IMG/VR virus record: IMGVR_UViG_3300043406_000147
DNA from: a virus
Taxonomy: Duplodnaviria; Heunggongvirae; Uroviricota; Caudoviricetes
Direction: 5' to 3' (one strand)
DNA: 64,000 bases
Shown here: piece by piece, positions 1 to 64,000 of the stretch
Position numbering within the stretch: the stretch's first letter is position 1
Layout of the letters: the number at the start of each line of letters is the position of its first letter
The notes under the pieces: generated by a model
What the model saw: the letters and a program-made list of their open reading frames with translations, nothing else
The model's database searches: none
What the model was told of the DNA's origin: nothing
Program-made: the position numbers and the translations under genes

Positions 1-651
1 TATGATGAGAAATGGCGAGAAGGGGATGAGGGTAACAACTTCTTGATTTCGGACAAATCAGTCAAGGTGGTTCGTAGTCGGAAGTTCCTGATGCTCGGTG
101 GCGAAATGAACGTCGCTGGTGATCAGAGCAAGATGACCCTGATCGAGAACTCGCTGGATGAAGGCTGGGACGTTACCAAGTTCCCGGAGATGAACAACTC
201 CTCACGCATGGGGTCTTTCAGCCGCGGTGCTGAAACAATGTTGGGTGGGGTGGAAGTGAAGTGGATGCTGCGGGCAGCGTCGAACTTACGCATGACCACT
301 GAGTTCTGCGGGACCAAGCTTGGGATCACCGTAGATGTCACGAAAGACGACCTCAAGCATCTGGTTGGGTTCAGTCGAATTACCGATGCTGGGCATACAC
401 CGATCACAACGCAGGAAGAAGCAGGAAAGTATCTCGGTCAACGGATCATGCTGTCTTCACCGCTCTACTGCAAGCTGGACAAAACCGACTACTGTGCCGT
501 TTGTCTTGGCATTCGTTTGAGCAGCACACCTCACGCAATTCCTCAGGCTGTTTCGGCTTATGGTTCTACATTCATGATGCTTCGAATGAAAGCGATGCAC
601 GGGAAGGCATTGTCTGTGCTGAATGTGAACATCGTCGATAGCCTGTGTTGA
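1..651 (+). CDS. hypothetical protein, 5' end truncated by window edge
   Basis: The frame is open from nt 1 to the stop at 649-651. No stop lies upstream of the listed 43 start, so the gene enters from outside the window. Confidence 0.5.
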   Translation, partial: YDEKWREGDEGNNFLISDKSVKVVRSRKFLMLGGEMNVAGDQSKMTLIENSLDEGWDVTKFPEMNNSSRMGSFSRGAETMLGGVEVKWMLRAASNLRMTTEFCGTKLGITVDVTKDDLKHLVGFSRITDAGHTPITTQEEAGKYLGQRIMLSSPLYCKLDKTDYCAVCLGIRLSSTPHAIPQAVSAYGSTFMMLRMKAMHGKALSVLNVNIVDSLC

Positions 652-712
652 TTCAGTAATTAAAAAACCCTGATCTTTAATTCTGTGCGTTGTCGCACAT
701 AGGAGCGCAAAC

Positions 713-1507
713 ATGGCCCGTGGTTTGAAGAAGGCTCTGCCTTTGAAAGCTAGTGCTTTACCCATCACCGAGAAGGAAGTCCCCGTGAGCACCGAAGAAG
801 ACACCCAAGTCAATCAAGAAACCGCAGCACCCGAAGCCCCCGTGCAAGCAATTCAGCCGGAAGAAGTCCGGCTGGAACCCGTTGATGTTCTTCGGGACAT
901 GGCGAAGGATCTGCTGACGCGCAGCGAATTCGAAGCCGCCGTGGCCGAAGAACTGCCCAAGGTCGAAGCACCCAAAGAAGAAGAACCCAAGGTCGAAACC
1001 TCCTCGGTGGTTCGCTTCAACGGCAAGCTGACCATGACCGTCAGCGATGAGATGCTGCAAATGCTGGGCATCATGCAGTCCAAGGGCAATGCCGCGCTGA
1101 CCCCGGTGCTGGACATCATCAACTACACCAGCACCATGCGCCCTGGCGTTCGCAACGACGAGCAACTGGTCCTGGCTGCTCAGATGAGCCTGTACCGTTC
1201 GATCCTGCTGATCATCCGCACGTCGGAAGAATCGTTCAAGCTGGCATGGCTCACGCTGCTGCGACTGGTGCAGGAACACAAGTACAACGGCGCATGGCGT
1301 GACGACTACCTGTTCCGCGGGATGGAGAACATCGGGCTGAACAAGACTCAGCGCGACTTCTTCGTCAGCATCCTGACGCTGCTGAAGGAAACAAGCGATC
1401 CGGCAACCCGCAAGCAGAACGTCAAGCGCATGAAGTTCGATCGTGAGATGCGCTCGGTGCTGACCGAGGTCGATCGTCAACGACTGAAGGAATTCTACGG
1501 TATCTGA
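713..1507 (+). CDS. hypothetical protein with an acidic Pro/Glu/Lys-rich N-terminal region
   Basis: ATG at 713 sits 7 nt after an AGGAG. It opens a 264-aa ORF with coherent codon usage; the long antisense ORF 758-1549 is its mirror. Confidence 0.6.
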   Translation: MARGLKKALPLKASALPITEKEVPVSTEEDTQVNQETAAPEAPVQAIQPEEVRLEPVDVLRDMAKDLLTRSEFEAAVAEELPKVEAPKEEEPKVETSSVVRFNGKLTMTVSDEMLQMLGIMQSKGNAALTPVLDIINYTSTMRPGVRNDEQLVLAAQMSLYRSILLIIRTSEESFKLAWLTLLRLVQEHKYNGAWRDDYLFRGMENIGLNKTQRDFFVSILTLLKETSDPATRKQNVKRMKFDREMRSVLTEVDRQRLKEFYGI

Positions 1508-1570
1508 TACCGCAGAACGGCCTGGCAATGGGGAGGGTGACCTCCCCATTTATGCCGCATCCTACTAAAA

Positions 1571-1602
1571 CTCTATTCCAGATATTTACAATCACATATA
1601 AC
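1571..1602 (+). promoter_or_regulatory. candidate promoter ATTCCA-N16-TATAAC upstream of the lysis-region genes
   Basis: Same motif as at 49091-49116. Confidence 0.4.
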
Positions 1603-1674
1603 TACAGCGAGACACAGACAATAAAAGTCTGATCCACCCACCATCACGCCGTTAGATCGGCACAAGGAACTCGC

Positions 1675-2193
1675 ATGTTTGCACGCTTCATCACCCGTAT
1701 CAAGAATGCCCTCGCTTCTGCAAAAGAGAAGCTGATTGGCTTCTTCACCCGCCATCCGAAAGTGGCTGCCGGCGTCTCGGTGGCTATGACCACTGGTGTC
1801 GCTCTGATTGCGCCGGCTGCTGCTGGCATCGCGTGCACGATTGGTGCCGTCAGCATGGTCGGCGGCATCATCGCCTCCCGCAAGGCAGTGGGTGGCGTCG
1901 TCAAGGCTGCCACTCTGGGACTCGGCATCGCCGGGACGGCTGCTCTGGGCGGCAAGACCAAGGTGGTGATCGCTGCTGCTGCGGCTGCAATTGCAGTGGC
2001 TGCTGGCGCACCGCACATCGCCGTCGCAATCGGCATGGGCTTTGTGTTTGCGTTCGGCGTCGCCATGTTCGCAACGGGCTTCATCGGTTTCGCTATCGGC
2101 CAAGCCCATTCGGCAATCCAGGCTGTGCGTGACCGCAACGCTGCTCGCGGTGTCGAAGAAGTCGAGAGCGAAGAAATCATCTTCGCTTCGTAA
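1675..2193 (+). CDS. Gly/Ala-zipper multi-pass membrane protein (holin-like candidate)
   Basis: A 172-aa ORF after an AAGGAA RBS. Several hydrophobic GxxxG/AxxxA-rich helices and a charged C-terminus; it lies upstream of the endolysin. Confidence 0.5.
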   Translation: MFARFITRIKNALASAKEKLIGFFTRHPKVAAGVSVAMTTGVALIAPAAAGIACTIGAVSMVGGIIASRKAVGGVVKAATLGLGIAGTAALGGKTKVVIAAAAAAIAVAAGAPHIAVAIGMGFVFAFGVAMFATGFIGFAIGQAHSAIQAVRDRNAARGVEEVESEEIIFAS

Positions 2194-2223
2194 TCCATCT
2201 ATCCATCTCCCGTAGGAACCATC

Positions 2224-2664
2224 ATGTTCAAAAACATCATCGAGAAGATCAAAGCTGCTGCTCGCGCAGCAAAGAACGCCGTCCTCGGGACGGCGCAGTG
2301 GGTCATCGAGCGCCTGGGTGGGCTTGCAGCCCCTCTCGCATCCATCGGCGTCTGCGTCGCCGTCGGTGCTGGCGCTGTCAGCGCTGGCGCCGCCATCGCC
2401 GTCACGGCCGCTGTGGCCGTGGCAGGGTATGCCTCTGTGGCCGCAGACGTTGGCGCCGATGTCGCCATCTCCAGCGCCAAGTCCGACGCGAAGTCGACCG
2501 CAGCGAAGTTCGTCATCATCGGCGCGCTGATGGTCCCGTTCATTCCTGGCATCGGTCTGGGTCTCGTCATCAACGGAGTCATGGGACTCGCCCTGAACTC
2601 GATTTACCGGGCCTCGATCGTGGCCGGATACAATCAAGGCACGCCCATCGCAGCAACTGCATAA
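2224..2664 (+). CDS. Gly/Ala-zipper membrane protein, paralogue of 1675-2193
   Basis: 146 aa with the same N-terminal pattern (MF..I..IK.A...AK) followed by Gly/Ala-rich TM helices. RBS AGGAA. Confidence 0.5.
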   Translation: MFKNIIEKIKAAARAAKNAVLGTAQWVIERLGGLAAPLASIGVCVAVGAGAVSAGAAIAVTAAVAVAGYASVAADVGADVAISSAKSDAKSTAAKFVIIGALMVPFIPGIGLGLVINGVMGLALNSIYRASIVAGYNQGTPIAATA

Positions 2665-2674
2665 GGAAGCGGAA

Positions 2675-3058
2675 ATGAAGAACGTCAAGAAATACACCCC
2701 GGCCGCCGAAGCGGCAATGATTCTTCTGAATCTTGCCGATCGGGGGCGGTTTGAGGACGGGAAGGGGAAGCTGCACGATGCCACGTGGATCGGCATCTGG
2801 AGCGATGGCGACAAAGTCGCCGCTGTTGCGCTGATTCAGAATGCTCGACGACCACTGGTCGGACTCGGTTACGACAAAGAGTTGAGGCAAGTGTTCGTGG
2901 GGACCAAGATGTTTGGTCGCCCCATCGAGATTGCTGACGAAGTGCTGGCTGCAGTACAGAGTTACAACCAAAAGAGCCGGGAGATTGGCTCTGGTGGGTT
3001 CATTTTGAAAGTGGTAGACTATACCACGGACGGTACTGTCCATGAACTCTCCATCTGA
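2675..3058 (+). CDS. hypothetical protein
   Basis: A 127-aa ORF with an AAGGAAG RBS 6 nt upstream. It lies between the membrane-protein pair and the endolysin. Confidence 0.5.
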   Translation: MKNVKKYTPAAEAAMILLNLADRGRFEDGKGKLHDATWIGIWSDGDKVAAVALIQNARRPLVGLGYDKELRQVFVGTKMFGRPIEIADEVLAAVQSYNQKSREIGSGGFILKVVDYTTDGTVHELSI

Positions 3059-3148
3059 AGACCCCTGTGCGAGGGGGCAGGAAAAGAATCTTATAGTCGG
3101 GAGCTTAGGCTCCCGAGCGTGGGGACCTCTTTTTTTTTCTGGAAGAAC

Positions 3149-3958
3149 ATGTCGAAATACCCGCATCCTGAAGTATCCTTAGAAATCCGACTCTTACAGA
3201 GGGCACTCAACGAAATCGTCAAAACGCATTTAGACTTGACTGGTGTATTCGATGAAAGGACGAAGCGGGCGCTTGGCCGATATCAGTCGCAGCAAAAGTT
3301 CATGGAATACGACAAGGCAGGCACGTCGTATGGTTCGGAAAGCCGAGCAAGACTGGGTGTGTATATCGAAGAGCGCTTCATTACAGAAAGAACTGTGCAG
3401 GCCGCAGCTGACATGTTAGAAGTCAAGCTCTCGAACTTAAAAACAGCCATCGGTATTTTCTCACATGGGGACGGCTTCGACCCATCCGGGCTGATTCGGT
3501 TGTCTTTCAATCGCTACCGTTTTTATAACGAGCTGGTTTCGAAACTTGGCAAGAGTGCTGCTGACGAACTTCAGCAAACCAACCCTGATCTGATTCTTCT
3601 TGGTGGTCATTCAAAACCCCCGAGCCTTTTTGAAGTTCATGCGTTCAATCAAGCTGCAAAGCTTGAAGAAGTTTCAGCTTCTAAGTCCTGTATCGTGGGG
3701 ATGTTTCAGGTAAGCTCCGCCGAGTATTTACAGCATGGCTATAAAACCCCACAAGAAATGCTGAGTTCATACAACGTGAGTGAGGTTGAGCAGCTGATGA
3801 GTTTTTGTCGGTTCTTGAAGAATCGCCAGTCTCTGCTTGACGCCCTGCGAAAATCTGATTGGACGACTTTTTACCACCGAGCAGGTGACCTTAACGTCAG
3901 AAAGGTTTCGCCAGCCGGCATCGGTAACCTCTGGTTGACGCATTTGAGTGGCGGGTAA
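3149..3958 (+). CDS. endolysin: N-terminal peptidoglycan-binding domain (PG_binding_1-like) plus a muramidase-like (DUF3380-type) domain
   Basis: The N-terminus EVSLEIRLLQRALNEIV...GVFDERTKRALGRYQSQQKF matches the LQ..L...G.....DG.FG..T..A...FQ peptidoglycan-binding repeat. The ATG at 3149 is preferred over the GTG at 3119. Confidence 0.55.
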   Translation: MSKYPHPEVSLEIRLLQRALNEIVKTHLDLTGVFDERTKRALGRYQSQQKFMEYDKAGTSYGSESRARLGVYIEERFITERTVQAAADMLEVKLSNLKTAIGIFSHGDGFDPSGLIRLSFNRYRFYNELVSKLGKSAADELQQTNPDLILLGGHSKPPSLFEVHAFNQAAKLEEVSASKSCIVGMFQVSSAEYLQHGYKTPQEMLSSYNVSEVEQLMSFCRFLKNRQSLLDALRKSDWTTFYHRAGDLNVRKVSPAGIGNLWLTHLSGG

Positions 3959-4023
3959 ACACGCATGGTCCGCCTCTCCATCTGGGTTTTTACGCCCAGA
4001 TGGAGAGGCAGTATGCCGCCTAC

Positions 4024-5766
4024 TTAGTTCAGGTAAATGTTAGTCGGTTTGACTTGGCTAACACCGCACCCTTCGACAGTTCTTCCAGTCGACAGGAGAT
4101 AGGCATTAAGCATTTCATCCAGATTTGGCATGTGCAGAATATCGTTGCAGAACTCAAGGGCGTTGACGTGACCTGCTGAGAAGTTGATGACGTTCATGCG
4201 GACGGTTTGAACATCCACACCGCGGATCTTTACCAGCTCTCGAACCGTTGTTTCTTTGGAAATATTGGCTGCGTCTTCACCTGTCGGATAGGCAGCGCGC
4301 ACATCCAAGTCAGAAGTTCCAATTCGAATTGTAGTTCTCAGTGTTGGATCTTCTTCAATCAGACATAGCCCGGAATCCGTGATTGGATGTGATGGTAACA
4401 TCACGATCCATTCATCCAACCCCCAAGTCATCTCGTCGTACTCGTCCGACATCTTAGCACCGGTACTGCCGATGACATGTGGCGGGTCGTATTTAAGTTG
4501 GAAAGAATGTAGCTTGTCTACTTTTCTTCTTGGTTGGGAATTAAATCGGCTGAAGTCTGAACAGCCTGAATAGAGCGGCAACTTCACTTGCAAGTCGACA
4601 GTCTCTTCGTCAAGAAGCTCAACACCGATACAGTCAAAAATGTTGTACACCACGTATTCCAGCGGGTACTGTGACTGCATGAACACGTGCCATTGTGCCT
4701 TGTTAGTAATGTGATCGGCTTGAGCAAAGCTCAGCTTGCGCATCCCTAAGTGCTTGAACAGGATAGAATCCAACGCGTAGCTTGGTTCTTCGGCTTGTCC
4801 TTGTCGGATTTGGCGGTATGCGCACATGGCATCCACCCAGACAAAGGAGGCTGGCGCAAAAACGTAGTGCCATCTTTGAGACGGCTTGAAAACCTGAACA
4901 ACGCCTGATGACGTTATCTTCTTAGCAGGGCCGACTTTTAGTCTATAACTTCTGAACTCAAGAGGGACTGAGGGGTCGCAGAACAAGTCAGCGATATCGA
5001 CTTCGGCCCTTTTACATGCTTCTTCAATTTTCTCCAAATCGAAGAGCATGTTCCAAGCAGCCAAAAAGTCTGGCTTCCATTCATGCGCTTTCCCGATTGT
5101 TTTGAATAGAATGTCAATTTCAGAATCGACAATTTCAACATCAAGCTTGATGTTTCTTTTTGTTAGAATCTCGCCCAAATACTTGTCGGCAAGACTCTTG
5201 ATGTGGTCAACCGGATTACCGTACTTTCTTACGAAATGGTCAGTGACAGCCGTGTAGACTTTCTCTTTGTAAGAGATCGTCGCCATGATGATCTGCTTGT
5301 TCCCGTCCACCATGTCTGTCTCTGTATCGAAAACAGCTACGCTATAGGGGGACTTAACGTCCGGGAACTTATCCATGTAATACTGCTTGATCAAAGCAGT
5401 GCTGTCGATGTCCGAACCGTACAGGTATGGGCTGTTCGACAAATCTCGCAAAGTCCCACGAAACCAAGGCGTGCCAAGTGCACGAGCGACGGATTGCGTC
5501 AGCTTAGTTTGCGTTGTCTTGAATTCGTTCAGCTTAGAGAGTTCTTCTCTTTCTTTTTTGCTCTTGTGATTTTGGAAACCTTTTTTGGTCACCCAAAATT
5601 GACGCTGGTAATTTGTGATGATTCTGGTCTGCGGTACTTTGCGACCATCTGCATAATGAGCGATCTCTTTGACGAAATGAATGTCGTCATCGGACTCGCA
5701 GGATCTGGAATAAAACACGCTCCTACATTCATAAGCAATCGGTTTATCTAAGGCTGATGAGGTCAT
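4024..5766 (-). CDS. DEDDy 3'-5' exonuclease-domain protein (possible exonuclease moiety of a split B-family DNA polymerase)
   Basis: A 580-aa ORF. Exo I-like FDTETD, Exo II-like AAWNMLFD and Exo III-like YNIFD motifs occur in the canonical order. Confidence 0.4.
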   Translation of the reverse strand: MTSSALDKPIAYECRSVFYSRSCESDDDIHFVKEIAHYADGRKVPQTRIITNYQRQFWVTKKGFQNHKSKKEREELSKLNEFKTTQTKLTQSVARALGTPWFRGTLRDLSNSPYLYGSDIDSTALIKQYYMDKFPDVKSPYSVAVFDTETDMVDGNKQIIMATISYKEKVYTAVTDHFVRKYGNPVDHIKSLADKYLGEILTKRNIKLDVEIVDSEIDILFKTIGKAHEWKPDFLAAWNMLFDLEKIEEACKRAEVDIADLFCDPSVPLEFRSYRLKVGPAKKITSSGVVQVFKPSQRWHYVFAPASFVWVDAMCAYRQIRQGQAEEPSYALDSILFKHLGMRKLSFAQADHITNKAQWHVFMQSQYPLEYVVYNIFDCIGVELLDEETVDLQVKLPLYSGCSDFSRFNSQPRRKVDKLHSFQLKYDPPHVIGSTGAKMSDEYDEMTWGLDEWIVMLPSHPITDSGLCLIEEDPTLRTTIRIGTSDLDVRAAYPTGEDAANISKETTVRELVKIRGVDVQTVRMNVINFSAGHVNALEFCNDILHMPNLDEMLNAYLLSTGRTVEGCGVSQVKPTNIYLN

Positions 5767-5966
5767 GGCGGAGGGTAAGTTAAATCGTTTGAAGAACCCG
5801 AGGGGGTAAGCCTTGATAGCTTATTCTCGTACTTGAAGAGGTGTGACTACTTTGACGCTGGTAGGATTGCGTCACCATCTGATAGTTGGGTTTGGTTGTT
5901 TTTGAATCGTTCTTCCAGAGCATCGTTTAACCCCTTGAACACTGACGTGTAGAAAAAGCAGGTACC

Positions 5967-7259
5967 ATGAAAGTCCAACTCGGAATCCTCAATCGGAGGT
6001 TTGGTCTGGAATCAATCGACTTTCAAGATGGGTCTTTTTTCAAAGACCTGACGAAAGCAATTGAAAACCTCCAATCTGACAAAGAAGCAAAGAAGTACAA
6101 GAAGAAAGACTTCTACACCTGTAAGGGTGTGAAAGCCGTGGTTGATGTGGTCAAAGAGCACACCAATATCAACGTGTGGTTTTCGGATGGTGGGCCGGCG
6201 ATCTACACCCCAAACGTCAATGCAAGCCACATCTTCTACGATCACGAGCTGATCGAGATGTTCGAGTGGGAGAAGGAAGCCGAAAAAGATGTGACCCAGC
6301 TGATGAAAAAGCTCAAGGTCAACGCCATCACTGGCATTGTTGACATGCGGAACTCGAAGGTTGGTGGGGCATTCGAAAAAATGCTTTTCAACGTGATGAT
6401 GCCGTACGACATGCTCACGCGCACTACTTTCCCGGCAGATGAAGTCTCTGCTATTCTGATCCACGAAATTGGTCACGCATTCACGTTCTTGGAATACGCA
6501 TGCCGACAAATCACCACCAATCACGCTCTGCAGAACTTGGTGCGGATACTGGACAAGAGCTTCGACAATGAAAAACGAGTGATGTTGTTTGACCAAGCAG
6601 CAAAGTCGATGGAGATGAGCGCTGAGCGCACGCGTGCTCTGAAAGAGTGCAAGACGGCTGAGCAGCTCACAGTGGTGGTGATGGATCAAGCAGTCTCTCA
6701 CTGTAAGTCGGAGCTGGGTGGGTCTGTCTATGACGTGAACTCGTGTGAATACTTGGCGGATCAGTTTGCTGCACGACATGGCGCTGGGCGTGCTTTGGTG
6801 ACCGGGCTTGATCGGCTGTTCAAAGACTACGGAATGACGCAACGCGAAATGAACTTTGCAGAAAACGCATTCTGGGTTTTCATGCTGATCACTTCTGCGA
6901 TGACGATGGGGATGGCATTCCCGATCTGGGCTTTGCTTATGATTTTTGGGCCGGATAAGAGTGCCCAGATCTACGACAACGCCAACGCACGGATGAACCG
7001 TGTCAAGCTGCAGATCGTTGAGAAACTCAAGGACCCGAACATCGAAGGTGCGACTCGCGCAATGCTGCTCGACGAAGTCAAGGCCATCGAAAAATGCATG
7101 GAAAACTACGATGATGAACTCAATCGTAGTGAAAAGGTAGCGTATTTCTTCCGGCCTGCGTATCGCAAAGCACACGACATCGAGCAGATCCAAAAAGATC
7201 TTGAGAAGCTCGCGGCTTCGGACATGTTCGTCACCGCTGCCAAATTGAAAATGATTTGA
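5967..7259 (+). CDS. HExxH zinc-metallopeptidase-like protein
   Basis: Contains the motif ILIHEIGHAF (HExxH) and a C-terminal hydrophobic segment. 430 aa. Confidence 0.45.
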   Translation: MKVQLGILNRRFGLESIDFQDGSFFKDLTKAIENLQSDKEAKKYKKKDFYTCKGVKAVVDVVKEHTNINVWFSDGGPAIYTPNVNASHIFYDHELIEMFEWEKEAEKDVTQLMKKLKVNAITGIVDMRNSKVGGAFEKMLFNVMMPYDMLTRTTFPADEVSAILIHEIGHAFTFLEYACRQITTNHALQNLVRILDKSFDNEKRVMLFDQAAKSMEMSAERTRALKECKTAEQLTVVVMDQAVSHCKSELGGSVYDVNSCEYLADQFAARHGAGRALVTGLDRLFKDYGMTQREMNFAENAFWVFMLITSAMTMGMAFPIWALLMIFGPDKSAQIYDNANARMNRVKLQIVEKLKDPNIEGATRAMLLDEVKAIEKCMENYDDELNRSEKVAYFFRPAYRKAHDIEQIQKDLEKLAASDMFVTAAKLKMI

Positions 7260-7304
7260 TTGACAGCTTGATCGCTGCTTCTTCTACTTGACTACAGGTG
7301 ACAT

Positions 7305-7763
7305 ATGCTTCAAACGAATCTTCTCGAACTCTCCGGCTTTCTGAAATCGAAAGTCGTCAACATGGGTGATCTGAAAAAGGCCACCAGCATCGCGCTCGGG
7401 ATTGGTCTGAGCTTTCGGCTCCAAGTCCCAACGTCCGATGGTGGGCATGTGGCTCACTACGACAGCGTGCTGGTCCACAGTGCGCTGAAGATGATCAGTG
7501 ATTTCAACGAAACGATCCTCGTGGACGTTGATCTGGCTGCCCGCACTTGCCGATCGTATTGGTTGATGCGCTATGCAGCAGCGACTCGCAATCCCACCGG
7601 CATCGCATCCCCGAATGCGAAGGGGTCTTTCACCGAAAAGATCTTCGGAATGCACCACTACGCCATTCCGGAAGTGCAGGATTTTCTGGAAAACAACTCC
7701 GAGGTGATGGTGGTCATCATCAATCGGATGTCCATGGTGCTCGGCCCCGCCGAACAAGTCTGA
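7305..7763 (+). CDS. hypothetical protein
   Basis: A 152-aa ORF with an AGGTGA RBS. Confidence 0.45.
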   Translation: MLQTNLLELSGFLKSKVVNMGDLKKATSIALGIGLSFRLQVPTSDGGHVAHYDSVLVHSALKMISDFNETILVDVDLAARTCRSYWLMRYAAATRNPTGIASPNAKGSFTEKIFGMHHYAIPEVQDFLENNSEVMVVIINRMSMVLGPAEQV

Positions 7764-7872
7764 TCGCTCGCTGAGTTCAGCTGAGGGTGGGGAAACCCAC
7801 CCTCTATGCTGTATTGTAAAAATGTACAGACATGTACTATTTAGAGGTACATCAACTCGTTAAGAGGAACTC

Positions 7873-8457
7873 ATGGAACTCGATCAATCGTACGTGGAAG
7901 ACTATCCCATCATCGAAGTTGCTGCGACGATGAACGTCAGCATGACGCGCGTTCAAGAACTCGTAAAGCAACGGCGCCTGCACCGAGGGCCGGACCGGCG
8001 CCAAACGGCATGCATCACTCGGGCCAGCCTGGTCACCTTCTTTGGGGGTGAGGAGGTTTTCCAGACAAAATTTCTAGAGATCAGAAAGGCGCAGATCGAG
8101 AAGGCTGGGAAGTATTCTCGTGGATCGAACAGACATCCTGTTCTTACGGCTCCCGGCGCTGCGCTGTTATGCGACCTGAGACCCTCTGACATTCACCTGC
8201 TTTGTGAGAAGGGCGAGATCCCTCACTACAAAACCGCTGGCAGGCATCGGCGCATAAGCCTGATCGACCTGGAGAAGTGGCACCTCCTGACTCGCGGTAA
8301 GCACATATCCCCTCTGGTTCTGGCACACTTGCAGGACTGGATCTCGGCTCCGGCTGAGGAGGCTCAGAAAACTAGCACGAGTATCTGTGACAAGTGTGCA
8401 GATGTGGATGTTCGTGAGGCGTACGCCGACTACACGTCTCCAAAAGCTACGGAGTAA
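7873..8457 (+). CDS. DNA-binding protein with two tandem excisionase/MerR-type helix-turn-helix domains
   Basis: Two repeats: (EVAATMNVSMTRVQELVKQRRL) and (IPHYKTAGRHRRISLIDLEKW), the second matching the excisionase-family HTH consensus. AGAGGA RBS. A TACTAT promoter-like motif lies upstream. Confidence 0.5.
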   Translation: MELDQSYVEDYPIIEVAATMNVSMTRVQELVKQRRLHRGPDRRQTACITRASLVTFFGGEEVFQTKFLEIRKAQIEKAGKYSRGSNRHPVLTAPGAALLCDLRPSDIHLLCEKGEIPHYKTAGRHRRISLIDLEKWHLLTRGKHISPLVLAHLQDWISAPAEEAQKTSTSICDKCADVDVREAYADYTSPKATE

Positions 8458-8584
8458 ATATTTATAGGTACTTCTATGGTATAGGAAACTAGCCGCGTGC
8501 GGCCACTTGCATCTCCCTGCGGGGTATTGCCGGAGGCCGCAGAGTCGTCTAGTAGCTGGGTACTACTCCAGCAAGGGGAGATCC

Positions 8585-8914
8585 ATGACGCCAATAAGAC
8601 CCCTGTCTGTTCTTCGGCGGTTCAAGTCAAGGTTAGGAGCCACATTGAGAGTTTTAGTAGTAGACGGCTTTTGCAGAAGTATCGCACGAGCAGTGAGAAC
8701 GATCTTGATGGATGCTTGTTCTTTGTTTGCAGAGGTGGACCAAAGTACACGGTACACCTTCACTGGCACCTTGTGGGCTGGTGATTGCATGGGGCGGTCT
8801 GAGACCGACATGCGCTGTAATCGGCAAGCGTTGAACGCTCGCTTGGATATGGTCGGAATCCGGTATCCAAAACCAATGACGCCACATTGTCACTGGTCAT
8901 GTAGCCGATTGTGA
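8585..8914 (+). CDS. small Cys/His-rich hypothetical protein (start uncertain)
   Basis: ATG at 8585 preceded by an AAGGGGAG RBS. The region 8460-8950 has competing ORFs in several frames, so coding status is uncertain. Confidence 0.3.
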   Translation: MTPIRPLSVLRRFKSRLGATLRVLVVDGFCRSIARAVRTILMDACSLFAEVDQSTRYTFTGTLWAGDCMGRSETDMRCNRQALNARLDMVGIRYPKPMTPHCHWSCSRL

Positions 8915-9007
8915 CGATCTAAGCGATCAAACAACCACAAAAGGCACGGGTGGTGCGGGTTCGTCCCGCACCATTTATGCTGTTAGTTCCTACTTCAGGA
9001 GAACGAC

Positions 9008-9580
9008 ATGAATTTTATCGAAGACGACAACTATCAAAAAGATTTCATGGCGGGTCTGCTTGCAGCACTGTTCACACGGAACAAGCCGTTCGCAGGGCCT
9101 GCGAGTGTTGTGAGCGTCTGCGCCATGACGCGTCTGGAGACGCACACTGAGCAATCATTCATCGTCACCCACGGCCTGGCTTACCCTCGGGATTACATCG
9201 AACGCACGTGGGGTCCCGTGTACCAGGTGCTTCAAGACCTGTTTGCAATCAGTGAGTTCTACCTCACCGATTTGGATTCAATGAATCCAACTGCTTTCTG
9301 GGAAGTGCGGCTGACGGACCTGGCGAATCTCAAGCGGTTTGACTACCCATTTGACCATCTCCCACCACAACACAACCAATCGACCTACTACGCTGGGGTG
9401 CATTATTCCCGGATTGTTCTGACGAACTACATTGAAGCCGCTAAGAAAGAAAAAGCGGCCTTGATCGAAAAAGGTGTCGTCACCGATAAAACGGGTGAAG
9501 GTGAGAACGCACGGGAAGAGCGCAGGCGCTTGGCCCGGCTGACTTCAGTTCTGAACTTTTTCACTGCGAAGGAATTCTGA
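9008..9580 (+). CDS. hypothetical protein
   Basis: A 190-aa ORF with an AGGAG RBS, immediately after a terminator hairpin and a TATGCTG motif. Confidence 0.5.
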   Translation: MNFIEDDNYQKDFMAGLLAALFTRNKPFAGPASVVSVCAMTRLETHTEQSFIVTHGLAYPRDYIERTWGPVYQVLQDLFAISEFYLTDLDSMNPTAFWEVRLTDLANLKRFDYPFDHLPPQHNQSTYYAGVHYSRIVLTNYIEAAKKEKAALIEKGVVTDKTGEGENAREERRRLARLTSVLNFFTAKEF

Positions 9581-10017
9581 TGGCGATGTCTTGTGCATAC
9601 ATGGGGACGGGCACCCCACAGACAATCTTTGATCGAACAGTAACGACGCTGGTCGAGAAGATCGTGGACAGCGGAAACCTCATCTACGATGAAGGAGTCC
9701 CTCGGAATGTGAGGGAAAATGGGGCGCTGATCGTGGTCAACTGCCCTGGTAGTACGGTTTTGTTTCTGTGCTACGTCCTGCCTGGCGCTGCAAATCTGCT
9801 GCCGCTGTACTACGACATGTCCAGCCGAACGGTGAAGAAAACACCGTCTCTGGTGCCTGGCGCTACGTTCACCTGGCTCAACGCCAGCATCACGAGTGCT
9901 GCCGAAGAGCACAATGCGGGATCACGAATGCTCAAGATCGTGGGCACCTACTCTGGCGGAGCGTTTACACCAACGTCCGCCTACGCCACCAAGAAAGATC
10001 TGCTGCCAACACCATGA
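9580..10017 (+). CDS. hypothetical protein
   Basis: A 145-aa ORF whose start overlaps the previous stop (TGATG). Confidence 0.45.
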   Translation: MAMSCAYMGTGTPQTIFDRTVTTLVEKIVDSGNLIYDEGVPRNVRENGALIVVNCPGSTVLFLCYVLPGAANLLPLYYDMSSRTVKKTPSLVPGATFTWLNASITSAAEEHNAGSRMLKIVGTYSGGAFTPTSAYATKKDLLPTP

Positions 10018-10547
10018 AGCATTACCCACCAGCTGACTTTGTAGAAACTCCGCTGGTGCGGGGTCTTTATATCAACAAAGATCGCAAGGTCTTTAATGCG
10101 ACAACCGGAACTTACCCTAAACCGGTACGGCATAGAAAGCACGGGTACATTAATGTCAATTTCTACGACTCCAGCGAAAAGACAACGATCATGGTGTCTC
10201 TCGCTAGGCTCGTGGCAAGTTGCTTTGTTGCTGTTCCCGATGAGCTGAAACACTTGGCTTATGACGGATTGACAATTCGTTTCAAGGACGGTAATCGAGA
10301 AAACCTGAGCAACGACAATTTACTTTGGGTTCGGTCCGGAACATTCATCACGCCGAAAGGTCCTAATCAAAGTGCAATCTTAACTGATGCTCTAACTGGG
10401 GAAGTGTTGAATTTTCCCACAATTGCCGAGGCTGCACGTCATGTAGGTGTAGAGCCGGCACAAGTCTATGTTTGGAAAGTCAAGGGTTTTCCAAAACATC
10501 ATCGTCAATACAGTTGGGATTTCCCAGCTAAACCAAGTGAGGCTTAG
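10014..10547 (+). CDS. HNH homing endonuclease (HNH_3-type with a C-terminal NUMOD/IENR-like HTH)
   Basis: Motifs HRKHGYINVNF, SLARLVASCF and IRFKDGNRENLSNDNLLWV, plus C-terminal AEAARHVGV...VYVWK. ATG at 10014 overlaps the upstream stop (ATGA). Confidence 0.55.
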   Translation: MKHYPPADFVETPLVRGLYINKDRKVFNATTGTYPKPVRHRKHGYINVNFYDSSEKTTIMVSLARLVASCFVAVPDELKHLAYDGLTIRFKDGNRENLSNDNLLWVRSGTFITPKGPNQSAILTDALTGEVLNFPTIAEAARHVGVEPAQVYVWKVKGFPKHHRQYSWDFPAKPSEA

Positions 10548-10549
10548 AA

Positions 10550-10960
10550 ATGAAAAGTGATATGTCTGCAATTGCTGAAAAGGCTCAGAAGTTTCATGAC
10601 ACCACAGTCAAAAAGAAATGGAGATACTACGGCGGTACGTCGAAGAAGATGATCCCGGTTGTTGAGGACTACGGGGTTGTGCTCGTGGAACATGGGGTCT
10701 CGTACCTCTACTACTGGGAGCGTGACATCGGTAGTCGCCCGGTCTATCTCGGTCGAGGCTGTGTCATCGAAGAACCCGACACCACCACGTTCCCGCAAAT
10801 GGATGAAAGACATTGGCGGATGCGTGATGTCTCGGCAATGTTCGACAAGCAAAATGAAGATCACCGAGAAGGTCGCTCGCGGCAATACGTCTCGCACTGG
10901 TTTTCGAAAATCACTGGGCGGTTTCACGAGACCGCGTACTTCAAAGAACTGAACCAATAA
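10550..10960 (+). CDS. hypothetical protein
   Basis: A 136-aa ORF packed tightly after the HNH gene. Confidence 0.45.
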   Translation: MKSDMSAIAEKAQKFHDTTVKKKWRYYGGTSKKMIPVVEDYGVVLVEHGVSYLYYWERDIGSRPVYLGRGCVIEEPDTTTFPQMDERHWRMRDVSAMFDKQNEDHREGRSRQYVSHWFSKITGRFHETAYFKELNQ

Positions 10961-10972
10961 GGAAAAACCCGC

Positions 10973-11425
10973 ATGCTGCTCATCACCTTTCTCCTGGACC
11001 GGGGCATTCGTCTGAGCGAATGGCGCAAGTACGAAGCCGAAGTGGCGCAGCTCACTCGGGTGACGGCTGGCACGACGTTCAACACGTCGATCCACGCCAA
11101 GACCGAAAAGCAAGCGCAAGCAATCGTCACGCAACTCTCCCACGATGACGTTGTGGAACTGGTGGCAAACGAGTGGGGAAAGATTGAAGGCGTTCTGCGC
11201 ATGGCGATCTCCCAGAAGTGCAACGAAGCCAACGTGTCCGGCAATGTGCGCAAGAACATCCAGCGTCTGGACCGTCGCTTGAACGGCAAGCTGCTCCGTG
11301 CAAAAGAGGAGTTTGTGATCAAGACGCGTACGCGCGTTGAGGGCCCTAACGGCGTGCGTTATGTCGAACGTGGCATTTCTCGCTCCGAGGTGGGTGCTCG
11401 CCAGAAGTACCAGCTTTTGAAGTAA
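10973..11425 (+). CDS. hypothetical protein
   Basis: A 150-aa ORF with an AAGGAAAAA RBS. Confidence 0.5.
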   Translation: MLLITFLLDRGIRLSEWRKYEAEVAQLTRVTAGTTFNTSIHAKTEKQAQAIVTQLSHDDVVELVANEWGKIEGVLRMAISQKCNEANVSGNVRKNIQRLDRRLNGKLLRAKEEFVIKTRTRVEGPNGVRYVERGISRSEVGARQKYQLLK

Positions 11426-11473
11426 GCAGAAGGGGGTGTCTTTCGGCACCCCTTGAAACAAGGAGCGAGCAAA

Positions 11474-11920
11474 ATGAGACAGTATTGCGTTGGGCACTCT
11501 CCGGAATTCTTGGCCAATGACCTGAAAGCATTTCTCGATCGAACTGACTGGAGCCTTCGTCACTGTGGTCGACCAGAAGTCATGTTTGAAGTAGGGTTTG
11601 TTCGGGAGTATTACCTTGGGACAAACAACCCAAAATGGTTGGCTACGATTGGTGGTGTCTGGGGATCTTGCCCTTATTGGGGTCCTGGCTTTGCCTACCT
11701 CAACAAATCTGGTAGCGACAGCTTTCTACCATGTCCACTCAAGCAACAGCCGGACACTCACCTGGTGATTGATGACCCCGATTTCAAAACGGACACAGAA
11801 AGAAAGATCAACAATTTGAATGAACTTCTCGGTGCGCGCCGAGGAATCATCACCCACTGGTTTCTACGAGGGGATGCCAGCATCACGCAGACAAAGATGT
11901 TTTTGGAGTTGTCTCGCTGA
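11474..11920 (+). CDS. hypothetical protein
   Basis: ATG at 11474 after an AAGGAG RBS. The TTG at 11453 in the ORF track is rejected. Confidence 0.5.
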   Translation: MRQYCVGHSPEFLANDLKAFLDRTDWSLRHCGRPEVMFEVGFVREYYLGTNNPKWLATIGGVWGSCPYWGPGFAYLNKSGSDSFLPCPLKQQPDTHLVIDDPDFKTDTERKINNLNELLGARRGIITHWFLRGDASITQTKMFLELSR

Positions 11921-11934
11921 AACATCGACGATGC

Positions 11935-11980
11935 AGCATAATAGCCGGGCTGAGCCCGGCTATTATGACGTTTCTTTTTT
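11935..11980. terminator. bidirectional rho-independent terminator between converging genes
   Basis: Hairpin GCATAATAGCCGGGC-TGA-GCCCGGCTATTATG followed by a T-run. Confidence 0.6.
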
Positions 11981-11985
11981 TTTTC

Positions 11986-14967
11986 TTAGATCCCGATGCC
12001 GTGCTTCACAAACGTGACGGTCACGTCTTCTTCGATCGACACCGAATCATCCACATAGTGAACGAGCCGTTTGCGCAGACCAAGCCGAGCACTGGGATCG
12101 ACCAGTGTCAGTGCTGCCATCTTGGCTGCGCCTCCAATTCCAGACACCTCCACATCAAGAACATCTTCCTGATAGGAGTCTCTCAGCATCGATTCGATTT
12201 CCGACACAGTGATTGTTTGCTTGTCAAAAGCTTTGTCGATGACCTTGATGGTATTGGTTGTCAGTGCTGAGCAAAGCTCTTGGTCTTCGTAGACCATCGG
12301 GGAAACATAGAGCTTGACCTTGATGCTCTGTGAGGAGCTGATCGTAACGACTTCGTTCTTCGAGTCCAGCACCTGGACGTTGCCCGTGGTGATTCTGGGG
12401 TAAAAGTAAATGCGAGTTTGTTCCAGCAACTTTGCTTCGTATTGTTGCAAGTCGGTGGTGATCCACTTGATCAGATTTTTGATTGACTCTGTGATGTACG
12501 CATACGTCGTGGTGTCATAGATGAAGTAGTATGCGCCCTCCACTAGGAACACATCGATGATCCGTGTCATGTCACGCACAAAGCCTTCCTCAGGCACCGG
12601 ACGTGGGTCGGGTACAAAAATTTCACCTGAAGGCAGTGTGATTGGTGCTTGTTCCGCCATCACGATGTCATTGACACGATAGAGGTATTCCGGTTGATTG
12701 GAGACAGGGTCAAGAACCGGGTCCCCCGCAGAGTGCAGTTTCTTGTAGACCAACTGCCCATCTGCTCCAACTGTGAACGAAGCACCAGTAGCCGGATCTA
12801 CTTCGTAAACGTCCTTGAGATACCGCTTGGGTACGTCAACTGTGTGTCGTGCCAGCGGGATACTCGACTGAACACTTCGGGCACGGGCCCAAAGGTTCTT
12901 CAAGTAAATACCGAACTCGATCGTGAGTCTTTCGTGAGAGACGACGAAATACTTCCGACCTTTCGGGAGTAGGGATGTATCGATTAAATCATCCATCTTT
13001 GACTTCTGATAAGTCAAGGGCATCTCTGTACCCACGATAAAGAGGAAATCAAAAACATCCGTCAAGAGTGCTTTTACAGGCAGGCCATTACCGCCTGATT
13101 TCAAGTTGGTCAGTGTGATGTATCCGTCTTTATCAATATCGAAATTGGTTTTCAACTTGAAAGTAAATGTTCTCTCAGAGCCGGGATCTGACAGGGGGCG
13201 AGGAACTGTCGTGCCCAGTGCATAAACGCGCTGGTCCTGATTTGTAGACTTCAAGGACATCTGCACATATACCCGCTCGTCCGTCAGGTCTCGATAATTC
13301 GAAGACGACTTGGTTCGAATTGAGATGGTATATTCGTCACCGATCTTTGTCACTGAGTAGTTCGAACCAATACCGACCTGGAATCCGGTCGTTGGATTGT
13401 CATCTACGAAGTTTCGTGCGGTGACTTTGGGATCATCAAGGTAATACGGCCGGAGATCGAACATTTCCTCACTGGCGTCGAGAACATAAGCCCACGGTGA
13501 GTAAAAATAGTCGTTCTCTGCGATCTTCTTGGAAATCACAGCTGTGGAGCTGACTGCAAAAGCACTGAACTCATCAGCGGTGACAACCGAAATGACTCCG
13601 TTGTCGTTCTTGTAGAGTGCTTTTGAAGTGATCGTGGTTCGATTAGCGTTGGTGTAGACACCCGCCGAGCCTTCAATGGCATTCATCGACAATGCGACAG
13701 TGGCCATGGTGACACCCATCGGGGTCAGAATGTCTCTGTTTTGAGAGTACGGCATCTTCTTGGAAGCCAAGAATGTTCGATTTGTCAAGGAATCGATCTT
13801 CGCCGTGATGGTGTAGCCGAGATCCAAGATGTCGGCTTGAATTTGAGCATTCGTGATTGGCAGACTTTGGTTACCAATCGCGTTACGCATTACACGAGTC
13901 TTGAGGTCCTTGAACGACAAGCTGTTACGCCCACCACTCACCCGTGTCCTGGAGAAGACTCCGATATCGCGGACATTACGAATTGCGACGTTGAACAGGT
14001 CGTCTTCTTTCTGATCAACGTTGTACCACGTTGCGGAGAATTCCTTCAGCGTGTAGTCTTCCAGATTCATCGAGACATCGCCTTTGGTCTGGTAAACGTC
14101 AAAGCGAATCTGACCATTCAACAGACCACTGGCAACGTAGACACTCGGAATAATTGCAACGACTTTCTTCTCATACACCCGAACCAACACTGTGGGGGTG
14201 TTAGGGTCGTAGACTTGTTGGGTGTGCGTGGTTCTCAGTTCCACCCATTTCCCGTCCTGCATGGCATAACAACGGATGAAGTAAAACTGATCGTCAATAT
14301 CGATGCTGGTTTGCAGACCTGAAGATGCGCTGACGTTGTTGTAAATTGTTTCGATCTTGAACTGACTGGTGGGCACCGTGAACATGATGTACTTCACATC
14401 ACCCGGTGCTGTGGTGGCGACCCAGTCGATTTGATTCGTCTCCAGGGATTGGAGAGGGGAAGTTACTTCATTCAGATAAACAATCTGAAGACCACCATGC
14501 TTCAGCAGTCGGATTTCAATGGGGTACTGAATACTGAATGACACCCCTGACACATGGAACATGGTGTTCCGAGGGATCACCATTCGGTGCATATCTCGGG
14601 AAGCATCATACGTCAGGTTAGAATACAGCTCGTCTTTGCTGATGACAATGGTGAAGTCAGCCGAAGTTGGTTGAGAGAAGCGGCCCTCATAGTCCAGGTC
14701 GGACATGTGCAGGTACAACTCCTCTTCCGTGCTGGCTGCGCTGGGGTAGAGTCGACGAGTGGCTGCTTCCATCTCCTGCATGAACATCGCCGTGTTGACA
14801 CAGCTGGCTTCAAGTGCAAAAACAAACGGGTTTGTGGGGTCGACAATGTCAATGTCACCATTGGTGGCTGTGGAAAGTGCCTTAAGAACTGTGCTCTGGA
14901 TCTTGAGGGGGTTGTACTTGTATTGTGCAACGTCACCCAAGAGGGAGGCAAAAGAAACGGTGGTCAT
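11986..14967 (-). CDS. large virion structural protein (993 aa)
   Basis: A long uninterrupted ORF on the minus strand in a divergent two-gene block. Composition is rich in Thr/Ser/Val/Asn beta-rich segments typical of virion proteins. No enzymatic motifs seen. Confidence 0.5.
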   Translation of the reverse strand: MTTVSFASLLGDVAQYKYNPLKIQSTVLKALSTATNGDIDIVDPTNPFVFALEASCVNTAMFMQEMEAATRRLYPSAASTEEELYLHMSDLDYEGRFSQPTSADFTIVISKDELYSNLTYDASRDMHRMVIPRNTMFHVSGVSFSIQYPIEIRLLKHGGLQIVYLNEVTSPLQSLETNQIDWVATTAPGDVKYIMFTVPTSQFKIETIYNNVSASSGLQTSIDIDDQFYFIRCYAMQDGKWVELRTTHTQQVYDPNTPTVLVRVYEKKVVAIIPSVYVASGLLNGQIRFDVYQTKGDVSMNLEDYTLKEFSATWYNVDQKEDDLFNVAIRNVRDIGVFSRTRVSGGRNSLSFKDLKTRVMRNAIGNQSLPITNAQIQADILDLGYTITAKIDSLTNRTFLASKKMPYSQNRDILTPMGVTMATVALSMNAIEGSAGVYTNANRTTITSKALYKNDNGVISVVTADEFSAFAVSSTAVISKKIAENDYFYSPWAYVLDASEEMFDLRPYYLDDPKVTARNFVDDNPTTGFQVGIGSNYSVTKIGDEYTISIRTKSSSNYRDLTDERVYVQMSLKSTNQDQRVYALGTTVPRPLSDPGSERTFTFKLKTNFDIDKDGYITLTNLKSGGNGLPVKALLTDVFDFLFIVGTEMPLTYQKSKMDDLIDTSLLPKGRKYFVVSHERLTIEFGIYLKNLWARARSVQSSIPLARHTVDVPKRYLKDVYEVDPATGASFTVGADGQLVYKKLHSAGDPVLDPVSNQPEYLYRVNDIVMAEQAPITLPSGEIFVPDPRPVPEEGFVRDMTRIIDVFLVEGAYYFIYDTTTYAYITESIKNLIKWITTDLQQYEAKLLEQTRIYFYPRITTGNVQVLDSKNEVVTISSSQSIKVKLYVSPMVYEDQELCSALTTNTIKVIDKAFDKQTITVSEIESMLRDSYQEDVLDVEVSGIGGAAKMAALTLVDPSARLGLRKRLVHYVDDSVSIEEDVTVTFVKHGIGI

Positions 14968-14992
14968 GTTTGTGTCCTAGGAAAGGTGTGAT

Positions 14993-16099
14993 TTATCTGA
15001 CAAACTTGGGCGAGGTAACTTCTGCCCACTTAGAGTCACTTACTCGCGGAGTCGCTTCAACTCGCGTGGTCACCGCACTGGTAAACTTCTCATACGCCGC
15101 CAAAACAGCGTTGTAAGCTGAGACAGTCACATACCACTCCAGTTCGTGAGTTTCTGGATTGATTCGCGGATAACCCCGATTATTGAAAACTCCAAGTAAG
15201 GAGTACGGGATCTTTTTCATCATTGTTCCGATGAGATCATCCCGCATGCTGCTATTGAAAATGCGCGAGCACTTATTGAACTCATCGATGAGAATAGGAT
15301 CATTGTAGCACGCACCCATGGACTTGAACTGGATGGTGATATCGTTGTTTGAAAGATTCAATGGCGCATCGATTTGGTAATCGAACGATTTTGACAGTGG
15401 ATTTGTGGTTGGGAACGAAGCGCCAGTGCAGCCGATCTTCTGGACATAAGTTTTGGTCGAGTCCAAAACAAGACGCCAAATGCGCGTGCAGTAATCGAGC
15501 CGATTGTGAATGATGTAATCGAAATACGGCATCATGATGCCTTGGAAGACATTCGACTGGTATGCCTCCCACGTTTGGAAAAGAAGCGTGATCGGGTCAG
15601 ACGCCATGTTTCTAAACGTGCAGGTCAAATCGTAAACGCCGTAGAAATCATTCGTCGAGTCAACCATGGCAAAAGCTTCTTTGTAGTAGCCAGGTTTTGA
15701 TGTATATGTGTCCAGCATTTGATCCATCCAACCTGACACACCTGTGCAGTGATTTGTCAGAATTGGAATAAACGGCATTTGCGGATCAACATACGGACAG
15801 GTAATGTTGTCACCATGCAGCCGGGGGTCTAGGGTGCTTCGGATAATTCTTTGAATGGATGCGGGCTCTTGAGTTGTGAGCGGATTGAACTTTCGATCTG
15901 CTCTCAAATTCTCAAGAGTCATGTTCAGTTGGGGCCTGGTGAAAAACGTCAAGCCGTAGCTGTCCTTATTGATCGGAATTGGGGAAGGTGTTTGCCGGTG
16001 GTTAATGCCGTAGAACGCCAACCCCATGCTGGATTCAATAGATCCAACTGGCGTGCTTCTGAAGAGATCGTCGAGTGACGTATTTAAACGAGTAGCCAT
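14993..16099 (-). CDS. hypothetical (probably structural) protein
   Basis: Start set at the internal ATG (MATRLN...) at 16099, because the listed upstream extension overlaps the divergent + gene. 369 aa. Confidence 0.5.
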   Translation of the reverse strand: MATRLNTSLDDLFRSTPVGSIESSMGLAFYGINHRQTPSPIPINKDSYGLTFFTRPQLNMTLENLRADRKFNPLTTQEPASIQRIIRSTLDPRLHGDNITCPYVDPQMPFIPILTNHCTGVSGWMDQMLDTYTSKPGYYKEAFAMVDSTNDFYGVYDLTCTFRNMASDPITLLFQTWEAYQSNVFQGIMMPYFDYIIHNRLDYCTRIWRLVLDSTKTYVQKIGCTGASFPTTNPLSKSFDYQIDAPLNLSNNDITIQFKSMGACYNDPILIDEFNKCSRIFNSSMRDDLIGTMMKKIPYSLLGVFNNRGYPRINPETHELEWYVTVSAYNAVLAAYEKFTSAVTTRVEATPRVSDSKWAEVTSPKFVR

Positions 16100-16138
16100 T
16101 TTCTTTTTTTCACACCTTTGAAATGTTGGAGTAGAGCC

Positions 16139-17368
16139 ATGGGAATTTACGACACCACCACCGAAGCCGCACGTGGCGTGCTGGACGTTGCACGTGACAT
16201 CAACGCAGCGCTGGATGAAGCCGACAAATACACAGGCGGAAAAAGTCTGATTGACGTGTCGAAAAACGCACGTGTCGAGCCGCTGTTCATCGTGGACAGC
16301 GCGCTGCTTGCGTACGAACACATGCCTGATATTGCTCAAACGATGCAATCCATCTTTGCGGGCTACTACCTGCAAGCCGTGGAACACATCACCACAATCG
16401 GTGGGATCAAAGTCACTGACAAGCTGGCTCCTCTGAACCCGAATCGGAAGGTCGACATCGGCCTGATGAGCGAGAACGTGATGGTGCCGTATGCACAGAG
16501 CGCATGCGCCAGCGTGGATGAGTGGCGCCTGAAGGCCGACTCCTACACCTTTACGCTGCCGACCACGAAGAACCGTGTGAAGATCGGCAACGAATCGATG
16601 GTTCCGACCATGAGCACGGAAACGTTGCGCCTTGTGCGGGAACCCATCAAGTCCATCGGCACGGAAGCTGACGATGACAAGAAGGACAAGAACAGCAATT
16701 TCAAAGATGCTGGCAAAGTGATCGGCGAAGTGGCGGCTCTGTCGGTGGGCAAGCTGTACACAATCACGTTGAAAAACGACAAGCAGAGCGTGCCTGTGAC
16801 GGTGGCGATTCGCCTGATGGCCCGCACCATCCCGACCAGCTCACTCACGAGCATCTTCACGTTCAACAACCGTGAGGACATGGATTTCATGGAACGTGTC
16901 CACGGTTGGCGTTCTGGCCGGCTGGAGCTGATCAACGATCTGATCCTGTGCAACGACCTGGTGGATGCCCATCGGAAAAACCTGATCAATGACAAGACGG
17001 GACTCTACCAAGAAATTCTGTCGCGTCAAAACAACGGCCTGGCTGCTGGGCTGCTGGAGCGCAATCCTTCGTTGGCGGTGGCGAGCAACCTCTGTGTCAT
17101 CGACTCATCCACACTGGCGGCGATCGAGATCAAGATGGGTGGGGCGTTCGACAACTACAAGGTTCGTCGCGAGGTGTTCAACACCACCAACATGATGATC
17201 ATGGCTGTGGTGGATCGCGGCTACGATCGGGTGACGTTCTATCACCGCGGTATCGCCACCACCACCGAGATGTCCATCCGTGACATCAAGGTCTCCAACA
17301 AGGGCAATGGTCCGGATGTCACTGACATCCTGAAAGCATTCATGGGTGGGAAAGCCCCTGTTCTCTGA
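16139..17368 (+). CDS. hypothetical protein (possible capsid/virion protein)
   Basis: ATG at 16139 after a GGAG. 410 aa. Divergent from the minus-strand structural genes across a 39-nt promoter region. Confidence 0.5.
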   Translation: MGIYDTTTEAARGVLDVARDINAALDEADKYTGGKSLIDVSKNARVEPLFIVDSALLAYEHMPDIAQTMQSIFAGYYLQAVEHITTIGGIKVTDKLAPLNPNRKVDIGLMSENVMVPYAQSACASVDEWRLKADSYTFTLPTTKNRVKIGNESMVPTMSTETLRLVREPIKSIGTEADDDKKDKNSNFKDAGKVIGEVAALSVGKLYTITLKNDKQSVPVTVAIRLMARTIPTSSLTSIFTFNNREDMDFMERVHGWRSGRLELINDLILCNDLVDAHRKNLINDKTGLYQEILSRQNNGLAAGLLERNPSLAVASNLCVIDSSTLAAIEIKMGGAFDNYKVRREVFNTTNMMIMAVVDRGYDRVTFYHRGIATTTEMSIRDIKVSNKGNGPDVTDILKAFMGGKAPVL

Positions 17369-17408
17369 CCTTCTATTTCTGACCCTCTGACCTTAGGACC
17401 ACGCAAAA

Positions 17409-18299
17409 ATGTTCAGCAAATATCTCTCCCTGCTGCTGCCGAGCTTCGAGCGCTCGCAAGTGATCGCCAGCGCCGAAACCAGCCGGCAAGTCATTCTGGA
17501 GCAAACCCTCCCGTCGATTTCGGGGGCGGAGAAACTCTACGCTGGGAAGAAGCCGGCCAGCAAAGAAGGGCAAGCCCTCGACAAAGCCATCGCCGCGGCG
17601 GTGGGAAACAAGCCACTCTTCACCAACTTGGCGCGTGTTCTCAAGAAGTCCACGGACATTCTTGACTTCTGCATCAAGTACGGTGAAAAAGCTTTCGCCA
17701 ACACGGAAACCAATCGGGCTCTGACATACCCGAAAGTAGCAGTGATTCGCACTGTGGAAGCCAGCGAATACGTCAGCACGTATTGCCGGCGCATGCTGAA
17801 CTACTTCCTGGTGTTCGAAACCATCGCATCGGGTGGTACGACGGCTGCGCTGTCGTCCAGCGAAAAGCTCTGGGTGGAACAAAACCTCCCGGACTTCTGC
17901 ACGGCTCTGAAGTCTCTGGACATCGAAGTGGATGTCTTCGAGCGCATGCTCAAGGATCTCCCTGATGCCGTGGTAAGCGAGCTGGCGGACCGCTCCTTCT
18001 CGAACGTGTCGGGTGTGGGCAAAATCGACCCCATGAACATGCGCAACTTCAGCGCAAAGATCAATCCGTTCTACCTGATTCGGATGACCAAAGCGGCGTG
18101 GGACGCTGAGCGCTATGACTCCGTCAAGGAAGAGCGCAAAATGCTGCAGCTGCGAATGATGCAGTTGGAGCGTCAACGCGACGGCAAGCCCGATGCGAAG
18201 CTCGATGCACAAATCGAGTATCTCCAGAACCGCATCACGGCGCTGAATCAGAAGGCCGAGAAAATGGAGAAGGAATGGCTGAACGGGGACTCCAAATGA
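17409..18299 (+). CDS. hypothetical protein with a C-terminal coiled-coil
   Basis: A 296-aa ORF. The C-terminus (RKMLQLRMMQLERQRD...LQNRITALNQKAEKMEKEW) is heptad-like. Confidence 0.5.
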   Translation: MFSKYLSLLLPSFERSQVIASAETSRQVILEQTLPSISGAEKLYAGKKPASKEGQALDKAIAAAVGNKPLFTNLARVLKKSTDILDFCIKYGEKAFANTETNRALTYPKVAVIRTVEASEYVSTYCRRMLNYFLVFETIASGGTTAALSSSEKLWVEQNLPDFCTALKSLDIEVDVFERMLKDLPDAVVSELADRSFSNVSGVGKIDPMNMRNFSAKINPFYLIRMTKAAWDAERYDSVKEERKMLQLRMMQLERQRDGKPDAKLDAQIEYLQNRITALNQKAEKMEKEWLNGDSK

Positions 18300-18865
18300 G
18301 CGATGTGAAAATCTACCCGAGTGGGTTCATCGGGTCGGCAAAAGTACGTCAAACGAAAACAAAGGGCTTTGAAGACATTGCCCGACGAATCATTGACCGA
18401 GCTGTCAGTTCTGATTCTTCGAACTACACCGCCAGCTTGGATGTGATCGAACTCTGGGATGTCGTTCGGCAAAACAAGCCGGAATTCCGGACGTTCGAGT
18501 TCAAAGAAAAGATCATTGTCACGGCGCTGAACACCTTCGGCGCTTCGACATTGGGGCAGTGGATTGATTTGCAACTGTCCTCCGAGGAGCACAGCTCGCA
18601 TCACACAGCCTGGCTCGAAGAAACAATGGGCTACGTCATTCTGGGTGCTCGACGAAAGCTGAACTATGACAGCTGGACCATGCTTTTGTCTGCGGACGGG
18701 AAGCCCGAAAGAACCACAAATCGTGGTTGGAAGCTCGATCAGCTGTTGAAAGACCGCCCCTACCAAAACATGACGATGCGAAATGTCGTGCTGATGTGGG
18801 TGCAACGCGAAGGCGGGATCAACGATCTGATCGAAAGTCTGTTCGTCTTGTACGGTCCTCGTTAA
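18296..18865 (+). CDS. hypothetical protein
   Basis: ATG at 18296 overlaps the upstream stop (ATGA). 189 aa. Confidence 0.45.
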   Translation: MSDVKIYPSGFIGSAKVRQTKTKGFEDIARRIIDRAVSSDSSNYTASLDVIELWDVVRQNKPEFRTFEFKEKIIVTALNTFGASTLGQWIDLQLSSEEHSSHHTAWLEETMGYVILGARRKLNYDSWTMLLSADGKPERTTNRGWKLDQLLKDRPYQNMTMRNVVLMWVQREGGINDLIESLFVLYGPR

Positions 18866-18886
18866 TCAGAAGGCGAAGGGGTGTCT

Positions 18887-20323
18887 ATGTCTGAGAACAA
18901 CGACAACCTGCAGGAATGGTCGGCTGACCAGGAATACAGGCAACACCCCATCTGCGTCTTTGAAGATGACGAGCTGCATCTTGCAGAGCAGATGGATCAA
19001 AAAACCATTGCCATGGCAAGCGACATCGCAACCAAATGTGATGCCGTGGTTTCCATGGAAGCGGTTGTGAATTACATCGACGTACAAGGTAAGTCGGTGA
19101 CACTGGGCAACACCACCATCGCCATGGCCAACATGGCCATTGGTGGGTTCGCTGATCAAGCAGGTATTTCTACCGATGCTCGTCTGCTTTCGATGGAGAG
19201 TGACGGGTATAGCCAAAGCGTAGACCAGATGAAAAGCGCGATCGACAGCGCTTACTCCGGCATCAAGAAGAAGTTGACATTCTTAGCCAAACATGTGGCT
19301 GAGGTGCTGGCTTTCTTTGGTCGGAATCTGATGAAACTGAAAATCAAGCTGAAGCTGCTGGAGCAGTCTCTGGCTGAGATGAAACAAGAACACCCGAAGC
19401 TCAACGCCATCAAAGCAGAGAACTGGTGCGAATACCTGTGCTACTCAAACAAAGGCTTCGTGGCGGGCTTGGGTGGCATTGGTGAGGCTATTGAAGAGCT
19501 GATTTCGTCACATCGAAAGATGTCGACGGATGCTGTTCACAAGTACACCGGGTGGCTGAAAGACAATCGTGGGTTTTTCAGGGATGCGCCTGACACACAG
19601 GCAGTCGTGGGGCAGTTTGCTGAACTGACTTCGAACTCAAACGAGTTTCTACTGCCCAACATGTCATTGTTCAACCGAACAATTGGGCTGGATGAGCCGG
19701 CTGATGGCTTCGCCTTCTATCGCTCGAAAGAGCTGCCGGGTGGGCGAGCCTTCTATTCGGAAGTCTGTCCTGGAGAAAGCAAGTCCACCGATGTCATCAG
19801 CGCACTGAGTGGCCTTAACTTTCGAGTGGATTACTTCGATCCGACATCCTACAAGACAATGAAGATGAAGGTCGTGGCTGCGGTAGCCATTCCGATGTCT
19901 GTATGGTTGGCGTATGTCAACCCTGCACTCGGACTGGTGGCTGGTGCAGGCACTGCGCTTTATCTGAGCCAACAAAAGATCAACGGGTCTGGCAACGACC
20001 AAGTGCGAATGACAAAAGACATGGTCTACCCGTGTCTGACAAAAGCACAACTGGAGAAAGTCATCCAAGTTGTCAAAGAGAACATCAAGGCCCTTGAAAA
20101 ATGGGATCACGATGTCCTGCAGGATGCTTGGAAAGCAAACGACATTGACGAAGTGATCGCATCGGTCACAGACGGAGAAGTCGAACATCCTGTTCTCAAG
20201 AGTTACTGCAATGCGCTGTTGGCTTTGATTGCCAAGATTGGTTCTGGTGTTCAGAATTACGCATTTCGCGTACTGAACGCAATGATCAACTTTGCACAAA
20301 AAAGTCAAATCCAGTACGTCTAG
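18887..20323 (+). CDS. divergent sixth member of the tandem paralogue family (internal virion protein-like)
   Basis: Shares GI.T..R...MESD......Q.....I.....IKK.L.F.AK...E...FF with the downstream paralogues. RBS GAAGGGG. Confidence 0.5.
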   Translation: MSENNDNLQEWSADQEYRQHPICVFEDDELHLAEQMDQKTIAMASDIATKCDAVVSMEAVVNYIDVQGKSVTLGNTTIAMANMAIGGFADQAGISTDARLLSMESDGYSQSVDQMKSAIDSAYSGIKKKLTFLAKHVAEVLAFFGRNLMKLKIKLKLLEQSLAEMKQEHPKLNAIKAENWCEYLCYSNKGFVAGLGGIGEAIEELISSHRKMSTDAVHKYTGWLKDNRGFFRDAPDTQAVVGQFAELTSNSNEFLLPNMSLFNRTIGLDEPADGFAFYRSKELPGGRAFYSEVCPGESKSTDVISALSGLNFRVDYFDPTSYKTMKMKVVAAVAIPMSVWLAYVNPALGLVAGAGTALYLSQQKINGSGNDQVRMTKDMVYPCLTKAQLEKVIQVVKENIKALEKWDHDVLQDAWKANDIDEVIASVTDGEVEHPVLKSYCNALLALIAKIGSGVQNYAFRVLNAMINFAQKSQIQYV

Positions 20324-20416
20324 GTCGGAATCTTTTGACCACCATGGCCTCAGGCACTTCAGGTGCTTGGGGCCGTTTTATGCTGTTTATCCACAGAACA
20401 CAGGAGTACCGCTAAA

Positions 20417-22342
20417 ATGCGATTCACAATAGGTACGGCTCGACGCGTTGGGATGGAAGACGACGATGTCGATACAGACAAAAAAATAGAACCGGCACCC
20501 AAAGAGCCGGAGAAGCCCAAAGAAGAGCCTGAGAAAAAAGAAACGCCTCCGGAGGAGCCGAAACCAGAGGAAGATCCTCCTGCTGAAGACCCGCCACCAG
20601 AAGCGAATGAAGATCCTCCTGCCGACACAGCGGAATCACCTGCTGACGATGGTGTGTCAGGCGACGCGCAAACCACACCTGAAACTCCGCCTGCTGAACC
20701 TGTCGTGCAAATCAAAGGGCAGCTGAATGTGGATAAAGCAGTTGAGGACATCGAAAACAAAGCGGCCGCTGATGAAGTGGCCAAGTCTGAACAGAACGCC
20801 TTAGGAAAAATCGTGAGCAACATTGATCAAAGTGCAAACATTGCCAACGAAGACGCTCTCCATCAGCGGATGGTGGACGCTCTTCCGTATGAGAATCCGA
20901 CCAGTGTGGCTGCAGATGCTGCGCGCATCACCCTTGAATTCGAAGGAATTCAAGATGAGCTTGACAACGCAAGTGAAACAATCGAAACAGTGTCAGATGT
21001 GGCGAGTACTCTCTCGCAAGCCAGTCCAAGTGAAATGAATAATGCGTCGGGGCAAGCGCTTTGTGCTGCCCTCGAACACTTCCGCACCAGCTTAGGCGTT
21101 CGGAAAACAAACTTTGGGATGGAAGGCTATCTCACGGGTCGCTACACCTTGAAAGCCAAACACTCGATGGCAATGGAAGGCATCAAGGAGTTCATGAAAG
21201 ACCTCTGGGAGTTCATTATCGAAACCACCAAGAAAATCGGTGAATGGATCAAGGGGTTCTTCAAGTGGGTGTGGGGTGTGCTGACCAAGCAACGCCGAGA
21301 TGCGCAGCGGGCACAAGAGGCTTGTGTTGCGGCAAAAAAGAAGGAGCAAGACGCCCCTTCTGAAGCGGTGGTCTTGGCAGATCAAACAGAAACCGAACTG
21401 GCTGTTTTGGAGAAAGGCAGCAAGGCTGAGTTTGACAAAGCCATCGAAAAGATCAAAGCAAGCAACAATGTCACAGCGCTGATCCTGAAGGAAATGAAGC
21501 AGCAACCTTCCCAGCTGTACATGAAAGAATTCAGCTTCCTGCATAAGGACGGCGTGCCTCTGACCGCACAAGAAATCCAAGACCTTTCTGTCAAGGGCTT
21601 CAGTTTGATTGAAAACGAGATGGTGCACCATCTCGGTGAGATGAACATTTTGCAAAAAGCAGTGGATGACTTTTTACAGGTGGCCGATCGCACTTCTGAT
21701 GAGTTGTATCGGGCAAGCCTCGCATTGCCTGGGGTTGTTCGTCCAACAGCTGTCGGTCAATATGAGACCTATGAGCTGTATGACGATGGCACTGCGCAAT
21801 GCTTGATTCGCCATTTGCCTGGCAATCACGCTGTATATCGACTGTGCTTGCAGGACACAACTCAAGAAGCATTTAAAGACAATATTCGCACGCTGAAGAA
21901 ATATGTGTTGCCGCTTGAAAAGAGCGCCGACCCTGACGCAGCTTTGGAATATACTTCGGTTGACAGGGCGTATGTTTTCTTGGATTACTTCAAGAAAGCG
22001 GACGCGAAGATCGAACAGGGTATCGGCGAACTCCGAGACAAGATCGAGGCAGCCCTGGATTATCTTCACGACAAAGCTACCGAGATGAAGAAAAACTTCG
22101 GTAAAGAAGAGCAGCTCCCAGTTGAGGATGGGCGCGAATATCCGCTGTCAGTGCGGCGTGTGCTCGACTTTTATCGAAATCAAATGAGTTCATTCACGAT
22201 CACATTTTCAAACTACTACATCAAACTCAAGGAACAACTGATCAGCTACATGACGCAATGTGCGCAGCGGCGGTATCAGCTTATTCATGCGAGTGAGGAA
22301 GTGTTGAAAGAAATTGCGAAGATGAACCCTTCGCTTGTGTGA
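20417..22342 (+). CDS. paralogue family member 1 (Pro/Glu/Lys-rich N-terminal low-complexity region)
   Basis: ATG at 20417 after an AGGAG. Conserved core AMEGIKEFMKDLWEFIIETTKKIGEWIKGFFKWVWG. Confidence 0.6.
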   Translation: MRFTIGTARRVGMEDDDVDTDKKIEPAPKEPEKPKEEPEKKETPPEEPKPEEDPPAEDPPPEANEDPPADTAESPADDGVSGDAQTTPETPPAEPVVQIKGQLNVDKAVEDIENKAAADEVAKSEQNALGKIVSNIDQSANIANEDALHQRMVDALPYENPTSVAADAARITLEFEGIQDELDNASETIETVSDVASTLSQASPSEMNNASGQALCAALEHFRTSLGVRKTNFGMEGYLTGRYTLKAKHSMAMEGIKEFMKDLWEFIIETTKKIGEWIKGFFKWVWGVLTKQRRDAQRAQEACVAAKKKEQDAPSEAVVLADQTETELAVLEKGSKAEFDKAIEKIKASNNVTALILKEMKQQPSQLYMKEFSFLHKDGVPLTAQEIQDLSVKGFSLIENEMVHHLGEMNILQKAVDDFLQVADRTSDELYRASLALPGVVRPTAVGQYETYELYDDGTAQCLIRHLPGNHAVYRLCLQDTTQEAFKDNIRTLKKYVLPLEKSADPDAALEYTSVDRAYVFLDYFKKADAKIEQGIGELRDKIEAALDYLHDKATEMKKNFGKEEQLPVEDGREYPLSVRRVLDFYRNQMSSFTITFSNYYIKLKEQLISYMTQCAQRRYQLIHASEEVLKEIAKMNPSLV

Positions 22343-22371
22343 TTTTTTTTCCTGTAAAGAGAGTTTTCATC

Positions 22372-23778
22372 ATGAAACGAAATCTGACCCTGGCCACCAT
22401 CAATCTCAACGTCGGTCTTCTGAGTGAGCAAGAAGACAGCGCCGCCATGGCGGCTGCCCTTGCGGCGTATGAGCAAACCGAACCGACTGCGGCAACTGGT
22501 CTGGTTGAAGCCGGCACCGAGCTGGAAAACGTGACCCAAGCCGTCGAAGATGGGGGCGAAGCGGCACAAGTCGTCGATGCTGCACTGGCTCCCCTGGAAG
22601 AATCCCAAGAAGAAATCAACACCCCGGCGTTGGAGGCATTGCGGATCTGCCTGAAGCACATGTCCGGCCAACTCGGTATTCCGACGAGTCGTCGGATGGG
22701 CATGGAGTCGGACGCCACCCTGACCAATCGGCAAATTGCCATGGAAGGGATCAAGGAGTTCGCTTCCAAGATCTGGGAGGCGATCAAAGCAGCTTTCGCA
22801 AAGATCAGCGAATGGATCAAGGGGTTCTTCACATGGCTCTTCCGAATGGGTGACCGGACAGAGAAGGCGCTGGCTGTTGAAGAAAAGCGTGCGGAATCGC
22901 TGAGCAAGGTTGACATTTCCGAAAAGGCTGCGGAGATGGCAAAACAGCACAAAGAAGAACTACATGCCCTTTCTGGGCAGTCCAGTGCTGGCTCGCACCC
23001 GTACCTGTATGTCCCGAATGGCGGTGAGTCGGTTGAAGGGGGTAACTTCGTCAAAGCGGTGGAGAACACGTTCTCTTATGTGAGCAAGAGCATCGAAGCC
23101 AAGTTCCTGTCGAAGACGAGCTGCAACAACCTTGCAGCTCTACTGCTCCAAGACATGAAGCACTTCGCTGATGAAAAGATCGAGGCGCTGAAGTTCACCC
23201 AAGAAGTGGCTGAAAAGTATTACTTCATGGCCGAAGAAAAAGTCGACGGTCAGAAATATCGCTCTGCACAACCTCTGCTGGGTGATTACCAAGTGCTGGA
23301 GCAGCGCCCCGACAGCCCGACAGCCCGGTACCATATCGGGTTCGAGCGCGCAGGCGGCGCAACCGATCAAATCATCAAAACTCTCACCCCCGCTGAATCG
23401 AAACAGCTGGCAAAAATGGCAGGCAAATTCATCGACAGGAGTTCGCTTTCTGACGTTGAGAAGTTTGTGACTTCGAAAATCGAGGAGCTTTCGAAAGAGC
23501 TGAATACGGCAAGCCTTGCTGCCACTAAGAGCAGCCTCAAGGCGGCTGCTGGAGGCGGTAGTTTTGGAGACAGTCCGACGCGTGACGTGTTCAACAACAT
23601 CAAGCGTGGCTTCGATCTCTTCCAGGTCATTTTCTGCGGATTCCTGCCCAAGGTGCTTTCGTACAAAGTCACACTGTGCGAAAATATCAAACACCATGTG
23701 AAAGTGTCGAACGACTTTGCTGAATCTGTGAGCAAATTCAATCAGCAAATGGAGAATGGCGAGGCGTTCGTGCTGTAA
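22372..23778 (+). CDS. paralogue family member 2
   Basis: The conserved ALEALRICLKHMSGQLGIP motif precedes the AMEGIKEFASKIWEAIKAAFAKISEWIKGFFTWLF core. Confidence 0.6.
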   Translation: MKRNLTLATINLNVGLLSEQEDSAAMAAALAAYEQTEPTAATGLVEAGTELENVTQAVEDGGEAAQVVDAALAPLEESQEEINTPALEALRICLKHMSGQLGIPTSRRMGMESDATLTNRQIAMEGIKEFASKIWEAIKAAFAKISEWIKGFFTWLFRMGDRTEKALAVEEKRAESLSKVDISEKAAEMAKQHKEELHALSGQSSAGSHPYLYVPNGGESVEGGNFVKAVENTFSYVSKSIEAKFLSKTSCNNLAALLLQDMKHFADEKIEALKFTQEVAEKYYFMAEEKVDGQKYRSAQPLLGDYQVLEQRPDSPTARYHIGFERAGGATDQIIKTLTPAESKQLAKMAGKFIDRSSLSDVEKFVTSKIEELSKELNTASLAATKSSLKAAAGGGSFGDSPTRDVFNNIKRGFDLFQVIFCGFLPKVLSYKVTLCENIKHHVKVSNDFAESVSKFNQQMENGEAFVL

Positions 23779-23887
23779 AGCCGAGGGCTTGTCGATCACA
23801 TACTGTGACAATTGTCGTCACCCCACTATTGATCATGGTGGGGTTTCACCCGAATTTTCATTTCACTTTCCACGTGGAGCTACAAAC

Positions 23888-25255
23888 ATGGCACGAGTTA
23901 CCCTGGGCCGCATCGGTCTCGAAAACGAAGAAGTCACTCCGGAAGTCACGGACGAAACGCTGAACGCGATGGCCGAAGCTCCGGATCAGGAAATCGCCGA
24001 CGCGACCCAGATCGCCGCCGAGCTGGACGCCATCGACGGCGCCATCGAAGAAGGCGTGGACACCGCCGACACACTGGGCGAAGTCGCCGCTCCGCTGCAA
24101 GAAGCCGTCGACTCCGGTGAAGGCATCCCGGCTCCCGCCGCGGAATCGCTGCGCATCCTGGTCAGCCACATGACCTCGCGCATCGGCGTGCCCGTGCGGA
24201 CCAAGACGTTCGCGATGGAATCCTTCAAGGGCAAGCAGACGCGCCTGCAAGCCACCCAGATCGCTCTGGAAGGCATCAAGGAAACCGCACAACGCATCTG
24301 GGCCCAGATCGTCGAAGCCTTCAACAAGGCCATCGACTGGATCAAGTCGTTCTTCGCCAAGCTGTTCGACGGCGCCGTCAAGCTGAAGGCCGCTGGCGAG
24401 AAGCTGAGCAAGGCCGCTGGCGAGAAGGCCAGTGCCACGATGGAAAAGGACACCATCGAGTCGGCCGGTTTCGCTGAAAAGCTGCAAGTCGGTGGCGCTG
24501 CTCCGGCTGGTGACGCGTTCGCTGCGCAGTTCAAGAGCTTCGTCGACAGCTACAAGACCTACATCGGCGCGACCGAGGCCGCTTCGAACCGCACCTTCAT
24601 GGACAACGTGAAGCAGCTGTTCGCCAACGCGACCGACGGCGCGAAGGCCAAGGAAAAGCTGAAGGTTCTGGCGCACAAGATCACCTTCGGCAAGAAGGGT
24701 CAGTCGGCACAGACCCCGCCCGAAGGCATGGAAGTCCAAGTTCTGGACCTGACGAAGATCGGCGACAAGCAGATCAGTGGCTTCGCCTTCACGGCGGCAG
24801 CGACGGACGAGCAAGTGCTGGCCAACATCGGTCGTGTCAAGGTCTGGGTGGAAGACGTGGCTGGTCGCAAGGCCGTGGATGGCAAGAACGTCAAGGCCCT
24901 GACGGCGTCGGCTGCCAAGGAAGTCGCCGACAGCGTGGTCACCCTGGCCGCAGCACTGATCGACGGCAAGAAGGCTGCTGCTGCTCTGGAAACCGAGCAG
25001 AAGAACCTGCAGAAGCTGGCTTCTGACATGTCCAAGAAGGCACCTTCGATGGCTGGTCCCGCACCGGAAGGCGGTCAAACGTCGTCTGAAGCCGCACCGA
25101 GTGTGCTGGCCGCTGCTGTGCGTTCGTCGATCAACCTGACCACGACGGCTCTGTCGCAGACCCGCAGCTACGGCCTGACCACCGGCAACGCCGCGCTGGC
25201 CTACGTCTCGGCGTCGCTCAGCCTGCACAAGGCCGCTGCCGCTGCTGCCAAGTAA
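23888..25255 (+). CDS. paralogue family member 3 (GC-rich, Ala-rich)
   Basis: N-terminus MARVTLGRIGLENEE. Core ALEGIKETAQRIWAQIVEAFNKAIDWIKSFFAKLFD. Markedly higher GC than its neighbours. Confidence 0.6.
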   Translation: MARVTLGRIGLENEEVTPEVTDETLNAMAEAPDQEIADATQIAAELDAIDGAIEEGVDTADTLGEVAAPLQEAVDSGEGIPAPAAESLRILVSHMTSRIGVPVRTKTFAMESFKGKQTRLQATQIALEGIKETAQRIWAQIVEAFNKAIDWIKSFFAKLFDGAVKLKAAGEKLSKAAGEKASATMEKDTIESAGFAEKLQVGGAAPAGDAFAAQFKSFVDSYKTYIGATEAASNRTFMDNVKQLFANATDGAKAKEKLKVLAHKITFGKKGQSAQTPPEGMEVQVLDLTKIGDKQISGFAFTAAATDEQVLANIGRVKVWVEDVAGRKAVDGKNVKALTASAAKEVADSVVTLAAALIDGKKAAAALETEQKNLQKLASDMSKKAPSMAGPAPEGGQTSSEAAPSVLAAAVRSSINLTTTALSQTRSYGLTTGNAALAYVSASLSLHKAAAAAAK

Positions 25256-25351
25256 GCAGCTCAACTAGGCGAACAACGTCTTTCGCCTAACCGCGTAATG
25301 GAGGGGTTCGCCCCTCCATTATGTCTGCCTCATCTTCACTGGGAAGAAAAT

Positions 25352-26698
25352 ATGAAAATCAATCTGGGCCGCATCGGTCTCGAAAACGAAGGAGTCGCTC
25401 CGCTGGCTGATGACTCCACAGTCCAAGCGTTTGACGAGTTCAATCAGCAAGACGCGCAGTGCATGAACGAAATCGCTGTCGAGCTGGACCTCCTCGACGG
25501 CGCCATCGAAGAAGGCGAAGAAACCGCAGCAGTGGTGGAAGAAGCAGCTGCCCCGTTGCAAGAAGCCGTCGACTCCGGCGAAGGCATCCCGGCTCCCGCC
25601 GCGGAAGCTATTCGGATCTGCCTGAAGTACCTCAGTGGGCGTACGCAGGTGCCGATGCACATGACCGCTGTTGGGGTGGAGTCCTTCAAGGTCAAGCAAA
25701 CCCGCCTGAACGCTACCAAGATTGCCATGGAAGGCATGAAGGAGTGGGCGAAGAAAATCTGGGACGCCATCGTGGCGGCTTTTGATTCCGCTATCGAGTG
25801 GGTCAAGGGCTTCTTCTCGAAGCTGTTCGATGCAGCTGTTCGCATGAAGAAGGAAGCCGAGGCCCTCAAGCAAAAGAGCGAATCGCTGGCTGGGAAAACT
25901 CCCAAGGCCGGGGCGAAGCTTGAGAAAAGCTCGCTGACGACCAAGCTGATGTTCGGCGGGAAGATCCCCGATGGCAAGACGTTCGCCAGCTTCTACGAGA
26001 AGACGATCGCCACTTACATCGACGTGGCCAAGAAGAGCGTCGGTGAGGACACCGTCCTGAAGATGCTCGAAGGCACCGCGACCATTCTCGCTTCGGCGGA
26101 TGAGTCGGTTGCGAAGCTGGAGCCGCTCGTCAAGGAGGTCACGACGATTCCGTTCGCTGGCAACGAGACGCGCATCCCCGGTGAAACACCGGCCGACGGT
26201 ATGACTCTGAAAGCCAGTGCAACACTGGTGGGCGATGTCAATATCTTCCTGGAGACGTTCAAGGAAGACGCCTCCCTGGATCAGCGCACGGACAACTTCG
26301 GTCGCATGAAGATCTGGGTGGGCCCGGCCATCACACAAAAAGAACTGACGGCGTCCGACATCACGCCGATGAAGCCTGACGACTGCAAGAAGGTTTGCGT
26401 CGCCACGGCGGAGCTGGCTGACAGCATGCTGGAGATCAAAGCCAACGTGACCAAACTGGAAGCTGTACAGAAGAAGATCGCTGGTGAAGCCAAGCGTCTG
26501 AGCAACGCAAAAGACGACGCTGGTGGTGATGACGGCAGCAAGAAGTACCATGCTGCTGCGTCCCGACTGGCACGGGCAATGCTCAGCATGAGCACCAACG
26601 GTCTGAGCGGCATCCGCACGTACGGCGTGAACACGGGCAATGCGTCCCTTTCGTTCGTGAAGCAGTCTCTGGCTGCGCTGGAAAAAGAAGGCGCGTAA
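25352..26698 (+). CDS. paralogue family member 4
   Basis: N-terminus MKINLGRIGLENEG. Core AMEGMKEWAKKIWDAIVAAFDSAIEWVKGFFSKLFD. Shares near-identical DNA tracts with member 3. Confidence 0.6.
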   Translation: MKINLGRIGLENEGVAPLADDSTVQAFDEFNQQDAQCMNEIAVELDLLDGAIEEGEETAAVVEEAAAPLQEAVDSGEGIPAPAAEAIRICLKYLSGRTQVPMHMTAVGVESFKVKQTRLNATKIAMEGMKEWAKKIWDAIVAAFDSAIEWVKGFFSKLFDAAVRMKKEAEALKQKSESLAGKTPKAGAKLEKSSLTTKLMFGGKIPDGKTFASFYEKTIATYIDVAKKSVGEDTVLKMLEGTATILASADESVAKLEPLVKEVTTIPFAGNETRIPGETPADGMTLKASATLVGDVNIFLETFKEDASLDQRTDNFGRMKIWVGPAITQKELTASDITPMKPDDCKKVCVATAELADSMLEIKANVTKLEAVQKKIAGEAKRLSNAKDDAGGDDGSKKYHAAASRLARAMLSMSTNGLSGIRTYGVNTGNASLSFVKQSLAALEKEGA

Positions 26699-26796
26699 AG
26701 CGCTGAGCATGTGAGTGCAGAGAGGGGAGTCATCCCCTCTCTTATGCCGTTTAAATCGTTTGATCAGATAAATACCGCTTCTTTCGGAGAATACAC

Positions 26797-28350
26797 ATGC
26801 CCACGGTAATGCTGCCTACACCCAATACCCATTGGACAATTGACCGGCCTGTCGTGGTCGGTGTCCTGAAAGATTTGATTCAAATCACAAGAATCAGTCA
26901 CACCACTCCGATCAGCTTCTACAGTGAAGAAGCTAAAAGCTATCAACAAGGCTCTACGTTAGCCAGTGAAGGCATTGAAGAAAACCTTTGGCCTCACGAT
27001 GATCGGCTGTTTGTGGAGGTCAAGGAAGAGATTGACCTGGACCGAATCTATTCGAACAGAGTGGCTCAGAACGAGCACCCTCACATTTTCTCTGACAGTG
27101 CGCTCGGCATCTCCATCAAGCCTGTTTACTTCTATACCAAGCTGTCTATTTCAGTCAAGTACCGCGCATCAGATCGAAACAAAGCAGAAATGTGGCGTAA
27201 CGAAATGGCTGTTCGGGCGGCAATGCTTCGGGACATCAACTTGCACGAGTTGGAGTTTGGGTTTGAAATACCTGCGGCGTTTTTGTTCATCATTGAGGAG
27301 CTGCATCGGCTTCGCGAGAATGTGGCTGGGTATGGTCAGGATCTGAACGATTATTTTACGTCGAACTTGTCAACCAATACTTCACTGACCACGAATTTGA
27401 ACGCGAGCACTTTTGCATGGTGTACCAAGGAAAGGCAAATTGGTGTGCAGGGGTGGTTTGAGTTTGATAAGGTTCCCGACAAGGCAGAGCGGGAAAACGA
27501 TCATGATGCTTACACAAGCAGTTTCAGCTATGTGCTGCACTACCAAAAGCCGATTGCGTCTAACATGACGTATCCGTTAATGGTGCATCAACAAGTCTTG
27601 GACGCTAAATTCAGGCCAGAAGAAAAAGCTTACAGCCTCTATGACCAACCTGCCTACTATAGTCAGAGTGGGAGAGCGGCAGCGTACTTCAGCAGTGACG
27701 CCCGTGTTAGGAGAATTGGCAGTAAGGAGGGCGTGAGCATTCCAGCTTACGATGAATTCAAACCGAGAACAGTGCCGAGTTCATCTGTCAAGATTTTTAA
27801 CGTGATGGTCTGCGTGACCCCTGAAGATAAACGCACGCTGATTAACTTGGGTGAGTTAGGGGATTTCGTTCTTGACTCTGATATCCTTGAGTTCATCAAA
27901 ACGTCCGAACACTCATTCATGACGGGAGATTACCAGTCCATCTTACAGCTGAATCTGTATTCGAACTCAGAGCAACTGGACAAAGGGTGCATCACTTTAT
28001 CGAACGATCTGACACTCAGCGCGACGCGTGATTTGGATCTTCGGAAAGTGTACCATGTGCGCATGAGCGTCATCACCAATATCAGCTACTTGCCTGTGCA
28101 AGCACTCAAGCGAATCCAGCAGAACCCCGTGGTGGGGATGAAACTGGTGAACGCAATCAATGCTTCAATCACCGGGTTCAATGGATCAAGGGCAGACATT
28201 CGAAAACAAGTTCTGTCAGTAGAAGACGTTTTGTTGTTAACCAGTAAGCGACTGAGCCCGAGTTACATGCGTGGACATTACCCGCACTTCATCGCGGAAA
28301 TGTTTGCTGGGACGACAAAGCAAAAAGAAGTGTTGATTAAAAACACTTGA
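26797..28350 (+). CDS. hypothetical protein (517 aa)
   Basis: GGAGA RBS. Unrelated to the flanking paralogue family. Confidence 0.5.
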   Translation: MPTVMLPTPNTHWTIDRPVVVGVLKDLIQITRISHTTPISFYSEEAKSYQQGSTLASEGIEENLWPHDDRLFVEVKEEIDLDRIYSNRVAQNEHPHIFSDSALGISIKPVYFYTKLSISVKYRASDRNKAEMWRNEMAVRAAMLRDINLHELEFGFEIPAAFLFIIEELHRLRENVAGYGQDLNDYFTSNLSTNTSLTTNLNASTFAWCTKERQIGVQGWFEFDKVPDKAERENDHDAYTSSFSYVLHYQKPIASNMTYPLMVHQQVLDAKFRPEEKAYSLYDQPAYYSQSGRAAAYFSSDARVRRIGSKEGVSIPAYDEFKPRTVPSSSVKIFNVMVCVTPEDKRTLINLGELGDFVLDSDILEFIKTSEHSFMTGDYQSILQLNLYSNSEQLDKGCITLSNDLTLSATRDLDLRKVYHVRMSVITNISYLPVQALKRIQQNPVVGMKLVNAINASITGFNGSRADIRKQVLSVEDVLLLTSKRLSPSYMRGHYPHFIAEMFAGTTKQKEVLIKNT

Positions 28351-28367
28351 TCAACACCAACGAAACA

Positions 28368-29933
28368 ATGTCACTTGCGAGACTGACCATGAGCTTATCT
28401 GACAAACAAATCAAAGCAATTGCCCTGAACGCTGAAATGTGCGCGCAGGATGCGCAATTTCAAGGGCTTGGGCTTGTACTTGAATCCGCACAAGAAGTGC
28501 TTGAACAAGCCGACTCGGATGAGCGGGCTATTCAAGACGCAAAAAGCGCGATCGAGGCATCCGATCAGGAATTCTCTTCGCCTGCGTTAGAAGCACTGCG
28601 GATTTGTATCAAGCATTTTGAGAAGATCAACGGACTCTCGCCTTCGAAGCGGCCTGGCGTGGAGTCTTCTAATGCAAAATCAAATCGGGCGATTGCGCTG
28701 GAGAGCGTGAAAACATTCTTGATCACACTGTGGGAAAATGTCAAGCGAGCAATCTCCTACGTCTGGGGTAAAATTCGCGAATTCTTCAAGCTACTGCTTG
28801 GTAAGAAAGAAAAGAATCTTGGTGACGAAACGCTTCGCTTAACTGGGATTCGCAAAGACTATGATCGCTTCTTGGCCACTGAGAAGGAGTTCTTAGAAAA
28901 AACAATCGGAGTAGAGCTGATTCAATCTGAGCTGCATAAATCCGGGGATAATACCCCGGAAGTGCAAAGAAGTATAGCAGCAATGATTGGGCGGGTCGAT
29001 CCAGGTCATGCCGCTGAGAGATTGAAAGAAGTCCAAGCACTCTTCAAGGAAATCAGCGAAGTCAAGCAAACGATCGAAGCCAGGGAATTTCGACTCTTAA
29101 GCGCCGATGCGGGTTGTTTAGATGAGCAGATAGAAGCTGCAAACGACACATTTCACGGTATTTTTGACGTGATTGATTTCTTGTACGACCAGCACATTCG
29201 TCAACGTGTTATTCGTGCAACGTTTCAGCGAGACGCAATGGAGCGGACAACAGATCACGGGCCTGCAAAGAAAACGGATGCGGAGTTAATTGAATACTAC
29301 GCTGACGATTTCAAATATGGGCAAACACTTACAAACCACATCGAAGATCTGAATCGTGAAAAACTATGTGGAACAACTTTGGTCATGACGGCGGTGGGTG
29401 CTTCTATTGAGCGAGATGGCATCAAGTCAATTCACGACTTAGGCACTGCTCAAAAATACAGCATTCAGATCGAAGAGAAAAAGAAACCGATCAGCGCTGA
29501 TCAAAAATACGCCTCCGGAAAAGCGGACTTCTACCAAGTCGCGCATAAGGCAGGCGATGTGGCTAAGGAATACACCAATGCTATTGCTGACATCACAGAA
29601 AAAGCAATGTCGCAGGATGCCGGGCTAAGCCAAGACATCATCGCAGATGGTCTGGATGATACATCTCGTCTGATTTCAAAATTTGATGGCGAGAACCCCA
29701 AAGATCCTTTTCATGCGACGTTCTCCGCGCGAGCACGTGTCATCATTGACATGAACAGAGCTGCTCCAAATTTGATGTTTGCTGCCACGAACCTGTTGCA
29801 AAAGGGGACAATTTACCATGGTGAACTGCTGTGGTTGATTGAGAAAAACTACTTCATCTACAAAACCATGGTCTATGCGATGCGGGTTTTGAAAGAAGTT
29901 GACTTGATGACGAAGGGTGCTTTGTCGAAGTAA
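28368..29933 (+). CDS. paralogue family member 5
   Basis: SSPALEALRICIKHFEKINGLSPSKRPGVES...ALESVKTFLITLWENVKRAISYVWGKIREFF. The start is uncertain (ATG 28368 or 28389, or TTG 28347). Confidence 0.5.
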   Translation: MSLARLTMSLSDKQIKAIALNAEMCAQDAQFQGLGLVLESAQEVLEQADSDERAIQDAKSAIEASDQEFSSPALEALRICIKHFEKINGLSPSKRPGVESSNAKSNRAIALESVKTFLITLWENVKRAISYVWGKIREFFKLLLGKKEKNLGDETLRLTGIRKDYDRFLATEKEFLEKTIGVELIQSELHKSGDNTPEVQRSIAAMIGRVDPGHAAERLKEVQALFKEISEVKQTIEAREFRLLSADAGCLDEQIEAANDTFHGIFDVIDFLYDQHIRQRVIRATFQRDAMERTTDHGPAKKTDAELIEYYADDFKYGQTLTNHIEDLNREKLCGTTLVMTAVGASIERDGIKSIHDLGTAQKYSIQIEEKKKPISADQKYASGKADFYQVAHKAGDVAKEYTNAIADITEKAMSQDAGLSQDIIADGLDDTSRLISKFDGENPKDPFHATFSARARVIIDMNRAAPNLMFAATNLLQKGTIYHGELLWLIEKNYFIYKTMVYAMRVLKEVDLMTKGALSK

Positions 29934-30018
29934 GGAACATACATCGGGGCGCAAGCCCCGATGTATGCCGTAAGCATGGTTTGAGTATTGTTTAACGCAC
30001 CCATTCAGGAGAACACAC

Positions 30019-31533
30019 ATGCCCATCGCTGGATCAAACAAAGACGTTGCATCGATCATCAAAGCTGCTCCACTGGCCGCTGCGCCGTCGAAAGTACAAG
30101 TCGTTACACCGACTGAAGTTGCATTCAAGCCGACCAGTGTTGACCTACGCTGGCAAGCAAAAGAAAACCTTTTGATGCATATCGAAGGGTCGAGCTGGTC
30201 TGTCAAGAGCTATTTTAGCCAAGTGCTGACCACTGATTCTGATCTGTCGGGGCAACAGCTCAGTGCATCTGGTGTTCATCAGCAGTACATCGAGATCAGG
30301 GATTTGGAACTCAAGGTCACGTCTGCTTTGAACACATCTCAAGATAGCGTGACAAAAGCAATGACAGTGGAAGGCACCTCGATGGTGTACCCGTACATCA
30401 TTCCCAATGAAGGGGATATGTTCATTGCAGACATTGGGGAAGGGCGGCTGGCATTGTTCCGACTGCGCAGCACCACGAAGAAAAGCATCTTCAAACAAGC
30501 TTGTTATGAAATCACGTATGCGCTAGATACAACGGACTCCACCAAGATGGAGTCCTTGAAATCAAAAGTAGTGCAGACATACTACCATCAGAAAAACTTT
30601 CTGACGTACGGGAAGAACCCTCTGCTCGTCAGGAGTGAAGTGGATGCACTGATCAATCTCGAAAAGCAGTACATGTTGATCGTGGATTACTACATGAAAC
30701 GGTTCTTCAGCGCCGAGTACAAGACTCTGATGGTGCCGATGCAGAAGTATCCGACGTACGACCCATTTCTGGTGGAGTTCATTCTGAAAACATTCAGTGT
30801 TTTGGACCATGTCCGCATCCAGGAGATTCGCCAACTCAACACCATGGACGACAGTGGTCTGAAGTCCGATAGCTTCTGGAAAGCAATCCAATACCGAAAC
30901 GAGCTGTACATGAACACCTGCTTCCAAGAATTTGGATTGGTGGACACACGGTGGTTCTCGACTGACCCAGTGTATAACTCTTTGCGCTGGAGCGGATTCG
31001 CCTATGTGATCTATCCAAAGAATCCGATTCTTGGTGTTGATGACATGCAGTGTAATTCAATCAAAGAAATATCAACACTTCAGAGCTTTTTGCCGAAGCT
31101 GCGCCCTGTGCCGACAACCCCAGCGGTTGGGGACTTGGACATGCTGGAAACGTACTCGCCTAGCGATGACGACGAGATGAATTACGCCTATACACAGGAC
31201 CCGAGCCCAATACCAGAGCCTGCTGAAAAAAGCTTGGACCCCAAGTATGCGGCTGTTCGGGCTTTCAATTTGAGAAAAGAGCCGATTCATCACCAAGCCA
31301 GTATTCGGGCAATCAGTGCAGAGCAATACGTGCTGAGCGATCATTTCTACAAACGAGATTCGGAAATGTGTGTGTTTGAAGGGATGGTGTGGGAACACAT
31401 CGAAAACAAACGCGCTGATCCAAACCAACTGCTGGACTTAACCAAATTGTGCTGGGCATGGGGGGTGGTGGAACAATTCTACTACATGCCTATTCTGTTG
31501 GCAATGATTGGCTCTGCCATTCGTGGTGCTTGA
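30019..31533 (+). CDS. hypothetical protein (504 aa)
   Basis: AGGAG RBS. Preceded by a hairpin and a TATGCCG motif. Confidence 0.55.
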   Translation: MPIAGSNKDVASIIKAAPLAAAPSKVQVVTPTEVAFKPTSVDLRWQAKENLLMHIEGSSWSVKSYFSQVLTTDSDLSGQQLSASGVHQQYIEIRDLELKVTSALNTSQDSVTKAMTVEGTSMVYPYIIPNEGDMFIADIGEGRLALFRLRSTTKKSIFKQACYEITYALDTTDSTKMESLKSKVVQTYYHQKNFLTYGKNPLLVRSEVDALINLEKQYMLIVDYYMKRFFSAEYKTLMVPMQKYPTYDPFLVEFILKTFSVLDHVRIQEIRQLNTMDDSGLKSDSFWKAIQYRNELYMNTCFQEFGLVDTRWFSTDPVYNSLRWSGFAYVIYPKNPILGVDDMQCNSIKEISTLQSFLPKLRPVPTTPAVGDLDMLETYSPSDDDEMNYAYTQDPSPIPEPAEKSLDPKYAAVRAFNLRKEPIHHQASIRAISAEQYVLSDHFYKRDSEMCVFEGMVWEHIENKRADPNQLLDLTKLCWAWGVVEQFYYMPILLAMIGSAIRGA

Positions 31534-31545
31534 AAGGGGTGAGTC

Positions 31546-32169
31546 ATGGAACAACCTGTTCGCAAATATGAGCTTCCCGCCGCGCTGGCTAAGACTGAGA
31601 AGATTCTGTTCAAGCGGCTCTACCAAGTCACAATGCGGTACGTGGATTCACGGTCGATCGATGAGCTTCGCGTGTTCGGTATCCCTAGCCTAGGCGACGC
31701 CAAGGTCGATACCTACATCGAGAATGACGATTTCCACACGTATAAGAAAATCCCTGAGCTGATGGAATTGTACCAGTCTGGGATTAACTTCACGTTTGTA
31801 AATCCAAAAAACACAAAGGAAATTTACGAAATCATCGTCGAATACATCCAAGGATGGAAAGACTACATGAGTGGGAGCATGAACGCTGCGCACCCAGATG
31901 TGGAGTTCTTAACCAATCTGGACCGGTTTGCAGGTAAAGTGTTCCCTCATGCAGCTGCGTTCATTCCGAAACACGTCGTTGTGGATGATTTCTTTTCGAA
32001 GTTCGATGTGAACCTGACTGCACAAACTTTGATTGATATCACAACGCAAAAGAAAGATGCGGGTGAGATGACTGAAGAGGCTGAGGAGCAGAAGAGAATT
32101 GCAAATCTGCGCAAGCATGCTTCCAGCGAAGACTATTTTGTTTCTAATACCCGTGTACTGAAGTGGTGA
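31546..32169 (+). CDS. hypothetical protein
   Basis: A 207-aa ORF with a GGGGTGAG RBS. Confidence 0.5.
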   Translation: MEQPVRKYELPAALAKTEKILFKRLYQVTMRYVDSRSIDELRVFGIPSLGDAKVDTYIENDDFHTYKKIPELMELYQSGINFTFVNPKNTKEIYEIIVEYIQGWKDYMSGSMNAAHPDVEFLTNLDRFAGKVFPHAAAFIPKHVVVDDFFSKFDVNLTAQTLIDITTQKKDAGEMTEEAEEQKRIANLRKHASSEDYFVSNTRVLKW

Positions 32170-32174
32170 GCTAA

Positions 32175-33524
32175 ATGGAAATCGAAGACACCCCACTGTA
32201 CTACGAGTTGATGGAGACCTTCATCAAATGCGACAAGCAAAGTCAGTCGTACTACAAGGTCATGATTCATCTGGATGATCAAGGCGCACTCTACGAACCA
32301 ATGGTGGTAAAGAGTATCACAAACCGACGCGACTATGTTGGTGCGTTTTGTGATGAGGTCGTCTGCACTGTGGTGATGCCGCTTGGGAAGTATGCTCTCA
32401 AAGTGTACCCCAATCGGAATCACCTTGAAATCACCATCGAGAAGTATTTCCTGAAAGAAAACTCGACGACGATCGATTACGACAAGCCTTTGTTGTCAAG
32501 ACGCTACACTGCTTTTTTGATTGAGGATTTGCCGGCAATCAAAGAGGTGCAAGGACAAGAAGCGAAAGACGAGCACGCCCTCGACCATGTCAGTTTGGAA
32601 GAAGTTCGATTCCAGCTGTTCAACAAAGTGGAGGAGCGCATACGGGTTGCAGCTGTTGGCGGCATTTACCGAAAGATGCGTGTTGATCAACTCCTTCTTG
32701 GATTAATCACTGAAGTCACGAAGAAAATCAAGGCTGACACACGAATCATGCTCAAAGGAGTTGACATGGTTCCTGTTAACAATGTAAAGCCACTCGAACA
32801 GATTGTCTTGACCCACGGGTTACATCTGAGTGATTTGAGTGGTTTCTTACAGAAAAAATACGGGGTATATTCCGCTGGGCTTGGGAGCTACGTCCAGAAT
32901 CAGAACTGGTTCATCTATCCGTTATTTGATACGGCTCGGTACAAGAAAGCCATACGAACTGCAAACATCTACATCTTACCCAAGAAGAAATTCCCAGAGG
33001 TGGAGAGAACTTACCGCGTAGTAGGTCCCGTCGTTTCGATCATGTCCACTTCGAATACCGAATTCAAAGGGGATAACGATCTAAGCTACGCTCAGGACGG
33101 TAACGGGGTTCGGTTTGCAGAAGCTTCTAACTTCATGGAAAAGTTCCAGAAGACAGCTGGGAATAAAACTGGGATCAAACGAAAAGACAACAATAACGAA
33201 TTCTCAGCACAAACGGTGGGGAGCAACGTAGATTACGCGCCTGTTCCTCAAGAGAGAATCACCAGTAATCCATTCCAGCACTACAGCGACCTAGCAAAAC
33301 GAAAAGGTGGCGTGGTCTCTCTGAATTGGGAGAACTCAAGTCCAGACTTGATTGAGCCCGGAATGCCAGTTAGATTCATCTATTTTGACGATGATAAAAT
33401 CAAGGAAGCATATGGCATCATGGTGGGAGCGTCCCACAGCGTCGCAAAGGTAGGCGACATGATGATGCAAAAACACACGACAAACTCAATGCTGTTGGTT
33501 TTCACAAATCTGAAGCAGAAATGA
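32175..33524 (+). CDS. hypothetical protein (449 aa)
   Basis: Compact spacing after the previous gene; RBS GGTGAG. Confidence 0.5.
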   Translation: MEIEDTPLYYELMETFIKCDKQSQSYYKVMIHLDDQGALYEPMVVKSITNRRDYVGAFCDEVVCTVVMPLGKYALKVYPNRNHLEITIEKYFLKENSTTIDYDKPLLSRRYTAFLIEDLPAIKEVQGQEAKDEHALDHVSLEEVRFQLFNKVEERIRVAAVGGIYRKMRVDQLLLGLITEVTKKIKADTRIMLKGVDMVPVNNVKPLEQIVLTHGLHLSDLSGFLQKKYGVYSAGLGSYVQNQNWFIYPLFDTARYKKAIRTANIYILPKKKFPEVERTYRVVGPVVSIMSTSNTEFKGDNDLSYAQDGNGVRFAEASNFMEKFQKTAGNKTGIKRKDNNNEFSAQTVGSNVDYAPVPQERITSNPFQHYSDLAKRKGGVVSLNWENSSPDLIEPGMPVRFIYFDDDKIKEAYGIMVGASHSVAKVGDMMMQKHTTNSMLLVFTNLKQK

Positions 33525-33529
33525 CGGTA

Positions 33530-33566
33530 CGGCATAAATGGGAGGCCGGGCCTCCCATTTATGTTG
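33530..33566. terminator. bidirectional terminator, member of the conserved palindromic repeat family
   Basis: CGGCATAAATGGGAGGCCGGGCCTCCCATTTATGTTG lies between a + gene end and a - gene end. Confidence 0.6.
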
Positions 33567-33583
33567 TTTACCTCGAAACAAGT

Positions 33584-33964
33584 TTACACAGTAATGTGTT
33601 CAATGGGACCGGATGGTTGTTGAGCGATCTGGGGGCGATGCTCGAAGTAGGCCAGGGCTTTGAGCAAATGTTCCAGCGCGCGGCCTTCATCTTCGCTCGG
33701 AACGAGTTCGTTGATGTACGTGGTGCGATGAATCAGCATGCGCAACACAGCCGGCGTCGTGAGTCCATTGGGACCCACCTTTTCGATGTCGCCATCCTGG
33801 AATCGCAGGTGTTGATACGTCGAGCCATGCGTGATCCGGTAGTGATGGCCGTAGACATCCCGATCACCTTCATCCACGAATTCCATCTGCACTCGAAGGG
33901 AGTGTTCATCCTGGTACAGAAGAACAGGGCTGATGGGTTTGGTATCGGGTATTGCGGGGGACAT
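33584..33964 (-). CDS. hypothetical protein (weak MazG/HisE-like NTP-pyrophosphohydrolase resemblance)
   Basis: 126 aa with a GGAGA RBS. The C-terminal half shows only weak resemblance to HisE/MazG (GSTY...KVG...EDEGRALEHLL). Confidence 0.35.
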   Translation of the reverse strand: MSPAIPDTKPISPVLLYQDEHSLRVQMEFVDEGDRDVYGHHYRITHGSTYQHLRFQDGDIEKVGPNGLTTPAVLRMLIHRTTYINELVPSEDEGRALEHLLKALAYFEHRPQIAQQPSGPIEHITV

Positions 33965-34075
33965 GTTTAATCTCCGAAGAGGTTGGGGTTTAACGAATAC
34001 TTACCCACATCCGAGAGCATCGAGTGTAGGCGATACTTGCTTTCCAAAGGGTTCTTCGATGTGGGCGCACTTCGC

Positions 34076-34825
34076 TCAAACGATCTGTCCATCTGTGTCG
34101 TCGCCATCAGTCGACAAGTATCCAAAAAAATGCTGGTGGGAGAGCGGGTTCACGTTCTCGTTCGTGAAGATCTGATCCAAGCCGTTGATCACTTGCGCTT
34201 GAACGGCCACCCAGTCTTGAGAGGCGTCGATCACGATGATGCGTGGACCCATCCCTGGCTCTTGCATCACTTCTTGAAAATGGGCTCGCCATAAGGAATA
34301 TACATCGACACCGTTTTCAGTGTGGATTTTATCCAAGCCATTTTGGCGACGAGTGTCCAACCGGGACAATGCTACTTGACGATCAACGTCGAAGAAGAAG
34401 GTGTAGTCCGGACGCACAGCCGTGATGCGCATGCCAGGCGCTGCCTGGAATGCTTCGATGGTCGGGAACATGCCTTTCATGCGTCCTTGAAAGACATGGG
34501 TACTGTCGATGTACCGATCGCAAATAACCGACTTACCTGCCGTGAGGGCGGGTAGGATTGTTGACACTAAGTGCTGCTTCCGAGCAGCGAGGAAAAGCGC
34601 GACTTGGGTAGCATCGTCGATCTTTTCAATCTTGGGATCTTCATTGACCACAATCTGCCGAATCTGCTCGGCGACAACACTGCCTCCTGGCTCCCGTGTC
34701 GAGATATAGTCCTTTTTCAGTTGCCAGAAGTAATGATTGATTGTCCCAATTGCGGCTGTTTTGCCAGCGCCGTCTCCACCTTCAACGGTGATGAACAGAG
34801 GCGGCTTCAAGTAGTCTTCGTTCAT
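34076..34825 (-). CDS. tmk: thymidylate (dTMP) kinase
   Basis: P-loop ITVEGGDGAGKT, the REPGG motif and DRY..S..VFQG, as in Tmk. GGAGAG RBS. Confidence 0.65.
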   Translation of the reverse strand: MNEDYLKPPLFITVEGGDGAGKTAAIGTINHYFWQLKKDYISTREPGGSVVAEQIRQIVVNEDPKIEKIDDATQVALFLAARKQHLVSTILPALTAGKSVICDRYIDSTHVFQGRMKGMFPTIEAFQAAPGMRITAVRPDYTFFFDVDRQVALSRLDTRRQNGLDKIHTENGVDVYSLWRAHFQEVMQEPGMGPRIIVIDASQDWVAVQAQVINGLDQIFTNENVNPLSHQHFFGYLSTDGDDTDGQIV

Positions 34826-34852
34826 GGATCTCTCCGGCTCTTTTGGAAGGGA

Positions 34853-35854
34853 TTAAAATTCAGTGTCCACATCGGCCAGTAGTTGCAGAACCACCGGCTT
34901 GTTGTTGAATGTGTAATACTTCTCGCCTTTGATGACGTAGTCGTACACGAACTCATCAGGCTCACAAAGATAGTCACGCGGTACAGGGTGTCCGATTGAC
35001 AGGAGTGCCATCGTCATGATTTTCTTCATCATGACGGTGTCATTTTTCGGCAGTAGTGTCTTCACCCCAGGCGCTTGGAGTGTTTGCATAAAGGAGCGGA
35101 ATGGCAGAAGGCGTTTGTTATCCTTGCCTATCATCCAGGAAATTCGACGCACCGCAGGCAGTACGCATTCAGCTTGGTAGCGATTTGCTGCTTTTTGTTC
35201 ATCCGTGTAGCTCACCGAATGTACTTTGGCATCAAGTGCTTGTTTGAAACTGCTGATCACTTCCTTGACCGGAATGGTCTTTGTCATGCACAAGAAGCAG
35301 CACACATATCGCATTGTCTCTTCATCGACATGGACACATGAAGGCGGGAGGCTAAAAGAGAATATCATTGCCGACGCAGTGAGTATTCTCTTTTTATGGA
35401 CAACCACACCGGTATCCTTGGGTGGGGTGGCGTGGATTCGCCCACATGCCTCGATCAGCTCCGCTTTCGAATACTCGCGCAGCTGACCATGCACACCTTC
35501 ATTCTGAAAAGGTGTGAGCCAAACGTGCATCGTTTTTTCACATTCAAGTAAAGCCGAATGAAAGCTTCGAATCTTCTCATCCTCGGTCAAGCGGATTTCG
35601 ACCCATGTGAATGCCGGGGCAAGAAAAGCATGCGTATCTGCCGTGATTTGTTGCATGCTTTTCTTTTCTTCCTGCGCTTTTTGGACGGACCCTCCTAAGA
35701 GAAAGAGGTAGCTGCCAAACCACGTTAAAACGGAAGAGCCAAGTAGCAGTGGCGTGCTGGCATTTGTGGTGACGGTATCGACCACAATGAAAGCGATGCC
35801 GGCAAAGATGGTTGCCAGCTTCATTGCCCGGAAAACTTCGACGTTATTTTTCAT
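34853..35854 (-). CDS. membrane-anchored hypothetical protein
   Basis: Two N-terminal hydrophobic helices. 333 aa. First gene of a three-gene minus-strand block. Confidence 0.5.
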   Translation of the reverse strand: MKNNVEVFRAMKLATIFAGIAFIVVDTVTTNASTPLLLGSSVLTWFGSYLFLLGGSVQKAQEEKKSMQQITADTHAFLAPAFTWVEIRLTEDEKIRSFHSALLECEKTMHVWLTPFQNEGVHGQLREYSKAELIEACGRIHATPPKDTGVVVHKKRILTASAMIFSFSLPPSCVHVDEETMRYVCCFLCMTKTIPVKEVISSFKQALDAKVHSVSYTDEQKAANRYQAECVLPAVRRISWMIGKDNKRLLPFRSFMQTLQAPGVKTLLPKNDTVMMKKIMTMALLSIGHPVPRDYLCEPDEFVYDYVIKGEKYYTFNNKPVVLQLLADVDTEF

Positions 35855-35986
35855 GGGGAACTTTCTTCTTTCAGATTGAAAAAGGTAATTGCGTAAAAAC
35901 TCGATTCCACTAAATTATAGTCACGTACTATAAAAATGAGCAAACACCGCTCTAACCATCATTCCTTCTTCGGAGAACTTTCAACA
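35855..35986. promoter_or_regulatory. AT-rich divergent promoter region (contains TTCCAC-N15-TACTAT)
   Basis: The intergenic stretch between divergent genes contains TACTAT at 35926-35931, 15 nt after a -35-like TTCCAC. Confidence 0.35.
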
Positions 35987-36997
35987 ATGCAAACCACCAC
36001 CTTCGCCGCTCTGCAAACCGCCGTCAACGCCGCCTCGACCGCTGCTGGCATCGATGCCGTACTCCACGATGTTGGCACCAGCATCGCCAGCAACGGCCGC
36101 TACATCCGCGCCATCGGGAAAACGGCGGCTCGCTACAGCGGCCCGCAAACCCTCCGGGCACGCCGCAAGGTCATGGCCGCACGCAGCGCGCGCACCTGGC
36201 ACTTCAACCAAGCATCGTCCAAGATCAGCCTGATCAAGGGTGAAGTGCCCCTGCTCAGGACCCTCGAACGCATCGGGGAAGAGCTGCAGGATGCCGACAT
36301 CACCAAGCATCGTTCGCTCAAGCGCCTGGCCATAAATCTGCTCAAGCAGATCATCGATGGCAATCTCCCCGCTGCGCTCGGCGCTGAAGCACGAAAAGAA
36401 GACCGGATGATCCGGTTGCTCGATACCATGAAAGGTGGAGACGGCGCATCCGCCCTGGATTACGTTCTGGCACTCTGCCAGAACATCTGGGCTGAAGAAG
36501 TGGCGGCCGAAAAGAACGAGATGCGCCGGTACTTCATGCCAACGATGATCGAGGAAAACGAGCGCCTGGTTCGCGTTCGCGCGGGCGAGTACATCGCCAA
36601 CCAGAGCAAGATCACCCTCTTCGTCATCGTCAAGGATGATCACGATGGCGAGCCCGTCAAGGTGCAATTCACCTACGACGCGGCGGCGCAATCCGAAGAG
36701 CAGACCAAGGCACTGCTGGAGTTCGCCACAACCTACGGCCTGAAGTTCTACAGCGTCGAAGCACGGCACGCGAAGATGGTCCGGCAGACCCGGCAAATGG
36801 GCCTGATCACGGAACGGTTCGAAAGCACCGACGGCGGCGTCCTCGGTGATGACGAAGGCGTCGTTCCGAAGATCCGCAAGACCGTCTCGGCGAACGAGTG
36901 GATGAACAACGCGCATCCGCGCGATGCTCGCTACTGGTATATCAATGGCACCTACGCCCTCGAAGGCGTGGAGGAAATCGGCGTGCAGTACACCTGA
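35987..36997 (+). CDS. GC-rich hypothetical protein
   Basis: ATG at 35987 (MQTTTFAALQ). Higher GC than its neighbours. The antisense ORF 35981-36916 is its mirror. Confidence 0.45.
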   Translation: MQTTTFAALQTAVNAASTAAGIDAVLHDVGTSIASNGRYIRAIGKTAARYSGPQTLRARRKVMAARSARTWHFNQASSKISLIKGEVPLLRTLERIGEELQDADITKHRSLKRLAINLLKQIIDGNLPAALGAEARKEDRMIRLLDTMKGGDGASALDYVLALCQNIWAEEVAAEKNEMRRYFMPTMIEENERLVRVRAGEYIANQSKITLFVIVKDDHDGEPVKVQFTYDAAAQSEEQTKALLEFATTYGLKFYSVEARHAKMVRQTRQMGLITERFESTDGGVLGDDEGVVPKIRKTVSANEWMNNAHPRDARYWYINGTYALEGVEEIGVQYT

Positions 36998-37149
36998 GCG
37001 AAACTGCGCTCGGCTCTGAGTAAGTAGAGTGTGTCTGGGGTGAAAGCCCCAGACACACTGCTATGCTGTTTCTTTTTTGCTAAGAAAATGGTATGCCCGC
37101 ATGGTTTTTTATATCATGCTTTTTTTGTTCTGTTCAGGAAGGATTCATT

Positions 37150-39489
37150 GTGGCTGATCCGATTTATGTAGATGTCAGTAAAGTCGAAACTAAAATGACG
37201 ATGGTGGCTGATGACAAAGTGTTATTCAACCGAGCAGGTGCTGGTCCATTTCAGGCAGCGCTGAGTGTGTTAGCACTGGCAATCATTCCAGCCATTCAAT
37301 CAGGGTTCGATGCCAGGTATGCTGCGAAAGGAACCGCGACAACATCACCAGGAGTTCTTACTGTTGGCGGAGTTTCCACGACGGGTAGCGTTGTCAAAAC
37401 GAACTCAGTGACAGTTGTCGAGAACGTGGTGAACACGTCCACTGCACTCGGTACAAGCAACCCCGTCACAGCCGCGTTGACAGGCACGCGCACATTCAAC
37501 GCAACCAACCTGACTGAGTTTGATCTGATCCCGTTTGCAACGTTGCAGCCGGGAGATGTGGTCAACATCTTTCACAACGCTATACCGTACAACCGGATTA
37601 TTCGTATATCGGATTCGGGCACGGCAGCAAACCCCATCATCATCAACGGGGTGACCAACGCCAATGGGGATCGACCGGTTATCAGTGGTGCCAATGCACG
37701 TGTGACACCGGGTTCCATGCCAGGAGGCACTGCAAACATCTTCAACAGCACCTCAACAGCATCTTGGGCATACCGAGAAGGAACGTCGCTTGTAGGTACC
37801 GCCTGTCGCGTCACAGACCCATGGAACGCGTACCGGCCGAAGCACATCCAGTTCAAGAACTTAGAAATCGTCGGTGCTGTCAAAGGCAACTACTTCTACG
37901 ACAACTTCGGCACAGTGCATGCTTGGGATCAAGCCAGCGGTTTCCGTGTGCAAGAAGGCGAAGGCATCATTGGAGATAACCTGGTCATCCACAACAATGA
38001 TTTTGGTTATTTCACGCAAGCCTACAACGGGCTGCCCAACTACGCGCCTCTGAATTGCGTGCTCCGCAATTCTCGCGTTTACGATTGTGGAATGGTCGGT
38101 CGCTCGTCTGAGCATGGCGCTTACATTCAAGGCATCAAGCCCATTTTGGAAAACAACTGGTTTGGTCCGAACAAGATCGGCAGCTTAGGCTCCACGATCA
38201 AATTGCGCGCAGCAGGGTTCATCATTCGTCACAACTGGATGATGTCTTCTGATGGTCGTCTGTTGGACATCGTTCAAACAGAAGATAGCAATGACGGTGT
38301 CCGTGTGGACGCATCGTACGGCTACGGTCACGTGTACGGGAACGTGATCACAAATCTCTGGTCCGCCACCGTCGTCGGTGCTTCATTCCCCATTCACATC
38401 GGTGGGGATAACGCAGGTGAAGATAAAACGGCAACTGAATGGATCGGGGGTGTTCAAGTACCGACCAACACCCTCACTGATGCTGACTTGACTGGTCCGT
38501 CTACAGGGATCGTTGCAAAGTACATCCACACGGTGTACTTCTACGACAACACGGTGGTATTCAAGAGCGATTCCTCTCAAAAGTGGAGGTGTGCAATATT
38601 TGATCTCTCCCTCTCAGGGACCGCTACCAATCCACGCACAAAGGTGTGGGAGTGGAACAACGCATTCCGCATGATCGGCACCACTCGTTGGTCGCGTGTG
38701 CGCAACGCAGGCCATGTCGCACACATGGGCGGATCTGTCTGGGATGTGGATGGTGATTTGTTCGACGCGCACGAAGAAGCCAAGGCAGATCGTTACTCAT
38801 TCTCAGGAACACCGAAAGATGGTGTTTTGGGACTGGTGACTGACACATGGCTGCCCACAGCTCAAACGTTGACTCATGCACGCCTGAGCACGCCTCCAGC
38901 GGGCTTGCCTGCGACGTTTGATTCCACGCTCGTGGCGAATCGACAAATTGGTACTGCCACAAACTCACTGGCAACGCGCAACCCCGTTGCAGTCGGAGCG
39001 TTGGATGTATCGAGTGCTACTTCAACCCCAGTCAGTCGGGTTGAAACCACAACAACATTGGAAAGCGCACCAGCTGTCACAGCCGACACGCTCATCAAAG
39101 ACGAGACTTCTTTCAGCCTCACCAATGGCTCTAAAAAGGCCGTAGCGAGCTTTAATGTCGACTATACCAGTGGTTGCTCATCTTTAACATTTGAAGCGCT
39201 TGTAGCCGTTTCTGATGCGAATGGAATCCAGCAAACGATTCAACAACGTGTGGATGTGGTGATCTTGGTTGCCAACTCTGTGATCACTGTCAAGAGTCAA
39301 TCTGCTCCATCGCTCAGCTCCTGTCTTGCAGGCACACTGACCCTGGCAATGGTGACAGTGGTTTACAACAAAACTGTCAACTTGTGCTTGACGCCCACGT
39401 CCTCACTCACACCAACTTCGATTGGTGGATATGTGGCACTCAGCGCAGCGCTCGGTAGCCCAGTCACTGGGCTGGCACTGCTGACCTAA
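37150..39489 (+). CDS. tail fibre/tailspike-like protein with a pectate-lyase-type beta-helix
   Basis: GTG at 37150 after an AGGAAGGA RBS. Internal repeats such as NLVIHNNDFGYF and SEHGAYIQG are typical of right-handed beta-helix depolymerase/tailspike domains. A Thr/Ser-rich C-terminus. Confidence 0.45.
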   Translation: MADPIYVDVSKVETKMTMVADDKVLFNRAGAGPFQAALSVLALAIIPAIQSGFDARYAAKGTATTSPGVLTVGGVSTTGSVVKTNSVTVVENVVNTSTALGTSNPVTAALTGTRTFNATNLTEFDLIPFATLQPGDVVNIFHNAIPYNRIIRISDSGTAANPIIINGVTNANGDRPVISGANARVTPGSMPGGTANIFNSTSTASWAYREGTSLVGTACRVTDPWNAYRPKHIQFKNLEIVGAVKGNYFYDNFGTVHAWDQASGFRVQEGEGIIGDNLVIHNNDFGYFTQAYNGLPNYAPLNCVLRNSRVYDCGMVGRSSEHGAYIQGIKPILENNWFGPNKIGSLGSTIKLRAAGFIIRHNWMMSSDGRLLDIVQTEDSNDGVRVDASYGYGHVYGNVITNLWSATVVGASFPIHIGGDNAGEDKTATEWIGGVQVPTNTLTDADLTGPSTGIVAKYIHTVYFYDNTVVFKSDSSQKWRCAIFDLSLSGTATNPRTKVWEWNNAFRMIGTTRWSRVRNAGHVAHMGGSVWDVDGDLFDAHEEAKADRYSFSGTPKDGVLGLVTDTWLPTAQTLTHARLSTPPAGLPATFDSTLVANRQIGTATNSLATRNPVAVGALDVSSATSTPVSRVETTTTLESAPAVTADTLIKDETSFSLTNGSKKAVASFNVDYTSGCSSLTFEALVAVSDANGIQQTIQQRVDVVILVANSVITVKSQSAPSLSSCLAGTLTLAMVTVVYNKTVNLCLTPTSSLTPTSIGGYVALSAALGSPVTGLALLT

Positions 39490-39493
39490 CCGT

Positions 39494-39540
39494 CAGCCTA
39501 ATTGGAACAGGACAAACTACTCCCGCAAGGTACTGTAGTC
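39494..39540 (+). terminator. long hairpin terminator after the tail-fibre gene
   Basis: GGAACAGGAC...GTCCTGTTCC has a 10-bp perfect outer stem. It is followed by TATGCTG. Confidence 0.5.
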
Positions 39541-39828
39541 GTCCTGTTCCACCCTCTACCTATGCTGCCTGATCTTACGGCATAAAGGCACCCCTTTTAG
39601 GGTGCTTTCTTACGATAATTTTGATGTATCATAGTTATTAGAAAAATAATAACTTTTTATCGTGTATTCATATAGGATGACTACAGTACAGTAGGGTAAG
39701 GAAGAAGTGTTGACTACGTCAAAGAAATAGAAGTCGCTCCGCTACGCTCCGACTCCAAAGAAAGAAAAAGAAAGAAGTGATATTACTAAAGTAATATAGA
39801 CATAAGGATCGGGGGGTGAAACCCCCCT

Positions 39829-39847
39829 CTTACTTACTTACTTACTT
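39829..39847. repeat. (TTAC)n microsatellite in an AT-rich non-coding island
   Basis: CTTACTTACTTACTTACTT follows directly after the GGGGGGTGAAACCCCCC hairpin (39811-39827). Confidence 0.7.
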
Positions 39848-40163
39848 CATATGATTATAGTAAAAATAAAATAAATATAACAGTAGAGTAGAGATCTTTC
39901 TTTTTTGCTTCTTTTTTCTTTGAAAAGAAGCAACTACAGATCTATCGAAACCTACAACTTGAGAGGAAAGAATCCTCTCAATGTACATACGAAGATCTAC
40001 TACGGTAGATGAAAGAATAAGAATTCTTTCAAAAGTAGATACAACAAAACCTACCACCTCATAGAACCGAGCTATAAGCTCGGAATAAATGAATCAAACG
40101 TACTCTTAGGGCGCGGTGGCGAAATTGGCAAATATGATTAGAGGTGAGAATAATACTTGATAG

Positions 40164-40194
40164 ACGCCATTTGAGGCGTTTTTTATGCCGCATG
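40164..40194 (+). terminator. rho-independent terminator with a TTTATGCCGCAT tail
   Basis: ACGCCATTTGAGGCGT followed by a T6 run and ATGCCGCAT. Confidence 0.55.
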
Positions 40195-40252
40195 TACGAA
40201 TGGGTCAAGTAATCGATTGAGGCGCTCATTTGAGCGTTTAAAGGGATTTAAA

Positions 40253-40771
40253 GTGGATACTACGACAAAAGACACCACGGGTGATGGATTCAATGACACA
40301 GGGACGATCAGGTTCGATGTGATGATTCCGCCTCATGACCCAAGGATAGACACACCGCTGTATATCCGAACGCGCAAGCTGCTGATCACACGGGACAAGA
40401 TGTGCTTTGTGTGCCAGAGAACTGCGAGACAATCAGGTGCTCCTTTGGAAGCACATCACCATCCCATCATGCGTTCAATGATGAACATGGTAGATTGGCC
40501 GAGGTTTATTCGCCTAGCTAGGTTGGGTCACTGGGGACCTAACGTGCAGGCTTTCAACTGGGACAAGTTCAGTTTAGATGACGTTGTTAAGTTTGTGGAT
40601 GATATGCGCTACAACGGAATGCTGCTTTGCGCGACGCACCACAGGGCAATGAATGCTGGGATACACGCATTACCGTACCCTCTCTTTTTAGCACAAGCGT
40701 ACGGCTTGGAAGGCTATCAATTTAGCAAAACACAAACACTGGTACATGCAGATGACGATCCTGTAATTTGA
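40253..40771 (+). CDS. HNH endonuclease
   Basis: CFVCQ...EAHHHP and a later CATHHRAMNAGIH form a CxxC...HH...N...H HNH signature. The GTG start at 40253 is chosen by RBS AAAGGGA; the TTG 40217 and ATG 40322 alternatives are possible. Confidence 0.5.
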   Translation: MDTTTKDTTGDGFNDTGTIRFDVMIPPHDPRIDTPLYIRTRKLLITRDKMCFVCQRTARQSGAPLEAHHHPIMRSMMNMVDWPRFIRLARLGHWGPNVQAFNWDKFSLDDVVKFVDDMRYNGMLLCATHHRAMNAGIHALPYPLFLAQAYGLEGYQFSKTQTLVHADDDPVI

Positions 40772-40778
40772 TTTGGTG

Positions 40779-40828
40779 TCATAGACCCTCCTGAGCTGCC
40801 GACTAAGCAAGCTCAGGAGGGTCTATGA
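40779..40828. repeat. perfect 18-bp-stem hairpin
   Basis: TCATAGACCCTCCTGAGC-(14 nt loop)-GCTCAGGAGGGTCTATGA lies directly after the HNH gene. Confidence 0.7.
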
Positions 40829-40894
40829 TTGCATTGAATTATGGACATAGATTATTGATTGGAACACCCGTTCAAACCACTTAGGAGTTATCGC

Positions 40895-41560
40895 ATGTCT
40901 TCCGATTTTCTTGATACCAGTGTTGTTCGTTCGATTAACCTGGATGCTGTTCGTGCTGGTGAACAACCTGATGTTTCGGTCAATTTCAAAAATGCAGCCT
41001 TTATGCAAGGCTCAATGGGTGCGCTGTCCATCAAATTCGAAAAGGGCTGGATGATCCTGGAGGATGAATCGTTCTACGAGGGGGTGCATGACGGTACCAG
41101 AATCAGAGTCAAGCCGCCCGTAGCGCAAGTTGTTCGGCCAATCAACTTTGTTGTTGAAGAGCGAGACTTCACTGAAGCCGGTGGTGATTTGTGGTCGGTT
41201 GTGGTACAGATCGACCCGTATCGGCAGCCAGTGGCTTTTTCTCGCATAGGTCAGCGTTACGAGCGATTCTTGCTCAACTCAGAAGTCGTTGCGTTCGATT
41301 CGAACGTCTGCGATTTAATCATGGACAAGAAGGTAGTTGAGACCAGTTTGCCCGACTCTCGAATTCGGCTCCTTGAGAAGCCGCAAGATGGCAAGAAGCC
41401 GTTGATTCTGAAACCTTTCATCAAGTTTTACGCCAGCCTCGATGTGCTCCCGCAGCTTGGGCGTTGCCTGGAAAAATGCAGGAAAATGAATGGAGATGAA
41501 CCGCCCCTGGCATCGGCCAGCATCGAAGTAGAAACTCTGAAATACCAACTGGTTTCGTGA
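40895..41560 (+). CDS. triplicated family A member 1 (FEKGWM(I/V)LE(D/N)E motif)
   Basis: TAGGAG RBS and the motif SIKFEKGWMILEDESFYEG. Confidence 0.55.
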   Translation: MSSDFLDTSVVRSINLDAVRAGEQPDVSVNFKNAAFMQGSMGALSIKFEKGWMILEDESFYEGVHDGTRIRVKPPVAQVVRPINFVVEERDFTEAGGDLWSVVVQIDPYRQPVAFSRIGQRYERFLLNSEVVAFDSNVCDLIMDKKVVETSLPDSRIRLLEKPQDGKKPLILKPFIKFYASLDVLPQLGRCLEKCRKMNGDEPPLASASIEVETLKYQLVS

Positions 41561-41613
41561 ACGAAGGGGTGATGCGTCACCCCACAGCATCCCACATTAC
41601 TTAGGAGAACGAA

Positions 41614-42258
41614 ATGCCAGTGTGGCAGCATCTCGGTGTCAACTACCCAAGCGTTCAGGCGGCGGAAGAAACACCCATGAACGAAGAAGCGAACCGCTTT
41701 CCGGATACCGTATATCTGACGCATGATCCGAAAAGACCCCTTTGCGTCAAGTTTGAAAAGGGCTGGATGGTTCTGGAAGACGAACGTCGCTACCCCAACA
41801 ATCTTGGCGAAGATAAAAAACCACCGATCATTAGTGCGATTCATCCGGTTGAACTTAGAATTCTTGACCAGGATTCGGAAGACCGGGAGCGTGGTGAAAT
41901 TGTGTTCGAGGTGCTTTTCAGAGAGTACGTGGGGATACGAGCTTGTCGGGTGGATGAAAGTTATTTGGATGCAGGCTCTATTCCAGCCCCTCGCAGAATC
42001 GTCGATAGCCCAATAGTGCTTGCTGATTTTATCCGGCACTGTTGGCGAGAAACCATTCTGCCCGCCATGGGCGTGAAGATTTTACACTACACCGACCCTG
42101 GCGAACGAGAAACCAGAAAGAATTCTTCGCGTGAACCGCGTTTGATTCTGGTCGTGAAGCAGCGTTACGCTAGTCAGATTGCTTGTGCAATTCGCAAGCA
42201 CAGCACCGTAAATATTTTTAGCGAATGGGAGCACGCTGAGCACTTTTATAAGAAGTGA
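41614..42258 (+). CDS. triplicated family A member 2
   Basis: Motif CVKFEKGWMVLEDERRY...VFEVLFREYVGIRACRVDESY. TAGGAG RBS. Confidence 0.55.
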   Translation: MPVWQHLGVNYPSVQAAEETPMNEEANRFPDTVYLTHDPKRPLCVKFEKGWMVLEDERRYPNNLGEDKKPPIISAIHPVELRILDQDSEDRERGEIVFEVLFREYVGIRACRVDESYLDAGSIPAPRRIVDSPIVLADFIRHCWRETILPAMGVKILHYTDPGERETRKNSSREPRLILVVKQRYASQIACAIRKHSTVNIFSEWEHAEHFYKK

Positions 42259-42306
42259 AACCCCTACCGGTGATTACCGCCACTTTGAAATCACAAAGGA
42301 TTCTCC

Positions 42307-42900
42307 ATGAGTCAAACCGACTACCGCGCAATTTCTTTCTTCAATGCAGTCACCCTCCCGACCGATCCTGATATTGAACTCACCATTCGATTTGAGAAGG
42401 GTTGGATGGTCCTTGAGAATGAACACGTTTATGACGTGTTGGATCGGGGGGTTGTTCGAAAAATGAAAGACCCCATTCGCTTGTTCATTCATCCGACCGA
42501 TTACTTCGTGGTCGATCAGGATGCTGATGAATATCAAAAAGGAATTGAAGTATCACAAGGGGTGGGGATCTTTGAAGTCGTTTTCAAACCGCACGTTGGG
42601 CTGACGGCTTGTCGTGCGGATGAGTCATATTTTCAATTGGGACCTATTACAACACCCGGTCACATTGTGCGGGATGTTGTTCAGTTGAAAACCATGATTC
42701 AAGAAGGCAAGCTGATGGAGGCTATCCTCCCAGAAGCACGTGTGAACGTGTTGTTCTTACCGAAGGATTCCGTGCTTGGTCCGCTTTATAGACCATCCCG
42801 CAGAGATCCGCGACTGGTGATGTACGTGAAGAATAACTACGCTGGCGTTGTCTCTAACGCAATTGACCATCATCAGAAAATCAACATCTACGAAGCGTAA
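42307..42900 (+). CDS. triplicated family A member 3
   Basis: Motif TIRFEKGWMVLENEHVY...IFEVVFKPHVGLTACRADESY. AAGGA RBS. Confidence 0.55.
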   Translation: MSQTDYRAISFFNAVTLPTDPDIELTIRFEKGWMVLENEHVYDVLDRGVVRKMKDPIRLFIHPTDYFVVDQDADEYQKGIEVSQGVGIFEVVFKPHVGLTACRADESYFQLGPITTPGHIVRDVVQLKTMIQEGKLMEAILPEARVNVLFLPKDSVLGPLYRPSRRDPRLVMYVKNNYAGVVSNAIDHHQKINIYEA

Positions 42901-42938
42901 CTGCATAACCATCGCTTCAGCGAAAGGAACATCTAGAA

Positions 42939-43370
42939 ATGAACGAGAAAATCAAAACCGGATATGCGTGGGCGTCACCCGCGCTTGTGAAGTTCGTCCG
43001 CTCAAAAGCAACGAACGATTTCATGGAGCTACAAAAACTCACCGATCGCGAGTTTGGCACTATCATCCAGTACCCTGAGATTTCGGGGTACGATAAATTG
43101 GGCTCGCATTGCCACCCTGTTGCAATGAAAGGTCCGAATTTCCCACCCCATGTCGATCCGCGAATTATTGTCGGAAACCGGCCGTGGCGCGCGTTTTTCT
43201 GGGTTCTTGATACACCAGAAAGCGGGCAGGAAGTGCATCTCCAAGTGGGGAATCGTTGCATTGGTTTGTGCAAAGGAGATTACGCTGTCTTCGATGCGGA
43301 ACTGATGCACTCGGCACAATCCTCGCGGGTCTGGTACGGTATCAGCGCCCAATTTGAAATCGTGAAATAA
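42939..43370 (+). CDS. small cupin/2OG-Fe(II)-oxygenase-like protein (weak)
   Basis: The order PHVDP (HxD) ... ELMHS (His) ... RVWYGIS (Arg) fits the double-stranded beta-helix oxygenase facial triad; the call is speculative. Confidence 0.35.
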   Translation: MNEKIKTGYAWASPALVKFVRSKATNDFMELQKLTDREFGTIIQYPEISGYDKLGSHCHPVAMKGPNFPPHVDPRIIVGNRPWRAFFWVLDTPESGQEVHLQVGNRCIGLCKGDYAVFDAELMHSAQSSRVWYGISAQFEIVK

Positions 43371-43382
43371 GGAAATTTTGTC

Positions 43383-43880
43383 ATGGTTCTCACTTCTCTT
43401 GAAAAGGGTGGAATATCCCCCTTCGACACGTATCCCGAACTGAATACGATTTGGTCGCCCGAGCATACGGCTTTAGCCAGGGCTGCAACTGACGACTGGC
43501 TGCAGACCGATGATTCTGGGGAAATCTGCCTGATCGAATGCATTGCGGATACAGGTGTGGTTATTGCTGGAATCACTGGTTGGTGGCCGTTAGACAAAAC
43601 CAGAGCCGGCCTGCGCTGGCACGGCGTCGTCGAGCAATACAGAATGAAACGCATCTCACGCGGTGCGATTCGCAGAATGTGCAACACCTCTTTGTTGGAC
43701 TTTGACCAACTCGTTGAAGTCACGATGAGTGATGCGCCGGTCGATCACTTTCTCGCTGTAGGCTTCGTCGAGGTAACAGATGAAAAAGAAAAAGAAGAAC
43801 TGTTCGACTTAGTCGGTGGTTATGGTCACCGCTTTCTCACGCTGGATGTGAACATCTACCGCAACCGCAATTTTCTCTGA
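43383..43880 (+). CDS. hypothetical protein
   Basis: A 165-aa ORF with an AAGGA RBS. Confidence 0.45.
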   Translation: MVLTSLEKGGISPFDTYPELNTIWSPEHTALARAATDDWLQTDDSGEICLIECIADTGVVIAGITGWWPLDKTRAGLRWHGVVEQYRMKRISRGAIRRMCNTSLLDFDQLVEVTMSDAPVDHFLAVGFVEVTDEKEKEELFDLVGGYGHRFLTLDVNIYRNRNFL

Positions 43881-43892
43881 TTGGAATCAAAC

Positions 43893-44681
43893 ATGTCTGA
43901 AGATAAACTGATTGAACACCCCGGTACCTTTATCAGCACGCAATACAACCCCGCCTGCCATCAAATTTTTGAGAGTACCCGAGTGAATCTCTTGGCGACT
44001 TTCATGGAGGATCGGCTCTCAGACTTACTTGGGGTGTTCAAACCCTTCCTCAGAGCTGGTTACTGTACCATCGGAAACTACGACATTGCTACGGTGCGTC
44101 TCGATCTTTTGCGCTTGCCCGATGATGCATTCGACCGTTTTTGTATGGCTTACATGCTTACTGTACTGAGCGGTAATTCGCAGCTGTTCCATACGGGGAA
44201 TAAAGGATGGGATGCTGTTTATTTGGTAAAATGCCAACTTGAGATTTTCAAGCCGACCACCTTGACCTTTCAGCATAACACTTATGAAATGCTCCGAAGG
44301 ATAGGCTGCGCTTCAAGCACTTGTGCGGACCTTAAAGGCGAATTTGAAGACCAGCAAAAGAAAGAAAAAGACGAAGAAAGTATTTGGAGACAAACGTGTA
44401 GTTTCCCAGATAACTACTTCGTAAATGTCTGCAGTAAGACTTTTAAAGAAATGGACGTTGACTACGACATTGGCGTGGAATCTATCTCCGTACCAATGTT
44501 TACTTTTGAAACATTTAGAAAAATTCATCACGCTGACAGTAATTCAGCGCAAGCCCTTTATATTGCAGTTTGCGCAGCAATTCGGAATTTAACGATTACT
44601 GATCCTCGCCTCCCGACAGACGTTCGACGTAAAAATCTAACGCGAACCGATTTCTACACTCCCGAAAAGGAACCAACATGA
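43893..44681 (+). CDS. triplicated family B member 1 (FD.FCMAY motif)
   Basis: Motif DAFDRFCMAYMLTVLSGNSQLFHTGNKGWD. ATG at 43893. Confidence 0.5.
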   Translation: MSEDKLIEHPGTFISTQYNPACHQIFESTRVNLLATFMEDRLSDLLGVFKPFLRAGYCTIGNYDIATVRLDLLRLPDDAFDRFCMAYMLTVLSGNSQLFHTGNKGWDAVYLVKCQLEIFKPTTLTFQHNTYEMLRRIGCASSTCADLKGEFEDQQKKEKDEESIWRQTCSFPDNYFVNVCSKTFKEMDVDYDIGVESISVPMFTFETFRKIHHADSNSAQALYIAVCAAIRNLTITDPRLPTDVRRKNLTRTDFYTPEKEPT

Positions 44682-45454
44682 CTGCAATCACTAGCGCAAT
44701 CGCGCACAAGTACACCTCCGGCGAGTCGCACTCCGACGACTACATGAAATTCAAGATGCTGGCAAGTAGTGTCTTCATGGATCTTGTCAAATCAGTGTTT
44801 GGTACTTTTGGTGAGTACCTGGAGATCATGGATGTGGATCTCTCATCCACCCGCGGTACCGTGAAGCTCAAGCTCATCAAATCCCCGGATGGGTTTGATG
44901 CCTTTTGTATGGCCTTTGCTCTGATGAAGGCGTCCGGCCTACCTGATGAAAATGATATCGGAGAAGAAGTATGGTGGCGGCAAGTCCACCTCCTCACTAT
45001 TCAGATGAGGCAGTACCGGGAAGCGAAGATAATCCTTTCCAACAAACTGTACTTCTTCAATGAGCGATTAGACGCCGCGCTCTCAGCGGGCAAACATGCG
45101 CTTATGCAGAAGTACATGGAACAGGCTGAACAACAGGGGCTTCGAGAAGTGGTGCGAGATAAAGTAGCTGGCCGCCTCGGCTTATTTTACAGCATCTTTC
45201 AAGACCATCTGGATCTGACGGCTACAAAGCTGGCAATGTCGGGCTGGGATCGGGGTAGTCATCGTGTCCCAATGATCGCCTTTTACCAGTTCAACGAGAT
45301 CACGATGCAAATGAAGGATCAACCAGCAAGCCACGAAGACTTGTACATCGCGTATTGCGAGTGCTTGGTCCGCCTGACAGGCATCGACCCTTCGCAACCA
45401 ATCGATATTCGTCAGATGAATCTGAAGAGTATTAGCCGTTACCACGCTGCCTAA
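44678..45454 (+). CDS. triplicated family B member 2
   Basis: Motif DGFDAFCMAFALMKASGLPDENDIGEEVWW. AAAGGA RBS; the start overlaps the upstream stop. Confidence 0.5.
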   Translation: MTAITSAIAHKYTSGESHSDDYMKFKMLASSVFMDLVKSVFGTFGEYLEIMDVDLSSTRGTVKLKLIKSPDGFDAFCMAFALMKASGLPDENDIGEEVWWRQVHLLTIQMRQYREAKIILSNKLYFFNERLDAALSAGKHALMQKYMEQAEQQGLREVVRDKVAGRLGLFYSIFQDHLDLTATKLAMSGWDRGSHRVPMIAFYQFNEITMQMKDQPASHEDLYIAYCECLVRLTGIDPSQPIDIRQMNLKSISRYHAA

Positions 45455-45643
45455 CTGAGTCTCAATAGGGGAAGATTGGTACGGGCCTAGGAAAGTACAC
45501 GGCCCTCAAATTTTAGACCACCACACTACTCTTCTACGTGATACCTCAAACCGAGAAGCGATCCGTGAGCTGTACGAAAAGGTTTCCGCGATGGCCAAAA
45601 AGTACAGCATCACCATCAAAGGGCTGAGTTAGCCCGAACCAAG

Positions 45644-45673
45644 CGGCATAAATGGGGGCGCATGCCCCCGATG
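45644..45673. repeat. conserved palindromic repeat family copy (CGGCATAAATGGGGGCGCATGCCCCCGATG)
   Basis: Same CGGCATAAATGGG arm as the copies at 33530 and 62411. Lies in a 250-nt intergenic gap. Confidence 0.6.
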
Positions 45674-45703
45674 TTCAATACTTACCTAGGAATGCGAATC
45701 ACC

Positions 45704-46039
45704 ATGGCAAAACCATCCCGCAATCTTTCAATTCTCGCTTCCATGCTGGTGAAGCATGTCGAACGTGGCCACCACACTGACGGGTTTTTCCTCGACCTCA
45801 CTATATTAGATCCCTTCTTTGTTTCTCGTGGACTCAAGAAATATCCCCTAAGTGCACCACTTCGTCGTCGATCCGGCATTCAGAAAGCCGCGATTCTTCG
45901 ATTAGCTGACGAGCGACTGAAGAAAAAGAAGATTGATCGAATCAAACAGGATAGAAAAATAGCAGAAGAATTAGCAGCACGCCTTAAGCCATTCATGTAC
46001 GACATTAAACCCAAAGCCTACCGGCAAAGTTACTACTAA
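45704..46039 (+). CDS. small basic hypothetical protein (start uncertain)
   Basis: ATG at 45704 (MAKPSRN...). The upstream ATG at 45662 lies inside the repeat hairpin. Confidence 0.3.
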   Translation: MAKPSRNLSILASMLVKHVERGHHTDGFFLDLTILDPFFVSRGLKKYPLSAPLRRRSGIQKAAILRLADERLKKKKIDRIKQDRKIAEELAARLKPFMYDIKPKAYRQSYY

Positions 46040-46050
46040 GGAGCCCGATC

Positions 46051-46875
46051 ATGGAAGTCTACTTCAAAAACGGAATACCCCTCCCGGCAGCGTACGCTCC
46101 TGTCCTTGAGGATAGTTTGTTCATGCAGGCTGTCTCCCGTAACACAGACCTAAACGACCAGACCTTCTCCGGACTGGTGTACGAAACAACCCAGCGTGTG
46201 CTTACCTCCGCGCTGGCGCCGTTCATTGATAAGTTTTTGAAAATCAACAAAGTCGAGGTGCAAGGCACTTCCACTGCTTTGGATATAGAAGTAGTCAGCA
46301 TGCCTTCGAAGGAGTTCGATATCTTCTACATGGCGTACTGTCTGGCAAAGATCTCCAACCTGAATCCGATGGTGAACTCCTCGCGTTCTGGTTGGGACAT
46401 GGTGCTCGATTTGACCGTGCAGCTGAAGCGAAATCAGGGTGTTGTTTTGTATTTCGCAATACCTTCGTTTGTTCTAATGGAGAGATTATTCATTCTGAGT
46501 GCCGACCGCGATGTGGGTGGATTGTGTTCGGCATACGTTGACAGTGTGGATCGTCTGTCTGCGGTCGCAGACAGCATAAGGGAAATAACACCCGCACTGG
46601 GTCAAGAGTATGTTTCTTTGTTCGAACGTGTTTTCAAAGACACGGGTGGATATGTGGATGCTCGCGGCAAGTGTGCTCCCCAGATTAACCAAGTTGAATT
46701 CGCTCATCTCGTTGAATCCTACTGGCTACCCACCCGTCACGATCAAAGCGAGCTTCGTAAGCTCCACACGCTCTACGCTTCCTACATCACTGGAAAAGCA
46801 GGCCGATCTCCGGCGTTCCACGCTGATGTTCATTCGCTCAACTTGTTCACCCCCCACACCTACCGGTTCAATTAA
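46051..46875 (+). CDS. triplicated family B member 3
   Basis: Motif SKEFDIFYMAYCLAKISNLNPMVNSSRSGWD. AAGGAG RBS. Confidence 0.5.
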   Translation: MEVYFKNGIPLPAAYAPVLEDSLFMQAVSRNTDLNDQTFSGLVYETTQRVLTSALAPFIDKFLKINKVEVQGTSTALDIEVVSMPSKEFDIFYMAYCLAKISNLNPMVNSSRSGWDMVLDLTVQLKRNQGVVLYFAIPSFVLMERLFILSADRDVGGLCSAYVDSVDRLSAVADSIREITPALGQEYVSLFERVFKDTGGYVDARGKCAPQINQVEFAHLVESYWLPTRHDQSELRKLHTLYASYITGKAGRSPAFHADVHSLNLFTPHTYRFN

Positions 46876-46878
46876 AAA

Positions 46879-47436
46879 ATGAAGACCATTACCACAGTAC
46901 ACAAGGTTCGCCCAGGACTCCCCAATTTTTCAAAACTGGGAGATGTACCCGTGCACTTATTGGAAACGCGAGTGATCAACTTTCTGCATGGATACGCTCG
47001 TGCAGAAGGCATCGGCTTGCCAGTGAAGTTGCCAACCGAATCCGATGTGACTCGCGTAGCCGAACATCTGGCGAAGTCATACCGGAGACTCTCTCCGTTC
47101 ATCCTCCTCAAGATGGGAAAACGCGGGGAGGTGGTATTCATGCTGCCTGCATGGGTAGACTCCATTCAAGCACGAAAAGTCGTCGAGTCGTATTTCTGCA
47201 TTTACCGAGTGATTGGTTTTTGCAAGCAAACCTGCCACCTTGGCTTGTTCAAGGTGTTCAAGTTTGCGCCGATCATCATCGACAACATTGTCTTTGACTT
47301 GTCCGCGTATTCTGAGCAGATGAAGTTTTTTGACACAACACTCCCAATGCACCTTCAGTTTGTACTCAACACACAGACTGGGCGAATCAGCTCAGAATGG
47401 TGTAATGTCAAGGAGGATGAAAATGCCGATTTTTAA
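46879..47436 (+). CDS. hypothetical protein
   Basis: A 185-aa ORF tightly following the previous stop. Confidence 0.45.
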   Translation: MKTITTVHKVRPGLPNFSKLGDVPVHLLETRVINFLHGYARAEGIGLPVKLPTESDVTRVAEHLAKSYRRLSPFILLKMGKRGEVVFMLPAWVDSIQARKVVESYFCIYRVIGFCKQTCHLGLFKVFKFAPIIIDNIVFDLSAYSEQMKFFDTTLPMHLQFVLNTQTGRISSEWCNVKEDENADF

Positions 47437-47818
47437 ATGGGAAGAAGGTCGCCAAGGCGGGTACGAGAAACTCACCATCTTCAGCCTCAAGAAGTTAAAG
47501 TGTGATCTTCACTTGATCCGATTAAAGCCATTTTGTTGCGTGCCTTGGCACAAGGACCCTGTTGCTGATGGGTTTGAGCATCACCGAATCAACTTGGATC
47601 TGATTCGCCCGTCTAAAGGAGGAGTGACAAAGATCGCAAAACATGAAAGGCCGTTAGCTACCCATGTCGCCCCAAGATTGTACCGATTTCGACCCGATTT
47701 GCAATATCACGAGGTCAGCACGGTTTGTGACCCAAATGTGAGGGGTGAATCACTCCTCATCCTGAGCTTTGGATGGCTCAAGAAAGTTAAGCCACATGTC
47801 ATCGGAAGATTCCGATGA
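47423..47818 (+). CDS. hypothetical protein (possible degenerate 2OG-oxygenase-like fold)
   Basis: ATG at 47423 after an AGGAGG. Contains WHKD...EHHRINLDLIR. Confidence 0.4.
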   Translation: MPIFKWEEGRQGGYEKLTIFSLKKLKCDLHLIRLKPFCCVPWHKDPVADGFEHHRINLDLIRPSKGGVTKIAKHERPLATHVAPRLYRFRPDLQYHEVSTVCDPNVRGESLLILSFGWLKKVKPHVIGRFR

Positions 47819-47863
47819 CATGTGGATGTACGACGACTGTGACGATTAAGAAAGAATACTGCC

Positions 47864-48520
47864 ATGACCATCACCCGCAATCATAACGTCCGCGCTGCTG
47901 CCATCGCGCTCCTCAAATTGGCATACGTCGACAAGGTGGAGATCACACCAGAGACCATGCAAAAATACAAGGCCAGTCGACGCGCCCTGAAGAAGGGCTG
48001 CTTCAGTATGACTTGTCGCGTTGCTTTCGATCTCGCCATGAAGAAATACAACAGCGATCTGTTTTTCCAAAACAAGAAAAACAGAGAAGAGAACTTCAGC
48101 CGGGAAGTTCGTAAACATATGGATCGGATCGAAGAAGAGTTCTTCGAGAAAGCCAAGCTGCTTCTGTCCAAGCTGCAGGAGACCCGGCATATCTGGGGTG
48201 CGTTAAAAACAGGACATGACATCCAGAAATTTTTATTTGAAGAAGAGCGGTTTGCTAAAGAACTCTGGATTTTGATCACCAACGTTTCAATCGTTACACA
48301 TCGCTTCGAAAAGTACAAAGACGGCCTGTGGTTTGTCGTCGAGGATTTTGTTGGGTATTCTTGTCAAATAGGCGGATCGTTAGTCCTGTTTCCGAATGAC
48401 GACTACCCCGGCGGGCTCGCACTTACCTACCCCGAAGGAAAACACTCGTACATCTGGACTAACTTCGAGAACTATCACATCACGCCGATTCCCCCAACGG
48501 GTGAGATTGTCGAAGGTTAA
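47864..48520 (+). CDS. hypothetical protein
   Basis: A 218-aa ORF from an AT-rich segment. Confidence 0.45.
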   Translation: MTITRNHNVRAAAIALLKLAYVDKVEITPETMQKYKASRRALKKGCFSMTCRVAFDLAMKKYNSDLFFQNKKNREENFSREVRKHMDRIEEEFFEKAKLLLSKLQETRHIWGALKTGHDIQKFLFEEERFAKELWILITNVSIVTHRFEKYKDGLWFVVEDFVGYSCQIGGSLVLFPNDDYPGGLALTYPEGKHSYIWTNFENYHITPIPPTGEIVEG

Positions 48521-48525
48521 GTGTG

Positions 48526-48762
48526 ATGGATAACGAAAAGAAGCTAGACAGTGCAATTCGCACATTAAAGTTGGTCGAAACAATCAGCAATGAAGCAATC
48601 AAAGCTGAGCGAACGCGGCCATTAATTCACGCAGCTAAGCACGATTATGCACTCAGGTGGACACGAGATGCAGCAGATGCACTACGGTCGATCGCAGAGA
48701 TTGTAGAAGGTGGGGATTATAAAGCCCTGTCTACTCTAATTTCGAGATTAAAGGAAACCTAA
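48526..48762 (+). CDS. small hypothetical protein
   Basis: A 78-aa ORF with ATG at 48526. Confidence 0.35.
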   Translation: MDNEKKLDSAIRTLKLVETISNEAIKAERTRPLIHAAKHDYALRWTRDAADALRSIAEIVEGGDYKALSTLISRLKET

Positions 48763-48772
48763 AAGGACAGCC

Positions 48773-49066
48773 ATGAACCACAGACGAACCATCTCCATCG
48801 CAGCGAGCCGGCTTATTCGCAATGTCTTTGTTGACAAATGTAAATACAGCACATCTGCTTTTTCCAAAGGTAATGTGCTTCACAAAGCAAAAAAGCACAA
48901 ACTGCGTAGAAAGGTCCTTCAACTTGCCAATCACCGCCTAGAGAAAAAAGGGCTACCTTCTATAGAACAACAAATCAGCAACAACTGGTGGGCTGAAATG
49001 GTCGCCGATTATGATGGTGATCCGATCCCGCACGGTGGTTGGTTTGTTGAAATCCCGACGACGTGA
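48773..49066 (+). CDS. small basic hypothetical protein
   Basis: A 97-aa ORF. Confidence 0.35.
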   Translation: MNHRRTISIAASRLIRNVFVDKCKYSTSAFSKGNVLHKAKKHKLRRKVLQLANHRLEKKGLPSIEQQISNNWWAEMVADYDGDPIPHGGWFVEIPTT

Positions 49067-49090
49067 TCGCCCAGCTTAACAAAATAGCAT

Positions 49091-49116
49091 TCCAAAAAAC
49101 TACAATCACATATAAC
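49091..49116 (+). promoter_or_regulatory. candidate promoter ATTCCA-N16-TATAAC, sharing a 16-nt identical core with 1587-1602
   Basis: TACAATCACATATAAC is identical at 1587-1602 and 49101-49116. Both copies are preceded by ATTCCA at the same spacing, and both lie upstream of gene starts. Confidence 0.4.
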
Positions 49117-49184
49117 AAGAGAGAGTGCTGGGGCTATTCCCAGCACCGAACCGCTCACCACGAGCTAACCCGAAGGATTTTGAA

Positions 49185-49775
49185 ATGAAAAACGATCGTC
49201 TGATCAGCGTTGCTGCTTCTGCTGTGGTTAAATTTGTCAAGGGTGGCGGTCTGGTATATTCTTCCCTCCCGGATTTCCCGATCATTCGGAAGGCCAAGGT
49301 CCGTGGATTACAGCGAGCCGTTTTCCGCTTGGCGGAAGCTCGCTGTATCCGTTCCTGCAGAATGGAGCTGGCAGCGCTTTCCCGCAAGAACGAGGAGAGT
49401 ATGCCGAAAGTATTTGCGGAACAAACCACCGAAACAGCAGCCAAAGAAGCCGGCCGTCTGATTCTCGGGATGATCCAAGAAAACAAGGAGTGGGAGGTTC
49501 TTAGCTACTATGGGCAAGAGCTTTTCTTGAAGGAGATCTCGAAGAAGACTGGAATCACTGTTGACGACCCGTACTTCTACAGCACAAGCAAAACGACATC
49601 CAGTTGCTATGTGGATGTCGGATTCCCGCACAATGTAGCGGTTACGCTACCGAATGCTAAACAGGGCATTGCCGGTGAAGTGATCGGGAAGCTTGAACTT
49701 CTGGAAAGGAGCGCACAATTTGACGCTGATCACGATTACCCCGATTGCAGCGAAGGTGATTGGGATGTCGTCTGA
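49185..49775 (+). CDS. hypothetical protein
   Basis: ATG at 49185 after an AAGGA. 196 aa. Confidence 0.45.
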   Translation: MKNDRLISVAASAVVKFVKGGGLVYSSLPDFPIIRKAKVRGLQRAVFRLAEARCIRSCRMELAALSRKNEESMPKVFAEQTTETAAKEAGRLILGMIQENKEWEVLSYYGQELFLKEISKKTGITVDDPYFYSTSKTTSSCYVDVGFPHNVAVTLPNAKQGIAGEVIGKLELLERSAQFDADHDYPDCSEGDWDVV

Positions 49776-49852
49776 TGCGGCATAAAAGATCGCCTTCGGG
49801 CGATCTAAGAAAAGGCTTGTCCTTTTCTTTTTTCTTTCTTGAGAGGTACGTT

Positions 49853-50197
49853 ATGCCAGTTATTACGATTGAACCCGATGGGTGGTCTTGCTCAGAAGTT
49901 TTTGGAGTGACGCCATTTCCGAGGGTGCTGAATAAATACAAACTACAACCAGGAGAGACTGGTATTTACTGCGGCCGAGGCTCACCATGGGGTAATCCTT
50001 ACTCAATGCGACAGGGTGAAGATCCTACAAAAGAACGTGATCGGGTGTGCGACTTGTTTGATCAATATGTGGTAAATCGACCCGATTTAATTGAGCGGGC
50101 AAAAGTTGAACTCAGGGGTAATGACCTCATTTGCTTCTGCGCACCGAAACGGTGTCACTGTGACACCTGGCTAAGACTGGCAAATCTCGAAGAGTAA
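49853..50197 (+). CDS. DUF4326-like small protein (GRGSPWGNPY motif with a C-terminal Cys/His cluster)
   Basis: ATG at 49853 after a GAGAGG. Contains GRGSPWGNPY and FCAPKRCHCD. Confidence 0.4.
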   Translation: MPVITIEPDGWSCSEVFGVTPFPRVLNKYKLQPGETGIYCGRGSPWGNPYSMRQGEDPTKERDRVCDLFDQYVVNRPDLIERAKVELRGNDLICFCAPKRCHCDTWLRLANLEE

Positions 50198-50270
50198 TTG
50201 CAATAAATTACAGGCATAAATCATAGAGTAGCTACAACACCTTAGTGACATTCACCTAGAGGCATATCTC

Positions 50271-51908
50271 ATGCAAGCTCCCGCAGACACCATCATCACC
50301 TCCGCCCCCACCACCGTCAAGTGGACCAGTCTCGGCGATTATCCCATCTTCCTGGAACGCGTGAAGGCGCGGTTCCTGAAGAACACCGACAACGGCAAGC
50401 GGCCGGTCTTCGCCACCACCACCACCGGCTTGTGGGAGATGTACCTCGACGGGATCGCTGACCCCGTGGAGCGCCAACACAAGAACTGCCGCACCTGCAA
50501 GAAGTTCATCGAAGCCTACGGCACCCTCGCCGTGGTCGATGAGGACGGCATCCTGCGCTCGCTGATGTGGGATGAAGAAGACGCACCCGAATCGCTGCGC
50601 CTGTCCATCGCCAACATGGCCAAGACGGTCCGCCGGGCCGAAATCAAGACGGCGTACTTCTCGCCGCTGGCAACCTGGGGGACGGCGGTCACCGGAGACT
50701 GGTCGCATCTTTCGGTCGACGTGCCCCCGATGATGCGCTTTCGCCACCCGGTGATGGAAGCACACCAGCTCTCGGCCGAAAAGATCCAGGAGTTCAACTC
50801 GGTCAAGCTCGCCCTCAGCGAGTACACCGTGGACCACCTGACCACGGCGGTTCAGCTGCTGAACGCCGAAGCGCTCTACCGCACCGAAAAGGTGTTGGGT
50901 CCGGCGCAGTGGCTGCTCGAACGAAAGCAAGAGCAAGCCAGCACGGCGGGGACTCAGCGGCAAGACAACCTGCTCTGGAAAGCGATCGCCACCGCGCCGT
51001 CCGGCTTCTGCCACCCGCGCTCCAGCATGATCGCCACGCTGCTGGATGACATCGCCGCCGGAAAAGACTTCGAAGCAGTCAAGCGCTCCTTCGACGTCAA
51101 GATGAACCCGACGGTCTACATGCGTCCGCAAACGGGCCCGTCGGCCGGTGAAATCGCGGCTGCCGAAAAGCTGTTCGAGCAGCTCTCGTCTGGCGATTCC
51201 CTGCGCCGCCGTTTCGCACGACTGGATGAAGTCAAGGCCATCTGGAAGCCGGCACCGAAGAAGGAAGAAAAAGCAACGGGTGACGGCCTGTTCTCGCATC
51301 TGAAGCTCAAGACGGACGCATCGTCCAGCGAAAAGATCGCCCTGCAACTCCCGCCGAAGCTGATGACGTGGGAGAAGTTTGCTTCCACGGTGCTCCCCAC
51401 TGCGGAACGCATTCAACTGCACACACCGATCTACGGCGCATACGCGCCCCTGGTCACCGCCGCGAACATGGATGCGCCTCCGATCATCCAGTGGGACACC
51501 GAAGAAAACCGCAACCCGGTCTCCTGGTATTTCCGCTCCAACGGTTGTTCTGCTCGCACGTTTGGGCTGGCCTCTGATGTGTTCGTGGAAGTGGAAGCTG
51601 TCACGATGCAACCGTCCATGTGGAATGGCGGCTTCGAGCACCAGGGTGCCGGCGTGATGTTCATCCTGCAGGGTGCGCATGAAACTCAAGAAGCGGGCGC
51701 TGCGCTGTTCCCCGAAATCCTGAAAACGGAGTATCGGGGTATTCGTTCTGTGCTGGAGGCATACTCCAACCATGCGAAAATTGAAGGCATCAACGAACCC
51801 CATGCTGCCGGCGTCATGCTCAGCAAGAACCGCGCAGGCTGGGACCAGATTCTGAAGGTCTGGTCGGATGGCAAGGCCAGCACGTACAAGCTGGATCGCT
51901 GGGAATAA
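50271..51908 (+). CDS. GC-rich hypothetical protein (545 aa; moron-like)
   Basis: AGAGG RBS and a strongly elevated GC3. Long mirror ORFs lie on the opposite strand. Confidence 0.5.
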   Translation: MQAPADTIITSAPTTVKWTSLGDYPIFLERVKARFLKNTDNGKRPVFATTTTGLWEMYLDGIADPVERQHKNCRTCKKFIEAYGTLAVVDEDGILRSLMWDEEDAPESLRLSIANMAKTVRRAEIKTAYFSPLATWGTAVTGDWSHLSVDVPPMMRFRHPVMEAHQLSAEKIQEFNSVKLALSEYTVDHLTTAVQLLNAEALYRTEKVLGPAQWLLERKQEQASTAGTQRQDNLLWKAIATAPSGFCHPRSSMIATLLDDIAAGKDFEAVKRSFDVKMNPTVYMRPQTGPSAGEIAAAEKLFEQLSSGDSLRRRFARLDEVKAIWKPAPKKEEKATGDGLFSHLKLKTDASSSEKIALQLPPKLMTWEKFASTVLPTAERIQLHTPIYGAYAPLVTAANMDAPPIIQWDTEENRNPVSWYFRSNGCSARTFGLASDVFVEVEAVTMQPSMWNGGFEHQGAGVMFILQGAHETQEAGAALFPEILKTEYRGIRSVLEAYSNHAKIEGINEPHAAGVMLSKNRAGWDQILKVWSDGKASTYKLDRWE

Positions 51909-51939
51909 CTACCCAGTTCTGAAGTAGTATCGAAACAGT

Positions 51940-51972
51940 AAATGGGGGCGTGTCCCCCATTTATGCCTTATC
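51940..51972 (+). terminator. conserved palindromic repeat family copy / terminator
   Basis: AAATGGGGGCGTGTCCCCCATTTATGCCTTAT. Confidence 0.55.
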
Positions 51973-51988
51973 AGCAAAGGAAACCACC

Positions 51989-52351
51989 GTGAGCAAAGAA
52001 GACAACGAACGCGTCCGAGAAAAACACTATCAGGGCATTCTGCCCGTAAACCAAACGTTGCGAGAACGAATCGCAAAGATCAATTCGGTGCAACATGTTC
52101 AGTCTTGGCCGGATTTGGCATTTCAGACCTGGTTGGTGATGCATGAAATAATGCTGGGTCAGTTCTCTAATGCGTTGAAACTGGTCAACGCCGCTCCTGA
52201 TAATGCCGACCCAAAGGACTGGCCGGAGAAGACGCCTGAATTCATCGAGGCAGAACAAGAATGCTTGCGCTTAACTGAACAAGCGACCCAGGCAGTCGAA
52301 ATGGTCAAGCGTCTTCGTACCGCACCAGTCAGCAACTCTACCGTTCATTAA
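51989..52351 (+). CDS. hypothetical protein (start uncertain)
   Basis: GTG at 51989 after an AAAGGA. The ATG at 51950 lies inside the hairpin. Confidence 0.35.
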   Translation: MSKEDNERVREKHYQGILPVNQTLRERIAKINSVQHVQSWPDLAFQTWLVMHEIMLGQFSNALKLVNAAPDNADPKDWPEKTPEFIEAEQECLRLTEQATQAVEMVKRLRTAPVSNSTVH

Positions 52352-52370
52352 ACTCCCAAAGGAGAAACAA

Positions 52371-53180
52371 ATGCAAGCTCAGACCCAGACCCCTTCCGAC
52401 ATTTTCTTCAAGAACTTCAAAGGTCGGCCTTACAAGCTGCGAAATCTGCCAACGAACATTGCTCCTCAAGGGGAGTTGTGGACGGTGTCCGGCATTCATG
52501 TCTCGAAGACTTCGTTCACAGCAGGCGCGCTGGAGTGGTGCAAAGATGAGGAAGACGCTCTGCGCGTGCTCCGGTCGATGCAGCACGACCACACGTACTA
52601 CGACCTCCGTGCACTCCGTGTGCAGAACTTCTCCAAGCTGCGCGGTGCTTCCAAAGACGCCGGTAAAGCGACCCAAGTATCGGGGCATAAAACCAAACAA
52701 CAGCGCCGCGATGAAGCCGCACTGCGAGCAGCACGAGGAATCTTCACCAACTACCGGTTCATCCGACTGTGCCATGAATTTCTCACCCATCTCGGCGCAC
52801 TGAGCAAGCCCCAGTATTTTGTTCCGCTACGCCTTGGTGAGGAGGACACGTCTGCGGACCCCTACGTTGGTGTGATGAACACCACGGTCAAGGAAATCGA
52901 TCAAATGGCCCTGAAAGCGGGCATGTTCCGAAAAGTTACCGACCTGTTCAGCATGGCAGCACATGACTGGGATGCTGTCCGAAAATACTTCTATGGAATG
53001 CTGATCGCCATGCGGCCGCTTGTGACGGTAGAAGTCAATACAGGCAGTATCAAGGTCGCTTGGTGCGTCGACTCGCTCCCCGAGCGTTTCGACCAAACGG
53101 AGCAAATGCGTCGCCAGAGTTTTGAGCGTGTCGGCCTGCCTGACTTCCCGATCCCCTTCGAGTTGACCAACAAATTTTGA
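52371..53180 (+). CDS. hypothetical protein
   Basis: AAAGGAG RBS. 269 aa. Confidence 0.5.
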   Translation: MQAQTQTPSDIFFKNFKGRPYKLRNLPTNIAPQGELWTVSGIHVSKTSFTAGALEWCKDEEDALRVLRSMQHDHTYYDLRALRVQNFSKLRGASKDAGKATQVSGHKTKQQRRDEAALRAARGIFTNYRFIRLCHEFLTHLGALSKPQYFVPLRLGEEDTSADPYVGVMNTTVKEIDQMALKAGMFRKVTDLFSMAAHDWDAVRKYFYGMLIAMRPLVTVEVNTGSIKVAWCVDSLPERFDQTEQMRRQSFERVGLPDFPIPFELTNKF

Positions 53181-53286
53181 AAGGAAACAAACACAGCGAA
53201 AATTAACACACAGGCCAATTCTTTGGAACTTCAGCAGAGTCCCTGTTAGAAGAGCCATACATCAACATTGTTCAGAGGAACACATC

Positions 53287-53874
53287 GTGAAGAAAACCTT
53301 TTGGAAGTTTGTGGCGGCTTTGTTCGTCGGTCTCGTGAGCTTCGCCGCTCATGCTCAGTACAGTGCGCGCGTGACGCTGGATGGAAACTGGTACCTCCAG
53401 GCCGGGCAAGTGGAGAACTTCACCCCAGGCGTCAACATCGTCGGCATGCGCTACTCCACCGGCCTGCATGAGGACGGCGGTGCCGTGTTCGAGCAGTACA
53501 TCGCAGGCGACACGCGGGACGGCTGGCTCACGCCCCAGAACACGCACTACAGTGTGTCGGACTGGAGCACCTCCCTGGCGGCGGGTCAGACCTTCACCTT
53601 CTCGGGCCTGGATCTGGACATCATCACCAACATCGCAACCAACGAGGTGGACAGCCAAAATCTCGACACGGTGGGCACATCACTGCGGACGGCGTACATC
53701 GAACTCACGTTCGCTGACGGCTACTACAAGGTACTGCATCTGAACCCGACGCCGTGGAGTGTCACGCAGGTCCTGGAGTTCGGCGTCGCCCCGATTCCGG
53801 AGCCCGAATCCTACGCCATGATGCTGGCAGGGCTGGGTGTTCTCGGCGCCGTTCGGCGTAAGGCCAAGGGCTGA
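53287..53874 (+). CDS. secreted PEP-CTERM domain protein
   Basis: N-terminal signal peptide MKKTFWKFVAALFVGLVSFAAHAQ. C-terminal PIPEPESYAMMLAGLGVLGAVRRKAKG matches PEP + TM helix + basic tail. GTG start with an AGAGGA RBS. GC-rich. Confidence 0.55.
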   Translation: MKKTFWKFVAALFVGLVSFAAHAQYSARVTLDGNWYLQAGQVENFTPGVNIVGMRYSTGLHEDGGAVFEQYIAGDTRDGWLTPQNTHYSVSDWSTSLAAGQTFTFSGLDLDIITNIATNEVDSQNLDTVGTSLRTAYIELTFADGYYKVLHLNPTPWSVTQVLEFGVAPIPEPESYAMMLAGLGVLGAVRRKAKG

Positions 53875-53942
53875 ATAAGTCCAAGCAGGTAGAATAAATG
53901 GCGGGTATGAGCCCCGCCATTTATGCCGCATCAGGAGAAAAC

Positions 53943-54530
53943 ATGTCTGACAGTTGGTTTTTAATTGATGATCTTAAGCGGTTTGCCGAACTGGCCTGTG
54001 CAAAAGCGAAGTACGCGCCGTGCTCAGGCAGTAAACATAAAGAGGATTTTTATTTTTATAACTACAGATCGCAATCGCATACGTTTTTCTGGTGTACCAT
54101 CACCAGCGGAAACTTTTCGAGCTACGATCAAAGTCTTCTGTTAGGTGATTTTCAATCATGGTTCCCAGAGGGAAAACCAGGGATGCTTCTAAAAACCTCT
54201 CATCGGCATGAAGATGTACAAGCTGGTGCAGAAAGCATGATTCGACTTTGTTTGATCATGCGCCGGTTCATTGAAGAAACGATGAGTCTGACCAAAGGAA
54301 ATACCAAGGTTCAGCTCTACTGGTGCTCACCATGGCATTTCATTTTTGGTCTTCAAGGCCATAATGGTGCTTCTTACGAAAGGAAGGAGGAGAACATATT
54401 GGCAGCCTACGAAAGGTTGCGAGTCGAAATCGAGCCCAATGTGCAAGACGCACTAAAGCGACGTTTTATTGATGTGCAGTATCTTAATGGAGACATCACC
54501 CACGAACGTTTTTACCCACTAGGAGAGTAA
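53943..54530 (+). CDS. hypothetical protein
   Basis: ATG at 53943 after a CAGGAG. The ATG at 53898 lies inside the repeat hairpin. Confidence 0.45.
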   Translation: MSDSWFLIDDLKRFAELACAKAKYAPCSGSKHKEDFYFYNYRSQSHTFFWCTITSGNFSSYDQSLLLGDFQSWFPEGKPGMLLKTSHRHEDVQAGAESMIRLCLIMRRFIEETMSLTKGNTKVQLYWCSPWHFIFGLQGHNGASYERKEENILAAYERLRVEIEPNVQDALKRRFIDVQYLNGDITHERFYPLGE

Positions 54531-54535
54531 CCCCA

Positions 54536-54709
54536 ATGAAGTTTCTGACCGCATTCGCTACACTTGCACTCATGCTGATCGGCGTGATTGCGGTGCCTGC
54601 ACCCTACCGAGAAGCATTCATCCAATCGATGAAAGAATACGCCAAGCCGATCCTGGCCGCTGCCGTGTTCGTCATCTTCGCAGGCATTCTTGCCTACCAC
54701 TTCAACTGA
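54536..54709 (+). CDS. small two-helix membrane protein (57 aa)
   Basis: MKFLTAFATLALMLIGVIAVPA...AAVFVIFAGILAYHFN. It is below the ORF-track length cutoff and sits immediately upstream of the SPFH gene. Confidence 0.35.
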   Translation: MKFLTAFATLALMLIGVIAVPAPYREAFIQSMKEYAKPILAAAVFVIFAGILAYHFN

Positions 54710-54724
54710 AAGAGAAACGAAAAA

Positions 54725-55651
54725 ATGAACTTCCAACAACAGACCGAACAGCGCAAATCCGGTTTACTCGAACGGTATCGCGCCGGCATTGCGGCATTCG
54801 TCGTGATACTCCTCACCATGATCTTGGCGGTCGGCTGGACGCAAGTGCCGACCGGTGCGGTCGGTATCGTTCGAACAGCTGGAAAGATCCAGCCTTCCGT
54901 CCTCTTGCCAGGGGTGTACTTCTACTGGTTCTCCAAGGTGGAATACATCAGCACGAAAGACGTTCCGTTTGTTCTGGAAAACCAGGCTCCACAAACCAAA
55001 GAAACACTCAGCATGGCTGAAGTGGATATCGATGTGTTTGTGCGGGTCAATCCGGCTTTCGTTGTGCCCCTGGTGATCAAATACCAAGGCGACCTGGTCC
55101 AGCTCAAAAACACCATCAAGAGTGGTAAGGATGTCGTGACGACCGACGCCGATGATTTGTATGTGGTCAACTACAACCGGATCATGCGTGAAGGCCGAGA
55201 TGCCCTCTACCGAACGTTCGCGGAATACGATGCAAAGGACATCAACGCTTCGCGTGGGCAAATCGCGACCAACTTCACGGCCAAGCTTCAGAAGTCGCTG
55301 GACGCTTCCGATCCTGGCGCATTCATTGTGGCAGATGTGAGTGTTCGCAAACTCGAAGCCGATGCAACCATTGCCAAGACCGTCGCGGATCGAGCAAAGG
55401 CCGCACAAGCCATCGAAGTCGAACAACTGCTGATCAAGAAGGCTGAAGTCGAGGCGCAGCGCCTCATTGTCACAGCTGAAGGCCAGGCGAAAGCCAATCG
55501 CATTCTGAGCGAATCCCTGACCCCGGCGCTCACTCAGCTCAAGATGAAAGAAATGGAACTGATGGCCATGCGCGAGCTGGCGACTAAGCCTGGCAACGTG
55601 ATCATGCTTGGGAACGGCGGGACGGCGCCTGTCGTCCAAATGGGTAAGTAA
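54725..55651 (+). CDS. SPFH/band-7 (stomatin/prohibitin/HflK-like) membrane protein
   Basis: An N-terminal TM helix, then GAVGIVRTAGKIQPSVLLPGVYFYWF... and a C-terminal Ala/Glu-rich coiled region typical of band-7 proteins. Confidence 0.55.
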   Translation: MNFQQQTEQRKSGLLERYRAGIAAFVVILLTMILAVGWTQVPTGAVGIVRTAGKIQPSVLLPGVYFYWFSKVEYISTKDVPFVLENQAPQTKETLSMAEVDIDVFVRVNPAFVVPLVIKYQGDLVQLKNTIKSGKDVVTTDADDLYVVNYNRIMREGRDALYRTFAEYDAKDINASRGQIATNFTAKLQKSLDASDPGAFIVADVSVRKLEADATIAKTVADRAKAAQAIEVEQLLIKKAEVEAQRLIVTAEGQAKANRILSESLTPALTQLKMKEMELMAMRELATKPGNVIMLGNGGTAPVVQMGK

Positions 55652-55720
55652 GACCCTCCTGCAACAACGATACACGGCCTTTTGTGCCGTGTATCTGTCC
55701 GTAAAATTCAGAGGTGATCA

Positions 55721-55939
55721 ATGAGTATCCCGACTCCAAAGAAAGAATTTCGCATCAGATTCAAAGGGAACAGTGGGGCGCGATTCGATCAGTTAGTCAA
55801 AGAAACAGGAGGCACCGAAGAGCAAGTCTTTCTCAACGCCCTCCGGTTGTACGAGGAGTTCATTCGACTCCACAAAGCCGGCCACAAGATCTACTCCGAT
55901 GAAACCGGGAAGATCGCCCAGGTAAACATTTTCGACTGA
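55721..55939 (+). CDS. small ribbon-helix-helix-like protein
   Basis: A beta-alpha-alpha pattern: KKEFRIRFKG then ARFDQLVKETGGTEEQVFLNALRLYEE. AGAGGTGA RBS. Confidence 0.35.
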   Translation: MSIPTPKKEFRIRFKGNSGARFDQLVKETGGTEEQVFLNALRLYEEFIRLHKAGHKIYSDETGKIAQVNIFD

Positions 55940-55954
55940 ATCAAGGAGAACGAG

Positions 55955-56512
55955 ATGAAACAGTATTTTGGCGGAGATCATTTCACCCGCGACGAATTCA
56001 TGCAAGAGCCTCTCTTGCTGAATCGCCGGTACACGGAATTGCCAGACGTGTTGTTGGATGGCTTCATCAACTACCCCACCATCCTCAGTGCTTTTCTGAT
56101 TGATGATCGGAATCCACTGAACGAGCCGGGCGATTCCCTGAACCCGATCTCACTTCGAGTCGGTGGCGTCTGGAAGGAAATCGAAGTCAAGTCCAAGAAG
56201 GAAGCACTTGAGCTGTTGTTCAAGGACAACTGCGATGGCGTCTGTCACCCTGAAATCCATCACCTGCAAGATGAGGTGTTCATCCTGGCAGAGTACCAGG
56301 GCGTCTACTGGTACTTCGATTATGGTTTCACCGGCCATGATTGCGAGTTGGGGCGATTCAAGGCGACTGACTCGAAAGAAGTGGTCATGCATGTGTTCAA
56401 GGAACACGTCGCACAGATCTACAACGAGAGGATGCGGCGCAGCCGTCATCCGAAGCTGGCTCCGACAGAAGTCCCCCTGCAGTTTTTCCAGCGTGGCTGG
56501 ATCTCCTGGTAA
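55955..56512 (+). CDS. hypothetical protein
   Basis: AAGGAG RBS. 185 aa. Confidence 0.45.
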   Translation: MKQYFGGDHFTRDEFMQEPLLLNRRYTELPDVLLDGFINYPTILSAFLIDDRNPLNEPGDSLNPISLRVGGVWKEIEVKSKKEALELLFKDNCDGVCHPEIHHLQDEVFILAEYQGVYWYFDYGFTGHDCELGRFKATDSKEVVMHVFKEHVAQIYNERMRRSRHPKLAPTEVPLQFFQRGWISW

Positions 56513-56536
56513 TTCATTCAACAGAAGGAACACACC

Positions 56537-57223
56537 GTGAAAACGTATATCGACAATGCACGAAAAATCCTCGCAGAAGGTCAACTGCGTGGTAACCGTA
56601 CCGGCATGCCTGCCATTTCCACATTCGGTCTTCGAATGGAGTTCAACCTCCTGAGCGGTTTTCCGCTGCTCACGACGAAGCATGTTCGTCTCAAGTCCAT
56701 CTTCACAGAGCTGAAGTGGTTCTTGCGCGGTGACACCAACATCGGGTTCCTCAAGGACAACGGCAGCTCAATCTGGGATCAGTGGGCAGACGCTGACGGT
56801 GAAGTTGGTCCGATGTACGGTTTCCAGTGGCGCAACTGGGTGCGCTGGGGAGGCCAGCCTTCTGTCGACCAGATCCAGGAGCTGCTGAAGAACCTGACGG
56901 AGCGCCCGTACTCCCGTCGGCATTTGGTGACGGCATGGAACGTGGAAGATCTCCCTGACGAAAGCATCACCCCCCAGGAGAACGTGGCGAAAGGAAAGAT
57001 GGCCCTGGCGCCGTGCCACGGCACTTTCCAGTGCTACGTCGATGAGATGGATCTCGCCCAGCGGGATCAGTGGGCAATGCTGCACGGTGTGATTTACAAC
57101 GATACCGTCTGGATCGAGATGACCAAGACTCAAGCGGGTCTGGGCTTCCTCGACGGAATGGGAAAGTTTTTTGATGAGCACAACGTGCCCACCAAGCGAC
57201 TGAGCCTGCAGGTTTATCAGCGT
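56537..57223 (+). CDS. thyA: thymidylate synthase, exon 1
   Basis: GTG start after a GAAGGA. Matches ThyA through ...MALAPCHGTFQCYV...LSLQVYQR. Carries a 47-aa in-frame insertion compared with canonical ThyA. Confidence 0.65.
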
Positions 57224-57524
57224 TAATCAGTAGCGCCCCTGGTAAGTAATTATCCAGGTGAAGAATCTCTCTAAACGGAGAACGTCCCTTCGTATTGGAA
57301 AAAAGCGAATGGATAACTAACCGTGCTAAGTCTGCGCTGGTCCTTAAGATCAGGCGTAGTAAAAGCCTAACGAGCATCCCGCAAGGGAGTATGGGACAAG
57401 CGTCTCAGAAACGAGAGAAACCCGACCATTCAGTTGAGGGTTGTGATGTGCTCTGTTCCACCAGTAATGAGTGGCGGGTGTCTAAGCACACCGGGTATGC
57501 CTAGCGAGCATACTGGACAGTAAG
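57224..57524 (+). ncRNA. group I self-splicing intron (no ORF) interrupting thyA
   Basis: Exon 1 ends in T and the intron ends in G (omegaG). The intron contains ATCTCTCTAAACGGAGAAC and CCGTGCTAA, which resemble the T4 td-type P3-P4 core. The reading frame resumes exactly at SADFPVGVPFNIASYALL. Confidence 0.55.
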
Positions 57525-57821
57525 TCTGCAGATTTTCCAGTGGGTGTTCCGTTCAACATCGCGAGCTACGCCCTGCTCACCGAGATGCTGGCCCACTCGC
57601 TGTGCATGGCACCCGGCACGCTGATCTGGATTGGCGGGGATTGCCACATCTACGAGAATCAGATCGAGGGGATTCGTGAGCAGATCACGCGTGACCCCAA
57701 GGCACTACCCCTTCTCAAGATCAATCCGGACAAGCGAAACCTGTTCGAAATTGATTTTGACGACATCACGTTGATGGGCTACGATCCGCACCCGGTGATC
57801 GTTTACCCGGTGGCGAAGTAA
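57525..57821 (+). CDS. thyA: thymidylate synthase, exon 2
   Basis: VGVPFNIASYALLTEMLA...GDCHIYENQ...GYDPHPVIVYPVAK is the ThyA C-terminus. Confidence 0.65.
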   Translation, partial: SADFPVGVPFNIASYALLTEMLAHSLCMAPGTLIWIGGDCHIYENQIEGIREQITRDPKALPLLKINPDKRNLFEIDFDDITLMGYDPHPVIVYPVAK

Positions 57822-57826
57822 GTTCA

Positions 57827-57878
57827 GGCAGGGAGGTACGAAAGTACCCCCTGCCCGTACCCTTTCTTTTTTTTTGCC
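57827..57878 (+). terminator. rho-independent terminator after thyA
   Basis: GCAGGGAGGTAC-GAAA-GTACCCCCTGC followed by CGTACCC and a T9 run. Confidence 0.6.
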
Positions 57879-57956
57879 GCATATGTAGTGCAAAGCCTCA
57901 AATTAAATCAAGCCGAGCATAATGTGGAAAACGATTAAACATTGAGAAAACCCGCG

Positions 57957-58892
57957 ATGAAACACCATCAATTTTTATCCGACGAAGAGATCGTCGAGTG
58001 GCTGAAAATGTCAGTCAAGGTCAAGCTCAATGAGAGCAACGATCTGTGCGTTTCCGGATATCCGGAGCAAACCCTCGAAGTGAAATTCTTCGATCACGCT
58101 GCGGTTTACATGAAACCCGAACAGCAGTGCGAGTTGCTTCGTGATGCTCTTTTTGACGCCGAACACAAAGGCAAGAAACTCGAAAAGATCTGGGTCTCCA
58201 AGTACATGACGGTGGAGAACCTGACGATCCTGCAGCCGGTGATGTACATCTGCAAAATGGGAGTGAGCCTCGACGGTGTTTACGTGTCCTACCCGTTTGT
58301 CGACATCCTCGAAAAGCTGTGCTCGATGGCGCCGACGGAAGATGACTTCCGAGACTCCCTGCGTGGCGTGAAGGCCCTCAGTGAGTTCTGGAACACCCAA
58401 GTTGATTCGAAGAAGGCTCGGTTTGACTCCCAGACCGACCATCGTCGGTACCAAGCAGCGCTCAAGCAGCTGGTGAAAATCAATGACCTTCGACTCGACA
58501 TCGCCTCGCAAGCCATGTCTTCTCTCGGGTTTGCGTATCAGAACGACTTTCTGCATTCGAAAGACACGTTCTACACCTCACTGCCGTGGGCCGCGGCTTA
58601 CGTTCGTGCAAAGTGCGTCCTCGACACATCCCACATGGTGGTGCTGGCTGAATGGTTTGCGCGAGCTGCCACCAAGACCCATGGCGGGTACAACTTCGTC
58701 GACGGTTGCCACGCGTTCGATCGTCGGGTGGGTGGGAAGACGTTCTACACCTTCTACGAGGAGATGTCCATGGCATACGCAATGCCCAACCGTGAGCAAG
58801 CCATCAAGCAAGCCATCGGTCGCGCAATGCAGCGTGTGACCAAGACGATCGTCCAACCGCGCGCTGCGCTGAACCAAACCGAATGCAACTGA
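57957..58892 (+). CDS. hypothetical protein (311 aa)
   Basis: ATG at 57957. The TTG at 57942 is rejected. Confidence 0.45.
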   Translation: MKHHQFLSDEEIVEWLKMSVKVKLNESNDLCVSGYPEQTLEVKFFDHAAVYMKPEQQCELLRDALFDAEHKGKKLEKIWVSKYMTVENLTILQPVMYICKMGVSLDGVYVSYPFVDILEKLCSMAPTEDDFRDSLRGVKALSEFWNTQVDSKKARFDSQTDHRRYQAALKQLVKINDLRLDIASQAMSSLGFAYQNDFLHSKDTFYTSLPWAAAYVRAKCVLDTSHMVVLAEWFARAATKTHGGYNFVDGCHAFDRRVGGKTFYTFYEEMSMAYAMPNREQAIKQAIGRAMQRVTKTIVQPRAALNQTECN

Positions 58893-58985
58893 GCGAAAGC
58901 TCAAACCTCTCACTTCTGGGGGCATGGCGAGACAGTCTCACCATGCTTCCATTTTGCCCTTAGTTTCTTTTTTCGGACTTTTTTC

Positions 58986-61247
58986 ATGATCGAACAAATC
59001 ATCAAGCGCAACGGGATGACCGAGGCATTCGACCCCTCCAAGCTCATCAAGTGGATGATGTGGGCGGACACGCGCTTCAAAAATCTGTCTGATTGGGCCG
59101 AAGCTTCAATCGACGTGATCAACACCTTGAATGGTCGGGTGCATTCTCAGACGTTACAGAAGCGTCTGATTCGCCGACTTCTGGAGCTGGGTGGCTGGGC
59201 TAACAACTGCGTGGCGGGCCGACTCTACGCGTGCTTGGTTCGCAAAGAGATCTTTGGCGACAAGATGCCCACGGTTCGCCGTGCTCTGGAAATCGCACAC
59301 TACGCCGGCCTGGCTCGAAAGTTCAACTACACCGACGACGAATGGACTCAGATCGAGTCGTTCATCGATCATGACCGTGACAACGAAATGGCGTATTTCC
59401 AGATACGTCAAGTGGTGAAGAAGTACAGCATCCAGAATCGCCACACGAAGAAGTATTTCGAAACACCGCAAATCACATACATGCGACTGGCTCTTGCACT
59501 GGCGGAGTCCGAGCCTGTTGAGGAGCGGATGATTCATGCGAAGAATTGGTACGACCATTTCAGCCTGAATCGCATCAACTCCCCCACCCCGAATTACCAA
59601 AGTTTGGGCACCTACAACAACGGTCTGGCTTCTTGCTGCTTGTTTGGTGCTGATGATACGGCAGCATCGATCGCGGCTGGTCAACTCATCGCCAACACCA
59701 TGGTTTACATGGGATCTGGAATCGGCGGCACGGTCAATTGCCGCAGTGAAGGCGAGCCCATCCGAAATGGCGCCATCATCCACCAAGGGAAACTGCCGTA
59801 CTACATGGCGTATGGCAAGACCATCAAGTCGAACAAGCAAGGCACGCGAGGTGGCGCTGGTACGTTTTACTACAACGGCTTCGACAAAGATGCTGATGGC
59901 CTGGCGATGGCTCAAAATCCACGCACGCCTGAAGCCCGTCAAAACCGGGACCTGCATTTCGGTTATCAAACCAACGCCTTCTTCGCTTGGAAAGCAGCCC
60001 GCAATGAAGACGTGTTCGCTTTCAATACGTTCACTGCTCCCGATCTGATGGAGAAGTTCTACAGCGGTGACATCGATGGTTTTGCTGCGCTTTACAAGAA
60101 GTACGAAGCCGACGAGGGCTTTGTCAAGCATTACCGAAGTGCTCGTGAGTTCATCATCAAGGCTCGTCGTCAGAGTTACGAAGTCGGCACCCACTACCCG
60201 ATGTTTGTCGACGAGGTGAACCGCCACACGCCGTTCCTCGAACCCATCCGGTCATCCAATCTTTGTGCGGAAATCATGCAGCCCACAAAGCCCTACATGG
60301 ATGCAAGCTACCTCTATCGCAGCGACGATCACCAGCAAGGTGAAGTCTCGATGTGCAGTCTGGCTGCCCTGGTCGTCTCGAACCTCCACACCGACGAGGA
60401 GTACGAAAGTGCAGCCTATTACGCTGCCAAAATGATTGACAAGTGCATCGATCTCTCAGACTACCCATTCCCCCACGTGGCATTCACGTCCAGAATGCGT
60501 CGCAACGCTGGCATCGGAATGACGGGTGTGGCAACCGTGATGGCTCGTGCTGGAGTCAAGTATTCCGAACAAGCCGGCCTCGAAGAACTCGACCGGATCG
60601 CCGAACGTCATTCGTGGTTCTGTATCAAGGCAGCCTTGAAGCTTGGGCAAGAAAAAGGCAACGCTCCTTGGATACATAAGACCAAGTGGCCTCAAGGTTG
60701 GCTGCCGCGTGACACCTACAACCGCGGTGTGGATGAACTGGTCGCCCCGGTTTGGCGGTATGACTGGGATCGCATGAGTCAGGACATCATCGACAACGGC
60801 GGTATCCGTTTCTCATGTGTGATTGCACACATGCCCACTGAGAGTTCTTCGAAGAGTTCTGGTGCGCCGAATTCCTTCCTCCCGATCCGTGAACTCTGGA
60901 TGGCCAAGACGGACGGCGATAACCTGATCGACTGGGCTGCCACGGATTCCAACATCCTCGCCGACAAGTATGAACTGGCTTGGAAAATCCCAATCATCAG
61001 TCAGATCCAATGCTGGGGTGTTGTTCAGAAACACACCGACGGTGGCGGGTCTTACGACCTATACGCAGACCGAAGCAAGGACCTGACACTCTACACCGAC
61101 AACATGCTCGCAGAATACCTGGAAATGGTCAAGCGTGGTCTGAAATCGCATTATTACCAAAACTCACTGACGACTGACCAAAAGGGAAATTCAGTTGAGT
61201 TGGCGATTGAAGATGCCTGCGGTCCCAATGGCGGCTGCAAACTGTAA
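58986..61247 (+). CDS. nrdA: ribonucleoside-diphosphate reductase alpha subunit (class Ia, with an ATP cone)
   Basis: The N-terminal KRNGMTEAFDPSKL is ATP-cone-like, and SSNLCAEIMQPTKP is the active-site motif. 753 aa. Confidence 0.7.
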   Translation: MIEQIIKRNGMTEAFDPSKLIKWMMWADTRFKNLSDWAEASIDVINTLNGRVHSQTLQKRLIRRLLELGGWANNCVAGRLYACLVRKEIFGDKMPTVRRALEIAHYAGLARKFNYTDDEWTQIESFIDHDRDNEMAYFQIRQVVKKYSIQNRHTKKYFETPQITYMRLALALAESEPVEERMIHAKNWYDHFSLNRINSPTPNYQSLGTYNNGLASCCLFGADDTAASIAAGQLIANTMVYMGSGIGGTVNCRSEGEPIRNGAIIHQGKLPYYMAYGKTIKSNKQGTRGGAGTFYYNGFDKDADGLAMAQNPRTPEARQNRDLHFGYQTNAFFAWKAARNEDVFAFNTFTAPDLMEKFYSGDIDGFAALYKKYEADEGFVKHYRSAREFIIKARRQSYEVGTHYPMFVDEVNRHTPFLEPIRSSNLCAEIMQPTKPYMDASYLYRSDDHQQGEVSMCSLAALVVSNLHTDEEYESAAYYAAKMIDKCIDLSDYPFPHVAFTSRMRRNAGIGMTGVATVMARAGVKYSEQAGLEELDRIAERHSWFCIKAALKLGQEKGNAPWIHKTKWPQGWLPRDTYNRGVDELVAPVWRYDWDRMSQDIIDNGGIRFSCVIAHMPTESSSKSSGAPNSFLPIRELWMAKTDGDNLIDWAATDSNILADKYELAWKIPIISQIQCWGVVQKHTDGGGSYDLYADRSKDLTLYTDNMLAEYLEMVKRGLKSHYYQNSLTTDQKGNSVELAIEDACGPNGGCKL

Positions 61248-61262
61248 ATCTAGGAGAACGAC

Positions 61263-62393
61263 ATGAGCGAAATCATTCTTGACGACAAGATTTTCAACAC
61301 CGAGAAGACGGACTACGAAGACACCCCGTTGTTCTTGGGACAAGCCTCCGGCCTATACGACACGATCAACGGGAAGTACCCCCAGATCGAGAACCTGACA
61401 CTGAAGATGCAGGCGCTGGATTGGTCGGAGCGTGAAGTTCCGTTCGATACCTGCAACGCTGAATTCAAGAGCGTACCAAAGTCGATCTACGACATGGCGT
61501 TCCTGAACCTGGCATTCCAATGGGAAGGGGATAGCGTCGCCGCCCGGTCGCTCACGCCGATCATGGCACCGTTCGTCAGCTCTTCGCAGCTGTGGACAGC
61601 TTACACCGAGATCCAGAAAAACGAAGGCGTGCATGCGCGCGCTTACGGCGAAATGGTTCGACTCTCGTTCGATGATCCGAACGCTGTGATCCGGCACATT
61701 CATTCACTCAAAGATACCTTTTACCGACTCAAAACGGTTGGTGAGGTATTCCGCGACGCTTACGTGGCTTCCCACAAGTACGCGCTTGGGTTGATCCCCA
61801 ATGACAAGCACTTGTACAAGACGCTGATGCTTTACGTGGTGGCAATGTACCTGATGGAGCGAATCCAGTTCATGGCCTCGTTCGCTGTCACGTTCTGTCT
61901 GTCTGATGAAGGGTTGTTCATGCCTATCGGTCAAGTCGTGCAGAAAATCTGTCAAGATGAATTCGAAGTACATGCTCGCCTCGGCGAAGCTGTGCTCGAC
62001 ATCGAGCTGAAGACGCATCGCGGCATGATGTTCTGGTACGAGAATTCCGACCAGATCAAGCAAATGATCATGGACGTGACACAGAGCGAAATCGAGAACA
62101 TCAAGTATCTCCATCAAGAAGGCCGCCGTCTTCCGAATGCCACGGAAAAGCAGCTGGTGGATTGGGTGTACTGGAACGTTCTTCCGGTGTACTCGTTCTT
62201 CCGCATTCGTCCTGAAGTGCCGGTCCTGTCGAAGAACCCACTTCCAATCATGAACAACTGGACCAACATCGGCCTCCAGCAAAACTCCCCCCAAGAGCAG
62301 AAGAACATGCAATACTTCCTTGGGCAAGTGGTGGATAACCTGGGAACAAAACCAATTGCTACCATGGCGCACTTGGATTCCCGGTTCGGTTAA
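61263..62393 (+). CDS. nrdB: ribonucleoside-diphosphate reductase beta subunit
   Basis: Ferritin-like di-iron ligands (KNEGVHARAYGE; QDEFEVHARLGE). TAGGAG RBS. 376 aa. Confidence 0.65.
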   Translation: MSEIILDDKIFNTEKTDYEDTPLFLGQASGLYDTINGKYPQIENLTLKMQALDWSEREVPFDTCNAEFKSVPKSIYDMAFLNLAFQWEGDSVAARSLTPIMAPFVSSSQLWTAYTEIQKNEGVHARAYGEMVRLSFDDPNAVIRHIHSLKDTFYRLKTVGEVFRDAYVASHKYALGLIPNDKHLYKTLMLYVVAMYLMERIQFMASFAVTFCLSDEGLFMPIGQVVQKICQDEFEVHARLGEAVLDIELKTHRGMMFWYENSDQIKQMIMDVTQSEIENIKYLHQEGRRLPNATEKQLVDWVYWNVLPVYSFFRIRPEVPVLSKNPLPIMNNWTNIGLQQNSPQEQKNMQYFLGQVVDNLGTKPIATMAHLDSRFG

Positions 62394-62410
62394 ACCGGCA
62401 TCGAAGTAGA

Positions 62411-62447
62411 CGGCATAAATGGGAGGCCCGGCCTCCCATTTATGCTG
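62411..62447. terminator. conserved palindromic repeat / bidirectional terminator
   Basis: CGGCATAAATGGGAGGCCCGGCCTCCCATTTATGCTG. Confidence 0.6.
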
Positions 62448-62536
62448 CTTGATCATTTCAGATCAAGCCAAGGAAACATGATCATGACCCAGATTTTGAA
62501 GGCAATGTCATTGCCGTAGAAGATCAGTCCCATGAC

Positions 62537-63526
62537 TTACGCCTTGCCAAGGGTAGCCAGGTAGGCCACGTACTTGGGTTTGCGTGTGAACATCACGAGC
62601 TTGGGATACTCGCGGTTGATTTCGTAGAAGCTCTTGCCGTAGCCAGGCAGTGCGACTTTGGCCAGCCGAGTGGTTTTCTCAGCATGCCCGAACCACTTCG
62701 ATGGATCACAGCCAGGTGTGGCCTGACACATTTTCCGATCCGAAATCACCCGCCCAGAGCCGCCGTTGTACGCGATCAACATCATGGCGACATGGTCTTC
62801 CTCCGTCGCTGCGCCAGTGATTCGCTGATAGTTCTGCTTGTTCTTCAGAACGAGACCTCGAAACTGAAGAGCGGGGTCATACAGTCGAGCGGAATCCCAA
62901 TCCCAGCCACGAAGCTCTTGAGGGAAGTGACCTCGCAGTTCAGTGAGGGCGTCCATCGTATTCGTTTTGGTGATTTGGCCAAAGCCAACGCCTCGCTCGC
63001 GAGATGTTTTCAGTTCAGCGGACGGGGTCCAGCACTTCGAGTGTTTCAGCGAAACGCAAGACTCCTGTTCCGTCTGCGATGCAAACAAGGCGATGTCGGC
63101 TCCCGGCCAGTAGGTCATGGTCTCCGAGATCAGGACCGGCATGTACTTCACGGCACCCGGCGGTACTCCTTGAGCCCGCGCAGGCGACACGCTCAGCAGC
63201 AGAGCTGCCAAGACCAGACACACGCCCAGAAACGTCAGGCCAGCACCAGTGGGGCTCTTACAAGCTTTCTGAGCGACATTCCGCAGATCCAGGTACGGAA
63301 ACAGCAGTCGGCGGAAGACGTGCGTGCATGCCACCGCAATGGTTGCACCAGCCATCCACATCCCGATGACAGCCAGAGAAGGCTCGCCGACCACCACCGC
63401 CAACGGGGTAGAGCCGACCAACATCACCGTTGCGATCAGCAGGAATACCAACACACGAATGGTGTCAGCTCCTTTCTTCCTTCGGACCTCCATGTGGGAG
63501 TCGTCCGGTTCATTCACTTCGTTCAT
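62537..63526 (-). CDS. membrane-anchored lytic transglycosylase (SLT domain)
   Basis: N-terminal TM helices, then ...QTEQESCVS...GFGQIT...LIAYNGGSGRV, matching the SLT catalytic-Glu and AYNAG motifs. ATG at 63526 is preferred over the TTG at 63580. Confidence 0.55.
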   Translation of the reverse strand: MNEVNEPDDSHMEVRRKKGADTIRVLVFLLIATVMLVGSTPLAVVVGEPSLAVIGMWMAGATIAVACTHVFRRLLFPYLDLRNVAQKACKSPTGAGLTFLGVCLVLAALLLSVSPARAQGVPPGAVKYMPVLISETMTYWPGADIALFASQTEQESCVSLKHSKCWTPSAELKTSRERGVGFGQITKTNTMDALTELRGHFPQELRGWDWDSARLYDPALQFRGLVLKNKQNYQRITGAATEEDHVAMMLIAYNGGSGRVISDRKMCQATPGCDPSKWFGHAEKTTRLAKVALPGYGKSFYEINREYPKLVMFTRKPKYVAYLATLGKA

Positions 63527-63556
63527 GGCGCACAGCCCTTTCGTGAGGATTAAAAG

Positions 63557-63582
63557 AATTGACAAAGTGACCTGTGTCAATT
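63557..63582. promoter_or_regulatory. operator-like inverted repeat in a divergent promoter
   Basis: AATTGACA-N10-TGTCAATT overlaps a TTGACA hexamer. Downstream on the + side lies TTGCAT-N15-TACTAT. Confidence 0.4.
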
Positions 63583-63685
63583 GATGGTAAATTTATTTAT
63601 GCCCAAATAAGTACAACATTGCATTTTTATACGATGCTGTACTATGTGTTAGAGTAGTCACAGGTGTTTGCCAACAGGAGTACCC

Positions 63686-63934
63686 ATGGCAATTGCACAG
63701 TTTGCACTCTTTGATGAAAATCCGCAAAAGGACCCAAAATGCGAAGCGGAACTGGTCAACGGAGTGGCGCACTTAGGGGAAGTAGCCGCTGAACTAATCG
63801 ATTGGGTTACTCGTTTTGAGAGGGGCATCAGCCGCCCAACAGAGAGGGACGTTTGCTATTACGCGGGCCGCCTCACCGCGGTGAACATGTTACTTGACAA
63901 CCTTGTTTTGCAACTGAAGGAATTGGAAAAATGA
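63686..63934 (+). CDS. hypothetical protein
   Basis: ATG at 63686 after a CAGGAG. 82 aa. Confidence 0.4.
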   Translation: MAIAQFALFDENPQKDPKCEAELVNGVAHLGEVAAELIDWVTRFERGISRPTERDVCYYAGRLTAVNMLLDNLVLQLKELEK

Positions 63935-64000
63935 ATACAAAAGGTGAGATTATCTTTTGCCCAATACATAAAGGCATGTTGCCTTTTGCGCCAATGGCTG
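63931..64000 (+). CDS. hypothetical protein, 3' end truncated by window edge
   Basis: An ATG overlapping the upstream stop (ATGA) opens a frame that remains open to the window end. Confidence 0.25.
   Translation, partial: MNTKGEIIFCPIHKGMLPFAPMA

Follow-up and report, generated by a model that had tools for sequence, protein, structure and literature searches.

Probable phiKZ-type transcription terminators in a new and divergent phiKZ-like jumbo phage

The GC-rich hairpins that run into a TATG tail in the window (the whole 64,000-nucleotide stretch of phage DNA analysed) are very probably phiKZ-type, factor-independent terminators of transcription. Rather than a new repeat family, they are phiKZ-like stop signals in a new, divergent member of this group. 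The initial annotation had suggested that the hairpins are terminators, and this agrees with their match to the published phiKZ consensus, their placement relative to stop codons, and the RNA 3′ ends that map to the TATG in phiKZ. Once a gene or operon has been transcribed to its end, the RNA would fold into a GC-rich hairpin and transcription would stop in the short U-rich stretch past it (A/Y-U-U-U-A-U), leaving a 3′ end at or within ~2 nt of the G of TATG, 6-7 nt past the stem's last G-C pair. The long U tract of bacterial terminators would be replaced by the tail (T)TTATG-YY-G-(T). As this tail is conserved across the whole phiKZ-like lineage, the enzymes that read it are most likely the multisubunit RNA polymerases of the phage itself.

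The hairpin and the tail form a composite signal. Seventeen of the 29 TATGYYG sites in the window adjoin a GC-rich hairpin (at least 6 bp, with at least 5 G-C pairs); in 100 shuffles that preserve dinucleotides, such sites number 0.07 on average and never more than 2. The composite is far stronger than the signal from either CCCATTTATGCCG (11 matches in the window with up to two mismatches, 1.1 expected; 0 of 100 shuffles reach 11) or TATGCYG (25 matches, 9.3 expected; 0 of 100 shuffles) alone. The pattern described in the initial annotation is real. TATG stands at the stem end in 22 of the window's 143 GC hairpins (15%, against a background of 2.2%; p ~1e-12), the base following a hairpin and TAT is G in 22 of 29 cases (genomic G, 26%), and the spacing between the outermost G-C pair and the G of TATG peaks at 6-7 nt. 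A canonical T run (at least six T in the 8 nt after the stem) follows only one of the 143 hairpins, the plus-strand element at 49807-49835. Stems that carry the tail have 38 G.U pairs versus 12 A.C pairs (p=3e-4), which suggests that the structure acts as RNA and not through DNA pairing. The copies had been thought to share sequence and not just structure; this holds for a subfamily, AAATGGG(R)GG...CCYCCCATTT, of which six copies have a common sequence, but most copies have unrelated stems and only the tail in common. All of the copies listed earlier were recovered in place, as were the four sites with the longer TTATGCCGCAT; the list was, however, incomplete, lacking 11934-11967 (minus strand), 20344-20385 and 25294-25326 (plus strand), 39578-39605 (minus strand) and 40780-40827.

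In the first half of the window, putative terminators on the plus strand are found at 1527..1557 (AATGGGGAGG-GTGA-CCTCCCCATT then TATGCCG(CAT); dG -18.2), starting 19 nt past the stop of gene 713-1507, and at 3972..4018, where a 16-bp hairpin (dG -32.6) followed by AG-TATGCCG lies 13 nt past the stop of the endolysin-like gene 3149-3958 and opposite the 3′ end of the convergent, minus-strand DNA polymerase gene. Others are at 7783..7811 (GAGGGTGGG-GAAA-CCCACCCTC then TATGCTG(T); 19 nt past the stop of 7305-7763), 8951..8982 (TGGTGCGGG-TTCGT-CCCGCACCA then TTTATGCTG(T)) and 26719..26749 (AGAGAGGGGA-GTCA-TCCCCTCTCT then TATGCCG(T); 20 nt past the stop of an internal-head-protein gene), with a variant at 25294..25326 (CGTAATGGAGGGG-TTCG-CCCCTCCATTATG then TCT, a TATGTCT variant; dG -21.4). 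Within the structural operon, a 15-bp stem at 20344..20385, on the plus strand and 20 nt past the stop of 18887-20323, leads into TTTTATGCTG(T) (dG -25.2, z -3.9); with the plus strand folded, this stem has three G.U pairs (read by eye), and so should be stable only as plus-strand RNA. The palindrome at 11934..11970 (CATAATAGCCGGGC-TGA-GCCCGGCTATTATG; dG -23.6), at a convergent junction, is a candidate bidirectional terminator, with TATGCTGCAT on the minus strand, 18 nt past the stop of the gene for a 993-aa virion protein, and TATGACG on the plus strand. The palindromic element at 29935..29970 (CATACATCGGGGC-GCAA-GCCCCGATGTATG; dG -24.7) likewise has a tail on both strands, TATGCCG(T) on the plus strand, 4 nt past the stop of 28368-29933, and the mirror TATGTTC on the minus strand.

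Further along the window, two putative bidirectional terminators, 33530..33566 (CGGCATAAATGGGAGGCC-GGG-CCTCCCATTTATGTTG; dG -21.9) and 62411..62447 (CGGCATAAATGGGAGGCC-CGG-CCTCCCATTTATGCTG; dG -21.9), are nearly identical (35/37 positions, counted by eye) in unrelated flanks. The former, with TATGCCG(T) on the minus and TATGTTG(T) on the plus strand, separates the convergent genes 32175-33524 (plus) and 33584-33964 (minus), and the latter separates the RNR small-subunit gene (61263-62393, plus) from an endolysin-like gene (62537-63526, minus). Perfect palindromes of the form CGGCATAAAT-stem-ATTTATGCCG present the tail on both strands and would serve as bidirectional terminators at convergent gene ends. 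A 48-nt palindromic element at 40780..40830 (CATAGACCCTCCTGAGC...GCTCAGGAGGGTCTATG; dG -36.5 / -38.0), 8 nt past the stop of 40217-40771, is framed by CATA...TATG and has the tails TATGATT (plus) and TATGACA (minus). Putative terminators on the plus strand are at 37028..37068 (a 13-bp stem then GC-TATGCTG(T); dG -26.7), 30 nt past the stop of 35936-36997, at 51938..51968 (TAAATGGGGG-CGTGT-CCCCCATTTA then TGCCT, a TATGCCT variant), 29 nt past the stop of 50271-51908, and at 53894..53928 (ATAAATGGCGGG-TATGAGC-CCCGCCATTTAT then GCCG(CAT)), 19 nt past the stop of 53287-53874. A looser plus-strand copy, 39503..39567, past gene 37093-39489, consists of a long hairpin (39503-39551; dG -26.9, z -4.9) with TATGCTG 9 nt downstream; back to back with it, at the edge of an AT-rich non-coding stretch, is a minus-strand copy at 39578..39605 (GCACCCT-AAAA-GGGGTGC then CTTTATGCCG(T); dG -15), and a short plus-strand hairpin at 40164..40190 (ACGCC-ATTTGA-GGCGT then TTTTTATGCCG(CAT); dG -10.4) marks the right edge of that stretch. 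At 45644..45669 the minus strand reads GGGGGC-ATGC-GCCCCC then ATTTATGCCG, between plus-strand genes; read on the plus strand, the hairpin is followed by GATG. Finally, the back-to-back pair 49778..49835 comprises a minus-strand copy at 49778-49806 (AGATCGCC-CGAA-GGCGATCT then TTTTATGCCGCAT) and the T-run element on the plus strand (AAGAAAAGG-CTTGT-CCTTTTCTT then TTTTCTTTC).

The hairpin starts 4-38 nt past a same-strand stop codon at 17 sites in the window, and 92 nt past it at one. The tail motif runs on the same strand as the gene that ends before it, and this includes both strands of convergent pairs with no co-oriented gene beyond. We took a census of gene junctions in the window, two 50-kb phiKZ segments, FLC9, RP12 and SpecialG, with genes from a simple ORF caller of our own. 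Convergent ends were nearly saturated, on both strands (36 sites at 22 junctions), 33 sites were sense-oriented between co-directional genes, and none occurred at the 21 divergent, promoter-only junctions of the six sequences. In the window, TATG is absent from the divergent promoter regions 5767-5966, 16100-16138 (the head of the structural operon) and 35855-35935. Next to 39578-39605, 45644-45669 and 49778-49806 no minus-strand genes were found; lying between plus-strand genes, these three minus-strand copies could be explained only by a need to stop antisense transcription.

Judged from its encoded proteins, the window belongs to a distant, new and very divergent phiKZ-like jumbo phage. Phage proteins of phiKZ type are seen in the 993-aa virion protein, the DNA polymerase and the PF12699 internal head proteins (39-50% identity at best, to FLC9 and RP12), which bear out the origin proposed in the initial annotation; no RNA polymerase subunit genes were found in the window, which thus lacks the enzyme proposed to read the tail. 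The hairpin with TATG is 5-10-fold enriched in phiKZ (35-40% of hairpins vs 6-7% background), Burkholderia FLC9 (11% vs 1.2%), Ralstonia RP12 (12% vs 2.3%) and Erwinia SpecialG (24% vs 3.4%). Of 24 metagenomic or IMG/VR relatives, about 20 show an enrichment of 4-25-fold, and the relatives L009, L027 and L012/L031 show none. Neither control was enriched (RSL1, 1/149 hairpins; T4, 3/20, not significant). The TATG-anchored consensuses (tTTATGCCG in the window, TTTATGCCGnT in RP12, TTTATGCCGttt in SpecialG and tTTATGttgTtt in phiKZ) remain alike over different hosts and a GC range of 37% to 57%, and phages with protein identities below 50% have the same tail.

In phiKZ, 61 terminator regions defined by ONT-cappable-seq 3′ ends gave the consensus BCCYCCCCHWWDGGGRRGGBYTTATKYYGT, a stem-loop followed by a TTAT region, and most copies are intrinsic terminators according to ARNold (Putzeys et al., 2024, microLife, PMC10914365). 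A similar motif A (n=59) is present in 201phi2-1; set between a pair of reporter genes, eight selected terminators of this phage halted transcription in vivo, in uninfected cells (PMC11512511). Like these motifs, the window elements combine a GC-rich stem-loop of G and C runs with YTTATKYYGT, lie past gene ends, and are bidirectional where genes converge. One tail consensus is common to the window, phiKZ, RP12, SpecialG and the pooled relatives. The 5′ arm of the stem, however, is usually G-rich in the window (GGGGAGG...CCTCCCC) and C-rich in phiKZ (CCYCCCC...GGGRRGG), and the preferred tail is TATGCCG or TATGCTG in the window but TATGTTG or TATGTCG in phiKZ, which accords with their GC contents (51% and 37%, respectively). 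For all 15 hairpin and TATG terminators in the two phiKZ segments compared (0-50 and 100-150 kb), the published 3′ ends lie at -1, +1 or +2 nt, counted from the G of TATG in the tail. Homology of the signal suggests that transcription ends in the same way in the window phage; protein identity is only 33-50%. The elements also resemble canonical bacterial intrinsic (Rho-independent) terminators in their GC-rich RNA hairpin, U-rich segment and 3′ end several nt past the stem; in both, the U stretch can pair with A residues upstream, and palindromes are bidirectional. In contrast to the canonical form, the window elements have a U tract of only UUU-A-U with a conserved G-YY-G after it, and their tail is lineage-specific, being absent from RSL1 and T4 hairpins.

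The initial annotation went on to propose terminator-promoter coupling. In such a fusion the hairpin would end one transcript, and the TATG next to it would be a late promoter, at the G of which the non-virion polymerase would start the next. It was right that TATG is the core of phiKZ late promoters; there transcription starts at the G, and what follows TATG is not conserved (PMC4666361). The same four bases stand in the tail, whose G coincides in phiKZ, within 2 nt, with the end of terminated RNAs. A 5′ UTR of plausible length would result at 12 co-directional sites, where the next start codon comes 18-121 nt (median ~32) after the G, and phiKZ promoters often lie 5-50 nt past terminators. 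Yet phiKZ promoters of all classes are separate elements at that distance downstream (compared by eye), and the late promoters P049 and P075, 5-10 nt past a terminator tail, each have their own second TATG. None of 20 published phiKZ late start sites in the same two segments falls on a terminator-tail TATG (compared by eye), nor does any of the other start sites noted beside terminators, whereas 3′ ends do map there. The late promoter P119L has no upstream hairpin, and the tail, unlike late promoters, continues into YYG(T), as in the published terminators, and occurs where no gene follows. Because the motif is found on both strands at convergent and never at divergent junctions, the head of the structural operon included, and phiKZ 3′ ends but not late starts coincide with the tail TATG, the promoter reading is unsupported; TATGC(C/T)G is probably not a promoter, and a fusion of this kind is unlikely. 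Some copies face convergent ends or lie antisense; that caveat in the initial annotation was the correct clue.

Two further readings bear on what the hairpin does. It could be an element for RNA 3′-end processing or stability, with read-through, an endonuclease cut near UAUG, and the hairpin shielding the new 3′ end. The published 3′ ends come from methods blind to the difference between termination and trimming (ONT-cappable-seq 3′ ends alone do not separate the two), and a conserved G-YY-G past the end is unusual for an intrinsic terminator. Against this, the 201phi2-1 terminators blocked transcription between reporters, a U-rich stretch of 6-7 nt past a GC stem is the geometry of an intrinsic terminator, and ARNold called most phiKZ copies as such; we regard processing as very unlikely. 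Least probable, to the point of being nearly negligible, is a palindromic repeat of a mobile or selfish kind (REP- or MITE-like), or a protein-binding palindrome acting at the DNA level. The six-copy subfamily and the near-identity of two copies over 37 nt would fit a mobile repeat, but no similarity extends past the hairpin and tail into the flanks, the placement of the copies follows stop codons, the excess of G.U pairs points to RNA, and both the diversity of stems and the recurrence of the tail in such distant phages speak against it. Sequence-conserved stems are, in addition, a known trait of phiKZ terminators (PMC10914365), and the likeness among copies would stem from a constrained terminator consensus.

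The hairpins and tails described in the initial annotation are all present in the window, and the motifs that it singled out exceed chance expectation, with 11 matches to CCCATTTATGCCG at up to two mismatches (1.1 expected) and 25 matches to TATGCYG (9.3 expected). Hairpin and tail in combination form a real signal, beyond these single-motif counts. Seventeen of the 29 TATGYYG sites on both strands directly adjoin a GC-rich hairpin, as against a mean of 0.07 and a maximum of 2 in 100 dinucleotide-preserving shuffles. TATG stands at the stem end of 22 of the 143 GC hairpins of the window (background, 2.2%), and the base following hairpin and TAT is G in 22 of 29 cases. The tail consensus of the window is cCatTTATGCCG(c/t), or tTTATGCCG in its TATG-anchored form. 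Copies absent from the initial annotation were detected at 11934-11967 (- strand), 20344-20385 (+), 25294-25326 (+) and 39578-39605 (-), along with a palindrome of 48 nt (40780-40827). Permissive folding with RNAfold of the sequence 5′ of each TATG gave many intragenic false positives and was used for intergenic sites only.

The earlier guess that the phage is phiKZ-like is supported by its virion proteins, PF12699 internal head proteins and DNA polymerase, which are of the phiKZ type. A 993-aa virion protein is 38.6% identical to its counterpart in Burkholderia phage FLC9 and about 36% identical to those of Ralstonia phages RP12/RP31, and the DNA polymerase is 49.7% identical to that of FLC9; the window also holds an array of PF12699/PHROG internal head proteins and encodes ribonucleotide reductase subunits. 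Megablast of the window against a phage collection gave no match, and the best match in protein-seeded scans of IMG/VR and metagenome contigs for close relatives was at 44% identity, so that orthologous terminators cannot be aligned for covariation analysis. On the evidence of its proteins, the window phage is a deep, unsampled phiKZ-like branch. Phages of this lineage encode their own multisubunit RNA polymerases; in PHROG and Pfam scans, none of 40 proteins from the 64-kb window was an RNA polymerase subunit, and Rfam and tRNA scans of the window gave no match.

In phiKZ, 133 transcript 3′ ends were mapped by ONT-cappable-seq, and 61 terminator regions share the sequence 5′-BCCYCCCCHWWDGGGRRGGBYTTATKYYGT-3′, a stem-loop followed by a TTAT region (Putzeys et al., PMC10914365). 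A similar motif occurs in 201phi2-1, where eight selected terminators halted transcription in a two-reporter assay (PMC11512511). The window tail, (T)TTATG-C-C/T-G-(T/C), agrees with the phiKZ YTTAT-K-YY-G-T at each position and, like the YTTATKYYGT of phiKZ, directly follows the stem. The phiKZ sequence itself shows the same architecture, for example cgcctcccttcggggaggcttTATGTTGtt and, 3′ of the major capsid gene, cataggccctcccttcggggagggctttatgttgt. The window, FLC9, Erwinia phage SpecialG and phiKZ share one tail but differ in the polarity of the stem: the first three have a 5′ arm rich in G or purines (GGGGAGG...CCTCCCC), and phiKZ has one rich in C (CCYCCCC...GGGRRGG).

The stem-loops of the window are GC-rich and stable as RNA, with a predicted ΔG of about -10 to -38 kcal/mol. 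Seven sites folded against shuffled sequences gave z-scores of -1.8 to -4.9, the weakest being those of the short hairpins at 45640-45680 (-) and 40155-40195. Tail-bearing stems across the lineage contain 38 G·U pairs vs 12 A·C pairs (p=3e-4), an excess which indicates that selection acts on the hairpin as an RNA of the strand with the tail; the site at 20344-20376 is an example in the window. Counted from the last G-C pair of the stem, the G of the tail is 6-7 nt away. The class of canonical bacterial intrinsic terminators, with about 6-8 U directly after the hairpin, does not accommodate these elements: a canonical T run (six or more T among the first 8 nt) follows only one of the 143 window hairpins, at 49807-49835, the others continuing as TTTAT and then G. 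That a single classical T run is found suggests that the TATG-type tail is the normal stop signal of this phage. The T-run terminator (+) directly adjoins a - strand copy of TTTTATGCCGCAT, and might serve another polymerase, such as the host enzyme.

Copies are found after gene ends on the transcribed strand, and bidirectionally at convergent junctions. The hairpin starts 4-38 nt past a same-strand stop codon at 17 window sites, and 92 nt past it at one; at the four convergent junctions of the window, hairpin and TATG occupy seven of the eight strand positions. A junction census, which relied on a simple ORF caller, covered six sequences, namely the window, two 50-kb segments of phiKZ (0-50 and 100-150 kb), FLC9, RP12 and SpecialG. 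It placed 36 sites at 22 convergent junctions, where the preceding gene is the only one that a site could serve, 33 sites in sense orientation between co-directional genes, and none at 21 divergent junctions, where an element acting only as a promoter would be expected. Another 23 sites are antisense, many of them the mirror arm of a palindromic hairpin. Three window copies lie on the - strand between + strand genes (39578-39605, 45644-45669 and 49778-49806) and are not explained by the annotated genes; a search for - strand genes beside them gave none that was convincing. Two of the three stand back to back with a + strand terminator. Their role may be to end antisense or non-coding transcription; among the phiKZ terminators, 9% are antisense to genes (PMC10914365). 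The terminator-type hairpin at 25294-25323 covers the ATG at 25298, where the longest ORF of the following gene would begin; the start at 25352 is more likely, and the longest-ORF call is thus probably wrong.

The initial annotation had proposed that a terminator is coupled to a promoter, with TATG as a phiKZ-like late promoter. Placement at gene ends decides for the terminator: this part of the proposal stood, in view of the position of the copies after stop codons and at convergent junctions, whereas the absence of copies from divergent junctions speaks against the coupling to a TATG promoter. Ten or more copies are directed into the 3′ end of a gene on the opposite strand or are antisense (4012+, 11940-, 11964+, 33536-, 33560+, 62417-, 62441+, 39584-, 45650- and 49784-), which is not the orientation of a late promoter. 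Three of the four divergent regions of the window (5767-5966, 16100-16138 and 35855-35935) contain neither TATG nor CATA, and the promoters there must be of a different class or sit within the adjacent coding sequence; a search for the phiKZ early-promoter core GAGATCTATATTAC gave nothing above chance. The region at 16100-16138 is the 38-nt head of a long structural operon (16139-33524). The fourth divergent region, 63590-63686, has TTTATGCCC at 63596-63604, without a GC hairpin, and TACTATGTG with a TATG at 63643-63646, the G of which precedes the ATG at 63686 by 40 nt; judged by sequence, no other TATG in the window is as good a candidate for a late-type promoter that lacks a hairpin. A mobile palindromic repeat of the REP/MITE kind was rejected: the flanks of the copies are unrelated, as are most of the stems, and their positions are locked to stop codons.

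The mapped transcripts of phiKZ bear on the same question. The bioRxiv supplement of Putzeys et al. gives 133 3′ ends and 149 start sites; from these we took the 0-50 and 100-150 kb segments, and set the 3′-end coordinates of their 46 terminators against the phiKZ sequence. All 15 hairpin and TATG terminators in the two segments have their 3′ end next to the tail G, at -1 in four cases, +1 in six and +2 in five. Where the tail reads TTTATT or TTTATA instead, the 3′ end falls at the corresponding position, which indicates that the U-rich TTAT is the release stretch and that the G is preferred, not obligatory. Comparison by eye placed no late start site, out of 20 given for these segments, on the TATG of a terminator tail, and the early and middle start sites noted beside terminators do not fall there either. 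Where early, middle and late promoters of phiKZ follow a terminator, they are separate elements 5-50 nt downstream of it, and P119L, the best-studied late promoter, has no upstream hairpin. Late promoters have no conserved bases downstream of TATG (PMC4666361), whereas the terminator tail is conserved there. Promoter coupling of the tail TATG in the window is not supported, and an easy mistake, that of taking TATG for a promoter, is thereby corrected. At P049 and P075 of phiKZ (NC_004629, around 94330 and 145659), late start sites lie 5-10 nt past a terminator tail, each at its own second TATG (ccTTATGCTATGt and TTTATAATGCTATGt), making up tandem stop and start signals.

A single unbiased hairpin scan for TATG at the stem end was applied to several genomes. 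The proportion of hairpins with TATG was 35-40% in the two phiKZ segments (background 6-7%), 11% in FLC9 (1.2%), 12% in RP12 (2.3%) and 24% in SpecialG (3.4%), and about 20 of 24 metagenomic or IMG/VR relatives were enriched 4-25-fold. The TATG-anchored consensus is the same in the window, in RP12 (TTTATGCCGnT), SpecialG (TTTATGCCGttt), phiKZ (tTTATGttgTtt) and the pooled relatives (ttTATGccgTtt). In all five phiKZ-like phages, G follows hairpin and TAT in 43-80% of cases vs a genomic G content of 19-28%; the controls, two phages transcribed by the host polymerase, are unenriched. Among these, the Ralstonia jumbo phage RSL1 has the tail at one of 149 hairpins and T4 at three of 20, which is not significant. 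Enrichment for hairpin and TATG was also not seen in some of the metagenomic relatives, IMGVR_UViG_3300050144_000109 (L009; none of 20 hairpins), Ga0228698_1000380 (L027; one of 64) and L012/L031 (one of 11), and some phiKZ-like sublineages may use another terminator tail. The retention of the tail across hosts and over a GC range of 30% to 57%, together with its absence from the two phages transcribed by the host polymerase, makes the multisubunit RNA polymerases of the lineage its most likely readers. This kind of terminator was already known from phiKZ; the scan adds evidence of a lineage-wide signature, in that a stop signal described in two Pseudomonas phages is now seen across Burkholderia, Ralstonia and Erwinia phages and many metagenomic relatives. 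Hairpin and TTATGYYG(T) could serve as a simple annotation marker for the phiKZ-like group, and in the window it provides a ready map of where transcription units presumably end in a highly divergent, uncultured member.

The best-supported reading of the window elements, in which termination is assigned by likeness to phiKZ, is a hairpin-driven intrinsic terminator with the U tract presumably shortened to (Y)UUUAU and followed by the conserved G-YY-G(U). Perfect palindromes, such as those at 33530-33566 and 62411-62447, would place two tails around one stem and allow bidirectional termination. A point of interest is that the release site shares its TATG with the late promoters, at which the phiKZ non-virion polymerase binds this element in the non-template strand at -3 to +1 (PMC12809450). 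With 3′ ends from -1 to +2 nt around the G of the tail, the elongating enzyme would stand in the same register. We regard it as possible, if rather unlikely, that the terminator tail mimics the late-promoter core and acts as a pause or termination signal. The elongating phage polymerase would then reach U-A-U with G next, and the non-template TATG would fill the -3 to +1 register bound by the β-lobe pocket (GP123 in phiKZ); binding would cause a sequence-specific pause, during which the hairpin, with a U-rich stretch of only 5-6 nt, could release the RNA, and the conserved YYG(T) would set the balance between start and stop. If so, one four-base element would mark both transcription start and stop for this polymerase family. 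We found no discussion of the coincidence between tail and late-promoter core in the literature searched.

Five or six paralogous internal-head-protein-like genes (PF12699, phrog_2497, phrog_6807) form a run at 18887-29933 inside one co-directional operon; terminators interrupt this run at 20344, 25294 and 26719, and another closes it at 29938; graded read-through at these sites may set the relative expression of the genes. An AT-rich non-coding stretch of about 650 nt (39560-40215), between the genes at 37093-39489 and 40217-40771, gave no Rfam match, no tRNA and no ORF of at least 60 aa. Within it lie runs of AAAGAAAG and CTTTCTTTT, a fourfold ACTT repeat, (ACTT)x4, at 39831-39846 and several short hairpins, such as GGGGGGTGAAACCCCCC at 39811-39827, and it is bracketed by terminator-type elements, with + and - copies at its left edge and a + copy at its right. 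The stretch could hold non-coding RNAs, a cluster of early promoters or a replication origin.

Follow-up and report, generated by a model that had tools for sequence, protein, structure and literature searches.

Six tandem genes of a divergent phiKZ-like jumbo phage known from metagenomes probably encode PF12699 internal head and ejection proteins

Internal head proteins rank among the most abundant proteins of phiKZ-like giant virions and are injected along with the genome. A 64,000-nucleotide stretch of phage DNA (the window) carries an array of six tandem paralogues with acidic N-termini, which raises the question of whether they belong to this class. A sequence-only reading had proposed them as inner-body or ejected head proteins of the phiKZ-like kind, and sequence, predicted fold, synteny and the literature now support that candidacy. 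We are confident, though short of certain, that the six genes encode PF12699 internal head/ejection proteins and that their source is a divergent phiKZ-like jumbo phage, seen in metagenomes only. All seven ORFs of the array (g1-g6 and the embedded gX) are intact, with the boundaries originally read from the DNA, and they lie among the following features.

17409-18299, + strand: homologue of phiKZ gp90 (BLASTP E 3e-21)
18275-18865, + strand: homologue of phiKZ gp91 (BLASTP E 1e-8)
18887-20323, + strand: g1, 478 aa, next gene after the gp91 homologue and the most divergent of the PF12699-type paralogues
20417-22342, + strand: g2, 641 aa, paralogue with an additional acidic, Pro/Glu/Lys-rich N-terminal extension of ~155 residues
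22372-23778, + strand: g3, 468 aa, paralogue (PF12699 44.4 bits, family profile 145 bits)
23888-25255, + strand: g4, 455 aa, canonical full-length member
25352-26698, + strand: g5, 448 aa, canonical full-length member (PF12699 136.7 bits)
26797-28350, + strand: gX, 517 aa, homologue of phiKZ gp98 and RSL2 gp166, neck tail terminator
28368-29933, + strand: g6, 521 aa, paralogue flanked by the homologues of the terminator (gp98) and the stopper (gp99)
30019-31533, + strand: homologue of phiKZ gp99, neck stopper (BLASTP E 6e-58; PF24214 and PF24215)
within 30019-33524, + strand: 207-aa gene between the gp99 and gp101 homologues
32175-33524, + strand: homologue of phiKZ gp101, baseplate hub (BLASTP E 6e-50)

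The six genes are related to one another, as had been claimed. Of the window's 430 six-frame ORFs, exactly six matched a 122-sequence family profile, and the next ORF reached 3 bits. That profile still contained g3, g5 and a close relative of g4; on a 119-sequence profile from which the genes themselves and their close relatives had been taken out, all six scored 53-339 bits. The profile search against the phiKZ-like internal head family that had been suggested beforehand gave a positive answer for five genes: in a Pfam scan, g2-g6 exceeded the 27-bit gathering cut-off of PF12699 (phiKZ_IP, 'phiKZ-like phage internal head proteins'), with 53.9 bits for g2, 121.4 bits for g4 (profile positions 2-387) and 43.5 bits for g6 (N-terminal module only). 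The PHROGs 'internal head protein' families matched the same five genes; an NCBIfam scan returned no meaningful match. On the family profile, g2 scored 157 bits over residues 157-618, g4 339 bits and g6 53 bits over residues 38-472. The sequences are thus not unrecognised, as first thought, and the source metagenome record already labels g4, g5 and g6 as PF12699. The array is covered by a catalogued family, and what is new is a divergent six-member example of it.

Coiled-coil proteins rich in Ala, Glu and Lys, such as tape-measure-like proteins, might resemble one another through low complexity alone. The six proteins do have this composition, and g3 weakly matches PHROG families of tail length tape measure proteins (E 1e-4 to 5e-4), matches that we judged to be coiled-coil noise. 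Shuffled and reversed controls, however, never exceeded 4.5 bits on the 122-sequence family profile, while the real sequences reached 53-339 bits on the 119-sequence one. Conservation is also positional, falling on specific Glu, Trp and Ile columns, and the predicted-fold matches are full-length and the synteny is conserved. We consider a compositional artefact refuted by the control and family-profile scores, and give it almost no chance of being correct.

Relationships within the array are uneven along the proteins. In all-against-all BLASTP, the N-terminal ~180 residues joined g2-g6 to one another (E 1e-5 to 1e-25), and g4 and g5 matched from end to end (39% identity, E 2e-82). The C-terminal halves gave no match in single-sequence hhalign comparisons with each other; they do align under the 119-member profile. 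The two conserved blocks reported at first align across g2-g6, while g1 carries only faint versions of them (SME-104↓S, where the arrow marks the candidate cut, and ..AFFGRNL). The pattern ALEALRIC(L/I)KH is exact in g3 and g6 and not exact in the other genes. Gene conversion was considered as the source of the identical ALEALRIC in g3 and g6 and was rejected, the nucleotide identity in the blocks being only 47-64%. The other strings quoted for these proteins were found in place: LAPLEESQEE at residue 72 of g3, APLQEAVDSGEG at residue 68 of g4 and residue 67 of g5, and the low-complexity spacer PEKPKEEPEKKETPPEEP at residues 31-48 of g2 (20507-20560). An AGGAG motif lies 10 nt upstream of the g2 start at 20417.

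The membership of g1 required a deeper profile. It had no BLASTP match to g2-g6, was missed by a small 10-sequence HMM (E 3.1) and scored 19 bits on PF12699 (E 9e-4), under the cut-off. On the 119-sequence profile it reached 70 bits over nearly its whole length, and its own profile matched the family in hhalign with a probability of 96% (E 4.7e-9). Its orthologues P0002 and P0003 scored 39.4 and 27.9 bits on PF12699. In L006 and L007, orthologues of g1 are located at the matching genomic position, and in a related contig they come after a PF25618 PhiKZ_gp91 gene. We count g1 as a member on account of the orthologue scores, the profile-profile match and the predicted fold. A specific relationship to phiKZ gp92, its positional counterpart, was tried and rejected (hhalign probability 0.3%).

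Structure prediction agreed with the profile searches. The AF2 model of g5 (pLDDT 91.6, pTM 0.89) had 114 matches at E<=1e-3 in BFVD to jumbo-phage internal head proteins, with TM scores up to 0.75. The g1 model (pLDDT 85.3) has the same helix order as g5 and gave 100 matches to the same BFVD targets, although its input alignment consisted mostly of canonical members and may bias the prediction toward the family fold. These targets are internal head and virion proteins of RSF1, PhiEaH1, RP12, 201phi2-1 and PhiPA3. The comparison of homology and fold between members, named beforehand as a check, came out in favor of a single family, through the 96% hhalign match of g1 and the targets it shares with g5. 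Both models show the extended alpha-helical fold with a small beta insertion that is predicted for phiKZ gp92-gp97 and Goslar gp53-gp58. The phiKZ proteins gp92-gp97, together with gp153, gp162 and gp163, belong to the same Pfam family. In the PDB, phiKZ gp93 and gp162 (capsid entry 8y6v) are the only relatives by sequence. Identity to the phiKZ proteins is very low, and the only BLASTP link is that of g2 to gp93 and gp95 (E 0.007).

The neighborhood of the array follows the phiKZ gene order from gp90 to gp101, and likewise that of SPN3US gp44-54. The gp90 and gp91 head-protein homologues also lead into the array in phiKZ, RSL2 and SPN3US, and the upstream flank (17409-18865) matches phrog_8047, 'virion structural protein'. 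The roles of gp98 as tail terminator, gp99 as stopper and gp101 as baseplate hub have been described (PMC13250141). The embedded gene gX, first called unrelated, indeed has no match to the family profile; it is in fact a homologue of the gp98 tail terminator (BLASTP E 8e-29 to gp98 and 4e-59 to RSL2 gp166; phrog_3289, E 2e-104). The array occupies the slot of phiKZ gp92-97, Goslar gp53-58 and SPN3US gp53/54. In phiKZ, about six tandem paralogues likewise follow the counterparts of gp89-gp91 and lie beside those of gp98, gp99 and gp101. Unlike in phiKZ, g6 lies past the terminator gene and not before it, so the layout is better described as one paralogue placed past the usual end of the array; the long N-terminal extension of g2 is a second difference from phiKZ. 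SPN3US shares the upstream order (DNA polymerase, a 990-aa structural gene and gp50-52 homologues), with two paralogues where the window has six.

No close relative of the phage has been sequenced. Positions 18000-31000 gave no megablast match in 50,697 phage records, and tblastn found relatives only ~25-34% identical, in jumbo phages of Ralstonia, Burkholderia, Serratia and Xanthomonas. Word-index homologue searches with g1, g6 and g5 returned only 2-4 proteins each, which points to a sparsely sampled lineage; g6 matched nothing but its own record and a single fragment at 81% identity. Among 1.84 billion representatives, g2 had one full-length relative, its 131 other matches covering the N-terminal module only. 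In contrast to phiKZ, the phage is known from sequence alone, through metagenome contigs (JGI 3300048671, Logan SRR35184734).

The acidic N-termini carry motifs of the type cut by prohead proteases. Three positions recur, a short site near residue 11-14 (site N), site B (G/A-M/V-E↓S) and site C (A-M/L-E↓G), and the candidate sites in each protein are as follows, all on the + strand.

g1: site B SME-104↓S, codon 19196-19198; SVD-113 at site C, with Asp for Glu
g2: site N GME-14, site B GME-236, site C AME-254↓GIKE, codon 21176-21178
g3: site B GME-112↓S, site C AME-125↓GIKE, codon 22744-22746
g4: GLE-12, AAE-86, AME-111↓S, ALE-128↓GIKE, last codon 24269-24271
g5: GLE-11, AAE-85, GVE-110↓S, AME-127↓GMKE, last codon 25730-25732
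g6: ALE-75, GVE-99↓S, ALE-112↓SVKT, last codon 28701-28703

Site N is absent from g3 and g6. Across an alignment of 124 diverse members, conservation peaks at the Glu of site B (122/124) and that of site C (119/124); these block glutamates, within [A/S]-[M/L]-E motifs, are the two most conserved residues of the family. The motif [SAG]-x-E itself is present at site B in 114 members, at site C in 115 and at site N in 100. The N-terminal parts had been described as full of such motifs. They are enriched there (38 of 80 in g2-g6, against 23.5 expected by length), but the total of 80 is only modestly above the ~58 expected from composition-preserving shuffles (per-gene P 0.04-0.24). The strong signal is positional and lies in the three conserved columns, whereas total counts are only weakly above shuffles.

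Known processing sites in related phages fall on these columns. In our alignment, SPN3US gp53 E125 and gp54 E137 share the site C column, gp54 E124 stands in that of site B, and ARE-12 of gp53/gp54, the major ejection proteins of paralog family A, aligns with site N. The SPN3US cuts were mapped by mass spectrometry, with (E)GWKETLK, (E)SLWDDIK and AQE-124 (PMC10052503). Its propeptides are ~125-137 residues long, and the mature N-termini start with G/S-x-K/W. SPN3US keeps strictly to A-x-E as its protease motif; in the window, several sites have Gly at P3. The phiKZ proteins likewise have an acidic N-terminus with S/A/G-x-E sites, one of them cut near residue 13; in gp93 this cut is at SLE-13 (PMC5694885). 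These correspondences support the earlier proposal that the acidic N-termini are protease-processed. Site C sits within a long helix of the g5 AF2 precursor model and is not an obviously accessible substrate there. Scans of window ORFs, among them a search of the larger ones, turned up no prohead protease gene. The phiKZ protease gene lies far from its array, so the missing protease is uninformative.

Cleavage at these sites would separate two parts of different character. The predicted propeptide has 112-128 residues in g1 and g3-g6 and 254 in g2, with a net charge of -13 to -31 (-5 in g6), and the mature parts carry -7 to +9. In g2-g6, the core helix that follows shows a hydrophobic moment of 0.54-0.64, which exceeds the 99.6th percentile of the window's other proteins; in g1 the moment is 0.50. 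The helix contains 6-8 aromatic residues in g2-g6 and 4 in g1, with a net charge of +3 to +6.

For the window's phage, we infer packaging, cleavage, copy number and injection as follows. Late in infection, each protein would be synthesized as a precursor whose acidic N-terminal part attaches it to the inner face of the assembling capsid. A prohead protease of the phiKZ gp175/SPN3US gp245 type (MEROPS S80) would then cleave after Glu at [A/S/G]-[M/L/V]-E, at site N, site B and site C. The product would be a near-neutral, mainly helical mature protein that now starts with an amphipathic helix, aromatic and cationic, of the form GIKEF..IW..I...F...WIKGFF. Presumably in high copy, the mature proteins would remain in the head with the DNA as 'inner body' material and then enter the host with the genome. 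Homologues are packaged in high copy and injected (10.1101/2024.03.24.586471; 10.64898/2026.04.21.720040), their N-termini being wedged in the capsid while the C-termini are freed by the protease and then injected (PMC11297242; PMC12676376). Recent phiKZ and Goslar cryo-EM did not see the 'inner body' itself (10.64898/2026.04.21.720040; PMC13250141), and for that reason 'inner-body component' is a weaker description than packaged, processed and injected head protein.

The attachment step also bears on a different account, in which these are mainly minor capsid proteins of a cement or scaffold-like kind. The entire protein, or at the least its functional part, would line and stabilize the inner capsid surface, without ejection, and the paralogues would sit at different quasi-equivalent positions. 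The equivalent of the acidic N-terminal part in phiKZ gp93 (residues 14-84) is wedged between capsomers, but only the short N-terminal segment is ordered on the phiKZ capsid, and the helical domains of phiKZ gp92, gp93, gp95 and gp97 and of Goslar gp58 are injected (10.1101/2024.03.24.586471; 10.64898/2026.04.21.720040). Several phiKZ paralogues are dispensable (PMC12676376), which is unexpected of an essential cement. We think a capsid-lining function improbable as the main role; as an account of what the propeptide does, it is partly compatible with ejection.

Goslar gp53-gp58 are six tandem PF12699-fold proteins in a syntenic region; all are virion-associated and gp58 has been shown to be injected. 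One species dominates in Goslar, at ~2000 copies per virion. In the window's phage, the high GC3 of g4 (0.79) and g5 is no more than a hint at which paralogue dominates. Injection is not universal in this functional class, as phiKZ gp162 remains in the head. The internal proteins of T4 (IPI-III and Alt) follow the same logic, with an N-terminal capsid-targeting peptide that the prohead protease cuts off after Glu and a mature protein that is packaged alongside the DNA and injected. They have no sequence or fold relationship to the array, and their targeting peptides have 10-20 residues versus more than 100 in the window.

A further proposal concerns what the mature proteins might do after entry. 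They could be membrane-remodelling factors like ESCRT-III, PspA and Vipp1, with an aromatic amphipathic helix that proteolysis unmasks. Once injected, this helix would attach to lipid of the host inner membrane and contribute to forming the early phage infection (EPI) vesicle. Snf7 and PspA families gave no match to any of the six genes in Pfam (E<=1), and NCBIfam gave nothing relevant. The ESCRT-III lead came from a name in the source database and found no specific support in the Pfam scan. We hold membrane remodelling to be a long shot. Equally speculative is its more specific form, in which the two sites, the family's most conserved features and located immediately ahead of the aromatic, cationic amphipathic helix, act with that helix as a proteolytic switch, and loss of the propeptide in the head unmasks a membrane-engaging helix that aids the EPI vesicle in the manner of PspA/ESCRT-III. 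If the switch were real, the variable C-terminal halves would diversify that function among the six paralogues.

Read as internal head and ejection proteins, the six genes represent no new kind of system, and what is gained is a very divergent six-member array. For annotation, the array is what one ordinarily meets in a phiKZ-like genome, and the appropriate label is PF12699 internal head/ejection proteins. The array and the 119 distant members together indicate that selection keeps little of the sequence beyond three protease-type sites and the helix after them. This pattern of conservation is a useful guide for mutagenesis in tractable model phages such as phiKZ, SPN3US and Goslar.

The six paralogous genes of the array (g1-g6) and the 517-aa gene between g5 and g6 (gX) are all intact ORFs on the plus strand at the coordinates proposed by the sequence-only reading, and every peptide string it quoted was found in the proteins.

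The array and its neighbors in the window
43-651, RNA polymerase beta-subunit fragment
3119-3958, endolysin
4024-5766, minus strand, DNA polymerase
11986-14967, minus strand, 993-aa structural gene
17409-18299, phiKZ gp90 homologue
18275-18865, phiKZ gp91 homologue
18887-20323, plus strand, g1, intact ORF
20417-22342, plus strand, g2, intact ORF
22372-23778, plus strand, g3, intact ORF
23888-25255, plus strand, g4, intact ORF
25352-26698, plus strand, g5, intact ORF
26797-28350, plus strand, gX, intact ORF, homologue of phiKZ gp98 and RSL2 gp166
28368-29933, plus strand, g6, sixth paralogue, intact ORF, after gX
30019-31533, gp99 homologue (PF24214 and PF24215)
32175-33524, gp101 homologue

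We built a family profile seeded with distant relatives that g2 retrieved from a library of 1.84 billion representative proteins and searched every six-frame ORF of 60 aa or more in the window (430 in all). A 122-sequence version, which still included g3, g5 and a close g4 relative, matched exactly g1-g6; the next best ORF scored 3 bits, and gX did not match the family profile. Removing those three sequences left a 119-sequence profile whose alignments span nearly the full length of each protein (g4, 339 bits; g5, 304; g2, 157; g3, 145; g1, 70; g6, 53). Shuffled (50 per protein) and reversed sequences reached at most 4.5 bits with the 122-sequence profile, against 53-339 bits for the real proteins, which excludes the explanation that the resemblance is a compositional artefact. 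These results confirm six tandem paralogues, with the nuance that g1 is strongly diverged. All-against-all BLASTP linked g2-g6 through their first ~180 residues and g4 to g5 along their entire length (39% identity, E 2e-82), and gave no match between g1 and the other array proteins. The two conserved motifs first noticed in the family (blocks 1 and 2) are clear in g2-g6 and faint in g1 in a MAFFT alignment. They are kept at the protein level only: their nucleotide identity of 47-64% rules out recent gene conversion as their origin and indicates that the array consists of old paralogues under selection.

The sequences had been called unrecognised. This was wrong, since g2-g6 pass the 27-bit cut-off of PF12699 (phiKZ_IP, "phiKZ-like phage internal head proteins") at 53.9, 44.4, 121.4, 136.7 and 43.5 bits, respectively, are also matched by PHROGs families annotated "internal head protein", and in the case of g4, g5 and g6 were already tagged PF12699 in the source metagenome record (JGI 3300048671; also Logan SRR35184734). 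Megablast found no close sequenced phage, and the best protein relatives, from Ralstonia, Burkholderia, Serratia and Xanthomonas jumbo phages, are ~25-34% identical. The array is a new, very divergent example of a known family, nothing categorically new. Only three g1 homologues were found in a collection of 5.8 billion proteins; two, 35-37% identical to g1, pass PF12699 at 39.4 and 27.9 bits. Profile-profile comparison detected homology between g1 and a 10-sequence family alignment (hhalign probability 96%, E 4.7e-9), placing g1 SME-104|S onto the conserved ..ME|S block. Thus, g1 belongs to the family but keeps just traces of the two blocks.

Across a 124-sequence family alignment, conservation is highest at two glutamate columns and next highest at I140 and W137 (g5 numbering). 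Three conserved Glu-ending positions are candidate prohead-protease sites.

Candidate protease sites in the 124-sequence alignment
Site N, g5 residue 11: Glu in 108/124, [SAG]-x-E in 100/124
Site B, g5 residue 110: Glu in 122/124, [SAG]-x-E in 114/124; typically P2 Met/Leu, P1' Ser/Gly
Site C, g5 residue 127: Glu in 119/124, [SAG]-x-E in 115/124; typically P2 Met/Leu, P1' Ser/Gly

In an alignment of the window proteins to SPN3US gp53 and gp54, phiKZ gp92 and gp93, and RSL2 gp169 and gp170, site C coincides with SPN3US gp53 E125 and gp54 E137, and site B with gp54 E124. Mass spectrometry of SPN3US identified the maturation peptides (E)GWKETLKDLFER for gp53 and (E)SLWDDIK for gp54, a further gp54 cut at AQE-124 and a probable cut at ARE-12 (PMC10052503); phiKZ gp93 is cleaved at SLE-13 (PMC5694885; PMC11297242). 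Alignment with the mapped SPN3US cuts indicates that block 1 ends in site B and block 2 starts with site C, so that the conserved blocks are predicted protease sites plus the helix after them. The N-termini had been described as full of x-E motifs, which the counts support weakly: g2-g6 hold 80 [SAG]-x-E motifs against ~58 expected from shuffles, with 38 of the 80 in the propeptides (the segments preceding site C), where length alone would predict 23.5. The real evidence is the positional conservation of the sites.

Cleavage at site C would separate parts of different charge. The segments before it are strongly acidic, with net charges of -13 to -31 (-5 in g6); the predicted mature proteins carry between -7 and +9, from near neutral to basic. 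Directly downstream of site C, 40 residues make up a helix whose hydrophobic moment lies between 0.54 and 0.64 in g2-g6, exceeding the 99.6th percentile for the remaining proteins of the window, and is 0.50 in g1. Its net charge is +3 to +6, and it contains 6-8 aromatic residues in g2-g6 and 4 in g1.

An AlphaFold2 model of g5 from the 124-sequence alignment (pLDDT 91.6, pTM 0.89) shows helices 27-74 and 81-98 in its N-terminal part; after a loop come a 64-residue helix (115-178), a middle region of mixed alpha/beta structure and, toward the C-terminus, long helices. Foldseek against BFVD returned 114 matches at E<=1e-3; the best were full-length (TM 0.6-0.75), to internal head or virion structural proteins of RSF1, PhiEaH1, RP12, 201phi2-1, PhiPA3 and others. 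The g1 model (pLDDT 85.3) shows its elements in the order seen in g5 and found the same targets, in agreement with a shared fold, though canonical family members made up most of its alignment. The only sequence relatives with solved structures are phiKZ gp93 and gp162 (capsid entry 8y6v).

Gene order in the window is that of phiKZ-like phages. Given the flanking gp90, gp91, gp98, gp99 and gp101 homologues, the array occupies the slot of phiKZ gp92-gp97, SPN3US gp53/54 and Goslar gp53-58, and is ordinary for a phiKZ-like genome. The phiKZ structural atlas identifies gp98 as tail terminator, gp99 as neck stopper and gp101 as baseplate hub (PMC13250141). The embedded gene gX, which had been called unrelated, is thus the tail-terminator homologue. 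In related metagenomic contigs, a g1 orthologue directly follows the gp91 homologue and precedes another PF12699 gene. The position of g6, beyond the terminator and before the stopper homologue, is unusual; the gp98 and gp99 counterparts are adjacent in phiKZ and RSL2. The only database relative of g6 apart from itself is a fragment 81% identical.

Individual paralogues have their own peculiarities. In g2, ~155 residues (20417-20880) precede the canonical family start; this extension includes a 96-residue tract rich in Pro, Glu, Asp and Lys (21 P, 18 E, 13 D and 10 K). JGI annotates the g2 start 12 codons further downstream, but the upstream ATG has AGGAG 10 nt before it and restores the family N-terminal R-x-G-M-E motif. 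GC3 is 0.79 in g4 and 0.73 in g5, against 0.49-0.63 in the other paralogues and similar to the gp89 and gp90 homologues (0.74-0.75); Ala content (19% and 14%) is also much above the other paralogues. g4 and g5 may be high-copy species. The same composition accounts for the long antisense ORFs at 23858-25264 and 25319-26710.

Between genes, the window repeatedly shows a GC-rich hairpin with TATGC(C/T)G only a few bases after it, often just upstream of a gene, including g2, gX and the gp99 homologue.

Examples of the hairpin and heptamer
1527-1557, 3972-4018, 7783-7811, 8951-8982, 20344-20385, 26719-26749, 29940-29970, 37028-37068
39578-39605, 45644-45669, 49778-49806, minus strand

The heptamer occurs 25 times in the window (9.3 expected; 0/100 shuffles reach 25). 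phiKZ late promoters have a TATG core, and the element looks like a terminator and promoter pair; if so, individual paralogues could have separate transcription. Elsewhere, an HNH endonuclease-like ORF (40217-40771; phrog_8048, E 1e-16), which may be a homing endonuclease, lies at 40-57 kb, where PHROGs leave most ORFs unmatched. Consecutive small ORFs (7300-11950) between a gp45-like gene (5967-7259) and the 993-aa structural gene correspond in position to the SPN3US hypervariable locale housing the essential ejection protein gp47 (PMC5694885). Divergent gp49-like (14993-16387, minus) and gp50/gp89-like (16118-17368, plus) mechanical ORFs overlap by ~270 nt; RSL2 gp173 homology begins at residue 32 of the latter, so the plus-strand gene probably starts downstream of 16118.

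Family, fold, synteny and site conservation bear out the interpretation of g1-g6 as paralogous internal or ejected head proteins. In phiKZ gp93, residues 14-84 sit wedged between hexamers at the inside of the capsid, and the helical domain is released by cleavage (PMC11297242). Injected together with the DNA, phiKZ gp92, gp93, gp95 and gp97 as well as Goslar gp58 are found at the early infection vesicle (10.1101/2024.03.24.586471; 10.64898/2026.04.21.720040). Based on these homologues, we propose the same course for g1-g6: they would be packaged, with an N-terminal stretch wedged at the inside of the capsid and the helical domain cut free and injected with the DNA. A cementing role is partly compatible with this course as a role of the propeptide, but a purely capsid-cementing function conflicts with the injection observed for homologues. 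Transposon insertions are tolerated in several phiKZ paralogues (PMC12676376). Caution is warranted with the name "inner body", since no such structure was resolved in recent cryo-EM of either phiKZ or Goslar (PMC13250141; 10.64898/2026.04.21.720040). As a divergent example, the array sharpens the view of what the PF12699 family conserves.

Follow-up and report, generated by a model that had tools for sequence, protein, structure and literature searches.

Two neighbouring phage genes that have otherwise diverged share short stretches of near-identical DNA, and the first of them is the G + C-richest gene of its array, which raises the questions of how the shared stretches arose and whether this gene is foreign to its genome. 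Here we report an analysis of these genes, members 3 and 4 of a five-member array, in a window of 64,000 nt (the whole stretch of DNA that was analysed) from an uncultured phiKZ-like jumbo phage, designated W. The explanation that we consider probable combines gene conversion, as the source of the shared tracts, with an Ala/Gly-rich protein composition and expression-linked codon usage, as the source of the base composition; the whole amounts to a clear-cut, if rather ordinary, example of how gene families evolve.

Phage W is known from metagenomes only. A near-identity search of the array DNA against 50,697 phage records gave zero matches, and profile searches with alignments of member 3 and of a reference gene recovered one IMG/VR lineage and no JGI metagenome contig. 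Related lineages and assemblies used for comparison are designated L001-L008.

The internal head protein array

Members 3 (positions 23888-25255; 455 amino acids) and 4 (25352-26698; 448 amino acids) are tandem genes for internal head (ejection) proteins of family PF12699 (phiKZ_IP), with profile scores of 121.4 and 136.7 bits (cut-off 27) over profile positions 2-387 of 387. Members 1 (20417-22342; 54 bits), 2 (22372-23778; 44.6 bits) and 5 (28368-29933; not in L003) are paralogues that score 43-54 bits, likewise above the cut-off, and the array also matches the PHROG 'internal head protein' families. Between members 4 and 5 the array is interrupted by a conserved virion gene (26797-28350; phrog_3289), which is not an internal head protein gene and served as the reference gene for orthology. 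All features of the array described here lie on the + strand. The starts of members 3 and 4 agree with the gene calls of L001, and member 3 has a GGAG ribosome-binding site 8 nt upstream. The likely start of member 1 is the codon at 20417 (MRFTIG...), in a reading frame that opens at 20363; the gene call of its L001 orthologue would place the start at 20453.

The array occupies a slot in the head module downstream of a gp91-like gene and upstream of a head-tail joining gene, and the gene order of this module is conserved in L001-L004, L006-L008, KTN4, RSF1 and SPN3US. SPN3US paralog family A (gp53/gp54) and phiKZ gp93/94/95/162/163 belong to the same Pfam family and hold the same place. Members 3 and 4 appear to be the counterparts of SPN3US gp53/gp54, which are also tandem paralogues of about 45 kDa with N-terminal A-x-E motifs; copy number differs, with five members in W and two in SPN3US. 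The N-terminal region carries the S/A/G-x-E motifs GLE-12, AIE-54, SGE-78, AAE-86, AME-111 and ALE-128, from which N-terminal propeptides are predicted (in member 3, up to ALE-128). In alignment, ALE-128 of member 3 and AME-127 of member 4, the predicted cleavage sites, fall opposite AQE-125 and AQE-124, at which maturation of the SPN3US proteins has been mapped (PMC5694885). Judged from their family membership, the internal head proteins of the window probably enter the capsid during packaging and leave it together with the DNA.

Identical tracts in diverged genes

Members 3 and 4 share three tracts at a single common offset of 1461 nt, all of them inside the predicted propeptide. Tract 1 (23903-23930 in member 3, codons 6-14, LGRIGLENE; 25364-25391 in member 4) is identical at 28 of 28 positions, and its sequence, CTGGGCCGCATCGGTCTCGAAAACGAAG, occurs at these two places only; extended to 23941, the match is 37/39. 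Tract 3 (LQEAVDSGEGIPAPAAE; 24096-24145 and 25557-25606) is identical at 49 of 50 positions, the lone difference being T/C at 24118. Both had been named in the original prediction and proved exact. Tract 2 (24019-24056 and 25480-25517; ELD..DGAIEEG), with 35/38 identical positions, had been overlooked. None of the tract sequences occurs elsewhere in the 64 kb. They lie in a 5' domain of about 518 nt (23903-24420, colinear with 25364-25881) that is free of indels and 65% identical (337/518), and between the tracts identity falls to 42-56%. This domain, which comprises the predicted propeptide and a conserved core, would be the zone of concerted evolution.

Identity in the tracts extends to synonymous sites. 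Of the identical residues in the three islands, 12/12 (among them the rare codons CTC and GGT), 10/10 and 15/16 (among them the rare TCC and GCG) use the same codon, or 37/38 together, where codon usage predicts 19.0; the corresponding P of 2.5e-11 is post hoc, the islands having been delimited after the data were viewed. A window-free run test, which took the place of a segment-score clustering statistic that merged runs, gave P = 1.1e-3. Outside the islands, the same-codon count is at the chance level. Between the two genes, synonymous divergence (dS) is as low as 0.11 inside the islands and saturated elsewhere (1.45, 2.28 and 1.34). The C-terminal bodies have identities of 0.56-0.58 between orthologues (W vs L003) and 0.24-0.26 between paralogues. 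Members 3 and 4 go back to an old duplication, one that precedes the split of W and L003: the pair is saturated at synonymous sites, and L003, whose core proteins are only about 50% identical to those of W, has a separate orthologue for either C-terminal body.

Base composition and the origin of member 3

Third-position G + C content (GC3) is non-uniform along the array, at 0.532, 0.627, 0.789, 0.735 and 0.495 in members 1 to 5. The original prediction had set member 3 far above members 2, 4 and 5; it is indeed the highest, but member 4 is nearly as GC3-rich. Total G + C content is 0.629 in member 3, the array's richest gene, and 0.581 in member 4, against about 0.51. GC3 enrichment is even along both genes and not restricted to the tracts. 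GC-biased gene conversion was considered as its cause and set aside, the converted 5' part not being higher in GC3 (5' part vs remainder: 0.806 vs 0.779 in member 3, 0.703 vs 0.755 in member 4).

The excess has two parts. Half of the G + C excess of member 3 comes from an Ala-rich composition (19% Ala) that is common to all its orthologues, and the rise in first- and second-position G + C (GC1 and GC2) is universal among these, including lineages without a GC3 shift. The codons of member 3 are of the translationally optimal type rather than generically G + C-rich: GAA makes up 79%, Gly is encoded by GGC and GGT only, with no GGG, and AAG, ATC, TTC, TAC and AAC each reach 100%. CTC (4%), TCC (7%) and GCG (17%) are rare. 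In the complete genome of Ralstonia phage RSF1, GC3 ranks genes by expected expression, from the major head (0.842), internal head (0.825), sheath (0.790) and nuclear shell proteins (0.762) down to the terminase (0.604), the DNA polymerase (0.595) and the genome median (0.588), the member-3 orthologue being next to the major head protein at the upper end of the ranking. The PF12699 proteins of SPN3US are the second most abundant in its virion (PMC5694885). Heavy expression, rather than foreign origin, is thus the most likely reason for the G + C richness of members 3 and 4, which would be highly expressed in a high-GC host. With the major capsid gene of W outside the window, it is RSF1 that supplies the connection of GC3 with expression. 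One component would be the Ala/Gly-rich composition of the subfamily, which would raise GC1 and GC2, and the other the use of host-optimal G- and C-ending codons in very abundant virion proteins, which would raise GC3.

The RSF1 protein in question, ORF180 ('internal head protein'), is the closest cultured homologue of member 3 and resembles it in its syntenic slot, its Ala-rich composition, its GC3 (the highest of its neighbourhood) and its optimal-type codons; identity between the two, however, is no higher than about 30% across the N-terminal 40%. No partner corresponding to member 4 with shared tracts was identified in RSF1. In phiKZ and KTN4, unlike in W, no gene of the array is enriched in GC3.

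According to the original prediction, member 3 was taken up from a relative of higher G + C content, and its composition would be the signature of that donor. In our judgement, such an import is unlikely. It would account for the rank of member 3 as the G + C-richest gene of the array and for GC1, GC2 and GC3 that jointly resemble a gene of a genome with about 63% G + C, and it fits a gene that is bracketed by hairpins as a separate unit and whose C-terminal half has clearly been swapped among strains. L003 shows that residence in a foreign G + C background is possible, its genome having a GC3 of about 0.25 and its member-3 orthologue one of 0.80 (a 20-sigma outlier). Moreover, member 3 is 55% identical between W and L003, against about 40% if the identities of member 3 and the reference gene stood in the ratio that they have in other pairs of genomes, a comparison in which the synonymous sites of W and L003 are saturated. 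Member 4 shows this higher-than-expected identity too. A long shared-codon run between the W and L003 versions of member 3 was also considered and discarded, as it had no matching stretch of high DNA identity.

Several observations weigh against an import. In each of the seven related lineages compared for the presence or absence of member 3, its orthologue occupies the same place in the gene order, and the duplication that separates it from member 4 predates the W-L003 split. Raised GC1 and GC2 are a trait of the subfamily itself, and raised GC3 is shared by member 4 and by two other virion genes of the window (16118-17368, 0.73; 17409-18299, 0.75), whose RSF1 orthologues rank alike. With a z-score of 2.5, the GC3 of member 3 is within the resident range, other resident genes having values of 0.73-0.81. 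No donor-like sequence was found among the 5.8 billion proteins searched, and for the G + C-rich allele of L003 nothing nearer than the lineage of the window was found as a donor (52-56% identity). The shared enrichment of member 4, the Ala-rich composition of the orthologues and the RSF1 ranking make an import unnecessary, and optimal-type codons also disfavour it. Since GC3 ranks genes by expression, high GC3 alone does not show that a gene of such phages is foreign.

Some further GC3-rich genes of the window, a PEP-CTERM protein gene and a phrog_1735 gene, look accessory or host-derived, so GC3 heterogeneity here has more than one cause. The gene at 50271-51908 (GC3 0.78), considered as a nuclear shell protein gene, encodes rather a widely scattered phage protein.

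Probable gene conversion between members 3 and 4

The relationships of members 3 and 4 differ along their length. In the 5' part (about 525 nt), the two W paralogues are closer to each other than orthologues are: over the N-terminal 96 columns, identity is 0.58 between members 3 and 4 of W, and 0.44 and 0.30 between the W and L003 versions of member 3 and member 4, respectively. In the core columns, identity is 0.53 between the paralogues of W and 0.28 between those of L003. The L003 version of member 4 evolves under AT pressure and is possibly a long branch, and an older, long conversion partly rests on it.

The tracts also occur in two further independent metagenome assemblies (L001 and L002), with slightly shifted borders. 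Differences between W and L001 cluster at 23930-23942, 24088-24095 and 24102-24121, and each cluster makes the paralogues of one genome identical, the substitutions being unpolarised in a comparison of two close genomes with no outgroup. At three sites in 24088-24095, member 4 of L001 equals member 3 of L001, and at four sites in 24102-24121, member 3 of W equals member 4 of W. A change at 23930 is common to both L001 paralogues; about 0.2-0.3 such changes are expected by chance, so it is not significant alone. Other lineages have similar tracts. The paralogues of L003 match at 44/50 nt over the ribosome-binding site and first 12 codons, with the same codon at 7 of 8 positions (1.6 expected; P = 1.9e-5) despite opposite codon usage, and in L007 the first 26 nt are exactly common to three tandem paralogues. 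The contrast in dS, the conflict between paralogy and orthology in the 5' part, the shifting tract borders and the tracts of L003 and L007 together support recurrent short-patch gene conversion within the array, as had been proposed.

The mechanism would be ectopic homologous recombination between direct copies 1461 nt apart, by which patches are copied from gene to gene. An older, longer event may have made the 5' part of member 4 like that of member 3, and later short patches of 28-50 nt may have produced the near-identical tracts, whose dS of about 0.1 is of the same order as the W-L001 divergence. The patches fall on the most conserved peptide motifs, each with an S/A/G-x-E protease-type motif, where residual nucleotide homology would seed recombination. 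Homogenisation there may be harmless or useful, because the same assembly and protease partners must recognise both proteins. Concerted evolution by RecA-type gene conversion is familiar from duplicated bacterial genes such as tufA/tufB, where copying between direct repeats is likewise non-reciprocal and leaves identical segments with diverging flanks. Unlike the tufA/tufB type, conversion in W is viral, patchy and limited to the propeptide-coding 5' part of paralogues that are otherwise saturated.

Identity of the tracts might instead be maintained by selection on the nucleotide sequence, as a shared translational operator, RNA structure or protein-binding site, without any copying. Near-identical 5' ends recur in four lineages (W, L003, L007 and, over 23 nt, SPN3US), and the shared stretch of L003 takes in the ribosome-binding site; selection near the start codon could therefore contribute to tract 1. 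As a full explanation it is nevertheless quite improbable. The sequences and positions of the tracts vary by lineage; in W, identity begins at codon 6 and the ribosome-binding regions of members 3 and 4 are unrelated; tracts 2 and 3 sit 130-260 nt inside the genes; L001 tolerates substitutions within the tracts (GAA to GCC, GAC to GAT); and the tracts match no Rfam family and are confined to these two genes in the 64 kb.

Conserved peptides written in strongly biased codons might also coincide in DNA by chance, and member 3 is biased to an extreme, with an expected same-codon rate already at about 0.5. This has very little to recommend it against the observed 37/38, which includes the rare CTC, TCC and GCG, and against the chance-level matching of conserved residues outside the islands. 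SPN3US gp53/gp54 serve as a control: like members 3 and 4, they share islands of residues, both right at the N terminus and deeper in the N-terminal region, but theirs have diverged at synonymous sites (same codon at 8/14, vs 56% in the remainder), so constraint on the protein is not enough to keep the DNA identical. An artefact of sequencing or assembly, with a repeat collapsed or duplicated, can be dismissed, the tracts being shorter than sequencing reads and recurring with small differences in two assemblies from other samples, and both genes being intact reading frames under purifying selection (W-L001 dN/dS of 0.06 for member 4 and about 0.3 for member 3).

Strain divergence and flanking elements

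The view of the array as an actively evolving locus is borne out by comparison with L001. The C-terminal block of member 3 (24500-25200) differs from that of L001 by a 30-nt indel and reaches an identity of only 76-89%, while its flanks are 96-100% identical and W and L001 are 95-100% identical elsewhere; dS is 0.56 in this half of the gene and 0.08 in the N-terminal half. The block represents an allele replacement between strains. Blocks of members 1, 2 and 5 (the last at the 3' end, 29300-29900) have diverged from L001 likewise. The locus shows a clear division of labour: the part that codes for the predicted propeptide is homogenised, probably by copying from one paralogue to the other, and the mature bodies diverge and pass between strains.

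Conserved elements flank member 3. Upstream lies a 22-nt box (ATACTGTGACAATTGTCGTCAC; 23800-23821) with a 10-bp palindrome (GACAATTGTC), which occurs once in the window, also if up to 3 mismatches are tolerated. L001, L002 and L003 have the identical box, and L004 matches it at 20/22 positions. Its 19-nt core was found in public collections in three unrelated contigs, as chance matches inside coding sequence. The box is followed by a hairpin (CCCCAC...GTGGGG; 23821-23843) with a compensatory change in L001 (CCCCGC...GCGGGG), and thereafter by GTTTCAC, which is kept in L003 and L004. Between members 3 and 4, two strong hairpins (25268-25287 and 25296-25321; z = -6.15) precede TTATGT in what looks like a terminator-like arrangement; L003 has an equivalent hairpin and then TTATGT. 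An Rfam scan of 23600-25500 matched no family.

A more speculative reading, possible though rather doubtful, is that the 5' propeptide patches, the 22-nt box and the hairpins are recombination handles for swapping the bodies of internal head proteins. The partners in such swaps would be paralogues, but also co-infecting jumbo phages that differ widely in base composition. L003 would have been caught in mid-exchange, its G + C-rich segment beginning directly after the shared first 12 codons, and the replacement at 24500-25200 would be the within-lineage version. Internal head proteins reach the inside of the host cell before any other phage protein, and some of those of T4 disarm host defences. 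To our knowledge, diversification of ejection-protein gene families is poorly documented in nucleus-forming jumbo phages. If the handle reading is true, the locus would be a phiKZ-type counterpart of the shuffling proposed for the internal protein (IP) genes of T4 and their conserved capsid-targeting sequence (CTS), diversifying the proteins that are injected first.

In the T4 IP locus with its CTS, and at the promoter-stem-loops (PeSLs) of T4-like phages, for which modular shuffling is described, short conserved gene-start or intergenic stem-loop sequences have been proposed as points of homologous exchange (PMC3012670, PMC4122927). As members 3 and 4 would be, the T4 IP proteins are packaged and ejected, and in both systems variable bodies are joined to a conserved N-terminal targeting or propeptide sequence. 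The T4 IP family is unrelated, however, whereas members 3 and 4 are true paralogues over their whole length; the PeSLs are dispersed repeats, unlike the single-copy box upstream of member 3, whose exact public matches are in unrelated contexts; and the exchange seen in the window is between paralogues of one genome, unlike the modular shuffling of T4-like phages. The L003 case, if upheld, would be a structural gene exchanged across a 27-point G + C gap, which bears on which phages share hosts.

Full-length antisense open reading frames over members 3 and 4 were rejected as genes, being in codon register with the sense frame; their sole cause is that TTA, CTA and TCA codons are lacking in both genes.

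Results and discussion

The window is part of an 86.9-kb source contig. A set of 50,697 phage records contained no close DNA match to it. At the protein level, its large virion proteins share 33–39% identity with their counterparts in phiKZ-like jumbo phages of Burkholderia, Ralstonia, Xanthomonas and Pseudomonas. The head module (18.9–31.5 kb of the window) includes five genes that match the Pfam family PF12699 (phiKZ-like phage internal head proteins), namely members 1 (20417–22342), 2 (22372–23778), 3 (23888–25255), 4 (25352–26698) and 5 (28368–29933). The array is split by an unrelated virion gene (26797–28350) and followed by a head-tail joining gene. Members 3 and 4 are ordinary representatives of the family and match the whole profile with 121 and 137 bits, respectively (cut-off 27). 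Relatives with the same array were recovered by protein searches and contig look-ups. They comprise the close metagenomic relatives L001 and L002 (95–100% DNA identity to the window), the distant, low-GC relative L003 (core proteins about 50% identical), the further lineages L004, L006, L007 and L008, and the cultured phages KTN4 (phiKZ-like), RSF1 and SPN3US. Copy number in the family varies; L003 lacks member 5, and L004 lacks an orthologue of member 4.

Both tracts of near-identity between members 3 and 4 that were quoted in the original prediction were found exactly where it had placed them: a 28-mer that occurs only at 23903–23930 and 25364–25391, and a stretch of about 50 nt (24096–24145 and 25557–25606) with a single T/C difference. 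A third tract (24019–24056 and 25480–25517) is identical at 35 of 38 positions. The offset is 1461 nt for all three, and the alignment of the two genes contains no indels over its first ~518 nt; the stretches between the tracts are only 42–56% identical.

The two genes were aligned by codon, and same-codon counts were taken only where the amino acid was identical. Within the islands (codons 6–22, 45–56 and 71–86), 37 of the 38 identical residues share their codon, against 19.0 predicted from the codon usage of both genes, and rare codons of member 3 are among the matches (CTC 4%, TCC 7%, GCG 17%). Outside the islands, codon sharing is at chance level (6/15 between islands, 22/40 elsewhere in the conserved N-domain, 32/76 in the C-terminal body). 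Because the islands had been picked by eye, a window-free test on same-codon runs was added, in which the three longest runs together cover 32 positions (P = 1.1e-3 under a codon-usage null). The tracts are real and well above chance. The synonymous divergence (dS, Nei–Gojobori) of members 3 and 4 is 0.11 in the islands, 1.45 over the remainder of the predicted propeptide, 2.28 over codons 129–175, and 1.34 past codon 175. Islands of identical peptide of the same type (MANFVKSKLARESVE, VAQESIRKRWA) are present in gp53 and gp54 of SPN3US, which served as a control; there, synonymous sites are as diverged as in the rest of the gene (same codon at 8/14 vs 62/110 residues). Protein constraint explains where the islands lie, not their DNA identity in members 3 and 4.

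The closest functional picture for members 3 and 4 is provided by gp53 and gp54, the two family members of SPN3US, which in virion abundance rank directly behind the major capsid protein and are cleaved by the prohead protease at AQE-125/AQE-95 and AQE-124 (PMC5694885). ALE-128 of member 3 and AME-127 of member 4 align with these mapped maturation sites, which would place all three tracts within the predicted propeptide. On inspection of the sequence, every tract contains an S/A/G-x-E motif (GLE-12, AIE-54, SGE-78/AAE-86), a putative cleavage motif. Member 3 also carries an exact 18-nt direct repeat, AAGGCCGCTGGCGAGAAG (KAAGEK), at 24386–24403 and 24410–24427, with copy starts 24 nt apart.

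L003 carries orthologues of both member 3 (55% identical) and member 4 (49%), and the duplication is therefore older than the split between the window phage and L003. In the C-terminal body, identity is 0.56–0.58 between orthologues of the window and L003 and 0.24–0.26 between paralogues. Over the first 96 alignment columns, members 3 and 4 of the window are 0.58 identical, which is above both orthologous pairs with L003 (0.44 and 0.30), and over the next 80 columns paralogue identity is 0.53 in the window vs 0.28 in L003. Such a regional conflict of paralogy with orthology is the hallmark of concerted evolution, which here affected the 5′ ~525 nt in the window lineage. The peptides common to members 3 and 4 of the window are closer to member 3 of L003 than to its member 4, so that transfer was mostly from member 3 into member 4. 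Gene conversion within the array, as originally proposed, holds.

The tract limits in L001 differ from those in the window, with the first tract extending to about 23945. Position 23930 is C in both L001 paralogues and G in both window paralogues; at three clustered sites (24088, 24091, 24095) member 4 of L001 is identical to member 3, and at four others (24102–3, 24112, 24121) member 3 of the window is identical to member 4 and that of L001 differs. This clustering fits small, recent patches, with the changes unpolarised for lack of an outgroup and the doubly shared site not significant by itself. Members 3 and 4 of L003 have 44 of 50 nt in common from the ribosome-binding site through codon 12; in this shared start, 7 of 8 codons are the same vs 1.6 expected (P = 1.9e-5) despite opposite codon usage, and codon matches beyond it occur only at the chance rate. 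In L007, the first 26 nt (ATGGCACGATTGAATATTGCAATGCT) are identical in three tandem internal head protein paralogues (starts 5865, 7295 and 8761), two of which share 35 nt; their upstream regions are unlike.

Members 1 and 2 of the window have an exact 22-nt match (GAATGGATCAAGGGGTTCTTCA) at the EWIKGFF motif (21242–21263 and 22810–22831). It may be another conversion patch; its chance probability is ~1% for a single motif, which is not significant given the number of motifs and paralogue pairs. The member 4 gene of L002 (L002:6118–7388) is frameshifted by a deletion of 76 nt after CAGTGCATGAA, in the propeptide region, and the protein predicted by the gene caller begins 61 residues further on. 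Either the copy is truncated or decaying, or the assembly is wrong at this point.

In evolutionary terms, the nearest analogue is the internal-protein locus of T4, where diverse bodies stand behind a conserved capsid-targeting sequence (PMC3012670). A related analogy is found in T4-like phages, in which short conserved promoter/stem-loop motifs have been proposed to mediate shuffling (PMC4122927), and rampant duplication and recombination in giant phages have been remarked upon in general terms (PMC5694885). In the literature searched, no description was found of concerted evolution confined to the propeptide-coding part of PF12699 genes. What is new is the example, which is well documented; the process and the gene family were both known.

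The C-terminal half of member 3 (24500–25200) is only 76–89% identical between the window and L001 and contains a 30-nt indel. Its dS of 0.56 (0.08 in the N-terminal half) and dN of 0.17 are both raised, which makes it an allele replacement rather than positive selection alone. Similar diverged blocks are present in member 1 (21600–22100), member 2 (22400–22600) and the end of member 5 (29300–29900). All four have sharp borders and identities of 57–89% amid a background of 95–100%; body alleles of the internal head proteins are being exchanged between strains.

The GC3 contrast of the original prediction, in which member 3 stood apart as far more GC3-rich, stood in part: GC3 is not uniform across the array (member 3, 0.789; member 4, 0.735; member 2, 0.627; member 1, 0.532; member 5, 0.495), but member 4 is GC3-rich as well. 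The enrichment is even along both genes. GC1 and GC2 of member 3 are each ~0.10 above background, and its protein consists of 19% Ala; member 3-type orthologues of every lineage have 14–19% Ala vs 5–10% in their neighbours, also in lineages without the GC3 shift. The GC3 rise of the member 3-type gene is 0.20 in the window, 0.24 in L008 and 0.11 in RSF1; the phiKZ/KTN4 array has no such gradient. Member 3 uses AAG, ATC, TTC, TAC and AAC at 100% each, CTG at 94% and GAA at 79%, encodes Gly only by GGC/GGT (no GGG or GGA), and prefers GCC/GCT over GCG, a usage that is of the translationally optimal kind and not generically GC-rich. In the complete genome of RSF1 (host Ralstonia solanacearum; median GC3 0.588), GC3 is 0.842 for the major head protein, 0.825 for the member 3-type internal head protein, 0.793 for PhuZ, 0.792 for ORF183, 0.790 for the tail sheath, 0.762 for the nuclear shell protein, 0.604 for the terminase and 0.595 for the DNA polymerase. 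The window orthologues of ORF183 and ORF182 are also raised (0.73 and 0.75). The simplest reading of the shift in the window is an expression-linked codon bias towards the preferred codons of a GC-rich host; together with amino-acid composition, it serves better than the proposed acquisition of member 3 from a higher-GC relative, which is not needed for the window phage. GC-biased conversion is unsupported because the converted 5′ parts are no richer in GC3 than the rest.

Full-length antisense ORFs over members 3 and 4 (23858–25264, minus strand, 468 aa; 25319–26710, minus strand, 463 aa) share the codon register of the sense genes and stay open only because TTA, CTA and TCA are used in neither; they are by-products of codon bias and not genes. 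The highest GC3 in the window (0.81) belongs to a 195-aa ORF (53287–53874) with a C-terminal PEP-CTERM sorting motif (Pfam 32 bits, cut-off 20.7), which is a bacterial exosortase signal; the gene probably derives from the host, to whose identity it gives a clue. A 545-aa gene (50271–51908; phrog_1735; GC3 0.78) has homologues of 34–44% identity in unrelated phages of Rhizobium, Brevibacillus, Bacillus (SP-15), Ralstonia and Stenotrophomonas, and was rejected as a nuclear shell protein.

Expression-linked bias does not explain the GC3 of the member 3 orthologue of L003 (8979–10355; ENA ERZ28615219, MUNK22-1 scaffold_1091). The contig has 36% GC and the twelve neighbouring genes have a GC3 of 0.21–0.30; the orthologue has a GC of 0.628 and a GC3 of 0.797 (z-score about 20), with a codon usage resembling that of member 3 of the window. 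Its GC1 is raised by 0.23, far above the rise in other lineages, and the L003 orthologues of the GC3-rich genes of RSF1 and the window are barely raised (0.26–0.30). The best reading is that the allele was replaced from a GC-rich relative. A search for the donor found none, and the alleles of L003 and the window are saturated at synonymous sites. The GC-rich stretch starts just past the first 12 codons, which the gene has in common with member 4 of L003; this point is where the crossover took place or else reflects a conversion patch of later date. A chimeric assembly is improbable: some four template switches at very short identities would be required, and a second contig has the same proteins.

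The other item worth pursuing besides this GC outlier is a 22-nt box, ATACTGTGACAATTGTCGTCAC, with a 10-bp palindrome (GACAATTGTC), which occurs once in the window, upstream of member 3 (23800–23821). It is identical in L001 (9913–9934), L002 (4596–4617) and L003 (8906–8927), and thus perfectly conserved between phages whose proteins are only ~50% identical; in L004, 20 of the 22 nt match, at some 69 nt upstream of 6001. L006, L007, L008 and RSF1 lack the box. It is followed in the window and L001–L004 by a hairpin and/or GTTTCAC in each case (the window element spans 23800–23843), and the hairpin of L001 differs from that of the window by a compensatory change. As a guess, the box could be a gene-specific promoter or operator. 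Between members 3 and 4, a strong GC-rich hairpin with TTATGT directly behind it, shortly before member 4, is present in the window (25296–25330) and in L003 (10378–10415), and may represent a terminator together with a late promoter of phiKZ type (TATG).
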